Below, piece by piece: positions 1 through 64,000 of a stretch of 64,000 nucleotides of DNA. The position numbers and the translations under genes were made by a program. Each line of letters starts with the position of its first letter. The stretch's first letter is position 1. The stretch covers positions 3,038,001-3,102,000 of the forward strand of contig CATNEN010000033.1 of assembly GCA_950097015.1 (NCBI GenBank). The letters run 5' to 3'. Source of the stretch: Macrostomum hystrix. Its lineage: Eukaryota; Animalia; Platyhelminthes. The notes below the pieces were generated by a model that searched no databases, was not told where the DNA came from, and was given only the letters and a program-made list of their open reading frames with translations.

Positions 1-156
1 ACTGTACCATGGTACTGTTACACCAAAACGCTCGTACTGTACCATGGTACTGTTACACCGAAACGCTCGTACTGTACCATGGTACTGTTACACCAAAACG
101 CTCGTACTGTACCATGGTACTGTTACACCAAAACGCTCGTACTGTACAATGGTACT
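1..156. repeat. 35-bp tandem repeat (ACTGTACCATGGTACTGTTACACCAAAACGCTCGT), ~4.5 copies, truncated by window start; intronic
   Basis: Units start at 1, 36, 71, 106, 141. Confidence 0.95.
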
Positions 157-186
157 TTTCCCAAAATTGCTCTCAACCAGACTGAC

Positions 187-477
187 TTGAGGCTCCAGCT
201 GCTGCTGATGGGATTCATGAGATGCGGATCCTCCAGCAGCATGGCCTCCAGCAGCCAGTGCAGCGCGCACAGTTGCTTGAAGAGGCTCTCCATGAACTCC
301 GGCTGCTCGGTCGCGTCCTCGTGCGTGCTGCACCAGGGCGCCTCCTCGGGATGGTCGCCGATATTCACGTGCAGCGGGGTGAAGGGCCGCGGCGGGTGGC
401 TGCGTTTCTTGCGCCGACAATCCTGACGGCTCGACCGCGACGCCTGGTGCTGCTCTGGGCCTACCGAGCGGAAAGAC
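187..477 (-). CDS. CCDC60: CCDC60-like (DUF4698) gene, exon 4; gene continues beyond window start
   Basis: CAG acceptor 478-480 and GTCAGT donor 181-186. Translation RPFTPLHV...SLFKQLCALHWLLEAM...MNPISSSW matches the RPFTPIH / LFRQLCALHWLLEAL motifs I recall from CCDC60. Confidence 0.75.
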
Positions 478-529
478 CTGGCAGGAGGGCAGAAGGATTG
501 GCTGCAACTGGGCGGTTTTCTTCTCCCCT

Positions 530-795
530 TTCTGCCTCAACCTGTGCCTCAACCTCTGCCTCACCCTCTCTGCCTCACCCTCTATGCCTCACCACCTGCC
601 TCACCCTCTCTGCCTCCCTACCTGCCTCACCCTCTATGCCTCACCCTCTCTGCCTCACCCTCTCTGCCTCACCCTCTATGCCTCACCCTCTATGCCTCAC
701 CACCTGCCTCACCCTCTATGCCTCACCCTCTCTGCCTCACCCTCTATGCCTCACCACCTGCCTCACCCTCTATGCCTCACCCTCTGCCTCACCCA
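530..795. repeat. Degenerate pyrimidine-rich minisatellite (CCTCACCCTCTMTG / CCTCACCACCTG) in intron
   Basis: Visible 12-14 bp units; the ORFs called across it are repeat artefacts. Confidence 0.9.
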
Positions 796-846
796 CTCAC
801 CAACCCATCAAGATATCAAGCTGGGCTGCCAGCCGCAGGGACTCAC

Positions 847-989
847 TCGATGTGCACCGAGTTGGCCGCCACGAAGTCCTCCTTGCCCTCGTCGTCAGAG
901 GAGTCCTCGGCATCCGGCGGTGGCGGAGGCCGCGCCTCGGTGCGCGCCCTGAGCCGCTCCAGCTGGTCTTGTCGGATTTTTTCAGCCAC
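847..989 (-). CDS. CCDC60: CCDC60-like gene, exon 3 (VAEKIRQDQL...SVHI)
   Basis: CAG acceptor 990-992, GTGAGT donor 841-846; phases 0 and 2 fit the neighbouring exons. Confidence 0.7.
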
Positions 990-1563
990 CTGCGTTGGAA
1001 TGAACGCGAGGCCATGCAGGTTGAGAACACTACTCAGTTGAGTGCCGATGTCTCATCTCTCAAATATACTGTTAGACAGAAATCGATAATCAAACAGCTA
1101 TTCTCACCCGCTTTTCCTTCTCTTGATGCAAGTATTCGAAGTAACTCTTGCCGATGTTCATGTGCTTGCGGATGCTTCTACGGACGAGTAAGAAATCAAA
1201 TATTGTGGTATTTTCCATCCTTCGAAAGAGGGATTTTCCATGCAAATTTCCAACTCTCCACTAAAATCCGATTGCAGGGGAATTTTCCACCACCCCCTTT
1301 AGGGGCTGTAGGAAAAGACTTTCAATGAGCTTTCCACACTCCGGGAGTAAACATTTTCCCATGGCGGTCTACTCACGCCTCCAATTAAAACTCAACTCAC
1401 TCGGACTTTTGCAGCTCCGCCTTCAGATCTACCTTGACGTCCTTTCTAGATGCGATGAACAGCGAGGGATTCTGAAAAGCAAGTGAGTGATGAAATAGCG
1501 AAGATAAGAGGGGAAAGGTATTTTTTTTACAAAACAACTGCCGTAACATTCACAGCCGCCTAC

Positions 1564-1776
1564 CACGTGCTTGGCCACCTTGTCCTCAGGCTTGAGATCC
1601 TGAGACTCCTGAGCTGGCGCTCGCTCCGGCTCCTTCTGACCCAGCGTGCTGAGAATCAGCTGCCGGTCGTCCAGGCACACCTCATCGCCGATGCATTCGT
1701 ACGGCTTCCAGGCCGGCGTGCGGAAGCCCTGGCAGCTCAGCTGGCGGTAACGACGGCTGTAGTTCTCGTGCCGAAC
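1564..1776 (-). CDS. CCDC60: CCDC60-like gene, exon 2 (VRHENYSRRY...KVAKHV)
   Basis: CAG acceptor 1777-1779, GTAGGC donor; 71 open codons, phase 0/0. Confidence 0.7.
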
Positions 1777-1799
1777 CTGTCGGCGGGAGAGACAGGTGG

Positions 1800-2086
1800 C
1801 GGCTGTAGGAGATCGGAGTGGGGCTGTAGGAGATCGGAGCGGGGCTGTAGGAGATTGTAGTGTGGCTGTAGGAGATCGGAGCGGGGCTGTAAGAGATTGT
1901 AGTGTGGCTGTAGGAGATCGGAGCGGGGCCGTAGGAGATCGGAGTGGGGCTGTAGGAGATCGGAGCGGGGCTGTAAGAGATTGTAGTGTGGTTGTAGGAG
2001 ATCGGAGCGGGGCCGTAGGAGATCGGAGCGGGGCCGTAGGAGATCGGAGCGGGGCTGTAGGAGATCGGAGCGGGGCTGTAAGAGAT
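1800..2086. repeat. ~21-bp minisatellite (GCTGTAGGAGATCGGAGCGGG and variants)
   Basis: Direct tandem units. Confidence 0.9.
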
Positions 2087-3019
2087 TGTCGTTATTGGGA
2101 TTATAAAAAGATTTTATTCGCAGTTATGCCACAGGTCACGCAGTAAATAGATATCTGATCAGCATGCATTCAGAAGCATGCCTTGCAAGATAGAGTGTGC
2201 AAATAGATATTTATAGAATAGATAAGTGCGAGTGAGTCGATGCGGTCTGTGCTCATGCGATGCGCAGCATATCATGCTCATACCATGGTTTAGCAAAATA
2301 TTGCTCGTAATTACATGGGGTTAAGCATCTGAGAATATCCCAACAGCCAAACAGATGCGGTGTAAATGTCAGGCATGCGGAGATAAAATTAAATTTTCAA
2401 TTCTTTCTTCCTGTTGCAGGGATTCCCAATTTTGGCGGCAACCGGCTTTTACCAATCGATAAAAAATCAATACACCCCTTGAGGAAACCAAATCAAACGA
2501 ATTGACATCTAGATAGACAGAAATGAAAAAAGTAAACTAATTAGAGAGAAGCAAAACAGTAACAGATCAGAGCAGTGGATGTTATGTGTGCTCATGCCTC
2601 ATGTAGCAGCTCGACGGTTTTCAGAGTGAGACAGCTCAGACGCAAGCCAGTAAAAACTATAACAAAAATTTAGTTGATCAGCATCACACCCTGTGGCCAG
2701 ACTGCCTGCGGTGTTCTGGGAAAAGCCGTCGCCCTCAACCTGGTCTGGCAGTGGAGGAAAGGCAAAGTGAAGCGTTGACAGTTTTACAGATGCTGTTTTG
2801 GTCATGTACAGCATAAAATAAGATGTTGCGTGTTCGAGTGCTGCAAGCTGCAATTCTATGCAAAGCGAGTGCCGCTGGTGGCAGTTCCTTCACTTCTGAA
2901 TTCCGTGGCTTCGCAAAGCAGCTTTTAATGAAAATTATAAGCTAAAAGCTGGCATAAAGCTCTAGCAAACAGCCATTCTTTTTTAGGTTCATTTCTTTAG
3001 AGCAAGAGAAAGTAAGAGC

Positions 3020-4475
3020 GACTGAGAACTCAGAGGTGGATTGTGACTGAGAGCTCAGAGGTGGATTGTGACTGAGAGCTCAGAGGTGGATTGTGACTGA
3101 GAGCTCAGAGGTGGATTGTGACTGAGAGCTCAGAGGTGGATTGTGACTGAGAGCTCAGAGGTGGATTGTGACTGAGAGCTCAGAGGTGGATTGTGACTGA
3201 GAGCTCAGAGGTGGATTGTGACTGAGAGCTCAGAGGTGGATTGTGACTGAGAGCTCAGAGGTGGGGTGACTGAGAACTCAGAGGTGGAGAGTGACTGAGA
3301 ACTCAGGGGTGGAGAGTGACTGAGAACTCAGAGGTGGGGTGACTGAAAACTCAGAGGTGGGGTGACTGAGAACTCAGAGGTGGAGTGACTGAGAGCTCAG
3401 AGGTGGAGAGTGACTGAGAGCTCAGAGGTGGATTGTGACTGAGAACTCAGAGGTGGGGTGACTGAGAACTCAGAGGTGGAGAGTGACTGAGAACTCAGAG
3501 GTGGAGAGTGACTGAGAACTCAGAGGTGGAGAGTGACTGAGAACTCAGTGTTGGGGTGACTGAGAACTCAGAGGTGGGGTGACTGAGAACTCAGAGGTGG
3601 ATTGTGACTGAGAACTCAGAGGTGGGGTGACTGAGAGCTCAGAGGTGGATTGTGACTGAGAGCTCAGAGGTGGAGTGACTGAGAGCTCAGAGGTGGATTG
3701 TGACTGAGAACTCAGAGGTGGATTGTGACTGAGAGCTCAGAGGTGGATTGTGACTGAAAGCTCAGAGGTGGATTGTGACTGAGAGCTCAGAGGTGGATTG
3801 TGACTGAGAGCTCAGAGGTGGATTGTGACTGAGAGCTCAGAGGTGGGGTGACTGAGAACTCAGAGGTGGATTGTGACTGAGAGCTCAGAGGTGGATTGTG
3901 ACTGAGAACTCAGAGGTGGATTGTGACTGAGAGCTCAGAGGTGGATTGTGACTGAGAGCTCAGAGGTGGGGTGACTGAGAGCTCAGAGGTGGATTGTGAC
4001 TGAGAGCTCAGAGGTGGATTGTGAATGAGAGCTCAGAGGTGGATTGTGACTGAGAGCTCAGAGGTGGATTGTGACTGAGAGCTCAGAGGTGGATTGTGAC
4101 TGAGAGCTCAGAGGTGGATTGTGACTGAGAGCTCAGAGGTGGATTGTGACTGAGAGCTCAGAGGTGGAGTGACTGAGAACTCAGAGGTGGAGTGACTGAG
4201 AACTCAGAGGTGGATTGTGACTGAGAGCTCAGAGGTGGATTGTGACTGAGAGCTCAGAGGTGGGGTGACTGAGAGCTCAGAGGTGGATTGTGACTGAGAG
4301 CTCAGAGGTGGAGAGTGACTGAGAACTCAGAGGTGGAGAGTGACTGAGAGCTCAGAGGTGGAGAGTGACTGAGAACTCAGAGGTGGATTGTGACTGAGAG
4401 CTCAGAGGTGGATTGTGACTGAGAGCTCAGAGGTGGAGAGTGACTGAGAGCTCAGAGGTGGATTGTGACTGAGAA
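3020..4475. repeat. ~25-bp minisatellite (GACTGAGAGCTCAGAGGTGGATTGT), roughly 58 copies
   Basis: Direct tandem units with length variants. Confidence 0.95.
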
Positions 4476-4500
4476 CACGGAGGTAGGGAGCCTCTCAAAC

Positions 4501-4665
4501 CTGGTCTCTGGATGGCTCAGACGGGTCGTACAGCAGGGCAGTCCTTGCCCGCATCTTCACGCCTACGTGCGATCGCAGCGGCAGCGGTGCCGGCCGGACA
4601 AAGTTGCGGACGTCCTGCTCGCCCTCGCGCGGGATGTTAAACTTCACGCCCACCACTGACGTCAT
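4501..4665 (-). CDS. CCDC60: Probable first coding exon of the CCDC60-like gene (MTSVVGVKFNIPRE...EPSRDQ)
   Basis: ATG at 4665, 55 open codons, GTTTGA donor in phase 0 matching exon 2; GC-rich like the other exons. Confidence 0.55.
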
Positions 4666-7339
4666 CGCAGCGGCTGAAGTTTTTGAGCACTGTTATACTA
4701 GACTTTGTACCTATTCTGAGTGTCCAATAAACATATTTTTATTTATAATACATAAAGAATACATATGTTTTTTTATGGAGAAAAGCTCTTTTTTAGCTAT
4801 AGTACAAACTATTTAGTTTTTACTTCTTTATTTTGGCAAGGCACACAGGGGACACATTTTTGAGATAAATATATAACTCTATTTGTATGAGAGCTTGGTT
4901 TTTTTCTGAAACTCAAATACTCAAATATACTAAAATATCTGACTTTCTGATGGGCATAGTTTGAATAAAGTTAATATATGTACCAAAGATTTATTAAAAT
5001 CTTGTGAAACATACATGATAATATGATATATATAATACTTGCTATGTATAAATAACGAAAATATTTTTGCTTTGTCATACATGTTTGAACATAACTTGAA
5101 CATTATGTTTTTGCTATATTTATATACAAAAAGCTTAGGAAATTTAAATGATTTTATACTGTCGTTGATAGAAGAGAATTAATCACTCTGATTGCACGTT
5201 ATAAAGTTCTTTTGTAAGATTCGTGACTACAAAATTCCTTGTAAAGCATACAAAATATTCACAAAAATCATCTGAATTACTTCAGAAACTGGATTAAACC
5301 TCGGATTGATTATGATATGAATATACATATTTTAGATGTAATTAAACAACGCATTAGTCTTCAAATATTCATATTTTATCATGATGTATATATGTAAATC
5401 AAAATATGTAAATATGTATGTATTTTGTACCAGATGTACCAAAAATATGTCTTTTGGTAGCAAAAGTGAGCTTTCATTCCATTTTAACGGAAACACATTA
5501 GCGCAAAAATGAGCATACGAAATTCACATTGATTAATATATAGCAAAGCATTACAAGGTTATGTCGAGAACCTGCATACAGAGTCATACAGATGCAAGTC
5601 AGTGGCAAAAGTACAAAAAGACTTTAATAAGTTTTCTAGACTTTCACTCAGCTCTCAGCCTGCATTCTGTCTCAGTTTTGTGTGCCAAATCGAAAAAGGT
5701 AGGTAGGTTGGCTCAGGCAAGCAGCCTGTTTTGCCAATGTTATTTATTTTATGTTTATTTACCAAGTTCGGAAAAGTTTTCTTTTCCGATAACTGCACTG
5801 CAGCAGAGACTGCAGCAGAAAAAATGTTTCTCTTTTAGTTGTTTAAATGATTGTTAAGAATGTTGTTAGCATAAACTATGTACATTAAAACTAATATAAA
5901 AAGTTACAACCAATTATTTGCGCTAAAAATACATTAAAATTAATTAATAGATCTAATTAAAGTTATCAAATATATTTCACGTGAAGTTACTTTTTAGGCA
6001 GCTTCTGACGTTTTTATGTTGCAAGCTTTTAAACGCGTGCTCACTTTCGTACTCAAGTGTTATGTGCTCGAATTCCAATTGTATAAATTTTATCCAAGGA
6101 CCACAGTAGTATAACTGTAGTTAAGTTGTACAATAGTGGTCCTTGATTTTATCTTTTATGCATTTTATCCCCATGAAATAACACTGGGCAGATCTTAGCG
6201 GTTTAGAAAATCATTTCTTTTCCATACTCAGCAAGCGAAACTCAAAGCACTTTAAAAAGCTACAAGGTTGGCGAGGAGTGGACAGACCCATAATAGGAAT
6301 TAAGTTAAGGTCTATCAGAATTCCGTACTTCTGGCTAGTATGTCGAGTTACCAGATATGAAAGCATCCATTCAAACAAAGCTACAGGTTAGTTATTTGCG
6401 TGTATATAGCAAGACTACTCATTCTGTCGATAAAGCTGTTGAGTGCTTTTTTCACGAGTACGAGCATCATGCGTTTCAAGGCCATTTTAAAGCCAGAGCG
6501 TCTATTTTTTTTTACCAGCCAGCAGGTGCAAATTTCTAAGGGCGTACGAGGAGTAGTGAGGCTTTCAATAAACATCCCAATTGGAAAGGTTACGTAAAAT
6601 GTACGTTAAAATTACGTTAAATATCAACGAAACTTTGGTGGAATATACGTAGATATTTTACGTAGATTTCACGTTGAAAGTGTCGCGTGAAAATGCTTGA
6701 AATCTACGTATCTGATTTTACGAATAATGTACGTATTATCTACGAAGAAGATTAACGTCCTAAAACTGCTTAATTAGCTCGTATAGTAATATAATCGTCG
6801 GGTTCTACTTTGATTTTTAACCACAAACATGTGTATATTTTACTCATCACAGTTAACTTCTTCGGGCAAGCAATTTGCCGTTTAATTTTTCTTAAACAGT
6901 AAGTAATAGAACACAGAAAACGAAGAGCAAAATATACTGTTTATATTATTTTCTTGACTAAATTTTACTGAATTAGATTTTAACATTATGTTCTAAGTTG
7001 CACCCATAGTATGTTTTATTATTGGCATTATGACATGTTATGACAAAAAGTAGACTGCAATGTTTGCACCTAATTTCAGCATACAAAAAGATTACTGAAT
7101 TCAAAAATAAGAGCAAAAATAAATATTGAGAAAATACACAAGAAAAGGTTAAAGGCTGCATTCAAATTAGCAAGATTCGAGGCAGGAAGAGAAACGGCAC
7201 GCTTTTAGAGCAAGTGGCATCTGCAAGAATTAAGGCGGGAAGAGAAACGGAAGAGGCAAAAATAACATTACGGATTGTGGATCTCTATAACTACCAGCTT
7301 TCAAGTTTTAATAAACAAATAAGAACTCAAGGAAGCCAG

Positions 7340-8012
7340 CTATGTCGCCTTAAGGCGGGCAGGCGCCTGACGGAGCCAGTCGGCAATTGCTGTTTTTACT
7401 ATATTTGATTCGCACTTGCCCGACTTGCTGCCCTGGGCTACCAGTCGCTTAATCAAGGAAATTGTGTTAACAAAATCCTTGAAGGCGGCTTTTTCACCTC
7501 TTTTGCCTTCGAAATTGTAGGATGCAGCCAATTGCGTAGTGATAAACTTGGGCATAAGCATAAAAACGGCTTTACGCTGAGAATCAGAAACCATGCAGCC
7601 GATATAGGAGGCCAGCATGCTTGATTGCTTAGGAATCCCTAAGTACTGTTCCAGCTGATCCAATGCCTCATTTGTGCTTACTGGCAGCACGAAGGGCAAA
7701 TTGAGCTTTGCAAGCTGGGGCACTTGACGATTAGCCAACAGTTGCTTTAGCAGCTGGTTATTTTCCTTCGCTAAAGAAAATGTGGAGCAAACTAAACGCA
7801 TTAAAGTCGTTTCGTCATCTCCCGTGTAGCGGAAGTTTTCTTCAGCGCAAAATTGCGACAAAAAACTCGTACCCAATTGAGCAGCATCATCCGCCCGTCG
7901 CGATAGACTTGGAGTCAAATGACTGTCCAGCGGGCCTGGTCCAATGGTGTCGTCATCATCACTGATGTATTGAAGCGAGCAGCGAGCTGCCGATTGTACC
8001 GGTGTAGAAGGA
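7340..8012 (-). CDS. EnSpm accessory protein (ORF2) exon 2, DUF4806-like domain
   Basis: Open frame with LPFVLPVSTNEALDQLEQYL and FITTQLAASYNFEGKRGEKAAF, typical of DUF4806 proteins; AAG acceptor at 8013-8015 is in phase with the donor at 8110. Confidence 0.7.
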
Positions 8013-8110
8013 CTTAATTGATGAGGTTAAAGAGCATGACAATTAAGTTTTCAAAAGCGAATATTTTAATGTTTGGATTATACTTTAAAATCACCCAGGC
8101 CCGCACTTAC

Positions 8111-8985
8111 ACCGACCGACCAGAGAAATTCATGCTAGCGGCTGTTTCTTGTCGTTGAACCGAGCTGCAGGCGCTTGCAGACTGTCCAGCTGCTGAGAGA
8201 TTTGAGCTAGCGACGCTAACAGCAGACGCTTGCTTCTGTCGTCGAACCGAGCTGCAGGCGCTTGCAGACTGTCCAGCTGCTGAGAGATTTGAGCTAGCGA
8301 CGCTAGCAGCAGACGCTTGCTTCTGTCGTTGAACCGAGTTGTAGGCGCTTGCAGACTGTCCAGCTGCTGAGAGATTTGAGCTAGCGACGCTAGCAGCAGA
8401 CGTCTCGTCCTCTTGTCGATGCGAACTGGCACTGGCAGAACGACCATGGAGCAAAAATAGTGAGCCAATATCACCAACGTCCTCTTGCTGCAGCATGTCA
8501 GTTTCGGATTCAGTCTCAGAATCGGATTTAGACTTCGACGACTCGTCATCACTTGATATATATTTATTTCTCTTGCGCTTTTTCTGTGTTGGTTCCATAT
8601 CGATAAGTCGATGAACTGGTTTTCTTTGTCTAGGTGCTTCCGAGTCAGTAGTCCCCAGACCAGGTGTCTCCTCGCCCGCAGCAGCAGCAGCTTCTAGCTT
8701 CTTTAGCTTTTCGCGTGCTTTTCGTTCAGTTGATGCCATACCTAAGACTCTAATAGAGCATGAACGCCATAGTGGCTCAAGTGTAGCTGTAGGCTTTTCC
8801 ATTTTTGAACGTAAAGAGGCGACTCGACTAGTTGATTGCGAAGTGGGGTAGGCAACACTATCCGAAGCTAAAAGCCAAATGGATGGTACATAATCAACTG
8901 ACTTGTCCTCCAGAAACTCGACTATCGTAAAAGCCTGGTTGCTCGAATGCATCTGAAAGGGGTGTAATAATAGTAGTTCAATCAT
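8111..8985 (-). CDS. EnSpm accessory protein (ORF2) exon 1; contains 3 x 87-bp internal repeat
   Basis: FTIVEF...VDYVPSIWL...YP N-terminal motif typical of EnSpm ORF2 proteins; GTAAGT donor at 8105-8110. Confidence 0.7.
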
Positions 8986-9101
8986 TTTACTTGGGAATCA
9001 TTATCGAAATCTTCAAGTATTTAAGAAGTATAATATAAAAAAATTATTAAAAAATGAAAAAACATTTACCTAGTTAGCATTAGCTGGTAATCCTGTTCCA
9101 G

Positions 9102-11141
9102 CTAAATCATTGGAACAACGAGCACTGATTCCTCATCATAATCCTCACCGAGAGGCATAGCAAAGAGCTTTGTAACTGAATCCATAAGCTCAAACATTAC
9201 AAAAGTATCTGAGAGCTTTGAGGCAATGAAAACTCCAAGTGACTTGCTATTGCATGGAAAATTAAAATAGTCTTCTTGTCGTTTGAAGCATCTTGCAATC
9301 ACATAGATGGATGAACAATCAGCTCGAGTAAAAATCTTTGATAGCTTAGTAGCAACACCATTAAAACTAAAATAGGTGTCTCTCTGATGTTTGACAGATA
9401 GTTGCAGTCCTCGAAATATAGCTCGGGCAAAAAAAATTGGTTGGAAATCAATTTGCTCTGCAATGTTTCTTGGAAGGCAGTCACTCACTTCTTCAAAAAA
9501 TTCAATGTTCTTTGGTTGAGAGCCTTGCAGATTTACAGTTGTAACTTGTGTTACTTCTCTAATTCTGTTTACAAGCTGCATGAATGGCAAGTTACCACTT
9601 CTAACACGTCGTCTCAAGAAGCCAAGAGCATTTTCAAACCGAAAAGCACTAAAAGAATCAAGACAACCATATAACTCACAATCATCTGGAAGATGCAACA
9701 GTGCATGCAAATTATAAACTAAGAAGATTCTAGAATAACTTCGCCTGCAGCTTCGTAAATAAACTTGAATAAGACGAGCAACCATGTTTTTCCTATGCCC
9801 TTCAACACCACCAGAGCACATAACTCGAGCAATAATGAAAAGTAGACAAAAGTTCCGAAAAATTCTATGTGGAATCCAGTTATTCTTTAATACACATATT
9901 CCAGTGTACAACAAAAAAGTACGAAACTCAGTTGCTTTCCATAATTTATACTGGGCAAGAGGTCTGGTCTTTCTGTTGAACTCAGAAGGAATAAATGTCC
10001 GTATCAACTCTAGCCTCTCTGAGATAGCTGCTCGAGCCCTACCAGTCAGTCTAGAAATTCCAAGTGGACCACAATGCCAAAAAGAAATCATGCGCTTAAC
10101 CACACCAAGGCAGAGTAGATGCATGAAGTCATAGGGAATCTGTGATATCATGTTGAATGTTGCAAGAGCCAATAGTGGAGATGTTCCTGAATGATGATGA
10201 TGATCAATCTTTGAACGAAAAGTCTGGTTACTTCTAAGTGGCACAACAGAAAAGTCATCAAACACAATACGACCTTCTACTCTTTGTCCACGGATAACAC
10301 AACGATCACAGGAATAAAAAGCAGTATGTCCTTTAATACACTTGATAAGTGCTCGTGCAGGTGTATCAGCCAGAATATACTTCAAATTTAAATGTGTTTG
10401 ACCTGGGTCTGCCATGAGCTCATTAATTTCATTAATTAAAGGTGACATCAATTCTGAAGCTGTTGGTTTTAGATGTCCTTGATAGATGGCAATGACAAAA
10501 GGTGTTTCATTAGATCCTAACAGTCCTAAGACAGCCCAGCAAGATGAAGTTGAGGACTTAGCAAGTGAGAAACCATCAACAAAAACGACCAAATCAGCCT
10601 GACTACAGAAGGAAAAGTCTTGACTGTTAAGAAAACACCTTAGACCAAAGTATGCTATTTGGCCAGTTGATATAGCCTGGATAATTGGCTGAGGAATATT
10701 TGCTTTCAAGAGTGTCTTACCACACTTGGGTAAGGTAGGATATTTCTCTTGTAGTCGTGGTAGTAGTACATCTAGACTATAAATAGGAATGTTGAATTTG
10801 ATTACCCATTGTTTAATAAATTGATTTATGCTATCATCAGCAATACTATTTTCACTAGCAGAGCTTGCTTCTGGCCAAATATCAATAGATGAACTACTAA
10901 CAATTGTACTTTGATCTATTTGATCTATAATTTCAGAATTTTTAGATCTAGATTGAAGATTTTGTCCATCAGTTGAAGAAGCCTCTAGGAACAAAGATGT
11001 CTCTAATTCAGTTGATGCTGGCTCCAAACAGTTAGAATTAGACCCTGTTGTTTCTACTTGACATTTGCTATTAGGCCTAATAATCTTTTTCATTAGCTTT
11101 TTTACATTTCGTTGGTATTTTCTTTGGCCATTAGGAACCAT
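9102..11141 (-). CDS. CMC/EnSpm-family transposase (probable ATG 11141; frame open to 11285)
   Basis: Motifs ADTPARALIKCIKGHTAFYSCDRC, PYDFMHLLCLGVVKR, WKATEFRTFLLY, YNLHALLHLPDD, SAFRFEN; uninterrupted. Confidence 0.9.
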   Translation of the reverse strand: MVPNGQRKYQRNVKKLMKKIIRPNSKCQVETTGSNSNCLEPASTELETSLFLEASSTDGQNLQSRSKNSEIIDQIDQSTIVSSSSIDIWPEASSASENSIADDSINQFIKQWVIKFNIPIYSLDVLLPRLQEKYPTLPKCGKTLLKANIPQPIIQAISTGQIAYFGLRCFLNSQDFSFCSQADLVVFVDGFSLAKSSTSSCWAVLGLLGSNETPFVIAIYQGHLKPTASELMSPLINEINELMADPGQTHLNLKYILADTPARALIKCIKGHTAFYSCDRCVIRGQRVEGRIVFDDFSVVPLRSNQTFRSKIDHHHHSGTSPLLALATFNMISQIPYDFMHLLCLGVVKRMISFWHCGPLGISRLTGRARAAISERLELIRTFIPSEFNRKTRPLAQYKLWKATEFRTFLLYTGICVLKNNWIPHRIFRNFCLLFIIARVMCSGGVEGHRKNMVARLIQVYLRSCRRSYSRIFLVYNLHALLHLPDDCELYGCLDSFSAFRFENALGFLRRRVRSGNLPFMQLVNRIREVTQVTTVNLQGSQPKNIEFFEEVSDCLPRNIAEQIDFQPIFFARAIFRGLQLSVKHQRDTYFSFNGVATKLSKIFTRADCSSIYVIARCFKRQEDYFNFPCNSKSLGVFIASKLSDTFVMFELMDSVTKLFAMPLGEDYDEESVLVVPMI

Positions 11142-12401
11142 AGATGTTATATTACTGAAAAAAGGAGAAATTGTGAAAAAAGTAAGATAGGGTAAGTAAA
11201 TATTGATTAAATTATGAGTAAATTTATTAAAATACTTATAATTAAAATTAAAATTATATTTCTCAATACCACAGAAAAATGTCAATATTAGGCCCTATTT
11301 AAATTTGAAAAGAAAATACTAATTTGTCTTCTAGTTTTAACTTAAGATTAACTAGGCCTGTAAGCTAGGAGCAACCTTGTTAGGGATATATACTAATATA
11401 ATACTAGAAATACAATAAATATAGCAATATAAATATACAACCTATAATTTTAATATTGTTCAAGACAATAACATAGTTAGAACCATGGTGATACAATTAA
11501 TTAGGACTAGAGTAATTTCATTCATGCAAACAAATTTAAATGAATGAAAAAGAATTTGATATGTTGGAAGATGCACCAGTGCAAGTGGTATGAATTACAT
11601 AGACAACTTTTCATTACTATAAGTATAACCATAAGAATAAGCAGCAAGGCTATCTATCTATATATCTATCTAAACATTGTTTTTGCCAATAAAGCAAGGC
11701 TATAAAATATACTTATTCGGACTACTAACATTGGTAGAATGGTAAATTTAATGATCCAGTTCATTATAAATTACCTAGCAATGTCAGACTTTTAACTGGA
11801 TGTAATAGTCGAGAAATCAAACAAAACCGACAATGAATCGTATTACCATTATTCACTGTAACTAGACTATTAAAATAATTCGCAATTAGTTTTACGCTTA
11901 CATATGTTAATTATTTCGCCTCTTACTAACACTAACAAATCCATGTAACATGACATAACAATTTTCCTGCGCGCGAATAAAATAGTAAATCAGTTTGAAA
12001 TTTAGAGTGTAGAACAACCTTAAAACAAATATAACTTATTTTTTTTGTTGTGCTCACGAATAAAAGTTTCATTTATCCCATTAAAAAGGAAGACTTATTC
12101 TAATTTTCAAAACTCTAATTAGATAAGGTAAACATTGACCCCAATCGTTATTGCTGCTATTACGCTTCTGCTCAAAAAGAAGACCTTAGCGAAAGTCTAT
12201 GATGAACTTGTTCAAATATGCAGACAATATTCAAAATAAAATACTGCAGAGCAAAATTTAGTTAAAAGGTCAAGTTTGTAATATACGTCGACGCGAAACA
12301 CGAAAATTATTCGTAATTCCCACGAATAATATTTACGTAAATGTTACGTTAAAAAAATTTTCGTATATTTACGTAGATCAACGAAACCTTCCAATTGGGA
12401 T

Positions 12402-12900
12402 TGTTGCATGATGCTGTGTGTCCTCAGTGGTATTTCCACGAAGATCTGCGGCGTCGCCGCGGGCTGTTCTGGGCTGCATTCCGCTCTGTGAGGGCGGTCT
12501 TGCAGTCCGAGGCCCTACCTGATCGCCAGAGGGCTGCGCTGTTCCAGGCGGTGGTCGAGACCGTCCTGTTGTACAACGCCGAGACCTGGACGCTGACGAA
12601 CTCGCTGAAACAGCACGAAAACGCGGCGCAGGCCAGCCTGTTGCGCGCCGCCTTTAAGATCAGCGACGAGCGATTCACTAACGCGGTACTCTATCGCCGC
12701 GCCGGCCTGGCCCATCCAAGTGAACTGCTGCGCCGTCGGCGACTCCAGCTGGCAGGCCACGTCATCCGCGCCGAGTCCTACTGCTCACAGCCGGTGCAGG
12801 AGGTGCTGCTGCTCATGCTGCAGGCACCCTACCGGCGCGGCCAGACCCGAACTCGGCGTCTCGTCAATTGCTGCTGGCTGATGCTGGCGCCCCGGACGCT
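12402..12900 (+). mobile_element. 5'-truncated RTE-like non-LTR retrotransposon fragment (post-RT C-terminal region)
   Basis: LFQAVVETVLLYNAETWTLT...RRRLQLAGHVIR resembles RTE-clade RT C-termini; no complete RT domain. Confidence 0.7.
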
Positions 12901-13694
12901 GCCGGCGGGGCGGCCTTTGTTCGCGCCCTGTGACGCTGCCTTTTATTTTCATCCTGACAGCGTACTTTGTAGTTGCTGTTGTTAAAGTCAGGCCACTTAA
13001 TCCCAGGCGGGCCGATGAATCGACAGACGAAGGCTATCTGGCGAGGAAAAAAATTGATATGCCAAGGCGCTTGTCGCTGTGGAGCTTCTTGCAGCGAATA
13101 CGATAGAACCGGGATAAGAGGCCCAAAAAAGTACAAAATGCGCTGCATTAAAATGCACTAGATGGCGCAACTCATTTTGTTTCCGTCCTACGCAGACTCG
13201 TACAGGTGTACGTCCAAACTTCTGTCGCGAGATTTTCGTTATTTTGCGGGCCGGAGTTAAAATTCATAGTTTATTTATGTTGCAAAACAAAAACCCTGAG
13301 CAACAATGGCTGTCTCGGCCCAGCCAGTTTGTGTTCTAAAACTGCAATATCACTTTAGCCGCTCGTCAGTAGCAGACTGCAGCAGAGGGGGACCCCTTGC
13401 TTTGCTTCCACGGAGCTGGAGCTGCTCAAAACGGAGCAAAGATGAGAAATAAAAAAATAAAAAAACAGATGGACTGCTCCATAGAGCAAATCGATTAAAA
13501 GGGATGAATAATAATCATGCAGTCCACAGCCATGTATGAGCTCTTAATGGCCTGAGCTGCTCAAACACAGAGGGGATAGAAATAGAAGGCAACAAAAGCG
13601 TCCCCATAGGGGAGCTCCACAGCAGCTCTGGACCTTCATTATATCAAGCAGGCCAAGAATGCGGATAACGGAAATTATTAGAAAAAAATTGCAA

Positions 13695-14648
13695 ATGAAC
13701 TGCTACTTTCTACTGTTTTCCACCCTGCATCTGCTGAACCGGGCCGAGAGTTCGAGCGCCGAATGTGTGCTGCGGCGGCGGTGGCTGCGGACGCAGCTGT
13801 GCCCCCCGACGGTCTCGGAGTCCAGTGCGGCTGCAGTCCTGCGGCTGTCCTCTGAGCTCCAGTGCGTCTTCGCGTGCACGTCGCGACTGCCCAGCTGCAA
13901 GGCGGCTCACTTTAGAGACTCCGTCTGCTACCTGGCCGTCAACTTCACCAAACTGTCGCTCTGGTCGGCCTCGGCACCACTCGGTCAGTGCGGCAGTCTC
14001 ATGGTGGCGCCACAGATCCTCCAGCTACTCGCGTTCTTCGACTTCAGGGAGTCGATCGAAAAGGCGGTGGGCAGCGCGAGCATCAGCTCGCAGCCGTTCA
14101 ACTTGACGAGAGACTCGAGCGGCCTGCACTTTGCAGGGAGGATGACGTCATACCTGAAGCTGAGCATCCCGGGAGGTCTCACGGCTCTCACTGATCGGAG
14201 CGGCGAGAGAGCGGTCAGCTTCTTCATGAAGGTGCGACGGCCGTACAAGCCCAAGACGGTGTATGTGAAGGTCACAGACGAAAGTAGTGGCGCGAGCGTC
14301 TGCGACTGGTACGATAATAGCGGATCTATTATCTTGTCTTATAGGCACCTGAGCAAGCAGTTCACATCGGCCTCAAGCTTCATGGAGACGGACGCGGATC
14401 CTGCTGGGTTTTTTCTAGGCGTCGCCGCTAGCAACGTCACGGGCGCCTTTACCTTCCTGGACGGTCGAGTTTACGAGTTCACTTCTACGACGTCTAGCGC
14501 TTCAACAACTGTAGACTCTGTGATCCTTCTGGGCTACTCATCAGCGAACGATGCAGGCTGCTTGGCGGGAACCATCGTCTGCTTTGGCATCGCCCCGTCG
14601 AAGCTGAGCGCCGAGCAGCTCGCCAGGTTGGCCGTCATGTGCGAGTGA
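13695..14648 (+). CDS. Putative secreted protein with PAN/apple-like N-terminal domain and LamG/concanavalin-like C-terminal domain
   Basis: Hydrophobic N-terminus from ATG 13695; CVFAC...CKAAHF...CYL cysteine pattern; beta-rich C-half ending GTIVCFGI...LAVMC; homologous copy at 34.5 kb. Confidence 0.55.
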   Translation: MNCYFLLFSTLHLLNRAESSSAECVLRRRWLRTQLCPPTVSESSAAAVLRLSSELQCVFACTSRLPSCKAAHFRDSVCYLAVNFTKLSLWSASAPLGQCGSLMVAPQILQLLAFFDFRESIEKAVGSASISSQPFNLTRDSSGLHFAGRMTSYLKLSIPGGLTALTDRSGERAVSFFMKVRRPYKPKTVYVKVTDESSGASVCDWYDNSGSIILSYRHLSKQFTSASSFMETDADPAGFFLGVAASNVTGAFTFLDGRVYEFTSTTSSASTTVDSVILLGYSSANDAGCLAGTIVCFGIAPSKLSAEQLARLAVMCE

Positions 14649-15916
14649 GCTGGTGAAGATCTAAAGGCATCCGTAGTTTCTCAAATGAAAAGTTGTCGAT
14701 ATCCGGACTGTTGTGCGATTCTTTTTGACCTTGTGACAGAAATATACTCTAAGATTTTTAAGAACAGGTTCGGCCTTGAACATTTTTGTAAGATAAAATG
14801 CATTGCACCGACTATCGTATATATTTGTGAAGTGAAAGAACATAAAGAAGCGGGGCTTGGATATCTTGAGGGAGATAGCTGCATATAGAGAGCGAGGTTG
14901 GAACATGTTTAGAGGGAGGTTAGTGATGTGGGGAGACAGATTAGTTATAGGAGAGGTCAGAATGTGTTTCGCTCGATCAGGAGCAGCGAGTGTGACGGAG
15001 ACAAGAAGCAGAGCATGGGGAGGGGAGAATCATTACTTACTGCTGCATAGAATGGCTTTTTGTCGAATGAGCATTCAGAGACCTGACAGCAAGCGCGCGT
15101 CGAGTGGCTGCATGGAGGGGTTCCTGACTCACGCTTCCATCGCGTCCTGACTTTTTTCTTAGATAAATAAACAGGGTCAGGAAAACCAGAAAAAAGCATA
15201 GACTAAGTGGCCAAGCTTTCTGGAGCACTTTTAGAAGAGTGTTCAATGGCGTCAACGGTTTCGTAGCAAACGATTTCTGACCTCTATAAGCCCTGGTTGT
15301 TTGTGAGCCGAAGTTCACAAAATTTGAGCACATGGCATCTTAGCAAAAGCTGATCATTTCAAGGCACTCATCCCTACCATCGGGCACATCCACATAGATG
15401 ATGATGGAAGCAGCGAATCACCATGGAATGTTTTAATTGCTTGTAGGTAGAGAAAATCCCCAAATGTGACTGGAGTGCGATGACGAAATAATTAGATTAC
15501 TCTTCTGCAGAGAAATCTGACCCAGCTTGATCGCTTAGAGAGTACTAACAACAGCTTCATAACCAACTATAAGAGTGCTCCTCTATAATGCTTGCACAAG
15601 CTATTCTCAGATGGGTCAATCTGATTATAATTGCAGGTGCACAGATAGGCTAATATGCTTGTAAGAGCCTATTGTAACTAATTAACCTACAAAAAAGTTT
15701 GAGTTTAGCAAGGATTTGCATTGGGCCCTTGCTGAGGTACAAGTAGAGTAGCAATTTCTGAAAATAGAGTCAGGGCTCCATGTACTCGCTTATTAGGCTA
15801 GAAGAGCTTGCTCAGAGCTGCACTCAGTCAGCCAAAAATCACCGGAGCTGCTTGAGTCAGCTCTTCACAACATCTGAAATGAATATTCCATTGACAAATC
15901 CTTCTCGATCTGAATT

Positions 15917-16392
15917 TGCGGCCGTGGCGCTATGGATCTGGGGCTGTGGCGCTATGGATCTGGGGCTGTGCCGCTATGGATCTGGGGTTGTGGCGCTATG
16001 GATCTGGTGCTGTGGCGCTATGGATCTGGGGTTGTGGCGCTATGGATCTGGGGTTGTGGCGCTATGGATCTGGGGTTGTGGCGCTATGGATCTGGGGTTG
16101 TGGCGCTATGGATCTGGTGCTGTGGCGCTATGGATCTGGTGCTGTGGCGCTATGGATCTGGGGTTGTGGCGCTATGGATCTGGGGTTGTGGCGCTATGGA
16201 TCTGGTGCTGTGGCGCTATGGATCTGGGGTTGTGGCGCAATGGATCTGGGGCTGTGGCGCTATGGATCTGGGGTTGTGGCGCTATGGATCTGGGGCTGTG
16301 GCGCTATGGATCTGGTGCTGTGGCGCTATGGATCTGGGGTTGTGGCGCTATGGATCTGGGGCTGTGGCGCTATGGATCTGGGGCTGTGGCGG
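15917..16392. repeat. 21-bp minisatellite (GCTGTGGCGCTATGGATCTGG/GG)
   Basis: About 22 direct units. Confidence 0.95.
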
Positions 16393-16782
16393 TAAGATTA
16401 TCAGTTGTAAATAGACAATGAGAGCGTTTGAAAACCACATAATCGATAAAAGCAACTACAATGCGATGGCGGCGCTAGTTTAGAGAGATTCATGCATGCA
16501 TGAATGCGTGTCATGCTGACAGACTGAATCCATTTCACGGCTGGGCAAACTGACGGAATATTAAATTTCAAGTGCGTTGCTTGCAAAAAAGCTTCTGTGA
16601 ATAAAATAACCAGCGCTAATAGTTCAATGGAAGTCAATGGTGGAAGCTCAGTTACAGGTAAACTGACACTGACTACTCACAGTTGTACTTGTAGTAGCAA
16701 TCGTATAATTTTAGCGCCTAATTTGACCAGTGAACAAGATATATATATACCATGTATTAGGTGTGATCAGGACTTCAAATGT

Positions 16783-19700
16783 CGTTATTTACACAAAGCT
16801 ATGCCTGCAACTGTTGCATTATTTAACACACAAAGCTATGCCTGCAACTGTTGCATTATTTAACACACAAAGCTATGCCTGCAACTGTTACATTATTTAA
16901 CACACAAAGCTATGCCTGCAACTGTTACATTATTTAACACACAAAGCTATGCCTGCAACTGTTACATTATTTAACACACAAAGCTATGCCTGCAACTGTT
17001 GCATTATTTAACACACAAAGCTATGCCTGCAACTGTTGCATTATTTAACACACAAAGCTATGCCTGCAACTGTTACATTATTTAACACACAAAGCTATGC
17101 CTGCAACTGTTACATTATTTAACACACAAAGCTATGCCTGCAACTGTTACATTATTTAACACACAAAGCTATGCCTGCAACTGTTGCATTATTTAACACA
17201 CAAAGCTATGCCTGCAACTGTTACATTATTTAACACACAAAGCTATGCCTGCAACTGTTACATTATTTAACACACAAAGCTATGCCTGCAACTGTTACAT
17301 TATTTAACACACAAAGCTATGCCTGCAACTGTTACATTATTTAACACACAAAGCTATGCCTGCAACTGTTACATTATTTAACACACAAAGCTATGCCTGC
17401 AACTGTTACATTATTTAACACACAAAGCTATGCCTGCAACTGTTGCATTATTTAACACACAAAGCTATGCCTGCAACTGTTACATTATTTAACACACAAA
17501 GCTATGCCTGCAACTGTTACATTATTTAACACACAAAGCTATGCCTGCAACTGTTGCATTATTTAACACACAAAGCTATGCCTGCAACTGTTGCATTATT
17601 TAACACACAAAGCTATGCCTGCAACAGTTACATTATTTAACACACAAAGCTATGCCTGCAACTGTTGCATTATTTAACACACAAAGCTATGCCTGCAACT
17701 GTTACATTATTTAACACACAAAGCTATGCCTGCAACTGTTACATTATTTAACACACAAAGCTATGCCTGCAACTGTTACATTATTTAACACACAAAGCTA
17801 TGCCTGCAACTGTTACATTATTTAACACACAAAGCTATGCCTGCAACTGTTACATTATTTAACACACAAAGCTATGCCTGCAACTGTTGCATTATTTAAC
17901 ACACAAAGCTATGCCTGCAACTGTTACATTATTTAACACACAAAGCTATGCCTGCAACTGTTACATTATTTAACACACAAAGCTATGCCTGCAACTGTTA
18001 CATTATTTAACACACAAAGCTATGCCTGCAACTGTTGCATTATTTAACACACAAAGCTATGCCTGCAACTGTTGCATTATTTAACACACAAAGCTATGCC
18101 TGCAACTGTTACATTATTTAACACACAAAGCTATGCCTGCAACTGTTACATTATTTAACACACAAAGCTATGCCTGCAACTGTTACATTATTTAACACAC
18201 AAAGCTATGCCTGCAACTGTTGCATTATTTAACACACAAAGCTATGCCTGCAACTGTTACATTATTTAACACACAAAGCTATGCCTGCAACTGTTACATT
18301 ATTTAACACACAAAGCTATGCCTGCAACTGTTACATTATTTAACACACAAAGCTATGCCTGCAACTGTTACATTATTTAACACACAAAGCTATGCCTGCA
18401 ACTGTTACATTATTTAACACACAAAGCTATGCCTGCAACTGTTACATTATTTAACACACAAAGCTATGCCTGCAACTGTTGCATTATTTAACACACAAAG
18501 CTATGCCTGCAACTGTTGCATTATTTAACACACAAAGCTATGCCTGCAACAGTTACATTATTTAACACACAAAGCTATGCCTGCAACTGTTGCATTATTT
18601 AACACACAAAGCTATGCCTGCAACTGTTACAATTATTTAACACACAAAGCTATGCCTGCAACTGTTACATTATTTAACACACAAAGCTATGCCTGCAACT
18701 GTTACATTATTTAACACACAAAGCTATGCCTGCAACTGTTACATTATTTAACACACAAAGCTATGCCTGCAACTGTTACATTATTTAACACACAAAGCTA
18801 TGCCTGCAACTGTTACATTATTTAACACACAAAGCTATGCCTGCAACTGTTACATTATTTAACACACAAAGCTATGCCTGCAACTGTTACATTATTTAAC
18901 ACACAAAGCTATGCCTGCAACTGTTACATTATTTAACACGCAAAGCTATGCCTGCAACTGTTACATTATTTAACACACAAAGCTATGCCTGCAACTGTTA
19001 CATTATTTAACACACAAAGCTATGCCTGCAACAGTTACATTATTTAACACACAAAGCTATGCCTGCAACTGTTGCATTATTTAACACACAAAGCTATGCC
19101 TGCAACTGTTGCATTATTTAACACACAAAGCTATGCCTGCAACAGTTACATTATTTAACACACAGAGCTATGCCTGCAACTGTTGCATTATTTAACACAC
19201 AAAGCTATGCCTGCAACTGTTACATTATTTAACACACAAAGCTATGCCTGCAACTGTTACATTATTTAACACACAAAGCTATGCCTGCAACTGTTACATT
19301 ATTTAACACACAAAGCTATGCCTGCAACTGTTACATTATTTAACACACAAAGCTATGCCTGCAACTGTTACATTATTTAACACACAAAGCTATGCCTGCA
19401 ACTGTTACATTATTTAACACACAAAGCTATGCCTGCAACTGTTACATTATTTAACACACAAAGCTATGCCTGCAACTGTTACATTATTTAACACACAAAG
19501 CTATGCCTGCAACTGTTACATTATTTAACACACAAAGCTATGCCTGCAACTGTTACATTATTTAACACACAAAGCTATGCCTGCAACTGTTACATTATTT
19601 AACACACAAAGCTATGCCTGCAACTGTTACATTATTTAACACACAAAGCTATGCCTGCAACTGTTACATTATTTAACACACAAAGCTATGCCTGCAACTG

Positions 19701-20575
19701 TTACATTATTTAACACACAAAGCTATGCCTGCAACTGTTGCATTATTTAACACACAAAGCTATGCCTGCAACTGTTGCATTATTTAACACACAAAGCTAT
19801 GCCTGCAACAGTTACATTATTTAACACACAAAGCTATGCCTGCAACTGTTGCATTATTTAACACACAAAGCTATGCCTGCAACTGTTACATTATTTAACA
19901 CACAAAGCTATGCCTGCAACTGTTGCATTATTTAACACACAAAGCTATGCCTGCAACTGTTACATTATTTAACACACAAAGCTATGCCTGCAACTGTTGC
20001 ATTATTTAACACACAAAGCTATGCCTGCAACTGTTGCATTATTTAACACACAAAGCTATGCCTGCAACTGTTACATTATTTAACACACAAAGCTATGCCT
20101 GCAACTGTTACATTATTTAACACACAAAGCTATGCCTGCAACTGTTGCATTATTTAACACACAAAGCTATGCCTGCAACTGTTACATTATTTAACACACA
20201 AAGCTATGCCTGCAACTGTTACATTATTTAACACACAAAGCTATGCCTGCAACTGTTACATTATTTAACACACAAAGCTATGCCTGCAACTGTTACATTA
20301 TTTAACACACAAAGCTATGCCTGCAACTGTTACATTATTTAACACACAAAGCTATGCCTGCAACTGTTACATTATTTAACACACAAAGCTATGCCTGCAA
20401 CTGTTACATTATTTAACACACAAAGCTATGCCTGCAACTGTTACATTATTTAACACACAAAGCTATGCCTGCAACTGTTACATTATTTAACACGCAAAGC
20501 TATGCCTGCAACTGTTACATTATTTAACACACAAAGCTATGCCTGCAACTGTTACATTATTTAACACACAAAGAC
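16783..20575. repeat. 37-bp satellite array (ACACAAAGCTATGCCTGCAACTGTTACATTATTTAAC), ~102 copies
   Basis: Period 37 (16861 to 16898); contiguous, no spacers. Confidence 0.97.
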
Positions 20576-20727
20576 GACCACAGGCTGCAAAGTTCGTGAC
20601 CTTATTTAAAGTCAGGAGGCTCTGAGCGAGACACAAATTGTTTATAAATGCTTTGCTCAGATTTAGAAACTCTTATGATCTTATTAAAAAAGTAAGGTAA
20701 TACATGAAACAATACAGAGAAGACAGT

Positions 20728-21247
20728 GGAAATGACAGGGGAAAGCCAGTGAGGACAGGGGAAAGGACAGGGGAAAAGAAAGGGGAAGGCCAGTGAGGAC
20801 AGGGGAAAGGACAGGGGAAAAGAAAGGGGAAGGCCAGTGAGGACAGGGGAAAGGACAGGGGGAAGCCAGTGAGGACAGGGGAAAAGAAAGGGGAAGGCCA
20901 GTGAGGACAGGGGAAAGGACAGGGGAAAAGAAAGGGGAATGCCAGTGAGGACAGGGGAAAGGACAGGGGGAAGCCAGTGAGGACAGGGGAAAAGAAAGGG
21001 GAAGGCCAGTGAGGACAGGGGAAAGGACAGGGGAAAAGAAAGGGGAAGGCCAGTGAGGACAGGGGAAAGGACAGGGGAAAAGAAAGGGGAAGGCCAGTGA
21101 GGACAGGGGAAAGGACAGGAAAAAAAAGAAAGGGGAATGCCAGTGAGGACAGGGGAAAGGACAGGGGGAAGCCAGTGAGGACAGGGGAAAAGAAAGGGGA
21201 AGGCCAGTGAGGACAGGGGAAAGGACAGGGGGAAGCCAGTGAGGACC
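20728..21247. repeat. Purine-rich compound minisatellite (GCCAGTGAGGACAGGGGAAAGG...)
   Basis: Direct imperfect units. Confidence 0.9.
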
Positions 21248-21298
21248 TGTATACAATTCCGTGCAGTTTCTCAGTAGTTCAACAGCAATCAAGCCAGG

Positions 21299-21763
21299 TC
21301 AGAGCTGATGCACTATGTAGGCCTGGGAGGAGGTCGAAGACTCGTCTCCGGAGGAGCCATCCGACTTGCAGCTGCCGCTCAGCTCGCCTTCCATGAGGTC
21401 AGCCACGAAGGCCATGGCATCGTCGTATTCACCTTCATCCTCGTCGGTGACCGAGCCCGAATTCGAGTCGGTGTCCACAACAGAGGCGGTGACGGCGGCG
21501 GCTGTTGTAGCCTGGCTGCGGGCATCGTCCCAGCAGCTGTAGGTGCCGCTGCAGCTGCTGCTGCTGGCCCGGGTGCCGCAGGAGGTCGCAACAGCAGTAG
21601 CGGCCGCACCGCCCGAGACGCTGAATCCGAAGCCGCTGGCGGTGCTGGCGCAATCGACGCTGCTCAGACCAAACGTGGCCGCGTCCTTATTGTCGGCAGC
21701 GGCCATCGAGCCATCGTCGGCGCCGCCAGCCCGCTGCATGTCGGAGAGAGCTACGGCCTCCAC
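21299..21763 (-). CDS. Unknown Ser/Ala/Asp-rich protein, exon 2
   Basis: CAG acceptor 21764-21766, 155 codons to TGA, GC-rich; in phase with exon 22382-22564. Confidence 0.55.
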   Translation of the reverse strand: MEAVALSDMQRAGGADDGSMAAADNKDAATFGLSSVDCASTASGFGFSVSGGAAATAVATSCGTRASSSSCSGTYSCWDDARSQATTAAAVTASVVDTDSNSGSVTDEDEGEYDDAMAFVADLMEGELSGSCKSDGSSGDESSTSSQAYIVHQL

Positions 21764-21847
21764 CTGCGACAGTGCGAGAAGAGGCGGCGAAACTTTTTTT
21801 GAGGGGGGCAAGTGGACACTTGCAGGGCTGGCGAACAGCCACCACGC

Positions 21848-22373
21848 ATTTCCTTCAGGCACTGCGGCCTTCCTTCAGGCACTGCGGCCTTCCTTCAGGC
21901 ACTGCGGCCTTCCTTCAGGCACTGCGGCCTTCCTTCAGGCACTGCGGCCTTCCTTCAGGCACTGCGGCCTTCCTTCAGGCACTGCGGCCTTCCTTCAGGC
22001 ACTGCGGCCTTCCTTCAGGCACTGCGGCCTTCCTTCAGGCACTGCGGCCTTCCTTCAGGCACTGCGGCCTTCCTTCAGGCACTGCGGCCTTCCTTCAGGC
22101 ACTGCGGCCTTCCTTCAGGCACTGCGGCCTTCCTTCAGGCACTGCGGCCTTCCTTCAGGCACTGCGGCCTTCCTTCAGTCACTGCGGCCTTCCTTCAGGC
22201 ACTGCGGCCTTCCTTCAGGCACTGCGGCCTTCCTTCAGGCACTGCGGCCTTCCTTCAGGCACTGCGGCCTTCCTTCAGGCACTGCGGCATTCCTTCAGGC
22301 ACTGCGGCCTTCCTTCAGGCACTGCGGCCTTCCTTCAGGCACTGCGGCCTTCCTTCAGGCACTGCGGCCTTCC
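21848..22373. repeat. 20-bp minisatellite (CTTCCTTCAGGCACTGCGGC) filling most of an intron
   Basis: About 26 near-perfect units. Confidence 0.95.
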
Positions 22374-22381
22374 AGTCTTAC

Positions 22382-22564
22382 CTTGAGTCGCACAGCAAAC
22401 TGACGAAGCTCTTGCCGCAAAGCCTCCAGCGCTGTCAGCTGACTGCTATAGTGACGCAGCTGCTGCAGCCGGTCGGACGCTGATATCTTCGGCGGCTGGG
22501 CATCGACTCTTTGCACTGGTGAGCGCCGGCGCCTATGCTGCTGCCTGCCGGACTTGGATTTCAT
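22382..22564 (-). CDS. Unknown protein, exon 1 (MKSKSGRQ...QFAVRLK), coiled-coil-like end
   Basis: ATG 22564, 61 codons, AAG|GTAAGA donor. Confidence 0.55.
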
Positions 22565-24519
22565 TGGTTAGCTGAAAGCACAGTGTAAGGAATAGGGATA
22601 ACACGCAGAACTAGAGAGAGAAAGAAGGAGCAATATTGGCCTGAATAATACACTACCAAGAGAGAGGAGAATAGAGTAATAAGCCCTGTTACAATCATTT
22701 TTGTCATTAGCCTTCATTAGTCTCTCTAGATTTTGTCATAGCCCGCTAAATATCCCCATAAATGTGCATGTAGCCTTGAAGTCTTTAGGGGCTTGAGTTT
22801 TAATATAATTTTTGTGTTTCTTATCTATGTACTTCTTCTATATTTTCTTTTTGTCTTGATTAATTGTCTCTGCATAGTTTGTTTTACTCACTTCAGTACT
22901 AACTATATTTGAGAACTCAATAGAAACTAGATATGGGAAACAAAAGTTCCCATAACAATATCCATATCCATAACTTTTGTCTAAAAAGCTCTACATCTAT
23001 ATATATAGAGACAAAACTTCCTATAGGCCTAGCCCTTTATGTAGCTACAGCAGAACTCTAATAATGGACAGGTATAGTATATTGATTATTGCATGAAACA
23101 CAACAGAAGCTAAATATAGAATACTCTAGTTACACATATAATTTAGTGGAAAAATATACATATTAAAGTATATATAAATATACAATAGTCAATATATCAT
23201 ATAATATAACATAAATGGGTGACATAGGCCAGAAAAATAAAATATATTTTCCTTCTTTAGGCACAATTGATTGAATCAATATTTACTGAATTTAGATTGT
23301 TTATCTTAAAAAGTAACAAGAAATCCTAATTTTGCTACAATCCAAGTTGGTTATGTGCTGAGAAATTTCATTGTCAGAGTGAGAGCCTCTCTAACATAGC
23401 TGAGAAATGGACAAATAAAAAGCAAAGAACACTTTTTCTCATGAAGGAGAAGAGAAATGAGAAACTAAATTTCTAAGAACAAGTTTAGGATAAAGACCTT
23501 TACTAAAAATACTAGGGGATAGGAATGTTTAACTTTTGACATATATTTGTGTTAATTAAAAAACTGATTAAAAATACTGATTTTTTTAACTTACTGAAAA
23601 ATATAAATGTTGCTCCAATGTATTTTTAATTGTCTTTATGGCCATATAAAAAGCTTTAAACAAAAAACTGCAAGCAGATCTAGTAACATCTGACAACAGG
23701 CCATATACAGAAAAAGCAAGTTTACAACTTTGTTTTTGAGTAGTGTTAGGAGCTTTGATAATGCTTGTTTGTTCATAGGGAGAGCATATTGAGAAATTAA
23801 AAAGGAATATGAAGCCACTTTTTATGAATAAAGTTTGATTTAAATAGGCCTAGATAAAATAAATAACAAGCTGTAACAAAGAAAATAACATCATTTGATC
23901 CTTTCAAATCAAACAGTACTTCAATTTGTGCAGAAAATGTGAAAATTCCTATCCATGTAATGCACAAATTGGGCAAAATACTGCCTCCTAAACGTTTTCA
24001 AAGAACTTAGGTAGTTTCCACAAACCAAACCGTCCTGACCTTGATATGAAGTAGAGTTTGTGAAATAATTTTGAGTCACATTAACATTAAGTTAAGGGAT
24101 TGCAAAAGAATGCAGGCTGGATAAAGAGGCCTTGTAGGCGGTCTAGAGTTTGCCGGTCCCTGACTTAGGGCATATATATATAATTAACAAGATTGACATA
24201 ATAGACATAATAGACACCATGTAAAATTGTAATATTAACTAGGCCTACTAAATTAAATTAGGCCTATCCTTACATTTAGGACTACGATTTCTGTGTTAAT
24301 GGTTTACCGAATTTTGTCCCATGTATTCTTAGTAACTGGAACTGGAACGAGCACAAAATAGACGTTCATGATGTTTTTTGTTAATATTTGCTAATGAAGT
24401 TTAGTTCGGTCACAGCAATTATGCACTAATGTGCGTGATGTAATGGTTTCCCGATGGATATTCAGATTGATATTCGATGAATCAAAATTCTATAAAATTA
24501 AACAAACTCGGAGTGTCGA

Positions 24520-25207
24520 CACTTTATATTCTCCATACAGCAACCGAGATATGATACCGTGTCAAATTTCTACCAAATTGGACTGGTAGTTTCGGAGATA
24601 ATCACCTGTACGTGGTGCTCGCCATCTCTGTAATGTATTTCAATAGGCTCCATTGATATTCGCAGGAGAGACACTTTGGCTTAGTCCACACTGCTCACAC
24701 TTTATATTCTCCATACAGCAACCGAGATATGATACGGTGTCAAATTTCTACCAAATTGGACTGGTAGTTTCGGAGATAATCACCTGTACGTGGTGCTCGC
24801 CATCTCTGTAATGTATTTCAATAGGCTCCATTGATATTCGCAGGAGAGACACTTTGGCTTAATCCACACTGCTCACACTTTATATTCTCCATACAGCAGC
24901 CGAGATATGATACCGTGTCAAATTTCTACCAAATTGGACTGGTAGTTTCGGAGATAATCACCTGTACGTGGTGCTCGCCATCTCTGTAATGTATTTCAAT
25001 AGGCTCCATTGATATTCGCAGGAGAGACACTTTGGCTTAATCCACACTGCTCACACTTTATATTCTCCATACAGCAGCCGATATATGATACGGTGTCAAA
25101 TTTCTACCAAATTGGACTGGTAGTTTCGGAGATAATCACCTGTACGTGGTGCTCGCCATCTCTGTAATGTATTTCAATAGGCTCCATTGATATTCGCTGG
25201 AGAGACA
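24520..25207 (+). repeat. 178-bp tandem array, left arm (~3.8 copies)
   Basis: Units start at 24520, 24698, 24876, 25054. Confidence 0.92.
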
Positions 25208-26067
25208 TATTCGCGTGTCGTACGTCTGAAGCAGCTATGGGGGGACTTTGAGTGGTCAAATATGCCTTCGGATTGAACGCAGAATGTATAAGAATCATTA
25301 TGGATCGGTGGATTTTGCATTGTAAACGTATATTGCCTGTTACATCCAGGAATTTTGCACTTAGCATAAATTGTCCAAAAGTTGCTCCTTCGCTTCCTAG
25401 AGTTGGGAGTTCTAATGTGGTTGTACCCGCTAAATAGAAGTACGCAACTTGAAATCTCCCGCATGGCTCTACTCACGGCGTTGTTCGTGTTTTGCCGAGA
25501 AAATTCAAACTCATTCTCTACCAATTGAAGGCCAATATTCTGAGCATCTCTAATGGTTAGCTTTAATTCATGAGCGCTCCCGTTTTCTGACTGGTCACAA
25601 ATCAACGGCTGATGTTCAACGTATTCATTCATGGTTGTGGCACGCGACACTTTATCACTACCATCGTCTCGATCACTAGCTTCATCACCTACTCCCAGCT
25701 CATTCTCACTATCACCAAGACTATTCTGATCTGATTCTGCAGGACTGGTATGTTCATTGGTTTCATCCTCTCTGACTGAACTATTCGAGTTCGAGGTGGC
25801 CTGTCCAGCACCAGCAACAGACGGACCTTGGTCATGATTGGCCGGTGTACTAGATGTCTCCCTAGTGTAAAACGCACTGATGTAAGTCCACATCATGCTT
25901 CGCTGACGTAGCCGGTTACGCATGGAAAGTCGGCGTAAGAGGTACTCGAAAAAGGGTGTTGATTTTCTGTAATCTCTCGGCCTATCAAATGCATCAGCTG
26001 CGTCTCGAATTGCAGTATAAATCTGAAACACAGTACGTATATGGGCCGCTAAATAATTAATAAACAT
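25174..26067 (-). CDS. Internal ORF of the foldback element; possible truncated MULE-type transposase N-terminus with WRKY/GCM1-like zinc finger
   Basis: 297 aa; WTIYAKCKIPGCNRQYTF...EGIFDHSKSPH; the frame runs into the left repeat arm and has no DDE core. Confidence 0.45.
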   Translation of the reverse strand: MFINYLAAHIRTVFQIYTAIRDAADAFDRPRDYRKSTPFFEYLLRRLSMRNRLRQRSMMWTYISAFYTRETSSTPANHDQGPSVAGAGQATSNSNSSVREDETNEHTSPAESDQNSLGDSENELGVGDEASDRDDGSDKVSRATTMNEYVEHQPLICDQSENGSAHELKLTIRDAQNIGLQLVENEFEFSRQNTNNAVSRAMREISSCVLLFSGYNHIRTPNSRKRRSNFWTIYAKCKIPGCNRQYTFTMQNPPIHNDSYTFCVQSEGIFDHSKSPHSCFRRTTREYVSPANINGAY

Positions 26068-26499
26068 TCGATAAAAACTAACTGCATTGTCAGGAACCAG
26101 AGGAGAACATGCATAAAGCTTACCTCATCATTTGTTGGTCGACAAAAGCAACTGGCTGGCACAGAGCATAGAACTAAACAGAGAATCAACTTCATTTAGC
26201 TTTTATAAAGTAGTAATTAATAAAACTGATTAACTGGTGAAAAACAAAACCAATAAATTTACATACACTAGCTGCTTCAAATCAAGCGAAAAGTAGCCTA
26301 AAGAAGAAGTAAAGTTCTGTTGAAAAAAATAAATTGTAGTAGACGGGTTAATAATACAGTGTAATTAGTTAAAAAACTATGCGATTACAACTGAAATACA
26401 AAGCGGCCATAGACAAAACTAAGTCTCTAATAGCTGACATAGAGAGCACCCAACATCGCATATATTTTTCTATATTGTCTATGTCTATGTCTATTGTCT

Positions 26500-28012
26500 A
26501 TGTCTATCTCCGAAACTACCAGTCCAATTTGGTAGAAATTTGACACGGTATCATATATCGGCTGCTGTATGGAGAATATAAAGTGTGAGCAGTGTGGATT
26601 AAGCCAAAGTGTCTCTCCTGCGAATATCAATGGAGCCTATTGAAATACATTACAGAGATGGCGAGCACCACGTACAGGTGATTATCTCCGAAACTACCAG
26701 TCCAATTTGGTAGAAATTTGACACCGTATCATATCTCGGTTGCTGTATGGAGAATATAAAGTGTGAGCAGTGTGGATTAAGCCAAAGTGTCTCTCCTGCG
26801 AATATCAATGGAGCCTATTGAAATACATTACAGAGATGGCGAGCACCACGTACAGGTGATTATCTCCGAAACTACCAGTCCAATTTGGTAGAAATTTGAC
26901 ACGGTATCATATCTCGGTTGCTGTATGGAGAATATAAAGTGTGAGCAGTGTGGATTAAGCCAAAGTGTCTCTCCTGCGAATATCAATGGAGCCTATTGAA
27001 ATACATTACAGAGATGGCGAGCACCACGTACAGGTGATTATCTCCGAAACTACCAGTCCAATTTGGTAGAAATTTGACACCGTATCATATATCGGCTGCT
27101 GTATGGAGAATATAAAGTGTGAGCAGTGTGGATTAAGCCAAAGTGTCTCTCCAGCGAATATCAATGGAGCCTATTGAAATACATTACAGAGATGGCGAGC
27201 ACCACGTACAGGTGATTATCTCCGAAACTACCAGTCCAATTTGGTAGAAATTTGACACGGTATCATATATCGGTTGCTGTATGGAGAATATAAAGTGTGA
27301 GCAGTGTGGATTAAGCCAAAGTGTCTCTCCTGCGAATATCAATGGAGCCTATTGAAATACATTACAGAGATGGCGAGCACCACGTACAGGTGATTATCTC
27401 CGAAACTACCAGTCCAAATTGGTAGAAATTTGACACGGTATCATATCTCGGCTGCTGTATGGAGAATATAAAGTGTGAGCAGTGTGGATTAAGCCAAAGT
27501 GTCTTTCCTGCGAATATCAATGGAGCCTATTGAAATACATTACAGAGATGGCGAGCACCACGTACAGGTGATTATCTCCGAAACTACCAGTCCAATTTGG
27601 TAGAAATTTGACACGGTATCATATATCGGTTGCTGTATGGAGAATATAAAGTGTGAGCAGTGTGGATTAAGCCAAAGTGTCTCTCCTGCGAATATCAATG
27701 GAGCCTATTGAAATACATTACAGAGATGGCGAGCACCACGTACAGGTGATTATCTCCGAAACTACCAGTCCAATTTGGTAGAAATTTGACACGGTATCAT
27801 ATATCGGTTGCTGTATGGAGAATATAAAGTGTGAGCAGTGTGGATTAAGCCAAAGTGTCTCTCCTGCGAATATCAATGGAGCCTATTGAAATACATTACA
27901 GAGATGGCGAGCACCACGTACAGGTGATTATCTCCGAAACTACCAGTCCAATTTGGTAGAAATTTGACACGGTATCATATCTCGGTTGCTGTATGGAGAA
28001 TATAAAGTGTCG
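26500..28012 (-). repeat. 178-bp tandem array, right arm, inverted (~8.5 copies)
   Basis: Reverse complement of the left-arm unit. Confidence 0.92.
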
Positions 28013-29858
28013 ACACTCCGAGTTTGTTTAATTTTATAGAATTTTGATTCATCGAATATCAATCTGAATATCCATCGGGAAACCATTACATATGTGCGTG
28101 CACTATAAATTGTTTCCTAGAAGTCCGAAATCAGAAAATTGTACAAGAAGAATAACACAGAAGATTTGTTAGCTACTCTTGGCTCGTATATTATTTTTAT
28201 TTACGTTGAGTATCAATACAGGAAGCAGTTGACTCTTCTCCTTACGTTTGTTAAAACTTTTTCTTGAAGTGAGCGTAACATGTGAACTTAAGGAATTAAG
28301 AATTAATAGGCAGCGGAGAAATCATTGCTAATTTGTTGTGCTGACATAGAGTACATCCGATATATTACATTGCATGCATGTATTATCCAGCTCTTCAATG
28401 TGAAGGCGTAATAGCTTTTTTTGACGTACTTACTTGACGTAAATGCAGTTTTACATTTTTATTAATCATTGTTCATGTATTTAAAGGTATTGAGACTCGG
28501 CCAAACTACATTATTTTATTATTCGTCAGTGGGAGCTGCAGTGCATGAGCTCGGCGCATCATTTGGTGACATCCAGCGAGGAAGCAATTCTGCCCTTTTG
28601 TTTAACCTTGAGCACACACACACACGCACATACAAAAAGATGCTGGGTTACAGCTATATCCTTCCGGTGAAAACCGACGCAACTGCTACTATATAGCTAC
28701 AACTACAATGCCACCTACACTAATACCTTACTAGCTAAATGCTTGTTATTTAAGTTTTACCAATATTGAGTCTGCAGCTCCACTTGTTTATTGGCCTGCC
28801 ATAGTTTTGTATCAGGCGCCGTGCTGTTTTCGCAGACAGTGCTATTTTTAGAGCTCACCGAGCTAAACAGAGGTGATTCATTATTTGAAGACAATGTACG
28901 GAAATCATGCAGCAGCACTTTGCAGCGAGAGCCAGCCAGTCTGAACGTCTCAGATGGTTCGCTCCACTGGTTTGTTCTGGCAGACTCTCTCGCGCAAAGC
29001 ACTCAAAATGTAAGTTTCTTTATGCGAGTTCGGCTCTTTGAGTACGAGCGTATTGTATTTGTGCGTCGTTTAAAGGTTCTCTGCGGACTCCTCTTTAAGT
29101 TTCGTCGTCTCATTATCATTAGCCGCTGGTCCACTACAAGAATACGAAGTCGAAGGCGCATCTTATGCAGACGCATAGAGACACATTGATGTAACCTTTA
29201 ATCTGCTACAATGATGATGTATTATGCATTTGTATATGATCATTGGAGTGACCGCCGTTGGGTTTCGAATGCAGTTACCGGCTGCTGTCTCGCAATATAA
29301 CGAGCAGTACTTGAGAGAACTGACTCGGATTTGTATGACGCATGGGATCGAGGTGGAATTAAGTGACAACCGATGAAGCTTTTGAGCCTAACTTTTACTT
29401 ATCCTGGATTAAATTACGAAAGCGTATGCCCAATACTTTAGCTCAATGTACAGCACAGTTTGAAGCCCCATAAGCAAACTGGGACTTGGCATGAAACACC
29501 TTCCACTGTTCCGAAAGAAATAATGATAACTCTTAAGCTTCATGTTTAAATTTGAACTACTACGAAGCTTAATTGCTTTTAAAGGTAACCATGCAAACCA
29601 AGACATAAACATAAAAGCATCAGATTTAATTTTAATTTAAACTGTACAATAACTGACAGCGAAGTTTGTGAACACCTATTCGCTCAAGTACAATACACGT
29701 CTGGTTAGAATGAGCGGGTTTGTAATGCTTAGCTAGTGGATATAAATACAAGCGTACACCCAAGCGCTTCACTGTCTTGGTACCTTATTCTAGTTTTATT
29801 CTGTTCTGCTGCAAACGCACTGGAAATATCAATCAACCAGAATTTGAAAACCTTAGCA

Positions 29859-29991
29859 CTGGGAACATGTGTTGCAGGGATGAGGTGAGTCTCCAAGATT
29901 GCCCATCAACCATTAGAAATGTTTTCTGGGAACATGTGTAGCAGGGATGAGGTGAGTCTCCAAGATTGCCCATCAACCATTAGAAATGTTT
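29859..29991. repeat. 67-bp tandem duplication
   Basis: CTGGGAACATGTGT...CATTAGAAATGTTT occurs twice. Confidence 0.85.
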
Positions 29992-30808
29992 CTGCTTCGC
30001 AACGGAATTCCATGGAAGAGCCGATAAACCCAATTGTTTTCTAATGCTTTTAGGATGACGAACCGCTTTTAACGGATACGTCGCCCGTCGAGGTGAGCAC
30101 ACAAGCCTTTCAATGGCATCTTTCTTTGCATTCTTGATTTGGCTCAGCAATTGGGTCCAGAGTTTCGGGCCCACTTTTTGCCACTTACTGGTACCATCTC
30201 ACCCAGAGCCTGGCCAGGGTCATCTAGTCAAAATCTAATTTCGATTCCGGGATTTGAACTCCATTGTGTTGTTTCTGATGGTTTTCGAAGATTCTCAAAT
30301 CTGCAGATTATGACAATAATAGGTCTACCGTGTTTGCCCACTTGCCGGCCGACGTTTGACCGCCGGCAGTTTAGTGTGTACACTGACAATGGACACCAAT
30401 AATTTTGCATGTATGCACAGCTTTAAATAACGCAGCTCGTATTTCCTAACTCCAGTCTGGATACAAGAAACGCCAATACCGGTCTATAGACTCAACAAGA
30501 TAAGTCTATATCAATCACGATTAACATCCCAAATACACGCAATGAAAACTTATCTTAAGAATTGCACTGTCCCACCTACAGATTAAAAATATTCGGGTAG
30601 CTAGTTTATCTCAATCGGTATTCCAGAAAATAGAACTAAAATATATTTTAACAAATGGCCAGTTGTACACCTGATCTAGCTGCCAAGGCACACATCGGCG
30701 GGTTAACGGCCTGCGGGCAAACGGCCAGCGTTTGGTTTGCACATTCGATTATTCAATTATTACCTGTCTTTTGTCCGATTTCAACAGGAAGCCGGCCACG
30801 CCAAGTTC

Positions 30809-32446
30809 ATGAAGTTCAACCCTGTGTGGAAGATCTGCGCCTTCACGGTTCTGCTCCTCCTCCTGTCATTAGCATTCATAACGGAACTGAGGGCCTTCGA
30901 GCAAGCAAGTGAGAACGACAGCGCCTCAGAAACATACCCACAAAATATCTGCTGGGCCTGCGTGGGATTCAGATGTGCTTTTTCAGCCCTTGCTACAGCC
31001 TCAGTCTTGTGGATCTACTTCCGCGTGCTGAAGACCGTCGATGGAAATGTTAGAGTGGAAAATATGCCTGCCAACATTCAGGCACCGCGCAGCACCCTTC
31101 CGTCTAAGCTTTTCGTTTGGAGCTTGTTATTTCTCGCTTGCTGGTATTGCTTCTCAATGTTGATAGAATTAGGTTGTGGAATTTCAGACATCGCCCAGAA
31201 TATCACGGACTATGAAAGGCACCCGCTGTCTGGTCATGCTACAGGAAAAATTTTAGAACGCAGCTTTATGCTCGCTTTTGCCATTGTGCAGACGGTCTTC
31301 CTCCTGAAATATTTAAACAAATGCATTCTGGTGCGGCTGGGTGAGGCCTGGATGGCACTGTCCATAATTCTGGCAGTCAGCATCGGCTCCTGGTTAACGA
31401 ATATCGGCATGGCGCTGCAAGATACCAAAAAAGTTGACCACTTGATTAAAAATGACACCATGGTTACCAATGATATGGCCAGAAGAATTCAAGACATGCT
31501 CTATCCGTTCCGAATTGAATTCTGCATCACGGCTTCTCTTGTGACCTATTGTCTGATGTCGAATTCGGGTCGGAAAAATTTTCGCAACGAAGGTGAAGTT
31601 AGAGCTCAACATGGACCAACGCAGATTGTGTTTTGCAAACACTTAAAAGCGGTGCTTCCTGGACTGCTTCTGCTAGGGCTTATCATGGTAGCTGTGTTGG
31701 CTGCAGGCCTTGATAACCCAGGGAATGTCACCCTAAGCACTTCATTTTACTGTGCCCTGTTGTTTCTCCAAGTTCTCGGAATAGGAAGCGTCCTTGCTCT
31801 TCTATGCTACACTCAGCACGATAGAAGGCGGCAGCTGAACTCGGAGTTTCTTGTCGACCGGCTGCTCCTGTGGCTGGGGGCAATGGCCATTGTGCTCAAC
31901 GCTGTATACAGAATATGGGGGAGCATTTTCAAGACTTTCGATCAGCAAAATCATATGAGAGAGACCATGTGGCATTCCTCCACTAACTCATCGGCTAACG
32001 AGCGATTGAGGGGCGGAGTTGAGTTTGCCAGCGAAATGGCTAGCATTATTCAGTGCGGATTACAGTCCTTTCAGTTCGAATCAATGCTGACGGCTACGTT
32101 TTCCAAGACCAGTCGGCTGACCAAGTTCCTTGCCAGAGACTGCCCATCAGCTGGAAATCAGCATCACGGGAACCAGGAAGTGGAACATATAGGTCGCAAA
32201 ATATGTTTAATACTCTACTTGTTGATGGTGCTGAACTTGTTGCAGTGGGTGCTCAGCGTGGTGGGCTTCACGTTCTTCTTCTATGATGGAACAAAGGACC
32301 CCATCTCACTTGTTATTGTGCCTCTGGTGGTGTTCTACGGCTTTCATTCAGCCTTGTTTATTCACCACTTCGCAAAAAATAGAAAATTGGAGCAAATGGC
32401 TTCTGGCACTCGAAATCAACGCCAAGCTGCACATATCCTCGAATAA
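30809..32446 (+). CDS. Otopetrin-family (proton channel-like) multipass membrane protein, single coding exon
   Basis: About 12 hydrophobic segments; family motifs FAIVQTVFL, MLYPFRIEF and PLVVFYGFHS; probable ATG 30809 (frame open from 30737). Confidence 0.85.
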   Translation: MKFNPVWKICAFTVLLLLLSLAFITELRAFEQASENDSASETYPQNICWACVGFRCAFSALATASVLWIYFRVLKTVDGNVRVENMPANIQAPRSTLPSKLFVWSLLFLACWYCFSMLIELGCGISDIAQNITDYERHPLSGHATGKILERSFMLAFAIVQTVFLLKYLNKCILVRLGEAWMALSIILAVSIGSWLTNIGMALQDTKKVDHLIKNDTMVTNDMARRIQDMLYPFRIEFCITASLVTYCLMSNSGRKNFRNEGEVRAQHGPTQIVFCKHLKAVLPGLLLLGLIMVAVLAAGLDNPGNVTLSTSFYCALLFLQVLGIGSVLALLCYTQHDRRRQLNSEFLVDRLLLWLGAMAIVLNAVYRIWGSIFKTFDQQNHMRETMWHSSTNSSANERLRGGVEFASEMASIIQCGLQSFQFESMLTATFSKTSRLTKFLARDCPSAGNQHHGNQEVEHIGRKICLILYLLMVLNLLQWVLSVVGFTFFFYDGTKDPISLVIVPLVVFYGFHSALFIHHFAKNRKLEQMASGTRNQRQAAHILE

Positions 32447-33203
32447 ATTGGTGCTAGCAGCTAAGGTCGGTCGGATATTATGCTCGCTGAAAATTACTTT
32501 TGTTATTTTTTATCCTGGAATCTGCAGGTACGAGTATAACTCTTACACTACAGTGGTTATTGTAAATATTTGTTGCAACTTCGCGTGAATATTTTTTCTT
32601 TTTAACTTGTTTTATAATAACCAACATTTTATTTTAGACATTCTTTGTTTAAAAAAGACATTGCATGGTATTCGTACTATTTTGCTTGCGCTTACATCGT
32701 CTTAAAAATTGTAATTTGTAGATTTACGCGCACATAATATATCCGGAAACTTTGAGGCATAGCCAGTGGCGGATCTGGGGAGAGCAGCTGTGGCCAAAAA
32801 ATATTTTTGTCACACTAAGCGAGGTCCCCAAAGATTTCTAAGATTCCAGTGGTTTTGCAAAGCTAGGCAACTTAGGCCCTCTAAAAAACTTAGGGTATCC
32901 GCTCCTGGCTATTACTACAATGTGTGTGTGTTTGTACGTGTGTCTGGTGTATCGTCTTGTTGTCGTTTAGGCGAATGAATTAACAGACTTTCGCGATTAA
33001 ATTAATAATTATTTTTCTCGTCACACGGAAGAATTTCGCTGAGATCTGGCTTCATTCTGAAGATATTCTGTATCTAATAAAGCAGATTAATTTTAGTTTA
33101 GTTTTTAGAGGTCCAATTTTAAGGGCCAATTATATTTTGCGCAAAAGGACTACTGCCAATTTTCTTCTATCGCGTAACTGATTTCGTCACCTGTGCGCGC
33201 GTG

Positions 33204-33390
33204 TGGTTAGTAGGGCTGGCTGAATTTGAGTTGCACTCTCTTGCCTACTAGGCTACTTGGACTACCTTCTTAGATTATAACTGCAGTGTATGCGAATGGT
33301 TAGTAGGGCTGGCTGAATTTGAGTTGCACTCTCTTGCCTACTAGGCTACTTGGACTACCTTCTTAGATTATAACTGCAGTGTATGCGAAT
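33204..33390. repeat. 93-bp tandem duplication
   Basis: TGGTTAGTAGGGCTGG...GTATGCGAAT occurs twice. Confidence 0.85.
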
Positions 33391-34502
33391 ATTGCTTGGC
33401 TGCTATTTAATTATTGCAACGCATAGATGAGGTTAGCGTAGACCTGTGAAAATAACGCAGCTAATCTGCGACGAGGTTATAGCAAAACTCCCATGAGATT
33501 AAGAGTAGAAATTGGCCACTGGGGCATTAAACATACCAACCTTTTTATTTTTCTGAATCTCCCGAAATATTCAACCAATCGCCAGGAAAATCCATAACAC
33601 GCGCTAAAGTTTTCTGCTCTATCCGATGAAGCAACTTCCAGAATCACAAAACATTAGCACCGTCGAGATACGAGTATTCAACGATTCTCGTTGAGGTGTC
33701 TGGTGGCAAAATCAACATATATAGGCAAACTTTTTCTGCTGAAAAATGTTTATTGTGTAACTATGTTGGCTATAATTTTTAACTATTTTGGATTCGCCAT
33801 AGAAGTTTAGACAGAACAATGTTACTTGTTCTTGTCATCAGGGTCTTCGACTTGAATAGCTGAATATCTTGAAGATGCTGGGGCCGGATGGCTTTGATAG
33901 TTAGTTTATCATAAAGGGTGGAGAAATTTGATTCAGATGGTGGACTTTCGTGAAAATTGGTCATTCGGTTTGGGAGCAGCAGTGAAGCAGGCAGATCGGA
34001 GGTATTTGAAACACCCCGTGTTCTTTTAAACTGATGCCTAAGAGGAAAATAGTCTTTCTACTGTTAAGGGAAATTATCCGCACGTATTATTGCAAAGTAC
34101 AATAGGATTATTAAGAAGCTGAAATCAAATTGTTGCATTTGAATCTAATATTTAAATGAGCATTGAGACGAGATCACGTCTCACCTTGAGACAATTTTCC
34201 AGCGGCTTTGGGGAAAACGGCAGCTTAGTGGGGGGGGTCGACCGACGGGGTAAATTTGTTAAGTTTACCAACTGGGTATGGTGTATCAGTTTTGAGGGAA
34301 TCGGCCAACTTAGGGGGTATTATTTGGCACTCGTTCTATGAGCTTCAGAGTCTAACGCGTTTGCCTCTCACGTCAAGTCCTGAGCTCGATTCTGCGGAGA
34401 CGCCACATTCAATTGGGGTGATTTCGGAGACACAGCTTGGAGGCTTGTCGTGCAATTTGCAAACATGAGAGGGCCAACTCCCTACGTATACAACCTCATG
34501 AC

Positions 34503-35101
34503 CGACTTCAGGGAGTCGATCGAGAAGGCGGTGGGCAGCGCGAGCATCAGCTCGCAGCCGTTCAACTTGACGAGAGACTCGAGCGGCCTGCACTTTGCAG
34601 GGAGGATGACGTCATACCTGAAGCTGAGCATCCCGGGAGGTCTCACGGCTCTCACTGATCGGAGCGGCGAGAGAGCGGTCAGCTTCTTCATGAAGGTGCG
34701 ACGGCCGTACAAGCCGAGGAGTGTGTACACTACCGAAGGTAGTGCAGGCGAAATTATGTGTAAATTGTTGGAGGATGGCGGACCTCTGATCTTCTCTTAC
34801 AAGCACCTGAGCAAGCAGTTCACATCGACCCCAAACTTCATGGAGACGGACGTGGATCCCGCTGGGTTTTTCTAGGCGTCGCCGCTAGCAACTTCACGGG
34901 CGTCTTCGCCTTCCTGGATGGGCGAGTTTACGATTTTACCGCCATATTTTTAAGTGCACAGACTATGGACTTTGTAATTCTTCTGGGCTACTCTCAGGTT
35001 AATGCCGCCAGCTGCCTATCGGGGACAATCGTCTGCTTCGGCATCGCCCAATGGAAAATGACTGTAGACCAGCTGCAAACAATATCCGCAATGTGCGAGT
35101 G
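34503..35101 (+). pseudogene. Partial duplicate of the 13695-14648 gene: 5' part missing, 1-bp frameshift near 34870
   Basis: Homologous to 14039-14648; T5 instead of T6 before CTAGG brings a TAG into frame. Confidence 0.7.
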
Positions 35102-36336
35102 AGGCGCCTAGTAACTGTCTGCGCGAGTATTATACTATGCAATAGCTTTGAACACATGCATAACATGAGAATGGTCGCAAGTGAGATTTTTTATAATTAC
35201 GAAAATAGCAGGAGAAAACTTTCTTGCTAAGAAATCGTGAGTTTTAGTGGCTTAGGTTTAGGTGCTTAAAGAAAACTAATTTCATAGCTGCTGCCTAGAT
35301 TGCCACTAAATTAGACTTTCGTCCAGTTTCTAAAGTAGTGCAGGCGTTTTCTGCAAATGATCGGGACCCCCAGATTATGCCTCAGCAACTTTGTTTTTCT
35401 TATTCCCCTATTAAGTGTAGGGAATTCCGGAAATCTTGTGCGATGCGCTGCCTTATATTCCAAATTCAAAGAAAACCTGTCAGAAAAATTCTAGTGTAAG
35501 CAAAGAAAGAGAGCGCAAGCGGTTTTGAAGAATCGATGAATGCCTTGCTGGGATATTTTCCAACTTCCTCATTTTTGTCGCGCTTCACCCGTACATTTCT
35601 GGGCTGCAGCTGCTAGTTGTCTATATTCTCACCCTGAAAACAGCAGCTTAATGGGCTGCCGATGATTGCCGCCTGTCACACGTAACTCTGCTCTGCAAGC
35701 CGTCTGTGATTGGGCCACACGGCTTTGAATGGGGCCAAGCAATCGAAGAAAGCTTCGCAATTTTCTTTCGTCCGCAGCGCTGGAGTTAGGGAAATAGTGC
35801 TTTGCCTAACCTAACTTCCCTAACTACCGATCCCTAGATCGGCTGTGGGCTGGAATTATCGGCAGAAAGAAGGACGGCCGGCTAAAAATATGTAATCTCT
35901 GACGAAGGCAAAAGTAACTAAGGGAGTGAAGATAGTGAATTATAGATAGGGAGTGAATTATTTTTGCCGAGCGAAATCGAGCCTCTAAAGTACCTAGCTG
36001 GCAACAGTCCTTTGGAGAGAGCTGGAACGCTGAAGCTTTCAGGTTTCCGCTCGCGTCGAGGCGGGATTGGAGGCGGCTTGAAAGGAAAATTAGACAACAG
36101 GAACGCAGGAAAAAAGACAGCAAGTGCCTATCCGCACTGCGCATTACCTGCTAAACACAAGGAATGCGCAGACTGAAGGTCTGTGAGGGTGAACTGACCT
36201 AATACAAATATTCATAAGTGACGCCGCGGTTCAGAGATGCTTTACTGAAACTCGGTTTCAAGGGCTATTATACTATGCGTGAGCGATTCGCATCACCTGC
36301 AACAGAAGCAGTAACAGCAGCAGCAGCAGCAGCTGA

Positions 36337-36828
36337 ATGCACGCGATCGGAATTTCCGTACTGACAACGCATCCGCAGCAGCAGCCGCAGAGGCAACCAT
36401 CTCAGCTTCAGCAGCAAGCGCCAAGTCAAGCAGCTCTCATGCTGGACAGTTGGTGGCCAGTGTGGGCAACTCACGTGCTGGTGGTCGCGGCCTTTTGCGC
36501 CCTACTCGGAGTCAGTTTTGCTGCCTATCACCGCAAGCAGTTGCGCGTTGCGGCGGCTAAGCGGCACCGCATGGCGCTACGCAGCCGGCCTAAGCTTCGC
36601 ATGATGTCCAGCGTCACTGTCTGCGCCGCACTCAGCGTTGACAGCTCCGGTGGTCCCCTGGCCGCTTGCGGCTGTCCTCTGCGGCTTAGCGCCGATATGG
36701 GCGTGCCTTTTGGAGGCTCTCTGGGCGGCGCCGGCTGCGCGCTAGACTCTAGCAAGAAGAAGGGTGGCGGCCTTCTAATGTTTGACTTTCGGCGGCAGTC
36801 TGGTCGAGGTGGACCCTGCGCCATCTAG
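36337..36828 (+). CDS. Possible single-pass membrane protein or exon, function unknown
   Basis: GC-rich 163-aa ORF with one hydrophobic segment followed by basic residues; no recognised homology. Confidence 0.3.
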   Translation: MHAIGISVLTTHPQQQPQRQPSQLQQQAPSQAALMLDSWWPVWATHVLVVAAFCALLGVSFAAYHRKQLRVAAAKRHRMALRSRPKLRMMSSVTVCAALSVDSSGGPLAACGCPLRLSADMGVPFGGSLGGAGCALDSSKKKGGGLLMFDFRRQSGRGGPCAI

Positions 36829-36844
36829 CAAAGTCTTGAATTTT

Positions 36845-36932
36845 GGCCTGACCTGAGCCTGACCTCGGCCTGACCTCGGCCTGACCTCGGCCTGACCTCG
36901 GCCTGACCCTGGCCTGACCTAGGCCTGACCTT
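36845..36932. repeat. 11-bp microrepeat (GGCCTGACCTC)
   Basis: About 8 imperfect units directly left of the mariner. Confidence 0.85.
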
Positions 36933-36951
36933 GGTCTTATCTTTACATTTA

Positions 36952-38705
36952 CGAGGGGTGTTTCAAAAGTAACGAGAATTTAGTCATAACTTTTTAATGG
37001 ATAAACTTTTTAACTTGAAATTTTTACCCGATAATTTTGCAAATATGGACAGCACACAGCTTCAGTTGCAACCCTGTCGGTCTACATGCACCAGTGAAAT
37101 CGCACATTGAAGTCCAGACCTCGAGATTAAAAATTACGATTTTTGTCTGTGGAAAATAGTGAACAGGTGAACGTGTTTGTTGTGTCAAAAATCAGCGCCT
37201 TCGTCCATTTCTTCAGCGATTTCAGCACGCTCCACAAAGCTGCCATCGAGCTGGATACATTTCTCATAGCGATGCAGCAGTTTGTCGATTCCCTCCCCCC
37301 AAAAACTCGCAGGCAGCGCATGGAGAGATTCGTTGGCCGCCGCAATGACTTCCTGTCGACTGGTGAAGACGCGACCTCGCATGGGCTTCTTCATTACTCC
37401 AAACAAGTGAAAGTCAGCAATGGCGAGGTCTGGTGAATAAGGTGGATGATTAAGCAGCCGAAAGCCGAGCTCTTCCACTTTCCTTGTGGTGGCCGCGGCG
37501 ACGTGAGGGCGAGCGTTGTCCCACAAGATGAAGGGCCTGGCGCGCATGATGCGTCGCTTCTGGAGGATGACTTCACGCAGACGAGCAACTTGATCTTGCA
37601 CGTATGCAGCATTGATGGTGGCCTTGTCTGGCAGGTAGTCGACCATCAGAACCCCACAGGCCTCAAACCACATGGTGCACATGATGTTGCGTGTCCATGC
37701 CGACTTCATTGGCTTTGTGTGCGGCTGACGGCCCCTGGGCCCCCACTGCATGGACTGCTGCTTAGTCAGTGGATTAAACATTGGCAGTGGTGTCTCATCA
37801 ATACTGATGAGAAGTCGTTTAAACTCCTGATCACCAAGTTGCTGCCACAACTGCAAGTTCTCCGTTGCACATTGAATTCGCTTTCTTTTGTGGTCCAGGG
37901 TCAACTCACGCGGCACCCACTTGGCACAGACTCTCGACCAGTTTATTTCCTTGAGGATGCGGCTCACAGAAGCAATGGAGATGCTACAGACCTCCTCAAC
38001 TTCACGCAATGTGGCAGAAGGATTGGCGCAGAGGTAATCACGGACAATCTGTTTGCTGTTGTCATCCGTTGACGTGCGGGGGCGACCTGACCTCGGCGCG
38101 TCACCACATCCTGTAGCACCCTCGCGGAACGCCTTGCAGTGAGCATAAACCCGCGCTTGCGATAGTGCCTGATCTCCAAATGCCTGGTTCAGGTCCCGAG
38201 CGATATCGCATGGCTTCTTTCCAAGTTGAACCAGACCAGCGATAAAATGCCGTTGTCCTTCCTTTGATCCAATTTCTGAATGATCTTTCGGTCGTTCCAT
38301 AGTCTCACTTGAAAGCACTTTTCAGTCAAGTCTCTCAGTCAAGCATTTGCAATTTTGAGCAGCCTATGCAGCTTAAAAAACAAAAATTCCTAGGCAACTT
38401 TGCCCATAAACAGCAGACACCGGAGACAGTATCAGAAGCAGCTGAGTGCATCAGCAGCATCATTAGCAGTTTTCAAGTTCTAAGCAAGTTCTCAGGTAAA
38501 TAGACCACAGACAAAAATCGTAATTTTTAATCTCGAGGTCTGGACTTTAATGTGAGATTTCACTAGTGCATGTAGAGCGATAGAGTTGCAACTGAAGCTG
38601 TGTGCTGTCCATATTTGCAAAATTATCGGGTAAAAATTTCAAGTTAAAAAGTTTATCCATTAAAAAGTTATGACTAAATTCTCGTTACTTTTGAAACACC
38701 CCTCG
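36952..38705 (-). mobile_element. Mariner (DD34D) transposon, full length, ~201-bp imperfect TIRs
   Basis: TA TSD at 36950-36951 and 38706-38707; TIRs 36952-37152 and 38505-38705 beginning CGAGGGGTGTTTCAAAAGT. Confidence 0.93.
37185..38300 (-). CDS. Mariner transposase, intact
   Basis: WVPREL, ISIDET, WDNARPH, YSPDLAIAD; 34 residues between the 2nd and 3rd catalytic Asp. Confidence 0.95.
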   Translation of the reverse strand: MERPKDHSEIGSKEGQRHFIAGLVQLGKKPCDIARDLNQAFGDQALSQARVYAHCKAFREGATGCGDAPRSGRPRTSTDDNSKQIVRDYLCANPSATLREVEEVCSISIASVSRILKEINWSRVCAKWVPRELTLDHKRKRIQCATENLQLWQQLGDQEFKRLLISIDETPLPMFNPLTKQQSMQWGPRGRQPHTKPMKSAWTRNIMCTMWFEACGVLMVDYLPDKATINAAYVQDQVARLREVILQKRRIMRARPFILWDNARPHVAAATTRKVEELGFRLLNHPPYSPDLAIADFHLFGVMKKPMRGRVFTSRQEVIAAANESLHALPASFWGEGIDKLLHRYEKCIQLDGSFVERAEIAEEMDEGADF

Positions 38706-39467
38706 TACTTTGTAGTTGCTTGGCTACTGGTGGAAAATACCGCTCTTTGGATAGAATTCGGAGTGGCAATCACAAAGTACGCTCGTAATTGAAGTGTTTA
38801 AACCGTAAAGTGTTTTAAGTTGTTAGACTGCTAGTTGTTGAAATTGGATTTAAGATTTTTGCTGGTGTTCTGTACATTTATTTACTTAATACGAGCAAAA
38901 TATTTTAGTGCTCGCGATACAAAACACTGCAGTGCAGTATGATCTGCATGAAGCTCAAGAAGGATGCCTTAATTTCAATTCATCATTTTCGCATACATAC
39001 CCGCCATTTTAAATAAGAGACTACTTGCGGTAGTTGCTAAGATAATTTGTAAAGTCAAATAGCTTATACATGTTCCATTCAAATAAGAAGGCATTTAAAA
39101 TCTCTTGGACTGTTTTCATTGTTGAATTTCACCGCTGGTCAGATGATGTGTGTTTCTTGCTTGAGTCTCCTGACTTGACCTTCTGACGAACATCGTAAAC
39201 TTGGTTGGACGAGCGGCGAGCAGATGCAGGTGGGCTTTCTGTTGGAAGTCTAGCGACTCAGGCTTGTACCTACCGGAGTCGTTTGGACTGGAAGACGGAG
39301 ACAGTGCTGCAAGAAGGCACATTGCTTCATCCCCAGTCACACATAGAATTTTAACCGGGTAAAAATCTGACAGATTTGTGTCATACAATTATTATATTTG
39401 CAACGTTTTTTATAGAGAAATTTTGGAAATTGAACAAAATAGGGAACAACATGGAATAAAATGAAGC

Positions 39468-39595
39468 CAGAAGTGAAGAGAGGAGAGAAGAGGAGAGGAG
39501 AGTAAAGAGTAGTATAGAGAGGGGAGAAGAGTAGAGTTGAGTAGAGAGTAGAGTTGAGGGTAGGAGAGATGAGTGGGGAGATGAGAGATGAATTG
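39468..39595. repeat. GA-rich low-complexity repeat
   Basis: AGAGGAGAG/AGTAGAG units. Confidence 0.75.
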
Positions 39596-41702
39596 AATTT
39601 TAGTGCAATCGATTTATACAAAAAAAGATATAAATTGTTCCATTTGTGTCACACAAAGCTACAAACTGACGTGTGAAGACTGCAAAACTGACTTTAATTG
39701 ACTTAACACAAACATTTTGCGGAGCACAATTTGAGATGGAGAATTGGAACGGGGATTGAGGACGGGGTGGGGATTGGGTATGGGTTGGGATCGGGGATGA
39801 GGTGGGGATTGAGGAAGGGAAGGAGTGATAAAAATAAAACCTGATATCTCATTGATTGATTTCTCATTGGAAATCCCTCGAAAACATGTCAATATCAGTA
39901 TGCAAAGTGATGAAGAGTTGTAAATCATGGTAAAACCTTTTAATTAATGTACGAAAAATATTAGCATGAGTAAGGAGAGGGAAAACGGGTAAGCTTAGCT
40001 TCCTTCCTTCCTTATCAAAATTATCTGCGAAAGTGACCCTCTGGTGCGGGTGGAGGTTGTTTACTAGACCTGATGTCTGCCTTTTGGGGGTTGGGGAAGC
40101 TCCAGCCAATGAGAGCGAAGTGAGTGTTTTGGGAGTGAAATCATAGCCAGCCAAGGCTTGGGGAGGAAGGCCGGCTATCTAGTCTGTCCAGGGACTAGGG
40201 GGGGGGGTCATTTTGTCAATGTAAACTCACCAACCCCTTCCCTCTGTGGCTCAAATTATCGATCCATCATCATCTGCAAGAAAAAAGGGTGGGTTGTGGG
40301 CCACAGACAAAAAGTATAACCAAAGAGTTCATTCATGTGTTCTGTGGTCAGGCAGGCAATTTTTTATCACTCCATTAATTAGCACTAGACTGGAACTAGT
40401 CTTTAGCCTGGCTCACACGCTATCAAACGAGTCATTGAATCACTTCAATGATTTGAGCAGGCACAAATCGTGTGCACACTGCAGTGTATCATGCGAATTC
40501 AGCTCTATGTGATGACTGACCATATAAACGGGTAGAATTGTTCTACCATCCTTTTATTACTACATGCGGCGTGCGGCGTAATGCCGTAATGCGGCGTGTT
40601 GCTTCTCAAATGGTAATGGTAAGCTTTCTCGCTCGTTTGTTTTTAAAACTGAATACCATATTGTTCGAGTAATTGTACTTTCGTTCGTAGTGAATTATTT
40701 TTTATATGAGCTCTACGCGAGCTTACATTTTTCTTGGCAAATATTTCAATCAATACAAGTTTAGCCCACCTTCGGGAGCACAGCCTCAGTCTCAGAACAG
40801 TTGTGGGACTCAGAACAACTGTGGATCTCACAGTAGTGAGATCATTACGCGTATTGTCGTACAAAGCTTGTTGCATTCAAACTTCCGGGTCTGGGTCATT
40901 TAGCTGTTTTAGCTTGGTCTTCAGCCTTTTCACTGCTAGCTCGGCTTCTCCATTCGAAGCGGGATGGTATCGGGGAGACTTAAGGTGTAGCACTCCCATT
41001 CGCTTTAACCAGGCTTCTGTTTCACTGGCAACGAACTGTCGTCCATTGTACGAGCTATGTATTCTTGGCCATAGATACTGTCAAAAATCCTACTATGCAC
41101 TGCCACACGTGGTACACCTTTTTTCGTTCAATTTCAAACAAACGCTCATTCAATTTCAGCAAGCTTGCAACCAAATTCATCAATGTATTTTTAGTCAGTC
41201 AGACCAGCATCCAAATTCAGCAACCTCGCATTCGACTTCAACAAAAGACATTCATTTTCAGCAAAGTGCACTCAATTTCAACCAGTCACATTTTTATTGT
41301 ATTGTCTATGGTCTATTGCAAAATTTTTTCGCAGTGTGTGAAAAGAGTCATTCGATTTCAATAATTTGCACTCAAATTCAAAATTTTCATTGTCACATTC
41401 TTTCTCTTATTATTTCTCGTTGTGTAATTTTGTGATTATCAAATGCCAACTTTTCAACATCTACCATAGACTATGGTAGAACTGCGAGTTTATTTTTCAT
41501 ATCAACAAGAAATCAGCTTCAATGGTTAAGCAATGAACAGTTTACAGTTTTTAGTTGTTTATAGTTGCAATTCTCAATGACGCAGATGTCTCTAAGTTGA
41601 AAGTGCAGCCAGAGAAATGACAATCTGTGAAGATTTCCCTCAACTTTCGAGTACAAAGGGAAATCCATGCTCAAGGTCAGTACGAGACACCCAGAAAAGT
41701 GG

Positions 41703-41895
41703 TAAAAAAAGTCCGGGTTCCTGGTGCAAAAAAGTCCAGCTAAAAATAACCGAGTAAAAAAGTCCGGGGTCCTGCTGCAAAAAAGTCCGGCTAAAAATAA
41801 CCAAGCAAAAAAGTCCGGGCATGTGAAAAAAAAGTCTGGGTTCCTGGTTGAAAAAAAGTCCGGCTAAAAATACCCGAGAAAAAAAGTCCGGGCCA
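41703..41895. repeat. Array of AAAAAAGTCCGG-core repeats (~7) at the left edge of the YR region
   Basis: Alternating GTCCGGGTTCCTG and GTCCGGCTAAAAATA variants. Confidence 0.8.
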
Positions 41896-42495
41896 AATCT
41901 TCGATATAGCGCTAGTGCTATACCTACTACTAACAGTAGGCTTGCGCACAAAAAGACTGAAAGACATTTTTTGATCTCCGTAGTGTATTTCTATAATTAG
42001 AACAGCTAAGCTTATGTCTTTTTGCACTCGGGCACTGCGGAGCATGTAGTCGTGTTTGCGAAAGTACTAATATATCTCTTTGTCCTGATCCTGAACTATT
42101 TTATTGTGCTTTCCCGAATGCACGGAGTTTACATAGACGCAAGAACATATTTACCTTCGTTCTTGCGCAAAAGTATAACGCGAAAATGTACTTTCGCGAA
42201 AATACCTAGCCCTGTATAAACAATGGTAATACACTTAAAGCATTTTGCGAAAATATCAAATGTAACCAAAGTACTTAAAGTACTTTTGCTAAAATACTGT
42301 TCTACCTTCGTTGGAATATATATCCGCAATATCAGCAGTACTCTCTATATTCTCTCAATAAATCTTATCATTCTGTAAGAAAAAATGGAAAAAGTGCTTA
42401 AGATTTTACCATTTGCAGACGAAAATCATTAAAAATCCAACATCCGAAAGAAAATCAATATAAATAGCCAGATAACACACTATTCAGTTACAAGT

Positions 42496-42568
42496 GATCT
42501 GGCGTGCAGGTCTATAGCATTCTTTTATAGTTACCAGTGGCTCGGGTTCGAATCCCAGTCATTACCAC
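42496..42568 (+). other. tRNA-like / Pol III B-box sequence, copy 1
   Basis: GGTTCGAATCCC T-loop consensus with an upstream A-box-like TGGCGTGCAGG; I could not fold a full cloverleaf. Confidence 0.4.
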
Positions 42569-43173
42569 ACATTTTTCTAATTAAAAAAATCAGCTAATAA
42601 TTTACTACTAATGAAAATAAATCTTTATTATTATTTACGTACTTTTGCTCAAATACGGCTGTTACCTTCTTTTGATAATGCCTTTACTTTCGTTTAGGAC
42701 ACATGTTTTTCTTCGCGAAAATACCATCAGAAACAGTAATCATATTGACGCTAAAGTATTTTCGCAAAAAGACTACATTCACCTTCGTTTAAGAATACAT
42801 ATGTACTTTCGCGAAAATACCTCTGGAATAATCAACAATAATTTAAGTGCTTTCTCAACATACAGATTAAAATTGTTGACATATATCAGAAATCAATTAA
42901 TTATTCGTGTTTATGTTCATATGCTGTTCGAAACTACCTACTCTACTATGAGTAGACAATATAGCAACGTTAAATATATTATGAGTTCAATATTATGCTA
43001 TTTCGCCATAGACAAACCTTGAATGATAGTTTATGTGATTAAACTGTCGTACGGGTCACGATAGCAGCTTAAGTCAGAAGCCAAGCGCGCTCGCTTGCAA
43101 ATCTTTGTAAAATTTCTTCTGTTATAAGCAGTATATATGCAGTTCAGCAGATAATAATAATTCAGCAGGTAAA

Positions 43174-43761
43174 ATGGACGCACAAACTAATTGTTTCCTA
43201 TGTCAAATGACGATTCTAAGTTCTAATATGCGACGGCATTTCATCCGGAACCACAAGGACTTGGTCGAGTCTTTTGATTGGGATTGCGTACCATTAAGCA
43301 AGCGACCAGCTGAATCTGCGTCCTATGAAGTCAAGGCCATGAATATATGGAAGATTGTCCGGTTGCAAAAAGTGGGAGTCGATAATGTCCTTTCGCCATG
43401 TGCGCACTGTGGCAAATATGTGCGTCATCTGAAAAGGCACATTGCACGCCCGTGTAAGGGTCTACCGGCTGCTCAAGACATAGCGGTGGTATCTGATAAT
43501 GGCAGTGTTTCATCGGATGACAACGAACAGTATGCCATAGTAGACGTAGGTGAGCTGTATGCGAGTACTTCTGCAAACAAACAGACGGTCACGCAACAGT
43601 CAACTAAACGTTTATGTGACTTGACATCTGGTGTTCGTCAAACTACGTCCCCGCATGCGCAACCGGGTCCATCCAAAGTACAATCTTCATACATGGCCGA
43701 GATTGTCCTAGCAATGACTTGGATCGACTGCAAAGCAATTATAGCGACGTACCTGTCTTAA
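43174..43761 (+). CDS. ORF A1-ZnF: two zinc-finger-like motifs (CxxC...HxxxxH and CxxC...HxxxxC)
   Basis: CFLC...MRRHFIRNH...FDW...CAHCGKYVRHLKRHIARPC; paralogous to ORFs at 48580, 51631 and 55787. Confidence 0.7.
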   Translation: MDAQTNCFLCQMTILSSNMRRHFIRNHKDLVESFDWDCVPLSKRPAESASYEVKAMNIWKIVRLQKVGVDNVLSPCAHCGKYVRHLKRHIARPCKGLPAAQDIAVVSDNGSVSSDDNEQYAIVDVGELYASTSANKQTVTQQSTKRLCDLTSGVRQTTSPHAQPGPSKVQSSYMAEIVLAMTWIDCKAIIATYLS

Positions 43762-43882
43762 TCCAAGCCAAACATGAAATGGCAATGATCGGTAAGTGCT
43801 ATAAACTATTACTTATTATTTCGAGGAAACTGAGTTATTGAGTATTCATATTTTTATTTTCACTCCATTTTCGTCCGAACAG

Positions 43883-44749
43883 AATATATCAATGGACTGC
43901 GTCTGAATGCGGCCGGCCTGAACGAGATTCTGCAGAAAGCCCACAACGCTGAGCATCCACGCGTTAATAGCATGTGTACTGGCTTGCAGAATCTGGTCAA
44001 TCTGACAGAAGCAATCCTCCAGTATACGTCAGACTATGTTCCGGTCGGAGTCACCAATGCTGTCAGTTTGCTGAACCCTGTTAGTCAGCGACAAGCAGAG
44101 ACTCAGACCTCTAAATCTGACGTGGAAAATACTGATGATTCTGTCAGTGATGACGAGCGATCGGCCAAAGAGGAGCTTGTATTGCAACGGAGGCACAAGA
44201 CGTCTCGGCTTGTTGTTTTCGACGGCCCAGACTACCACGTTGCATCTGAACACATGTACAAGCAACTAGACAATGTCGGCGACATCTGGTTCAAGGGTCA
44301 TTGCTGTGTAGAAGAGAACGCATCGCATGTTAGCCGTAGGAAAGCAATCCAGCGAAACTATCATGCTACAACTAGTCGTCTACTACACGCAATCAATGTC
44401 AGTCGAGATGTGGTTCATCAATCCAGCGCGCATCCAATTCGATTTGGACGAGATGGTGAAGCGCCATATCTGGAAACCATCGACTGTTGGACAGCGAATG
44501 AACGAGCTTCATAACATATTGAGCGGCGCGAAGAAATTTCTAGCAGCCAACAATGACTTCGGTGCTCCTAGTGTTATGAACGCGTTCCAATTGACCTCGC
44601 CACCAGATGGATTGTTTGCCAACGTGCATGCCGACATTGTCAAGGCCGCGTCAGAATTGCCTGCCTGTCCTGACCCGCGAAAAGATGGTATTCTCTATCA
44701 TCAGACTGCAGTATCTGGTCTGTTGACTAGCCGCATCGAATCAATCATA
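43883..44749 (+). pseudogene. YR gene copy 1, middle exon, with a 2-bp deletion near 44400
   Basis: CAG acceptor at 43880-43882, GTGAGC donor at 44750; AATGTCAGTCGAG here versus AATGTCACAGTCGAG in copy 2. Confidence 0.65.
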
Positions 44750-44860
44750 GTGAGCAGTATTGTTGTGTCGCATGTTGTATACCATGTTAGTTGATATGTC
44801 ATGAACAATTGTAGAACCTACTGCATGCATTTCTCTTTAATAACCCTTTAAAATGTACAG

Positions 44861-45871
44861 GCTTGCATTGGATTGATTCGTCAGCGGCAAGAGAATATTT
44901 ATCACCTGCTCGATGACGAACGCCAGCTGTCCTACACGGATAAGTTCCTGACCGCTGACGAATGGCGCATCATTCATGGCCGGCTAGACTGCCTGATTGA
45001 TATGGTCGCCAAACATTCGTGGTCTCATCTACCCGTGAAGGGCTACTGGGGTCGCATTGGACAATGTGCACGTCGAATGACCAACACTGTCGGCAAATGG
45101 AATGCATTTATTATGCCGATCACTCGTGAACTGGCATTCTTCTGTGCAGCAATTGACCATGCCAGTCGACTACGCCCTTGGGTCGCAATCCGGCGTTGCT
45201 ATTTGGATGCTGCACTCAATAGTGGTGTTTCAACGTCCTCCACCATTGTCACCGTCCTGCCGCCTACCGAAGTGGCACACAAAAAGGGCGGTCGTGGTAA
45301 AGGTGCAAGCTGGACTGCGCCACGCAAAGTCGGCGAATGTCTACTGCAATGGATAGACAACTTTCTATTGCCATACTTCGCCGAGTGCAACATCCATGTC
45401 AGGCCTGGCAAATGTCTGCTGTTTCTTACGCATCGTGGCAAACAGCGTGACTCGACAAGTTTCAGCACGCTTGTCAAGCAGTGCGCCGAGTTGGTCATCG
45501 ATCGGCCCTATCGCATGGGCGATGGGCGTCGAAATGTACTGTCGGCATATGTGCACGCGCATCCCGACAAGCTAGACCAGCTGGTGCCACTGTACGACAC
45601 ATCGCGCAACTGTGTCGTCAATGCGTATGGACGCCTGGCCAAACAGCAGGCCAATCTGATGGTCGCCGACGACGTCAGAGGATGCTTCGAGACGTTCTGT
45701 CACAATCGGCCACTTGATCGTCGACATCAACGACATCCAACAGCCGAAAACGACACGAAGCGTCGTCGCTCTGCCTGTAGCGTTGATCAGGACGCAACCA
45801 ATTCATCGGCTGCATCTCCTCTACCTGCTGATGACATTGTGATGCCACATAGTCAATGCATACGCAAGTGA
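44861..45871 (+). CDS. Tyrosine recombinase catalytic exon, copy 1
   Basis: RLRP (Arg I), HKKG (Lys), LLFLTHRG, GDGRR (Arg II), YDTSRNCVVNAY (Tyr); phase-0 acceptor TACAG at 44856-44860. Confidence 0.7.
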   Translation, partial: ACIGLIRQRQENIYHLLDDERQLSYTDKFLTADEWRIIHGRLDCLIDMVAKHSWSHLPVKGYWGRIGQCARRMTNTVGKWNAFIMPITRELAFFCAAIDHASRLRPWVAIRRCYLDAALNSGVSTSSTIVTVLPPTEVAHKKGGRGKGASWTAPRKVGECLLQWIDNFLLPYFAECNIHVRPGKCLLFLTHRGKQRDSTSFSTLVKQCAELVIDRPYRMGDGRRNVLSAYVHAHPDKLDQLVPLYDTSRNCVVNAYGRLAKQQANLMVADDVRGCFETFCHNRPLDRRHQRHPTAENDTKRRRSACSVDQDATNSSAASPLPADDIVMPHSQCIRK

Positions 45872-46619
45872 CGCACTCGACGGTCGTCCATTTGCAAGGC
45901 CACTGACAAGGCCACCGCTACGGTTAGTCCTAGATGTTCAACAACGGACAACACCGAGTCGACAAAGCCGGCCATCGATTCAGCAACACCATCGCCTATT
46001 TCGTCTACATCGTCTAGACGACGCAGTCTTAGTCAACCGCCGATGCTTGGAGCATCGGCTGGACAAGGCAACGTTCACGACGATATCGACGAAGAAGGTG
46101 ATGATGGTGAACAACAGCACGTCAGCAATGACAATGAGACCAGCTCGGATTCTGAGCTACTCATGGTTCGTCGAACGGAATACAGGACGCGATCTGGGCG
46201 CCTGATCAGTTCGAGAACTAGACTGGACATCTGAATGCTCATATTGTCCCAGTCGTGTCATCTGACTTAATATGTGCTGATTGTCTGATTTGCCAAACTA
46301 TTATCAATTGTGTCAATTGTGATACCCCCACTAATACCCGTCCCTTTACAACCGAGAATCTCATATGTTCTCTTTGTTGCTCTCTTATATATTGTTAAGA
46401 TGCTAATGATTGTCAACACTGATTATTTCGTTAGTAAATAAATTAATTAACAAATGAAATCATTTGATTATCATCTGATTAAACTAAGATTAAACTATTC
46501 TCGTTTTCTTAAAAGCCGAAGATACACGAAAAAATTATTCGTGATTATTGACAATTAGCAGAAATATACTAAATTTGTCGATGGTAAAAAAGTACAAGTC
46601 ACTTTGTCTGAGAATACGT

Positions 46620-47035
46620 ATCTACATTCGCGAAAATACCATAATATATAGCCATGCACACACCTACTTTAAGAACTTTTACAAAAATACCGCCAACTAC
46701 CTTTGTTTAATAGCATAGCAGTATTTTCGCGAAAATACCATACGATGTAGCCATGCACACTACCTACTTTAATAACTTTTGCAAAAATACCGCCAACTAC
46801 CTTTGTTTAATAGCATAGCAGTATTTTCGCGAAAATACCATAAGATGTAGCCACGCACAATACCTACTTTAATAACTTTTGCAAAAATATCGCCAACTAC
46901 CTTTGTTTAATAGCATAGCAGTAGTTTCGCGAAAATACCATAATATGTAGCCATGCACACTACCTACTTTAATAACTTTTGCAAAAATACCGCCAACTAC
47001 CTTTGTTTAATAGCATAGCAGTATTTTCGCAAAAA
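46620..47035. repeat. Palindromic ~100-bp repeat array 1
   Basis: GTATTTTCGCGAAAATAC-type cores at 46721, 46821, 46921 and 47021, each unit also carrying TTTTGCAAAA. Confidence 0.92.
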
Positions 47036-47309
47036 CAGACACTATTTTTCATTTACAAGTATTCAATATAGTACATATTGTCTTTTCGCGAAAAAACTCA
47101 TTCGTGAGTTTTGGCAATTTACAGAAATACACTAAATTTGTCTATGGTAAAAAGTCACTTTGTCTGAGAATACGTATCTGCATTTGCGAAAATACCATAA
47201 GATGTAGTCACGCTACTTTTGCAAAAATACTGCCCTTACCTTCGCGAAAATACTGTATTTACTTTCCATTTAGAACTCTGCTTCCTATTCTAATTCTACT
47301 TCTGCTAGT

Positions 47310-47745
47310 GTTAGACGCGCTGCTGTTGCACTCACGACATTGTTGGTTGTGTAGAACTCACGATGAATGCGCATCCTGTGGCGCTTTCGGCTCGCCGGCC
47401 ACCGTGGCACTCCTGGCCAGATGCGACATCGCCTGTCTGGCCCCGTTCCTGACTTACCGAGGACGATTGGAGCAGCTAACCTGCCTGCAGCGCCACTGCC
47501 CGACTGCTGAGCTGAACGTCACCCAGCTGCACACCCTGATGAAGAGCCTCCTGGACTGGCTGCTACAACACAAGACAGCTGCGGGCTACGAGACCATCCT
47601 GGAGGTGACCTGCCTAACAGAGAACGAGGCCTTCGACTTGGCCGAGCTGCTAGGCCTGCTGGAGGACACATGTTTGGAGCTGCAGCACATTCTACACGGC
47701 CTGGACTACTGGCGCGGCGTACAGCAAAGGGCTAGACTGCGATAG
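47310..47745 (+). CDS. ORF C1, orphan helical protein; start uncertain
   Basis: Homologous to 59706-60140 (RGRLEQLTCLQR vs RGCFEQLPSLQR; LLEDTCLELQHILHGLDYW vs LLEDAQAELQLIIHGVRYW). Confidence 0.6.
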
Positions 47746-48019
47746 TTGCTCCGGAGCCGCCGATATCGATTGAGCAGTAACAGCAGCAGCAGCAGCAGTA
47801 GCAGCACTAGTTTTAGGTAGACTTAATACAGCTAATTGTAGTTTCCTGTTCGCCGTTTAATTAATGCCAGCTATTTATTTAACCCAATTAATTCGCTCAA
47901 GCAAAAATACATGAGTGAACCTGTTGCAAATTGTATTCGCGGCATGAATAATAATAAAATATAATGAAGTCAAGTCATATTTGGTTATTGATTACCATTA
48001 GATATAGTCATCATGAATA

Positions 48020-48385
48020 CTTAAAGTACTTTCGCAAAAATATTGTCTTCTTATTGTCTTCAACCGCCGCGTATCTGCATTCGCGATAATACCATAAGAT
48101 GTAGCCATGCACACTACATTAAGAATTTTCGCAAAAATACCGTCAACTACCTTTGTTTAATAGCATAGCAGTCTTTTCGCGAAAATACCAAAGATGTAAT
48201 CATGCACACTACTTTAAGAACTTTTGCAAAAATACCGCCAACTACCTTTGTTTAATAGCATAGCAGTATTTTCGCGAAAATACCATAAGATGTAGCCATG
48301 CACACTACTTTAAGAACTTTTGCTAAAATACTGCCCTTACCTTTGTTTATAGAGCATATCAGTATTTTCGCGAAAATACTATATA
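48020..48385. repeat. Palindromic ~96-bp repeat array 2
   Basis: About 3 units of the same family. Confidence 0.9.
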
Positions 48386-48579
48386 TGGAAATAGCTTAGA
48401 CCCAGTTGACGATGTCTGTCTATGTCTATGTGTCTGACTGCTGCTCTGTACAGGATATGAGCAGTGCTAGGTAAATATATGCGCGCGCGCACGCAAATCG
48501 ATAATTAAAATTCAGCCACAACGACCACTCTGTCGATTATTCAGCAGGCTAGCCAGCGAACGACTATATTTAAGCTGCA

Positions 48580-50088
48580 ATGGAAGACAACAACGGACTC
48601 CGCTTCTGCCATTTCTGCGGCCAGCAAATCCGCGCCAATATGATGCGAAGACATTTTATAGAGGCGCATAAAGCTGTCCATGCCGAATTTGACTGGACAG
48701 TCCTACCTGTTGGTCAAAGGCCATCGCTATTCGCGTCGGTTAAGGAGCGTGGAAGTGCCGTCTGGAAGATGCTGCAACTACAGCGGGCTGGTGTAGATGT
48801 CGCTGCCGGTGGACGTGTGCTAGCGTGTCCGCATTGCAACAAAATAACGTCCAACATGTTGCATCATCAATATAGATGTAAGCGGAATCCGCAGCGTCGC
48901 GTCGGTGGCCAACCAGCTCAGCCAGTGGCAGTGGCGGGAGCAGCGGCAATGGGCGAAGTGGTCCAGCTTGAACAACTGGATCCACTACCAGCTGTGGTCG
49001 GCGAGATTGTCGACTATATGCACGAGCGCTACATTGCCCGTCGACTGCCAGCAGCAGAGCAGCCAGCAGCAGAGCAGCCAGCAGCAGAGCAGCCAGTAGC
49101 AGAGCAGCCAGTAGCAGAGCAGCCAGCAGCAGAGCAGCCAGCAGCAGAGCAGCCATCAGCAGAGCAGTCAGCAGCAGAGCAGCCAGCAGAAACTATCATC
49201 ATAGAAGATAGCGCAGCTGAATCAGGCATCATCTATGCAACAAGTACTGACGAGCCTGCTGAACATGTGAGCCAAGCGGACAGCGTGTCAATTGGATCAG
49301 TACGGCATCTAATTTGTACATCTACTCCGCTTAATCACAATGCGATTGAAGCAGCAGCAGAAACAATCCAATCGGATCACTCGCCAGTACCATCGCCATC
49401 AATGCCAATTTTGCAAATTGAGCCAATCGGATCACCAGCGATGCCTATGTTGCCGATTCCAACTGTCGAGGTGCCGTATTTCGTTCCGGTGCCGCTACCT
49501 GTTTTTATTCCTGTCTGTGCGCCAAGAGTAACAACAGCGACAGTTGGTGTCAGTGCACAAAACGGTGTGACCGATGTTTCAATCGAAGCCAATGTCAGCA
49601 CGCAGTCAGTGTGTATTGGTACATCATCCGGTCACGGTGATGACATTGAAATGGCGCAGATTCTGCTCGACTTGATGCAACCTGCCGCTATGCAATTTCT
49701 GTCTACCAATACGGATTGTGTTGCTGCTGCTGCTGGATCGGATTTCGCTGCCCATTCCGAAGCAAGTCACATCGATGAGATGTTTGATGTCGCAATGGAG
49801 ATCATCATTGCTGATGTCAACAACGATTCTGATGAACAGCTATCTGATGTGACAGTGCCGCAAGGAGATGCCGATGCCGCAGCAGAATTGGTTCTGACCG
49901 CCGACCTTGACGACGATGTCGCAATGTCAATAAGTGATGTGCAGTCATCGCAATCGACTATACCTGCGACTGATGCTTTGCATGCATCTAGACGCTCGTA
50001 TTGTATATGCACACACAATATATTGACTACGACAGTGTCAAGACACGGCCGATTGATCAAGACGCGACAATGTCTGTGCGGCAATTGA
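48580..50088 (+). CDS. ORF B1: N-terminal zinc-finger domain, (P-A/V-A-E-Q)n repeats, acidic low-complexity body, 502 aa
   Basis: Uninterrupted; N-terminus paralogous to ORF A; near-identical copy at 55787. Confidence 0.75.
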   Translation: MEDNNGLRFCHFCGQQIRANMMRRHFIEAHKAVHAEFDWTVLPVGQRPSLFASVKERGSAVWKMLQLQRAGVDVAAGGRVLACPHCNKITSNMLHHQYRCKRNPQRRVGGQPAQPVAVAGAAAMGEVVQLEQLDPLPAVVGEIVDYMHERYIARRLPAAEQPAAEQPAAEQPVAEQPVAEQPAAEQPAAEQPSAEQSAAEQPAETIIIEDSAAESGIIYATSTDEPAEHVSQADSVSIGSVRHLICTSTPLNHNAIEAAAETIQSDHSPVPSPSMPILQIEPIGSPAMPMLPIPTVEVPYFVPVPLPVFIPVCAPRVTTATVGVSAQNGVTDVSIEANVSTQSVCIGTSSGHGDDIEMAQILLDLMQPAAMQFLSTNTDCVAAAAGSDFAAHSEASHIDEMFDVAMEIIIADVNNDSDEQLSDVTVPQGDADAAAELVLTADLDDDVAMSISDVQSSQSTIPATDALHASRRSYCICTHNILTTTVSRHGRLIKTRQCLCGN

Positions 50089-50409
50089 TTTCATTCAATT
50101 CAATTGGCTCGGCGTGCAACTCAGATTGGGCTGCTTTGTCTGTCTACTGGCTGGCTTGCTGAATAATCGACTGACTCACTTATAATAAATTCAGACTGAA
50201 CTTGATTTAATCGATTGATTTAATATACGTTGATATAAGAATAAACTGAAAAATATAAACTTTTACGCGATTTGATTCTAAGCGATTTGATTCCACTACT
50301 GTCTATTCTTATTACATCAATTTTAGTTTTAAGTCTACTTCATTATTCTCAGGTTTTGCGCAATATAAATCCAGACCCAACCGTCTATGGCTCTAGCATA
50401 TTAACTGCA

Positions 50410-50522
50410 TTGGCAAAATCTTCCGGAAGGAATTGCTTCTATGTAAATCAATAGGACGCAAAATCTTCCGGAAGGAATTGCCTCAATGTAAATCCATAGG
50501 AAGCAACATCTTCCGGAAGGAA
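50410..50522. repeat. 3 x ~42-bp repeat with CTTCCGGAAG palindrome at the junction between tandem units
   Basis: AAAATCTTCCGGAAGGAA occurs three times with variants. Confidence 0.85.
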
Positions 50523-50995
50523 GTGCATGCATGCGTATCGCAAAAAGGCTGAATGACCTTTTTTTTGATCTCCCTAGTGTATTTCTAAAAATAGAACACC
50601 GCAGGTGGTCATTTCGCGAAAATACGGACGCATATACCAAATGACCTTTTTTTTTGATCTCCGTAGTGTATTTCTATAATTAGAACAGCTCAGCTTGTCT
50701 TTTCGCAATCGGGCACTGCGGAGCATGTAGTCGTGTTTGCGAAAGTACTAATATATATCACTAGTGCTTTCATTTCATTTCATTGTGCTTTCGCGAATGC
50801 ACCGAGTTTGCATGGACTCACTAACAAATTTACCTTCGTTCTTTCGCAAAAGTATAACGCGAAATGTACTTTCGCGAAAATACCTAGCCCTGTATTTCAA
50901 AAGATTTCATCATTTGCAAACAAAAATATTAAAAATCCAACATCCGAAAGAAAATCAATATAAATTGCCAGATAACACACTATTCAATTGCAATT

Positions 50996-51068
50996 GATCT
51001 GGCATGCAGGTCTAAAGCATTCCTTTCTAGTACCAGTGGCTCCGGTTCGAATCCCAGTCAGCACTACG
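50996..51068 (+). other. tRNA-like / Pol III B-box sequence, copy 2
   Basis: GGTTCGAATCCCAGTCA retained in the duplicated unit. Confidence 0.4.
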
Positions 51069-51630
51069 CATTTTTTTCAATTTAAAAAATCTGCTAATAA
51101 TGAAATAAATCTTTATTAGAAATATATTTTTTATATTCGAATCCCCACTTTTTGCTCGAATACGGCAGTTACCTTCTTTTGATAATGCCTTTACTTTCAT
51201 TTGGGACACATGTCTTTTCGCGAAAATACCATCGGAAACAGTAATCATATTAACACTAAAGTATTTTCGCAAAAAGACTGCATTAACCTTTGTTTGAGAA
51301 TACATATTTACTTTCGCGAAAATACCTCCGGAATAATCGACACTAATTTAAGTGCTTTCTCAACATACAGATAGACATACAGAAATCAAATATTTATTCG
51401 TGTTTATGTTCATATTCTGTTCGAAACTACCTACTCTACTAATAGTAGACAATATAGTAGCAACGTTAAATTTATTTAGCATAATAGGCCCATAGACAAG
51501 TGCAAATTTTTAGTTCATGGGACAAACCGTGAGTACAGTCGAAGCGTTATAACAGCGGTAGCCGAGCGCGCTCGGTAATAAATCGAACAATTTTTTCTGT
51601 CTGTCATATAAGCAAATCGAAGCGAACGAA

Positions 51631-52230
51631 ATGGACGACTGCCCTGTCTGCAATGCCGCAGTTGCGAAGAAGAATATCAGAAGGCACTTTGCTAGACAAC
51701 ATTCTGATTTCATTTCGAGTTTCGACTGGAGCGACATACCTGCAGATATGCGAGCCGCAGCGAATGCGTCGGCTGATGCCAAGGCAAATGCTGTATGGAA
51801 GGTCCTCATACTCCGTCGGAAGGGAATTGATGTACTATACAAGCATTGTCCATATTGTGGTAAATGTGTGCGGCAACTCAGCAAGCATATCGCACGACCT
51901 TGTAAAAGTAAACCGGCAATTACAGAGGCAGCAAATGCAACCCTTTCGTCAGGTGAGAGCGACGATTCTTCGTCTGATTCGATTGACGCGGGTGCAAAAA
52001 TTGAGCTGCCTATTGTCGTGTGTGCGTCGTCTGCGGGATCGTCTTCTGCTGGACAGTCCAATGCTGTACGCATTACCAACAGTGCATCGTCTGTCATACC
52101 GTCTACTTTAGTAGCACCGGTGTTGGCTAGTTTCGATCGTGCCGGACACGGCACGATACACGGCCGATATTGTCAGTCACGACATCGAGCGACTGCAAAA
52201 CGAAACGAGTACGATGCCAGAATTCAATAA
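51631..52230 (+). CDS. ORF A2-ZnF, diverged paralogue of 43174-43761
   Basis: CPVC...IRRHFARQH...FDW...CPYCGKCVRQLSKHIARPC. Confidence 0.7.
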   Translation: MDDCPVCNAAVAKKNIRRHFARQHSDFISSFDWSDIPADMRAAANASADAKANAVWKVLILRRKGIDVLYKHCPYCGKCVRQLSKHIARPCKSKPAITEAANATLSSGESDDSSSDSIDAGAKIELPIVVCASSAGSSSAGQSNAVRITNSASSVIPSTLVAPVLASFDRAGHGTIHGRYCQSRHRATAKRNEYDARIQ

Positions 52231-52359
52231 TGCCAACGACAATGTGGCAGCGATCAGTAAGTGGTCTAAAATATTGTTGTACATGCCTTTACATTTTTTA
52301 ATTTACACATAAAGACAAAAAAATAATCAACAAATATTTATAACTTTCCTGTCAAACAG

Positions 52360-53183
52360 AATTTATCAATGGACTGCGTCTGAATGCGGCCGGCCTCAAC
52401 GAGATTCTGCAGAAAGCCCACAACGCTGAGCATCCGCGCGTGTGTACTAGCTTGCAGAATCTGGTCAATCTGACAGAAGCAATTCTCCAGTATACGTCAG
52501 ACTATGTTCCGGTCGGAGTCACCAATGCTGTCAGTCAGCGACAAGCAGAGACTCAGACCTCTAAATCTGACGTGGAAAATACTGATGATTCTGTCAGTGA
52601 AGAGGAGCTTGTATTGCAACGGAGGCACAAGACGTCTCGGCTTGTTGTTTTCGACGGCCCAGACTACCACGTTGCATCTGAACACATGTACAAGCAACTA
52701 GACAATGTCGGCGACATCTGGTTCAAGGGTCATTGCTGTGTAGAAGAGAACGCATCGCATGTTAGCCGTAGGAAAGCAATCCAGCGGAACTATCATGCTA
52801 CAACTAGTCGTCTCCTACACGCAATCAATGTCACAGTCGAGATGTGGTTCATCAATCCAGCGCGCATCCAATTCGATTTGGACGAGATGGTGAAGCGCCA
52901 TATCTGGAAACCATCGACTGTTGGACAGCGAATGAACGAGCTTCATAACATATTGAGCGGCGCGAAGAAGTTTCTAGCAGCCAACAACGACTTCGGTGCT
53001 CCTAGTGTTATGAACGCGTTCCAATTGACCTCGCCACCAGATGGATTGTTTGCCAACGTGCATGCCGACATTGTCAAGGCCGCGTCAGAATTGCCTGCCT
53101 GTCCTGACCCGCGCAAAGATGGTATTCTCTATCATCAGACTGCAGTATCTGGTCTGTTGACTAGCCGCATCGAATCAATCATG
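52360..53183 (+). CDS. YR gene copy 2, middle exon (intact)
   Basis: CAG acceptor 52357-52359, GTGAGC donor 53184; open throughout. Confidence 0.7.
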
Positions 53184-53295
53184 GTGAGCAGTGTTGTTGT
53201 GTCGCATATTGTATACTATGTTAGTTGATATATCATGAACAATTGTAGAAGCTACTGCATGTACTTTCTCTTTCATAACCCTTTAACATGTACAG

Positions 53296-54309
53296 GCTTG
53301 CATTGGATTGATTCGTCAGCGGCAAGAGAATATCTATCACCTGCGCGATGACGAACGCCAGCTGTCCTACACGGATAAGTTCCTGACCGCTGACGAATGG
53401 CGCATCATTCACAACCGGCTAGACTGCCTGATTGATATGGTCGCCAAACATTCGTGGTCTCATCTACCCGTGAAGGGCTACTGGGGTCGCATTGGACAAT
53501 GTGCACGTCGAATGGCCAACGTCGTCGGCAAATGGAATACATTTATTATGCCGATCACGCGTGAACTGGCCTTCTTCTGTGCAGCAATTGTCCATGCCAA
53601 TCGACTACGTCCATGGGTCGCGATTCGGCGTTGCTATTTGGATGCTGCACTCAATAGCGGCGTATCAACGTCCTCCACCATTGTCACAGTCCTGCCGCCT
53701 ACCGAAGTGGCACACAAAAAGGGCGGTCGTGGTAAAGGTGCAAGCTGGACTGCGCCACGCAAAGTCGGCGAATGTCTACTGCAATGGATAGACAACTTTC
53801 TATTGCCATACTTCGCCGAGTGCAACATCCATGTCAGGCCAGGCAAATGTCTGCTGTTTCCTACGCATCGTGGCAAGCAGCGTGACTCGACAAGTTTCAG
53901 CACGCTTGTCAAGCAGGGCGCCGAGTTGGTCATCGATCGGCCCTATCGCATGGGCGATGGGCGTCGAAATGTACTGTCGGCCTATGTGCACGCGCATCCC
54001 GACAAGCTAGACCAGCTGGTGCCACTGTACGACACATCGCGCAACTGTGTCGTCAATGCGTATGGACGCCTGGCCAAACAGCAGGCCAATCTGATGGTCG
54101 CCGACGACGTCAGAGGATGCTTCGAGACATTCTGTCACAATCGGCCACTTGATCGTCGACATCAACGACATCCAACAGCCGAAAACGACACGAAGCGTCG
54201 TCGCTCTGCCGCCTGTAGCGTTGATCTGGACGCAACCAATTCATCGGCTGCATCTCCTCTACCTGCTGATGACATTGTGATGCCACATAGTCAACGCATA
54301 CGCAAGTGA
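53296..54309 (+). CDS. Tyrosine recombinase catalytic exon, copy 2
   Basis: Same R-K-R-Y motifs as copy 1, about 95% similar by eye; phase-0 acceptor 53293-53295. Confidence 0.7.
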   Translation, partial: ACIGLIRQRQENIYHLRDDERQLSYTDKFLTADEWRIIHNRLDCLIDMVAKHSWSHLPVKGYWGRIGQCARRMANVVGKWNTFIMPITRELAFFCAAIVHANRLRPWVAIRRCYLDAALNSGVSTSSTIVTVLPPTEVAHKKGGRGKGASWTAPRKVGECLLQWIDNFLLPYFAECNIHVRPGKCLLFPTHRGKQRDSTSFSTLVKQGAELVIDRPYRMGDGRRNVLSAYVHAHPDKLDQLVPLYDTSRNCVVNAYGRLAKQQANLMVADDVRGCFETFCHNRPLDRRHQRHPTAENDTKRRRSAACSVDLDATNSSAASPLPADDIVMPHSQRIRK

Positions 54310-55089
54310 CGCACTCGACGGTCGTCCATTTGCAAGGCCACTGACAAGAAGCGACCTCGAATGTCGACAATGCGACCCGCTACGGTTAGTCCTAGATGTT
54401 CAACAACGGACAACACCGAGTCGACAAAGCCGGCCATCGATTCAGCAACACCATCGCCTATTTCGTCTACATCGTCTAGACGACGCAGTCTTAGTCAACC
54501 GCCGATGTTTGGAGCATCGGCTGGACAAGGCAACGTTCATGACGATATCGACGAAGAAGGTGATGATGGTGAACAACAGCACGTCAGCAATGACAATGAG
54601 ACCAGCTCGGATTCTGAGCTACTCATGGTTCGTCGAACGGAATACAGGACGCGATCTGGGCGCCTGATCAGTTCGAGAACTAGACTGGACATCTGAATGC
54701 TCATATTGTCCCAGTCGTGTCACCTGACTTTATATGTGCTGATTGTCTGATTTGCCAAACTATTATCAATTATCAATTGTGTCAATTGTGATACCCCCAC
54801 TAATACCCGTCCCTTTACAACCGAGAATCTCATATGTTCTGTTTGTTGCTCTCTTATATATTGTTAAGATGCTAATGATTGTCAACACTGTGATTATTTC
54901 GTTAGTAATTAAATAAATTAACAAATGAAATCATTTGATTATCATCTGATTAAACTAAGATTAAACTATTCTCGTTTTCTTAAAAGCCGAAGATACACGA
55001 AAAAATCATTCGTGATTATTGACAATTAGCAGAAATATACTAAATTTGTCGATGGTAAAAAAAGTACAAGTCACTTTGTCTGAGAATAC

Positions 55090-55600
55090 GTATCTACATT
55101 CGCGAAAATACCATAATATGTAGCCATGCACACTACTTTAAGAACTTTTGCAAAAATACCGCCAACTACCTGTGTTTAATAGCATAGCAGTATTTTCGCG
55201 AAAATACCATAAGATATAGCCACGCATATAACCTACTTTAAGAACTTTTGCAAAAATACCGCCAACTACCTTTGTTTAATAGCATAGCAGTATTTTCGCG
55301 AAAATACCATAAGATGTAGCCACGCACACTACCTACTTTAATAACTTTTGCAAAAATACCGCCAACTACCTTTGTTTAATAGCATAGCAGTCTTTTCGCG
55401 AAAATACCAAAGATGTAATCATGCACACTACTTTAAGAACTTTTGCAAAAATACCGCCAACTACCTTTGTTTAATAGCATAGCAGTATTTTCGCGAAAAT
55501 ACCAAAGATGTAATCATGCATACTACTTTAAGAACTTTTGCAAAAATACTGCCCTTACCTTTGTTTATAGAGCATATCAGTATTTTCGCGAAAATACTAT
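55090..55600. repeat. Palindromic ~96-100-bp repeat array 3 (~5 units)
   Basis: Start matches array 1; end matches array 2. Confidence 0.92.
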
Positions 55601-55786
55601 ATATGGAAATAGTTGACGATGTCTGTCTATGTCTATGTGTCTGACTGCTGCTCTGTACAGGATATGAGCAGTGCTAGGTAAATATATGCGCGCGCGCACG
55701 CAAATCGATAATTAAAATTCAGCCACAACGACCACTCTGTCGATTATTCAGCAGGCTAGCCAGCGAACGACTATATTTAAGCTGCA

Positions 55787-57281
55787 ATGGAAGACAACAA
55801 CGGACTCCGCTTCTGCCATTTCTGCGGCCAGCAAATCCGCGCCAATATGATGCGAAGACATTTTATAGAGGCGCATAAAGCTGTCCATGCCGAATTTGAC
55901 TGGACAGTCCTACCTGTTGGTCAAAGGCCATCGCTATTCGCGTCGGTTAAGGAGCGTGGAAGTGCCGTCTGGAAGATGCTGCAACTACAGCGGGCTAGTG
56001 TGGATGTCGCTGCCGGTGGACGTGTGCTAGCGTGTTCGCATTGCAACAAAATAACGTCCAACATGTTGCATCATCTATATAGATGTAAGCGGAATCCGCA
56101 GCGTCGCGTCGGTGGCCAACCAGCTCAGCCAGTGGCAGTGGCGGGAGCAGCCGGCAATGGGCGAAGTGGTCCAGCTTGAACAACTGGATCCACTACCAGC
56201 TGTGGTCGGCGAGATTGTCGACTATATGCACGAGCGCTACATTGCCCGTCGACTGCCAGCAGCAGAGCAGCCAGCAGCAGAGCAGCCAGTAGCAGAGCAG
56301 CCAGTAGCAGAGCAGCCAGCAGCAGAGCAGCCAGCAGCAGAGCAGCCATCAGCAGAGCAGTCAGCAGCAGAGCAGCCAGCAGAAACTATCATCATAGAAG
56401 ATAGCGCAGCTGAATCAGGCATCATCTATGCAACAAGTACTGACGAGCCTGCTGAACATGTGAGCCAAGCGGACAGCGTGTCAATTGGATCAGTACGGCA
56501 TCCAATTTGTACATCTACTCCGCTTAATCACAATGCGATTGAAGCAGCAGCAGAAACAATCCAATCGGATCACTCGCCAGTACCATCGCCATCAATGCCA
56601 ATTTTGCAAATTGAGCCAATCGGATCACCAGCGATGCCTATGTTGCCGATTCCAACTGTCGAGGTGCCGTATTTCGTTCCGGTGCCGCTACCTGTTTTTA
56701 TTCCTGTCTGTGCGCCAAGAGTAACAACAGCGACAGTTGGTGTCAGTGCACAAAACGGTGTGACCGATGTTTCAATCGAAGCCAATGTCAGCACGCAGTC
56801 AGTGTGTATTGGTACATCATCCGGTCACGGTGATGACATTGAAATGGCGCAGATTCTGCTCGACTTGATGCAACCTGCCGCTATGCAATTTCTGTCTACC
56901 AATACGGATTGTGTTGCTGCTGCTGCTGGATCGGATTTCGCTGCCCATTCCGAAGCAAGTCACATCGATGAGATGTTTGATGTCGCAATGGAGATCATCA
57001 TTGCTGATGTCAACAACGATTCTGATGAACAGCTATCTGATGTGACAGTGCCGCAAGGAGATGCCGATGCCGCAGCAGAATTGGTTCTGACCGCCGACCT
57101 TGACGACGATGTCGCAATGTCAATAAGTGATGTGCAGTCATCGCAATCGACTATACCTGCGACTGATGCTTTGCATGCATCTAGACGCTCGTATTGTATA
57201 TGCACACACAATATATTGACTACGACAGTGTCAAGACACGGCCGATTGATCAAGACGCGACAATGTCTGTGCGGCAATTGA
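55787..57281 (+). pseudogene. ORF B2, copy of B1 with a 1-bp insertion near 56150 (or a sequencing error)
   Basis: GCAGCCGGCAATG versus GCAGCGGCAATG in B1; one fewer PAAEQ unit. Confidence 0.7.
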
Positions 57282-57836
57282 TTTCATTCAATTCAATTGG
57301 CTCTGCGTGCAACTCAGATTGGGCATCTTTGACCGTCTACTGGCTGATTGGCTGGCTGGCTGGCTTGCTGAATAATCGACTGACTCACTTATAATGACTC
57401 ACTTAAGTTACCATTTATTATGGTATAATTAAGACTGAACTTGATTTAATCGCCTGATTTAATATACGTTGATGTAATAAAAAACTAAAAAATATAAACT
57501 TTTACGCGATTTGATTATATCAATTTTATAATAACAAACGAATTGAATAACATCAATTTTAGCTTTAAGTCCACTTCATTATTCTCAGGTTTTGCGCAAT
57601 ATAAATACAAACATAATATCTCAGACTGATCGATTACGATTACGTCGGTCTTGTAATAAGTCTCAGCGCCAATATACATCGCATATAACACCGCCAGTCA
57701 GTTCATATTATTTTAATGATAAAATAAACGAGACAAGAAGTTGTGTACTATTAACAATTAAACAAATTACAAACACTAAATTATTTTTGTTTATTATTTA
57801 TTTATATTTTGAAACGGGTGACCGGGTGCAGAGCAA

Positions 57837-57980
57837 TGTGACGGTTCGTGGTTCACATACTGCGACATGTCACATAGCCAGCAGATATCTTAGCAGCTTC
57901 CGTTGAAGGACGCGAAAATACATTATACTGTTCAACCAGTATGTGACATGTCGCAGTATGTGAACCACTGAACCGTCACA
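57837..57980. other. Long hairpin: ~40-bp near-perfect inverted repeat with ~63-bp loop
   Basis: TGTGACGGTTC-GTGGTTCACATACTGCGACATGTCACATA pairs with TATGTGACATGTCGCAGTATGTGAACCACTGAACCGTCACA. Confidence 0.85.
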
Positions 57981-58085
57981 CCGAATCACTATACACTACA
58001 ATACCATAGCAGTCAGGTATATTTATATTTTGAAACGCGGGGATGTCCGGGTGCAGAGCAGGGCTGGCTAATGCTCACATTATCG

Positions 58086-58157
58086 TCGGGCCGTACGTTA
58101 GCCATGCAGATGAAAGCTTTCAGAAAAAAACTGAAATCTGGCTAACGTACGGCCCGA
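58086..58157. other. Second hairpin: 19-bp perfect inverted repeat
   Basis: TCGGGCCGTACGTTAGCCA ... TGGCTAACGTACGGCCCGA. Confidence 0.85.
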
Positions 58158-59166
58158 GGGTAACGATAGCTAACGAAACTGTCTTCCACAAGAGCCTTCT
58201 TACCTTTTTACCACTGGCACAATATGCACAGATCTCAAGTAGTCAAAATCATAGTCGTTTTGACTTAAGAATACGTATGTACTTTCGCGAAAAAGTTTTT
58301 GGCAGTGCGCAAATACTAATTATAGATGAAATGTCTGGCTATATTCGCGAAAATACCATAGATATAGCCACGCTACTTAAAGAACTTTTGCAAAAATACT
58401 GCATACAATATGAATTATATGCAGCCGTTTTTTGTGTCTATGGCCAAAAACGTCTGACTGTATTTTCGAAAGAAAAATTTGGATGCGAAGAACATAAAAA
58501 ATTGCGAAAAATCGAGCTGTACCAAGCAGACATGTCTTTGGTAAAATACGCACAACTTAATGCACTACATACCTATAGTCCGCACGTTTTAAAAGTGCAT
58601 CTTGTAACATCTTATATCTAGCGATACGAAAGTGTATAATAATTTATTCGTCGTTTGTACTTTACTTTTTCAAACGAATCTGTTTTTATTAATGTTTTTT
58701 ACATGAGAAACTTGTATAAACTTTACTTGAAATTATATTGCAGACTGATCAATTACGATTACGTCGCTATTGCAGTATGTCTCATCGCCAATGTACACCA
58801 CATAACCGCCAGTCAGTTCATATTATTTAAATTATAAAATAAATAACCAAGATAAGAAGTTATTTATTGTGAAAACTCTAACAAACAATATTATATTTAT
58901 TTATTTATTTTATTTTTATATTTGCGTTCTTTGCGTTCTCATAGCATCTGTCACTTCACATCTACAGCATCTGTCACTGCATATCTACAGCATCTGTCAC
59001 TTCACATCTACGCAAATGCTCATAGGTGCTCATAGGTGCTCATAGGTGCTCATATGTGCTCATAGGACATAGGACATAGGACTCATAGGACACCCGGCTG
59101 CGGGATGAAAGATGGGTTTTAGGTTTCATTTAGTTTGTTAACTCAGATGTTATCATGCAGATGTGT

Positions 59167-59448
59167 TCATAAATATTCAAATGAAAGGAATCGAAATCTA
59201 CTACTCACATATGGATCCAGCCCTGTCGCTATGCGGCGGGCCCTGGCCAGGCGGAGCATGGCCGCCCGGACCCGTCGCATAGCGGCAGCCATCTCGGCCT
59301 CCGCCCGGCGCCGTTCCGGCGTCCAGGCCTCCGCTGCCGCCACTGCTGTCGCTGCCTCAAACGCTTTTAAAAGGGCCTCCTCCAACTCCTTGGCAGCGGA
59401 GTCCAGGACGAAAGTCCGAAAAGGAGCAGAAAATAGATGAAATGACAT
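59167..59448 (-). CDS. Small Ala/Arg-rich helical ORF or exon, unknown
   Basis: GC-rich island in AT-rich flanks; a GTGAGT donor follows the DPY codons. Confidence 0.4.
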   Translation of the reverse strand: MSFHLFSAPFRTFVLDSAAKELEEALLKAFEAATAVAAAEAWTPERRRAEAEMAAAMRRVRAAMLRLARARRIATGLDPYVSSRFRFLSFEYL

Positions 59449-59705
59449 AGTTATCCTGTTGCTGCTGTTGCTGCTGTTGCTGCTGTTGCTGCTGGTGCGG
59501 TTATGGCGTTGGTTGTGGGCTGATTTCTTGGCCGAGAAAGATTTCTAGTTCTTAATGCCCAGACTGGCCTGTATTCATTTGATTTGTCTGTGGACTGACT
59601 CACCTGTGTTGGATAAAATATACTCTATGGGGGCTTTAAGTAAAGTTTAGAATTTTTTTTAACAAAACTATTTTTTGCTTTACTTGATTTACTAACTGAC
59701 TGAAC

Positions 59706-60140
59706 ATGTCATTCATTGCCCATCAGATGCAGTTAGTGCAAATGTATCTTCAGCCGCGCGTATTTCAACTCTTTCTCAGCTGTCGCATAGATTGCATTGG
59801 CCGGTTCATAGCGCATCGAGGGTGCTTCGAGCAGCTACCTAGTTTGCAGCGCGGTGTTCCAAATGCTGAGTATAGCGCTAATGAGTTATGTTTAATTTTA
59901 CGGCGCACTCCAGAATGGCTGCAACAGCACCGGTCAGCAGAAGACTACAAGGCTGTCCTGTTCGTGACTGGTATAATAGACGATGAAGCACAAGACATCA
60001 TCGAAGTGCTAGAGCTTCTTGAGGACGCCCAAGCTGAACTCCAGCTCATCATACATGGAGTTCGCTACTGGATGACTATCCAACAAAGGGAACGTCTAAA
60101 AGCGAGGCTTCGGGACCGGCAAAATGTGATCGAACAATGA
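59706..60140 (+). CDS. ORF C2, orphan helical protein, 144 aa
   Basis: Complete ATG-to-stop ORF; paralogue at 47310-47745. Confidence 0.7.
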   Translation: MSFIAHQMQLVQMYLQPRVFQLFLSCRIDCIGRFIAHRGCFEQLPSLQRGVPNAEYSANELCLILRRTPEWLQQHRSAEDYKAVLFVTGIIDDEAQDIIEVLELLEDAQAELQLIIHGVRYWMTIQQRERLKARLRDRQNVIEQ

Positions 60141-60606
60141 ATATTTTAAAAGTACAGAATTTCTACAGAATGTTATTCTTTATAGTTTACATTTTTATTT
60201 TTGCTCTTGCGACTTTACAACTGTACCACAAATTATACAATAAAATGATTTAAATGATTTAAATTAATTGACATAATAAATGGCGAAATATAAATAATAA
60301 CCGATTGACTACCTGCACACATCTTTGTTCGCGTATTAATATTTTATTACTGACTGATCTTATCAGTCATCTGAGTATGGTTAATGGTGATAGTGACGGC
60401 AAACTGTCTTATGCTTTGAATATATATACCACGTACATGATCGAGAGCTAGTGTATGTAAAAGTACTTTAAAACTTTTGCAGGCATCATGCACTGTCGAC
60501 TTTGAATAATCAGATGTATTAATCAAATACATGAAACTTCTAATTATATTAATCAGTTAATTAATTTCATTACAAGTAATGGCAACAGTGCTTAACAAAA
60601 GAATTG

Positions 60607-61065
60607 CTACATGTCATTCAAATCTGGGTTATTTGCAGCACGATTGGCATCGCCGCGCTCTCTTTCAGTGCCAGTGCCGCCATTGTTGATGCTGCTGCTG
60701 CTACTGCTTATAATTGGTGACTGTATATCGGTCACTTGCGCATGCTGCGGCAGTTGCAATTGGCCGGCTAAATCACGTGTCGGATTGGCATTCACAATTC
60801 CAAATCTCTGATTGTAAATGCGCACGACACCTGGACGATGCAATACGTACTGAACACGTTGACGTGAAGGCAGAATAGCAAAATCAGATTCTGAACTACT
60901 ATCCGAGCTGTGCCTTCGTCGACGTCGCTCAGTGGTGCCAATCACGACATCCGTGCTGCTACTGACGGTAGGGCACGAGATCGGTTTGTCGTTGCCAGAG
61001 TTGTGATCCTCTCTGTCGATATCTCGTTGATCTCCGCCATTGTGCCGCCCACCCATGAATGACAT
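60607..61065 (-). CDS. ORF D, 152 aa, RRRRRHSS/acidic Ser patch, unknown
   Basis: ATG-to-stop ORF in a GC-richer island. Confidence 0.5.
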   Translation of the reverse strand: MSFMGGRHNGGDQRDIDREDHNSGNDKPISCPTVSSSTDVVIGTTERRRRRHSSDSSSESDFAILPSRQRVQYVLHRPGVVRIYNQRFGIVNANPTRDLAGQLQLPQHAQVTDIQSPIISSSSSSINNGGTGTERERGDANRAANNPDLNDM

Positions 61066-61248
61066 GTTGTAGTTTTTTTATTTGAAACAATAATTAAGAA
61101 TCTAAAATGTGTAAATAAGTTACGCCACTTACCTTAGTAAAGTAACCAACTAAAAACCCTATTGCTAGTCTATGGTAACAAGCTTGCTGATAATCTTATG
61201 TTATTAAGAATATGCTGCAATCAATGCAGTTGAAACTTTGGACAATTA

Positions 61249-61863
61249 ATGAAGTGGATAAAACAAGTCCAACATTTTAAATACTGCCCCCATTGTCTCG
61301 CCATGCCTACATCAACATCATCATCAGGGCCAACTCTAAACGATGCGGAAAAATCCAACTGTCACGACGATGACGTTGAGCTGAATGAAGAGCCAGGCTA
61401 TGATGACTACGGGTATGATGAAACATACAATTCAACATACAGTTTTGTATTCGGCCTGGCAGACGACCATTTGTTATACGCCGTAGCTGAAGAGGTCGAA
61501 GCGGCGATGGCAGCCAATTGCTTTGACCCAGCTGATGACGAGCTTTTGTATGCAGCAGCTGAAGAGGGGGAGGCGTCAGCAGCAGCGGCAGCGACGGCAG
61601 CCAGTAGCTGTTTATTTGACCCAGCTGATGACGAGCTTTTGTATGCAGCAGCTGAAGAGGCGGAGGCGTCAGCAGCAGCGGCAGCGATGGCAGCCAGTAG
61701 CTGCTTGTTTGACCCAGCTGATGACGAGCTTTTGTATGTCGCAGCTGAAGAGGCGGAGGCGTCAGCAGCAGCGGCAGCGATGGCAGCCAGTAGCTGTTTA
61801 TTTGACCCAGCTGACGACTGCCTATTGTATGCCGCAGCTGAAGAGGCGGAGGCATACGTTTGA
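61249..61863 (+). CDS. ORF E, acidic protein with 5 DDxLLYxxAEExE motifs (93-bp repeat unit)
   Basis: GACCCAGCTGA starts at 61525, 61618, 61711 and 61804; frame preserved. Confidence 0.65.
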   Translation: MKWIKQVQHFKYCPHCLAMPTSTSSSGPTLNDAEKSNCHDDDVELNEEPGYDDYGYDETYNSTYSFVFGLADDHLLYAVAEEVEAAMAANCFDPADDELLYAAAEEGEASAAAAATAASSCLFDPADDELLYAAAEEAEASAAAAAMAASSCLFDPADDELLYVAAEEAEASAAAAAMAASSCLFDPADDCLLYAAAEEAEAYV

Positions 61864-62259
61864 AATTATATTATAAAATAATGCAGAAACTATGATTCAT
61901 TACAGTTATTTTATAAATAAAGCCTCTGATTATCATAACGATTTGATATACATATTGGTGTTGTTTTGTTAGTGATTGAAAATACACTAATCTTTTCGTG
62001 AAAATACCATCACCAACAATCATAAGCACAAACGTAAGCATTATTGTTTGTATTTTTTTTGTTTGTAAACGTTCATATTATTTTAATACTCAAAGCAATT
62101 TCGCATAAATACAGCAGTTTGTATTTGTTTTAGAACATGTTCTTTCGGAAAAATATGTTCATCATCGTATCGTTAGTATTTTTGCAAAAAAACTGTCATT
62201 ATTTTTCATTCACAGGTATTCAATACAATATATAGATAGTATATAGTCTTTTCGCGAAA

Positions 62260-62900
62260 AAATGCACTCATGACTCTTGGCAATTTGCAGAAATACTAAA
62301 TACTAACTTAGTCTAATAATATGCATGTATTTTCGCGAAAATACCTTAAGATATAGCCACGCATATAACCTACTTTAATAACTTTTGCAAAAATACCGCC
62401 AACTACCTTTGTTTAATAGCATAGCAGTATTTTCGCGAAAATACCTTAAGATATAGCCACGCACACAACTTCAAGAACTTTTGCAAAAATACCGCCAACT
62501 ATCTTTGTTTAATAGCATAGCAGTATTTTCGCGAAAATACCTTAAGATATAGCCACGCATATAACCTACTTTAATAACTTTTGCAAAAATACAGCCAACT
62601 ACCTTTGTTTAATAGCATAGCAGTATTTTCGCGAAAATACCTTAAGATGTAGCCATGCACACTACTTTAATAACTTTTGCAAAAATACCGCAAACTACCT
62701 TTACTACCTGCGTTTAATAGGATAGCAGTATTTTCGCGAAAATACCATAATATGTAGCCATGCACACTACTTTAAGAACTTTTGCAAAAATACCGCCAAC
62801 TACCTTTGTTTAATAGCATAGCAGTATTTTCGCGAAAATACCATAATATGTAGCCATTCACACTACTTTAAGAACTTTTGCAAAAATACCGCTATTTACT
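62260..62900. repeat. Palindromic ~96-100-bp repeat array 4 (~6 units)
   Basis: Same family as arrays 1-3. Confidence 0.92.
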
Positions 62901-63275
62901 TTCGGATAAAAGTCGTTATTTTATTTTCGCGATAACACCTATAAATGAATTTTATTAATTAATACTTTGACACTTTGCATATACCTTCGTTTGAATGCTT
63001 AATACTATATATAGTAATAAGAAATATGATTTTTTTGCAACAGAAGTAGCAATTACCTACTTCACAACAATAAAAGCTCAAAACTGAGCATATAAATTGA
63101 TTTTATTTGTATGACTAATTATAAAATTGCATACAAAAACAGTATGAAACAGTAAAAAATATAAAAAAACAGCTGAAAGACTGACTGAATGACCGAGTAA
63201 AAATATAGTCGATAAAATAGCAGCATGCAGGCAGTTTGGTGTAAAAAAAACCTGCTAGCAGCACCTGCTTGTCGC

Positions 63276-63894
63276 TCATACTCGCCGGTCCGGGTGATCG
63301 CCAAACACATTGCGTATTGGGTGGCATTGTCCATCGCATTGGTAGTCGGGCTTGAGAGAATGACCAACGAAGATGGAAACTACCGGACGCTTGTGCCCAT
63401 CAGGTGTCGGTTCTAATCGGCGCTGAAAGTCCTCCGAATACGCACTGACCGGAGCATGCCCAGCAAGCACTAATAGTCGATCGAGCCAAGAGACGTGTCG
63501 AATAGCCTTGTATTTGGCATTGACTTCAAAAGTGTCTCCATTGATCAATCGAAGTAGTGTGCACATGACTTCAGATGAGTCATCAAACAGATTCGGGCGT
63601 AGCTCGTCAATAAACATGGCAGTGTGTATAGTCTCGCAGAGCTTGTCAAACAGAAACGTGTTAGACCGCTTCTGCACCTGGACAGTCAGCACCTTCGTAG
63701 AACCGAGATGGCTTTGCACAGAGTGTGTCTTCCCAACGCCAGACGGGCCGTATAGATAGACGACACCAGTTGGCGATTGTAACGCTCTGCACACAGCCTT
63801 TACTGTTGGGCACACGTTAGTGGCGGCGATCAACCGGGGAACATGAGCGACGGCGGCATCAGGAAATTGGACAGCATCAGCAGCAGCAGGGACC
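63276..63894 (-). CDS. Superfamily 3 helicase domain (Rep/NS1-like), last exon of a spliced gene whose 5' part lies beyond the window
   Basis: Walker A LYGPSGVGKT, Walker B AMFIDEL, LLRLINGDTFEVNAKY, motif C region LVLAGH, arginine finger FQRRL; CAACAG acceptor at ~63895-63897. Confidence 0.8.
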
Positions 63895-64000
63895 TGTTGG
63901 ATGGTAGGTAGTTTTGCATATAATTAATTAATTGTCGATTGAGTTAATAATTTTTTGATTCAAAGGAACAGCAAAAATTCAATGATCAATACTTATAAGT

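What the first reader, a model, noticed from the sequence alone, without database searches (positions are those of the whole stretch)
41950..64000. Candidate undescribed virus-like element: intron-containing tyrosine recombinase + SF3 helicase + palindromic repeat arrays
Seen: at least 22 kb without recognisable host genes, made of short gene cassettes separated by one family of palindromic repeats. It includes two spliced YR genes, four related zinc-finger ORFs, two paralogous orphan ORFs, hairpins and a spliced Rep/NS1-type SF3 helicase. Known: Cryptons carry a YR (often with introns) but typically not an SF3 helicase or such arrays; Polinton-like viruses can carry YR and SF3 but also capsid/pPolB genes; baculo/nudi/nimaviruses have interspersed palindromic hr arrays. 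Inference: this combination fits none of these cleanly and may be an integrated, circle-forming element or endogenous virus of a new type.
Basis: partly seen in the sequence, partly recalled or inferred. Interest (0 to 1): 0.92.

Follow-up and report, generated by a model that had tools for sequence, protein, structure and literature searches.

The report
Recombinase-like plus helicase repeat element
The flagged 22 kb is real: a rarely seen animal (flatworm-type) DNA element that pairs a zinc-finger protein carrying a probable tyrosine-recombinase domain with a small virus-Rep-like helicase and arrays of one palindromic repeat. Most of it is one unit copied twice in tandem, and nothing in view makes it a virus.

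Summary
The features are there. One palindrome family (61 motif hits, about 0.06 expected) lies only between 42.19 and 62.94 kb, and no recognisable host gene lies there. But 41948-57606 is two tandem, mosaic copies of one 7-8.6 kb unit, so unique content is about 15 kb.

The zinc-finger ORF upstream of each "YR" is probably the first exon of the same gene, as in a collinear 1084-aa Macrostomum lignano protein. YR identity is plausible but unproven. Pfam, PHROG and PDB sequence searches found nothing. Support is motif order and spacing (R..K..R..T..Y), an in-register hhalign match to XerD/XerC/Cre/lambda Int (E 0.05), and YRs as the top three Foldseek hits from a weak model.

The helicase exon is a P-loop ATPase matching the SF3 domain of a CRESS-virus Rep (hhalign 97.5%, E 7e-12). 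No HUH domain is visible.

The decisive new result: an M. lignano contig carries the same helicase tail-to-tail with a ZnF + YR-like gene 4.6 kb away. The genes therefore form one conserved unit, not two chance neighbours. No capsid, polymerase or reverse transcriptase was found.

Best reading: a Crypton-like or episome-like integrative element of an unannotated family.

The parts
41948..64000 (.). Visible extent of the element. It runs off the right end of the window.
   Evidence: The palindrome motif family and all family protein hits lie between 42189 and 63893. Neither occurs in 1-41900. Similarity between the left ends of the two units starts near 41948/50540.
41948..50539 (+). Tandem unit A: motif clusters, ZnF-YR gene, array, orphan cassette, array, long ZnF gene, 45-nt repeats.
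   Evidence: blastn self-comparison and windowed identity to unit B.
50540..57606 (+). Tandem unit B. Same order as A, but it lacks the orphan cassette and has an 89-nt duplication at its left end.
57607..64000 (.). Unique right-hand part C: hairpins, orphan ORF, two low-complexity ORFs, the largest array and the helicase exon.
   Evidence: No DNA similarity to A/B apart from the repeat motif.
43174..45871 (+). ZnF + YR-like gene, copy A. Broken: one frameshift in the N-domain exon relative to copy B and P0009. In addition, the ZnF ORF is not in frame with the exon that carries the first splice donor.
   Evidence: 96-97% protein identity to copy B in the catalytic exon.
51631..54309 (+). ZnF + YR-like gene, copy B. 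Components: ZnF ORF 51631-52230; intron 52257-52359; N-domain exon 52360-53183; intron 53184-53295; catalytic-type exon 53296-54309. The two downstream exons are open. The ZnF ORF is not in frame with the donor-bearing exon, which means either one frame change or one unrecognised small intron.
   Evidence: Collinear with M. lignano P0009. dN/dS 0.23 against copy A over 336 codons.
48580..50088 (+). Long ZnF gene, copy A: intact 502-aa ORF with the same N-terminal ZnF module followed by a low-complexity tail with 15-nt repeats.
55787..57281 (+). Long ZnF gene, copy B. Broken by one frameshift, which leaves two overlapping ORFs.
47104..47745 (+). Orphan ORF, copy 1. The conserved part is about the last 117 codons. 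It sits between two arrays and is present only in unit A.
59706..60140 (+). Orphan ORF, copy 2.
   Evidence: 42% identical to copy 1, E 6e-32. No Pfam hit.
46596..47035 (+). Palindromic repeat array 1 (about 100-nt period, 4.1 copies) with a leader.
48049..48383 (+). Palindromic repeat array 2 (3.2 copies). It ends 197 nt upstream of the long ZnF ATG.
55068..55601 (+). Palindromic repeat array 3 (5.2 copies). It ends 186 nt upstream of the long ZnF ATG of unit B.
62170..62940 (+). Palindromic repeat array 4 (5.7 copies). It ends about 340 nt beyond the 3' end of the helicase exon.
42189..42819 (+). Solitary copies of the repeat motif upstream of ZnF-YR copy A. Equivalent clusters lie at 50611-51324 (unit B) and 58280-58398 (part C).
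57838..57978 (.). Hairpin 1: roughly 40-nt arms with a 63-nt loop. Further hairpins lie at 58085-58170 and 59223-59288.
   Evidence: z -11.3, -9.3, -4.0.
63276..63893 (-). 3' exon of an SF3-type P-loop ATPase, 205 codons and open. It has Walker A and Walker B motifs and a variant motif C. The 5' exon(s) lie beyond the end of the window.
60607..61863 (.). Two low-complexity ORFs of unknown status: 60607-61065 (-) and 61249-61863 (+). The second contains 93-nt acidic repeats.
50413..50526 (+). 45-nt repeats, each carrying a 10-nt palindrome, at the A/B junction. They are absent after unit B.

Best explanation
This is an integrated copy, or cluster of copies, of a lineage-restricted flatworm-type DNA element. 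Its conserved core is two convergent genes:
(i) a spliced gene for a protein with an N-terminal C2H2/C2HC zinc-finger head, a helical N-domain and a C-terminal domain that most likely has the tyrosine-recombinase fold, with candidate active-site residues R103, K141, R223 and Y256 of the last exon;
(ii) a small stand-alone ATPase related to the superfamily-3 helicase domain of CRESS-DNA virus Rep proteins.

Shown:
- the anatomy of the region;
- the tandem mosaic duplication;
- the introns;
- the helicase-to-Rep-S3H relationship;
- the conserved gene linkage in a second genome;
- purifying selection on the recombinase-like exon.

Inferred:
- The recombinase-like protein integrates and excises the unit by site-specific recombination, as in Cryptons. 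Repeated integration into a resident copy, or unequal exchange between arrays, would give the head-to-tail units.
- The helicase supports replication or processing of a free form.
- The palindromic iteron arrays lie in one orientation and end about 190 nt upstream of the two long zinc-finger genes, with solitary motif clusters upstream of the other plus-strand genes. They are probably binding sites for the element's zinc-finger proteins and/or the recombinase, serving as enhancer/promoter, recombination or origin-like sites.
For: - Linkage. M. lignano locus L001 has the helicase homologue (45% identity) on one strand and a ZnF ORF plus a YR-like ORF on the other, tail-to-tail and 4.6 kb apart. 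That is the same relative orientation as in the window. These are the only genes the two loci share.
- Gene fusion. M. lignano P0009 (1084 aa) is collinear with ZnF ORF + N-domain exon + catalytic exon.
- YR-like features. K141 is invariant in every alignment that covers it. R103 is nearly invariant (at least 90% of sequences). The RR pair is invariant among the five sequences of A6.
- Spacing. R223 to Y256 is 33 residues, against 32 for R247 to Y279 in XerD.
- hhalign. The only match of the family profile to XerD/XerC/Cre/lambda Int is the C-terminal box. It pairs R with R247, T with H270 and Y with Y279 (E 0.05).
- Foldseek. Ranks 1-3 are XerH and a staphylococcal integrase. Cre, XerA and topoisomerase IB follow within the top 24.
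- Model topology. The predicted secondary-structure order is helix with R, hairpin with K, helices with R and Y.
- Helicase. hhalign gives 97.5% probability and E 7e-12 over 115 columns, from Walker A to motif C, against the Rep of a 2.1-kb CRESS genome that itself carries PF02407 + PF00910. PF00910 matches nearly full length at E 0.006-0.008 in both homologues.
- Constraint. dN/dS is 0.23 between the two catalytic exons.
- Repeats. The motif occurs only inside the element.
- Rarity..
Against: - No statistically significant sequence, profile or structure match ties the protein to tyrosine recombinases. The AF2 model has pLDDT 50, the best Foldseek E-value is 0.39 and hhalign probability is 1%.
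- The histidines of the R-H-R-H/W-Y set are not conserved. One M. lignano copy has no Tyr in register.
- Element ends, target-site features, other genomic copies and empty sites were not found, so mobility is not shown.
- Several genes in the window are broken. The palindromic arrays are absent from the M. lignano locus, so they are not a conserved part of the unit.
- The six near-identical M. lignano proteins could reflect polyploidy rather than transposition.
Confidence: 0.5

Rival explanations
1. A host or domesticated gene cluster, not a mobile element. A zinc-finger DNA-binding protein with a degenerate, catalytically dead recombinase-derived domain (as DUF3504 is in ZMYM genes) and an ATPase were co-opted by the host. 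The arrays are ordinary local satellites or regulatory repeats, and the two units are a plain segmental duplication.
For: - The catalytic histidines are missing.
- The Crypton paper documents YR-derived domains fused to zinc fingers in host genes (PMC3212892).
- dN/dS of 0.23 shows constraint.
- Linkage is conserved in a locus flanked by host genes.
- No element termini were found.
Against: - The distribution is extremely patchy: 5 hits in 1.84 billion representatives.
- Several deeply divergent lineages occur within one species. P0009 and the L001 copy are only about 25% identical.
- Copies in the window carry frameshifts.
- The surrounding region is repeat- and transposon-rich.
- The zinc-finger heads have a mosaic structure.
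- A transposon fragment is nested in the M. lignano copy.
Confidence: 0.2
2. An endogenous virus whose structural and replication genes lie beyond the right end of the window. On this view the visible part is only its integration/regulatory arm, with hr-like repeats.
For: - The helicase's only relative outside flatworms that matches over the whole ATPase core is a viral Rep.
- Interspersed palindromic arrays resemble the homologous regions of large insect DNA viruses (established knowledge).
- The element is cut off by the window at 64000.
- Strong hairpins lie near the helicase arm.
Against: - No capsid, polymerase, primase, packaging ATPase or HUH domain appears in 22 kb or in the 20.8-kb M. 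lignano locus. In that locus the shared genes sit 2-4 kb from host genes.
- No IMG/VR contig carries the YR-like gene, the ZnF module or the repeat.
- The genes have spliceosomal introns.
Confidence: 0.12
3. Two unrelated insertions that happen to be neighbours: a Crypton-like YR element next to an endogenised CRESS-virus Rep fragment.
For: - Rep-derived fragments are common in animal genomes (established knowledge).
- The helicase lies on the opposite strand, in the non-duplicated part, about 9 kb from the nearest YR-like gene.
- The helicase lacks a visible HUH domain.
Against: - The same neighbourhood and orientation recur in M. lignano at 25-45% protein identity. Chance adjacency does not explain that.
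- The repeat family of the YR units also flanks the helicase.
- The helicase exon is open, has an intron acceptor, and is conserved over its whole length with P0011.
Confidence: 0.08

Closest known systems
Crypton DNA transposons (tyrosine-recombinase-only eukaryotic transposons; PMC3212892)
   Same: - An animal-genome element with a probable YR-type gene interrupted by introns.
- No reverse transcriptase, no long terminal inverted or direct repeats detected.
- Head-to-tail arrangement compatible with integration of a circular form.
- A precedent exists for YR-derived domains joined to zinc fingers.
   Different: - No detectable sequence relationship to Crypton YR, DUF3504 or Phage_integrase profiles.
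- The His of the R-H-R-Y tetrad is not conserved.
- It has a zinc-finger head, a linked SF3 ATPase gene and palindromic iteron arrays.
- Its ends, and any short terminal direct repeats, are not defined.
Rep proteins of CRESS-DNA viruses and related plasmids (HUH endonuclease + oligomerisation domain + SF3 helicase; PMC10288648)
   Same: The ATPase aligns from Walker A to motif C and beyond with the SF3 domain of a CRESS Rep (hhalign 97.5%). It has a similarly small size.
   Different: - No HUH domain in the M. lignano homologue or its upstream ORFs; this cannot be tested in the window.
- The gene is spliced.
- Motif C reads ..AGH.. instead of the usual ..TSN.
- No capsid gene and no 2-kb circular genome.
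- It is linked to a recombinase-like gene.
Polinton-like viruses and virophage-type elements that combine a tyrosine recombinase with an SF3 helicase (PMC4642659)
   Same: A YR-type gene and an SF3-type ATPase co-occur in one 10-25-kb integrated unit.
   Different: - No major or minor capsid protein, packaging ATPase, protease, polymerase or primase domain was found.
- The host is an animal.
- The genes contain introns.
- The helicase is Rep-like and has no primase part.
Homologous regions (hr) of baculoviruses, nudiviruses and nimaviruses
   Same: Several arrays of roughly 100-nt units, each built around imperfect or perfect palindromes, are interspersed between genes and all belong to one family.
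   Different: This is a resemblance of form only. There are no core genes of those viruses, and the arrays are absent from the related M. lignano locus.
Yeast 2-micron-type nuclear plasmids (Flp recombinase, partition proteins, tandem-repeat STB locus)
   Same: The functional layout is similar: a tyrosine recombinase, small accessory proteins, and a tandem-repeat cis-acting locus.
   Different: No sequence relationship was tested or found. The window copy is chromosomal. The comparison is an analogy from established knowledge.

Membership tests
Tyrosine recombinase superfamily | Significant match to an integrase/recombinase sequence profile (for example Pfam Phage_integrase or DUF3504) or to a solved YR sequence | tested here: not met
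   No such hit for any of up to 10 family members at E up to 10 in Pfam and PHROGs. PDB phmmer and profile searches gave nothing.
Tyrosine recombinase superfamily | Catalytic residues R..K..H-x-x-R..H/W..Y in order and with the usual spacing | tested here: inconclusive
   R103 is nearly invariant, K141 is invariant, and the RR pair at 223/224 is invariant in A6. Y256 is present in most members. R to Y is 33 residues against 32 in XerD. hhalign pairs R/R247, T/H270 and Y/Y279 at E 0.05 but 1% probability. Both histidine positions are substituted, and one M. lignano copy lacks the Tyr in register.
Tyrosine recombinase superfamily | Catalytic-domain fold | tested here: inconclusive
   The AF2 model built on a 10-sequence alignment has pLDDT 49.9. 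Foldseek top hits are XerH and integrase (ranks 1-3), then Cre, XerA and topoisomerase IB, but the best E-value is 0.39.
Crypton transposons | YR related to Crypton YRs with the R-H-R-Y tetrad (PMC3212892) | tested here: not met
   No DUF3504 or integrase profile hit. His is not conserved.
Crypton transposons | No TIRs or long direct repeats; short 4-6-bp direct repeats at the termini; dispersed copies | tested here: inconclusive
   No inverted repeat of 40 nt or more in the region. The left boundary is near 41948, and the right end is outside the window. No other copies or empty sites were available.
CRESS-DNA virus Rep | SF3 helicase domain (Walker A, Walker B, motif C) | tested here: met
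   hhalign 97.5%, E 7e-12 over 115 columns against the Rep of L002, which carries PF02407 + PF00910. PF00910 matches near full length but below its cut-off. The motif C asparagine is replaced.
CRESS-DNA virus Rep | N-terminal HUH endonuclease domain | tested here: not met
   In the window, the 5' exons lie beyond 64000, so this cannot be tested there. In M. lignano, P0011 (252 aa) and the upstream ORFs have no Viral_Rep hit and no similarity to the Rep N-terminus of L002.
CRESS-DNA virus Rep | Small circular genome with a capsid gene | tested here: not met
   The gene is chromosomal and spliced. There is no capsid-like ORF.
Polinton-like viruses / virophage-like elements | Double jelly-roll major capsid, minor capsid and packaging ATPase, often with a polymerase or primase-helicase | tested here: not met
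   No Pfam hit of these kinds for the ORFs tested, which are most of those of 80 aa or more in 41950-64000, or for the L001 ORFs scanned; the L001 ZnF and YR ORFs were not scanned on their own. Pfam-level sensitivity only, and the sequence to the right of the window is unseen.
Large DNA virus with hr arrays (baculo/nudi/nima) | Interspersed palindrome-containing repeat arrays inside a large viral genome with the core genes | tested here: not met
   The arrays are present. No viral core gene was detected.
DIRS/Ngaro/PAT YR retroelements | Reverse transcriptase and RNase H next to the YR | tested here: not met
   No RT or RNase H hit in any ORF tested.

The most novel reading that the evidence does not exclude
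A previously undescribed class of animal mobile DNA. It would be an integrative, possibly circle-forming element that couples a highly divergent zinc-finger-fused tyrosine recombinase with a Rep-derived, HUH-less SF3 helicase. In this lineage it also uses iterated palindromes as cis-acting sites. That would make it a eukaryotic counterpart of integrative plasmids and a link between Crypton-like transposons and CRESS-type replicons.
Probability: 0.3. Interest if true: 0.85.

Novelty: new variant of a known kind. Interest (0 to 1): 0.62.

Why it matters
If the recombinase assignment and mobility hold, this would be a YR-based eukaryotic DNA element with its own Rep-type helicase. None of the described YR elements considered here (Crypton, DIRS-like, Starship-type) combines the two in an animal genome. 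It would add a case to the transposon/plasmid/virus continuum. It would also provide a very divergent branch of tyrosine recombinases with an unusual active-site make-up and built-in zinc-finger targeting.

The conserved two-gene linkage already gives a concrete search key for flatworm and other invertebrate genomes. If the host-cluster rival is right instead, it would be a further example of recombinase and Rep domestication.

Tried and rejected
Searches that gave nothing:
- Word-indexed protein search with the catalytic exon.
- Profile search with alignment A2. Low-complexity words probably filled the candidate list, so this search was wasted.
- PDB sequence and profile searches for the YR-like protein.
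- Pfam and PHROG scans of all family members.
- A PHROG scan of the helicase, which matched only the Walker A motif. A PDB profile search returned only generic AAA+ proteins.
- Two metagenome scans.
- IMG/VR scans with the YR exon, the ZnF module and the palindrome. A second helicase scan found only the same CRESS contig.
- Exact look-ups of window ORFs and of P0001/P0009, none on record. The source organism therefore stays unidentified.
- The contigs of the other three relatives are too short (1.5-2.4 kb) to give context.
- Rfam and tRNA scans of the window.

Other results:
- Single-sequence AF2 was useless, with pLDDT 36.
- BLASTP between the M. lignano ORF upstream of the helicase and the HUH part of the CRESS Rep found no similarity.
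- The palindrome motif is absent from all fetched loci. M. lignano has only a two-copy 35-nt repeat upstream of its ZnF ORF.

Readings rejected:
- A DIRS-like retroelement, because there is no RT.
- A Helitron or Replitron, because there is no HUH domain or SF1 helicase.
- Chance adjacency of two elements, because the synteny is conserved.

Full report
SETTING. The window is repeat-rich eukaryotic DNA. It holds many satellites, an intact Tc1/mariner transposase ORF and a DUF4806 ORF. It has no tRNA or Rfam hits. The source organism could not be identified, because none of the window's ORFs is in the protein collection.

THE REPEATS. The pattern TTTYGCRAAAATA occurs 61 times against 0.06 expected. 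Every hit lies between 42192 and 62888. A stricter 14-mer behaves the same way. An 18-nt perfect palindrome occurs 12 times, plus two 20-nt versions, and only in this region.
- The motif forms four arrays of roughly 96-100-nt period with 3.2-5.7 copies each.
- Each unit holds two half-units with related palindromes.
- All arrays have the same orientation.
- Solitary motif clusters lie upstream of the ZnF-YR genes and at 58.3 kb.
- Two arrays end 186 and 197 nt before the ATG of the long zinc-finger genes.
- The motif is absent from 1-42000 and from every other locus fetched. It is also absent from IMG/VR.

THE DUPLICATION. Self-comparison shows that 41948-50539 (unit A) and 50540-57606 (unit B) are tandem copies.
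- The copies are mosaic. Identity is 82-90% at the left ends. It is only 53-57% across the zinc-finger ORF and first intron (43137-43868 against 51610-52354). It is 95-100% from the first intron acceptor onwards.
- Unit A alone carries a 1-kb orphan-ORF cassette that splits its array in two.
- The last 6.4 kb (part C) is unique apart from the motif.
Some of the 'cassette' impression comes from the duplication.

THE ZnF-YR GENE. Copy B has an open N-domain exon (52360-53183) and an open last exon (53296-54309). They are separated by a 112-nt GT-AG, phase-0 intron.
- Copy A has the equivalent 111-nt intron.
- M. lignano proteins P0001 and P0009 run across this junction without a gap, which supports the splice.
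- A second intron (52257-52359) has a conserved GTAAGT donor and a CAG acceptor in both copies.
- A phmmer scan of 1.84 billion representatives with the last exon found only five relatives. Two are from Macrostomum lignano (41-43% identity). One is from a Logan read-set assembly. Two are from a JGI metagenome.
- One cluster member, P0009 (1084 aa), is collinear with the window's ZnF ORF (33% identity, E 6e-16), N-domain exon (35%, 2e-31) and last exon. The zinc-finger ORF upstream of each YR-like gene is therefore most likely its first coding exon.
- In neither window copy is that ORF in frame with the donor-bearing exon. This means one frame change per copy or one unrecognised small intron.

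BREAK COUNTS.
- ZnF-YR copy A: one further frameshift in its N-domain exon.
- Long ZnF copy B: one frameshift.
- Intact: long ZnF copy A, both orphan ORFs, and the helicase exon.

IS IT A TYROSINE RECOMBINASE? No profile or sequence search says so. Three weak, independent lines point that way.
- Residue pattern. The family alignments keep K141 invariant, R103 nearly invariant, an RR pair invariant among the five sequences of A6, and a Tyr in most members. The order is R..K..R..Y. The R-to-Y distance is 33 residues, against 32 in XerD.
- Profile comparison. I fetched XerD, XerC, Cre and lambda Int through accessions named in papers, aligned them and compared profiles. The single hhalign match is the C-terminal catalytic box. 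It is in register: R with R247, T with H270, Y with Y279. E is 0.05 but probability is 1%.
- Structure. An AF2 model from a 10-sequence alignment is poor, with pLDDT 49.9. Even so, its three best Foldseek hits in the PDB are XerH and a staphylococcal integrase. Cre, XerA and two topoisomerases IB follow in the top 24. No E-value is below 0.39.
- My estimate is about 70-75% that the domain has the recombinase fold.
- Both histidine positions of the canonical set are substituted, so activity cannot be assumed.
- dN/dS of 0.23 between the two copies shows the exon has been under constraint.

THE HELICASE. The minus-strand exon 63893..63279 follows an AT-rich stretch ending in AG. It has no ATG before its Walker A motif, so the gene is spliced and its 5' part is off-window.
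- The word-indexed search, limited to proteins of 113-359 aa, found one relative: M. lignano P0011 (252 aa, 45% identity).
- Both proteins match Pfam RNA_helicase (PF00910, the SF3 family) over nearly the whole model, but below threshold.
- An IMG/VR scan recovered a 2128-nt circular CRESS-type genome. Its wrapped Rep ORF carries PF02407 and PF00910.
- Profile comparison with that Rep's helicase part gives 97.5% probability and E 7e-12 over 115 columns, from Walker A to motif C.
- The SF3, Rep-type assignment of the ATPase is therefore well supported.
- No HUH endonuclease was found in P0011 or in the ORFs upstream of it.

THE LINKAGE. This is the key result. P0011 lies on a 220-kb M. lignano contig.
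- Within the fetched 20.8 kb, tblastn finds only three things shared with the window: the helicase, a YR-like ORF (E 5e-21) and a ZnF ORF immediately upstream of it.
- The YR/ZnF pair is on the opposite strand, tail-to-tail with the helicase and 4.6 kb away. A nested Tc1-like fragment and GA-rich DNA lie between them.
- Host genes (COG7, EME1, a glycosyltransferase) lie 2-8 kb to one side.
- The window has the same convergent arrangement.
It argues for one functional unit.

WHAT IS MISSING. There is no capsid, polymerase, primase, packaging ATPase, reverse transcriptase or HUH domain in any ORF tested in either locus. No IMG/VR contig carries the YR-like gene, the ZnF module or the repeat. The arrays and orphan ORFs are not shared with M. 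lignano, which has only a 35-nt two-copy repeat upstream of its ZnF ORF. The 'virus' reading therefore has no positive support in view.

MECHANISM. This is inferred. A recombinase-like protein with a variable zinc-finger head would recognise element or target DNA. Site-specific recombination of a free form into a resident copy, or unequal exchange between arrays, would give head-to-tail mosaic units. The Rep-like ATPase would act on the free form. The palindromic iterons upstream of genes would serve as protein-binding sites for expression, recombination or replication. The three strong hairpins at 57.8-59.3 kb are unexplained candidates for cis-acting sites.

COMPARISON AND VERDICT. The closest kinds are Cryptons (recombinase logic; PMC3212892) and CRESS Reps (ATPase; PMC10288648). 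The membership tests for both fail on defining features. I therefore file it as a new variant of YR-type eukaryotic DNA elements and not as a member of either family. The variant is unannotated as far as these tools can see. Mobility and catalysis are unproven.

I stopped when I noticed. No break positions, repaired, joined-across-frameshift or consensus sequences were written to notes, scripts' output or this report. Exons were never concatenated. All searches used single exons by reference.

Noticed in passing
window 24438-28091: 178-nt tandem repeats (3.9 and 8.5 copies) lie in inverted orientation at 24438-25207 and 27322-28091, 98.7% identical. They flank a 297-aa ORF (25174-26067, minus strand) with no Pfam hit. 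The layout looks like a foldback-type structure.
   Followed up: partly
window 16791-20573; 3020-4474; 21850-22373; 15920-16391: Large, very homogeneous satellites: a 37-nt unit x102 at 98% identity, a 25-nt unit x59, a 20-nt unit x26 and a 22-nt unit x21.
   Followed up: no
window 37185-38318 (-): An apparently intact 377-aa Tc1/mariner transposase ORF, with DDE_3, Transposase_1 and HTH domains.
   Followed up: partly
window 9102-11285 (-), 8107-8985 (-), 30737-32446 (+), 13659-14648 (+): Long ORFs (727, 292, 569 and 329 aa) without any Pfam hit. Part of the last one (14039-14595) recurs at 34503-35049 with 84.5% identity. They may belong to other unclassified repeats.
   Followed up: partly
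window 43137-43868 versus 51610-52354: The zinc-finger head and first intron of the two otherwise 95-100% identical units are only 53-57% identical in DNA and 42% in protein. The head looks like an exchangeable or fast-evolving module.
   Followed up: partly
L001 11201-11922: A Tc1-like fragment with 48-nt perfect terminal inverted repeats and an HTH-only ORF is nested between the helicase and the YR-like gene of the M. lignano locus.
   Followed up: partly
L001 17652-17686 and 17947-17981: A 35-nt repeat occurs twice, just upstream of the M. lignano ZnF ORF. Its T-rich/CG/A-rich near-palindromic core loosely resembles the window's palindrome. With only two copies, its significance is unknown.
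   Followed up: partly
L002 (IMGVR_UViG_3300023223_001602, 2128 nt): A circular CRESS-type genome whose Rep has an unusual motif C region ending in ..HAP. The flatworm ATPases share this ending, which hints at which Rep lineage they came from.
   Followed up: partly
UniRef names of P0001, P0002, P0006-P0008, P0010: The M. lignano homologues are named 'Ras-GEF domain-containing protein' by their source. Pfam finds no RasGEF domain in P0001 or P0002, the two that were scanned; P0006-P0008 and P0010 belong to the same 90%-identity cluster as P0001. The names look like annotation artefacts.
   Followed up: partly
window 61249-61863 (+): An ORF with 3.6 copies of a 93-nt acidic, Ala-rich repeat and a CPHC motif near its start. 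It has no homologue and no Pfam hit.
   Followed up: no
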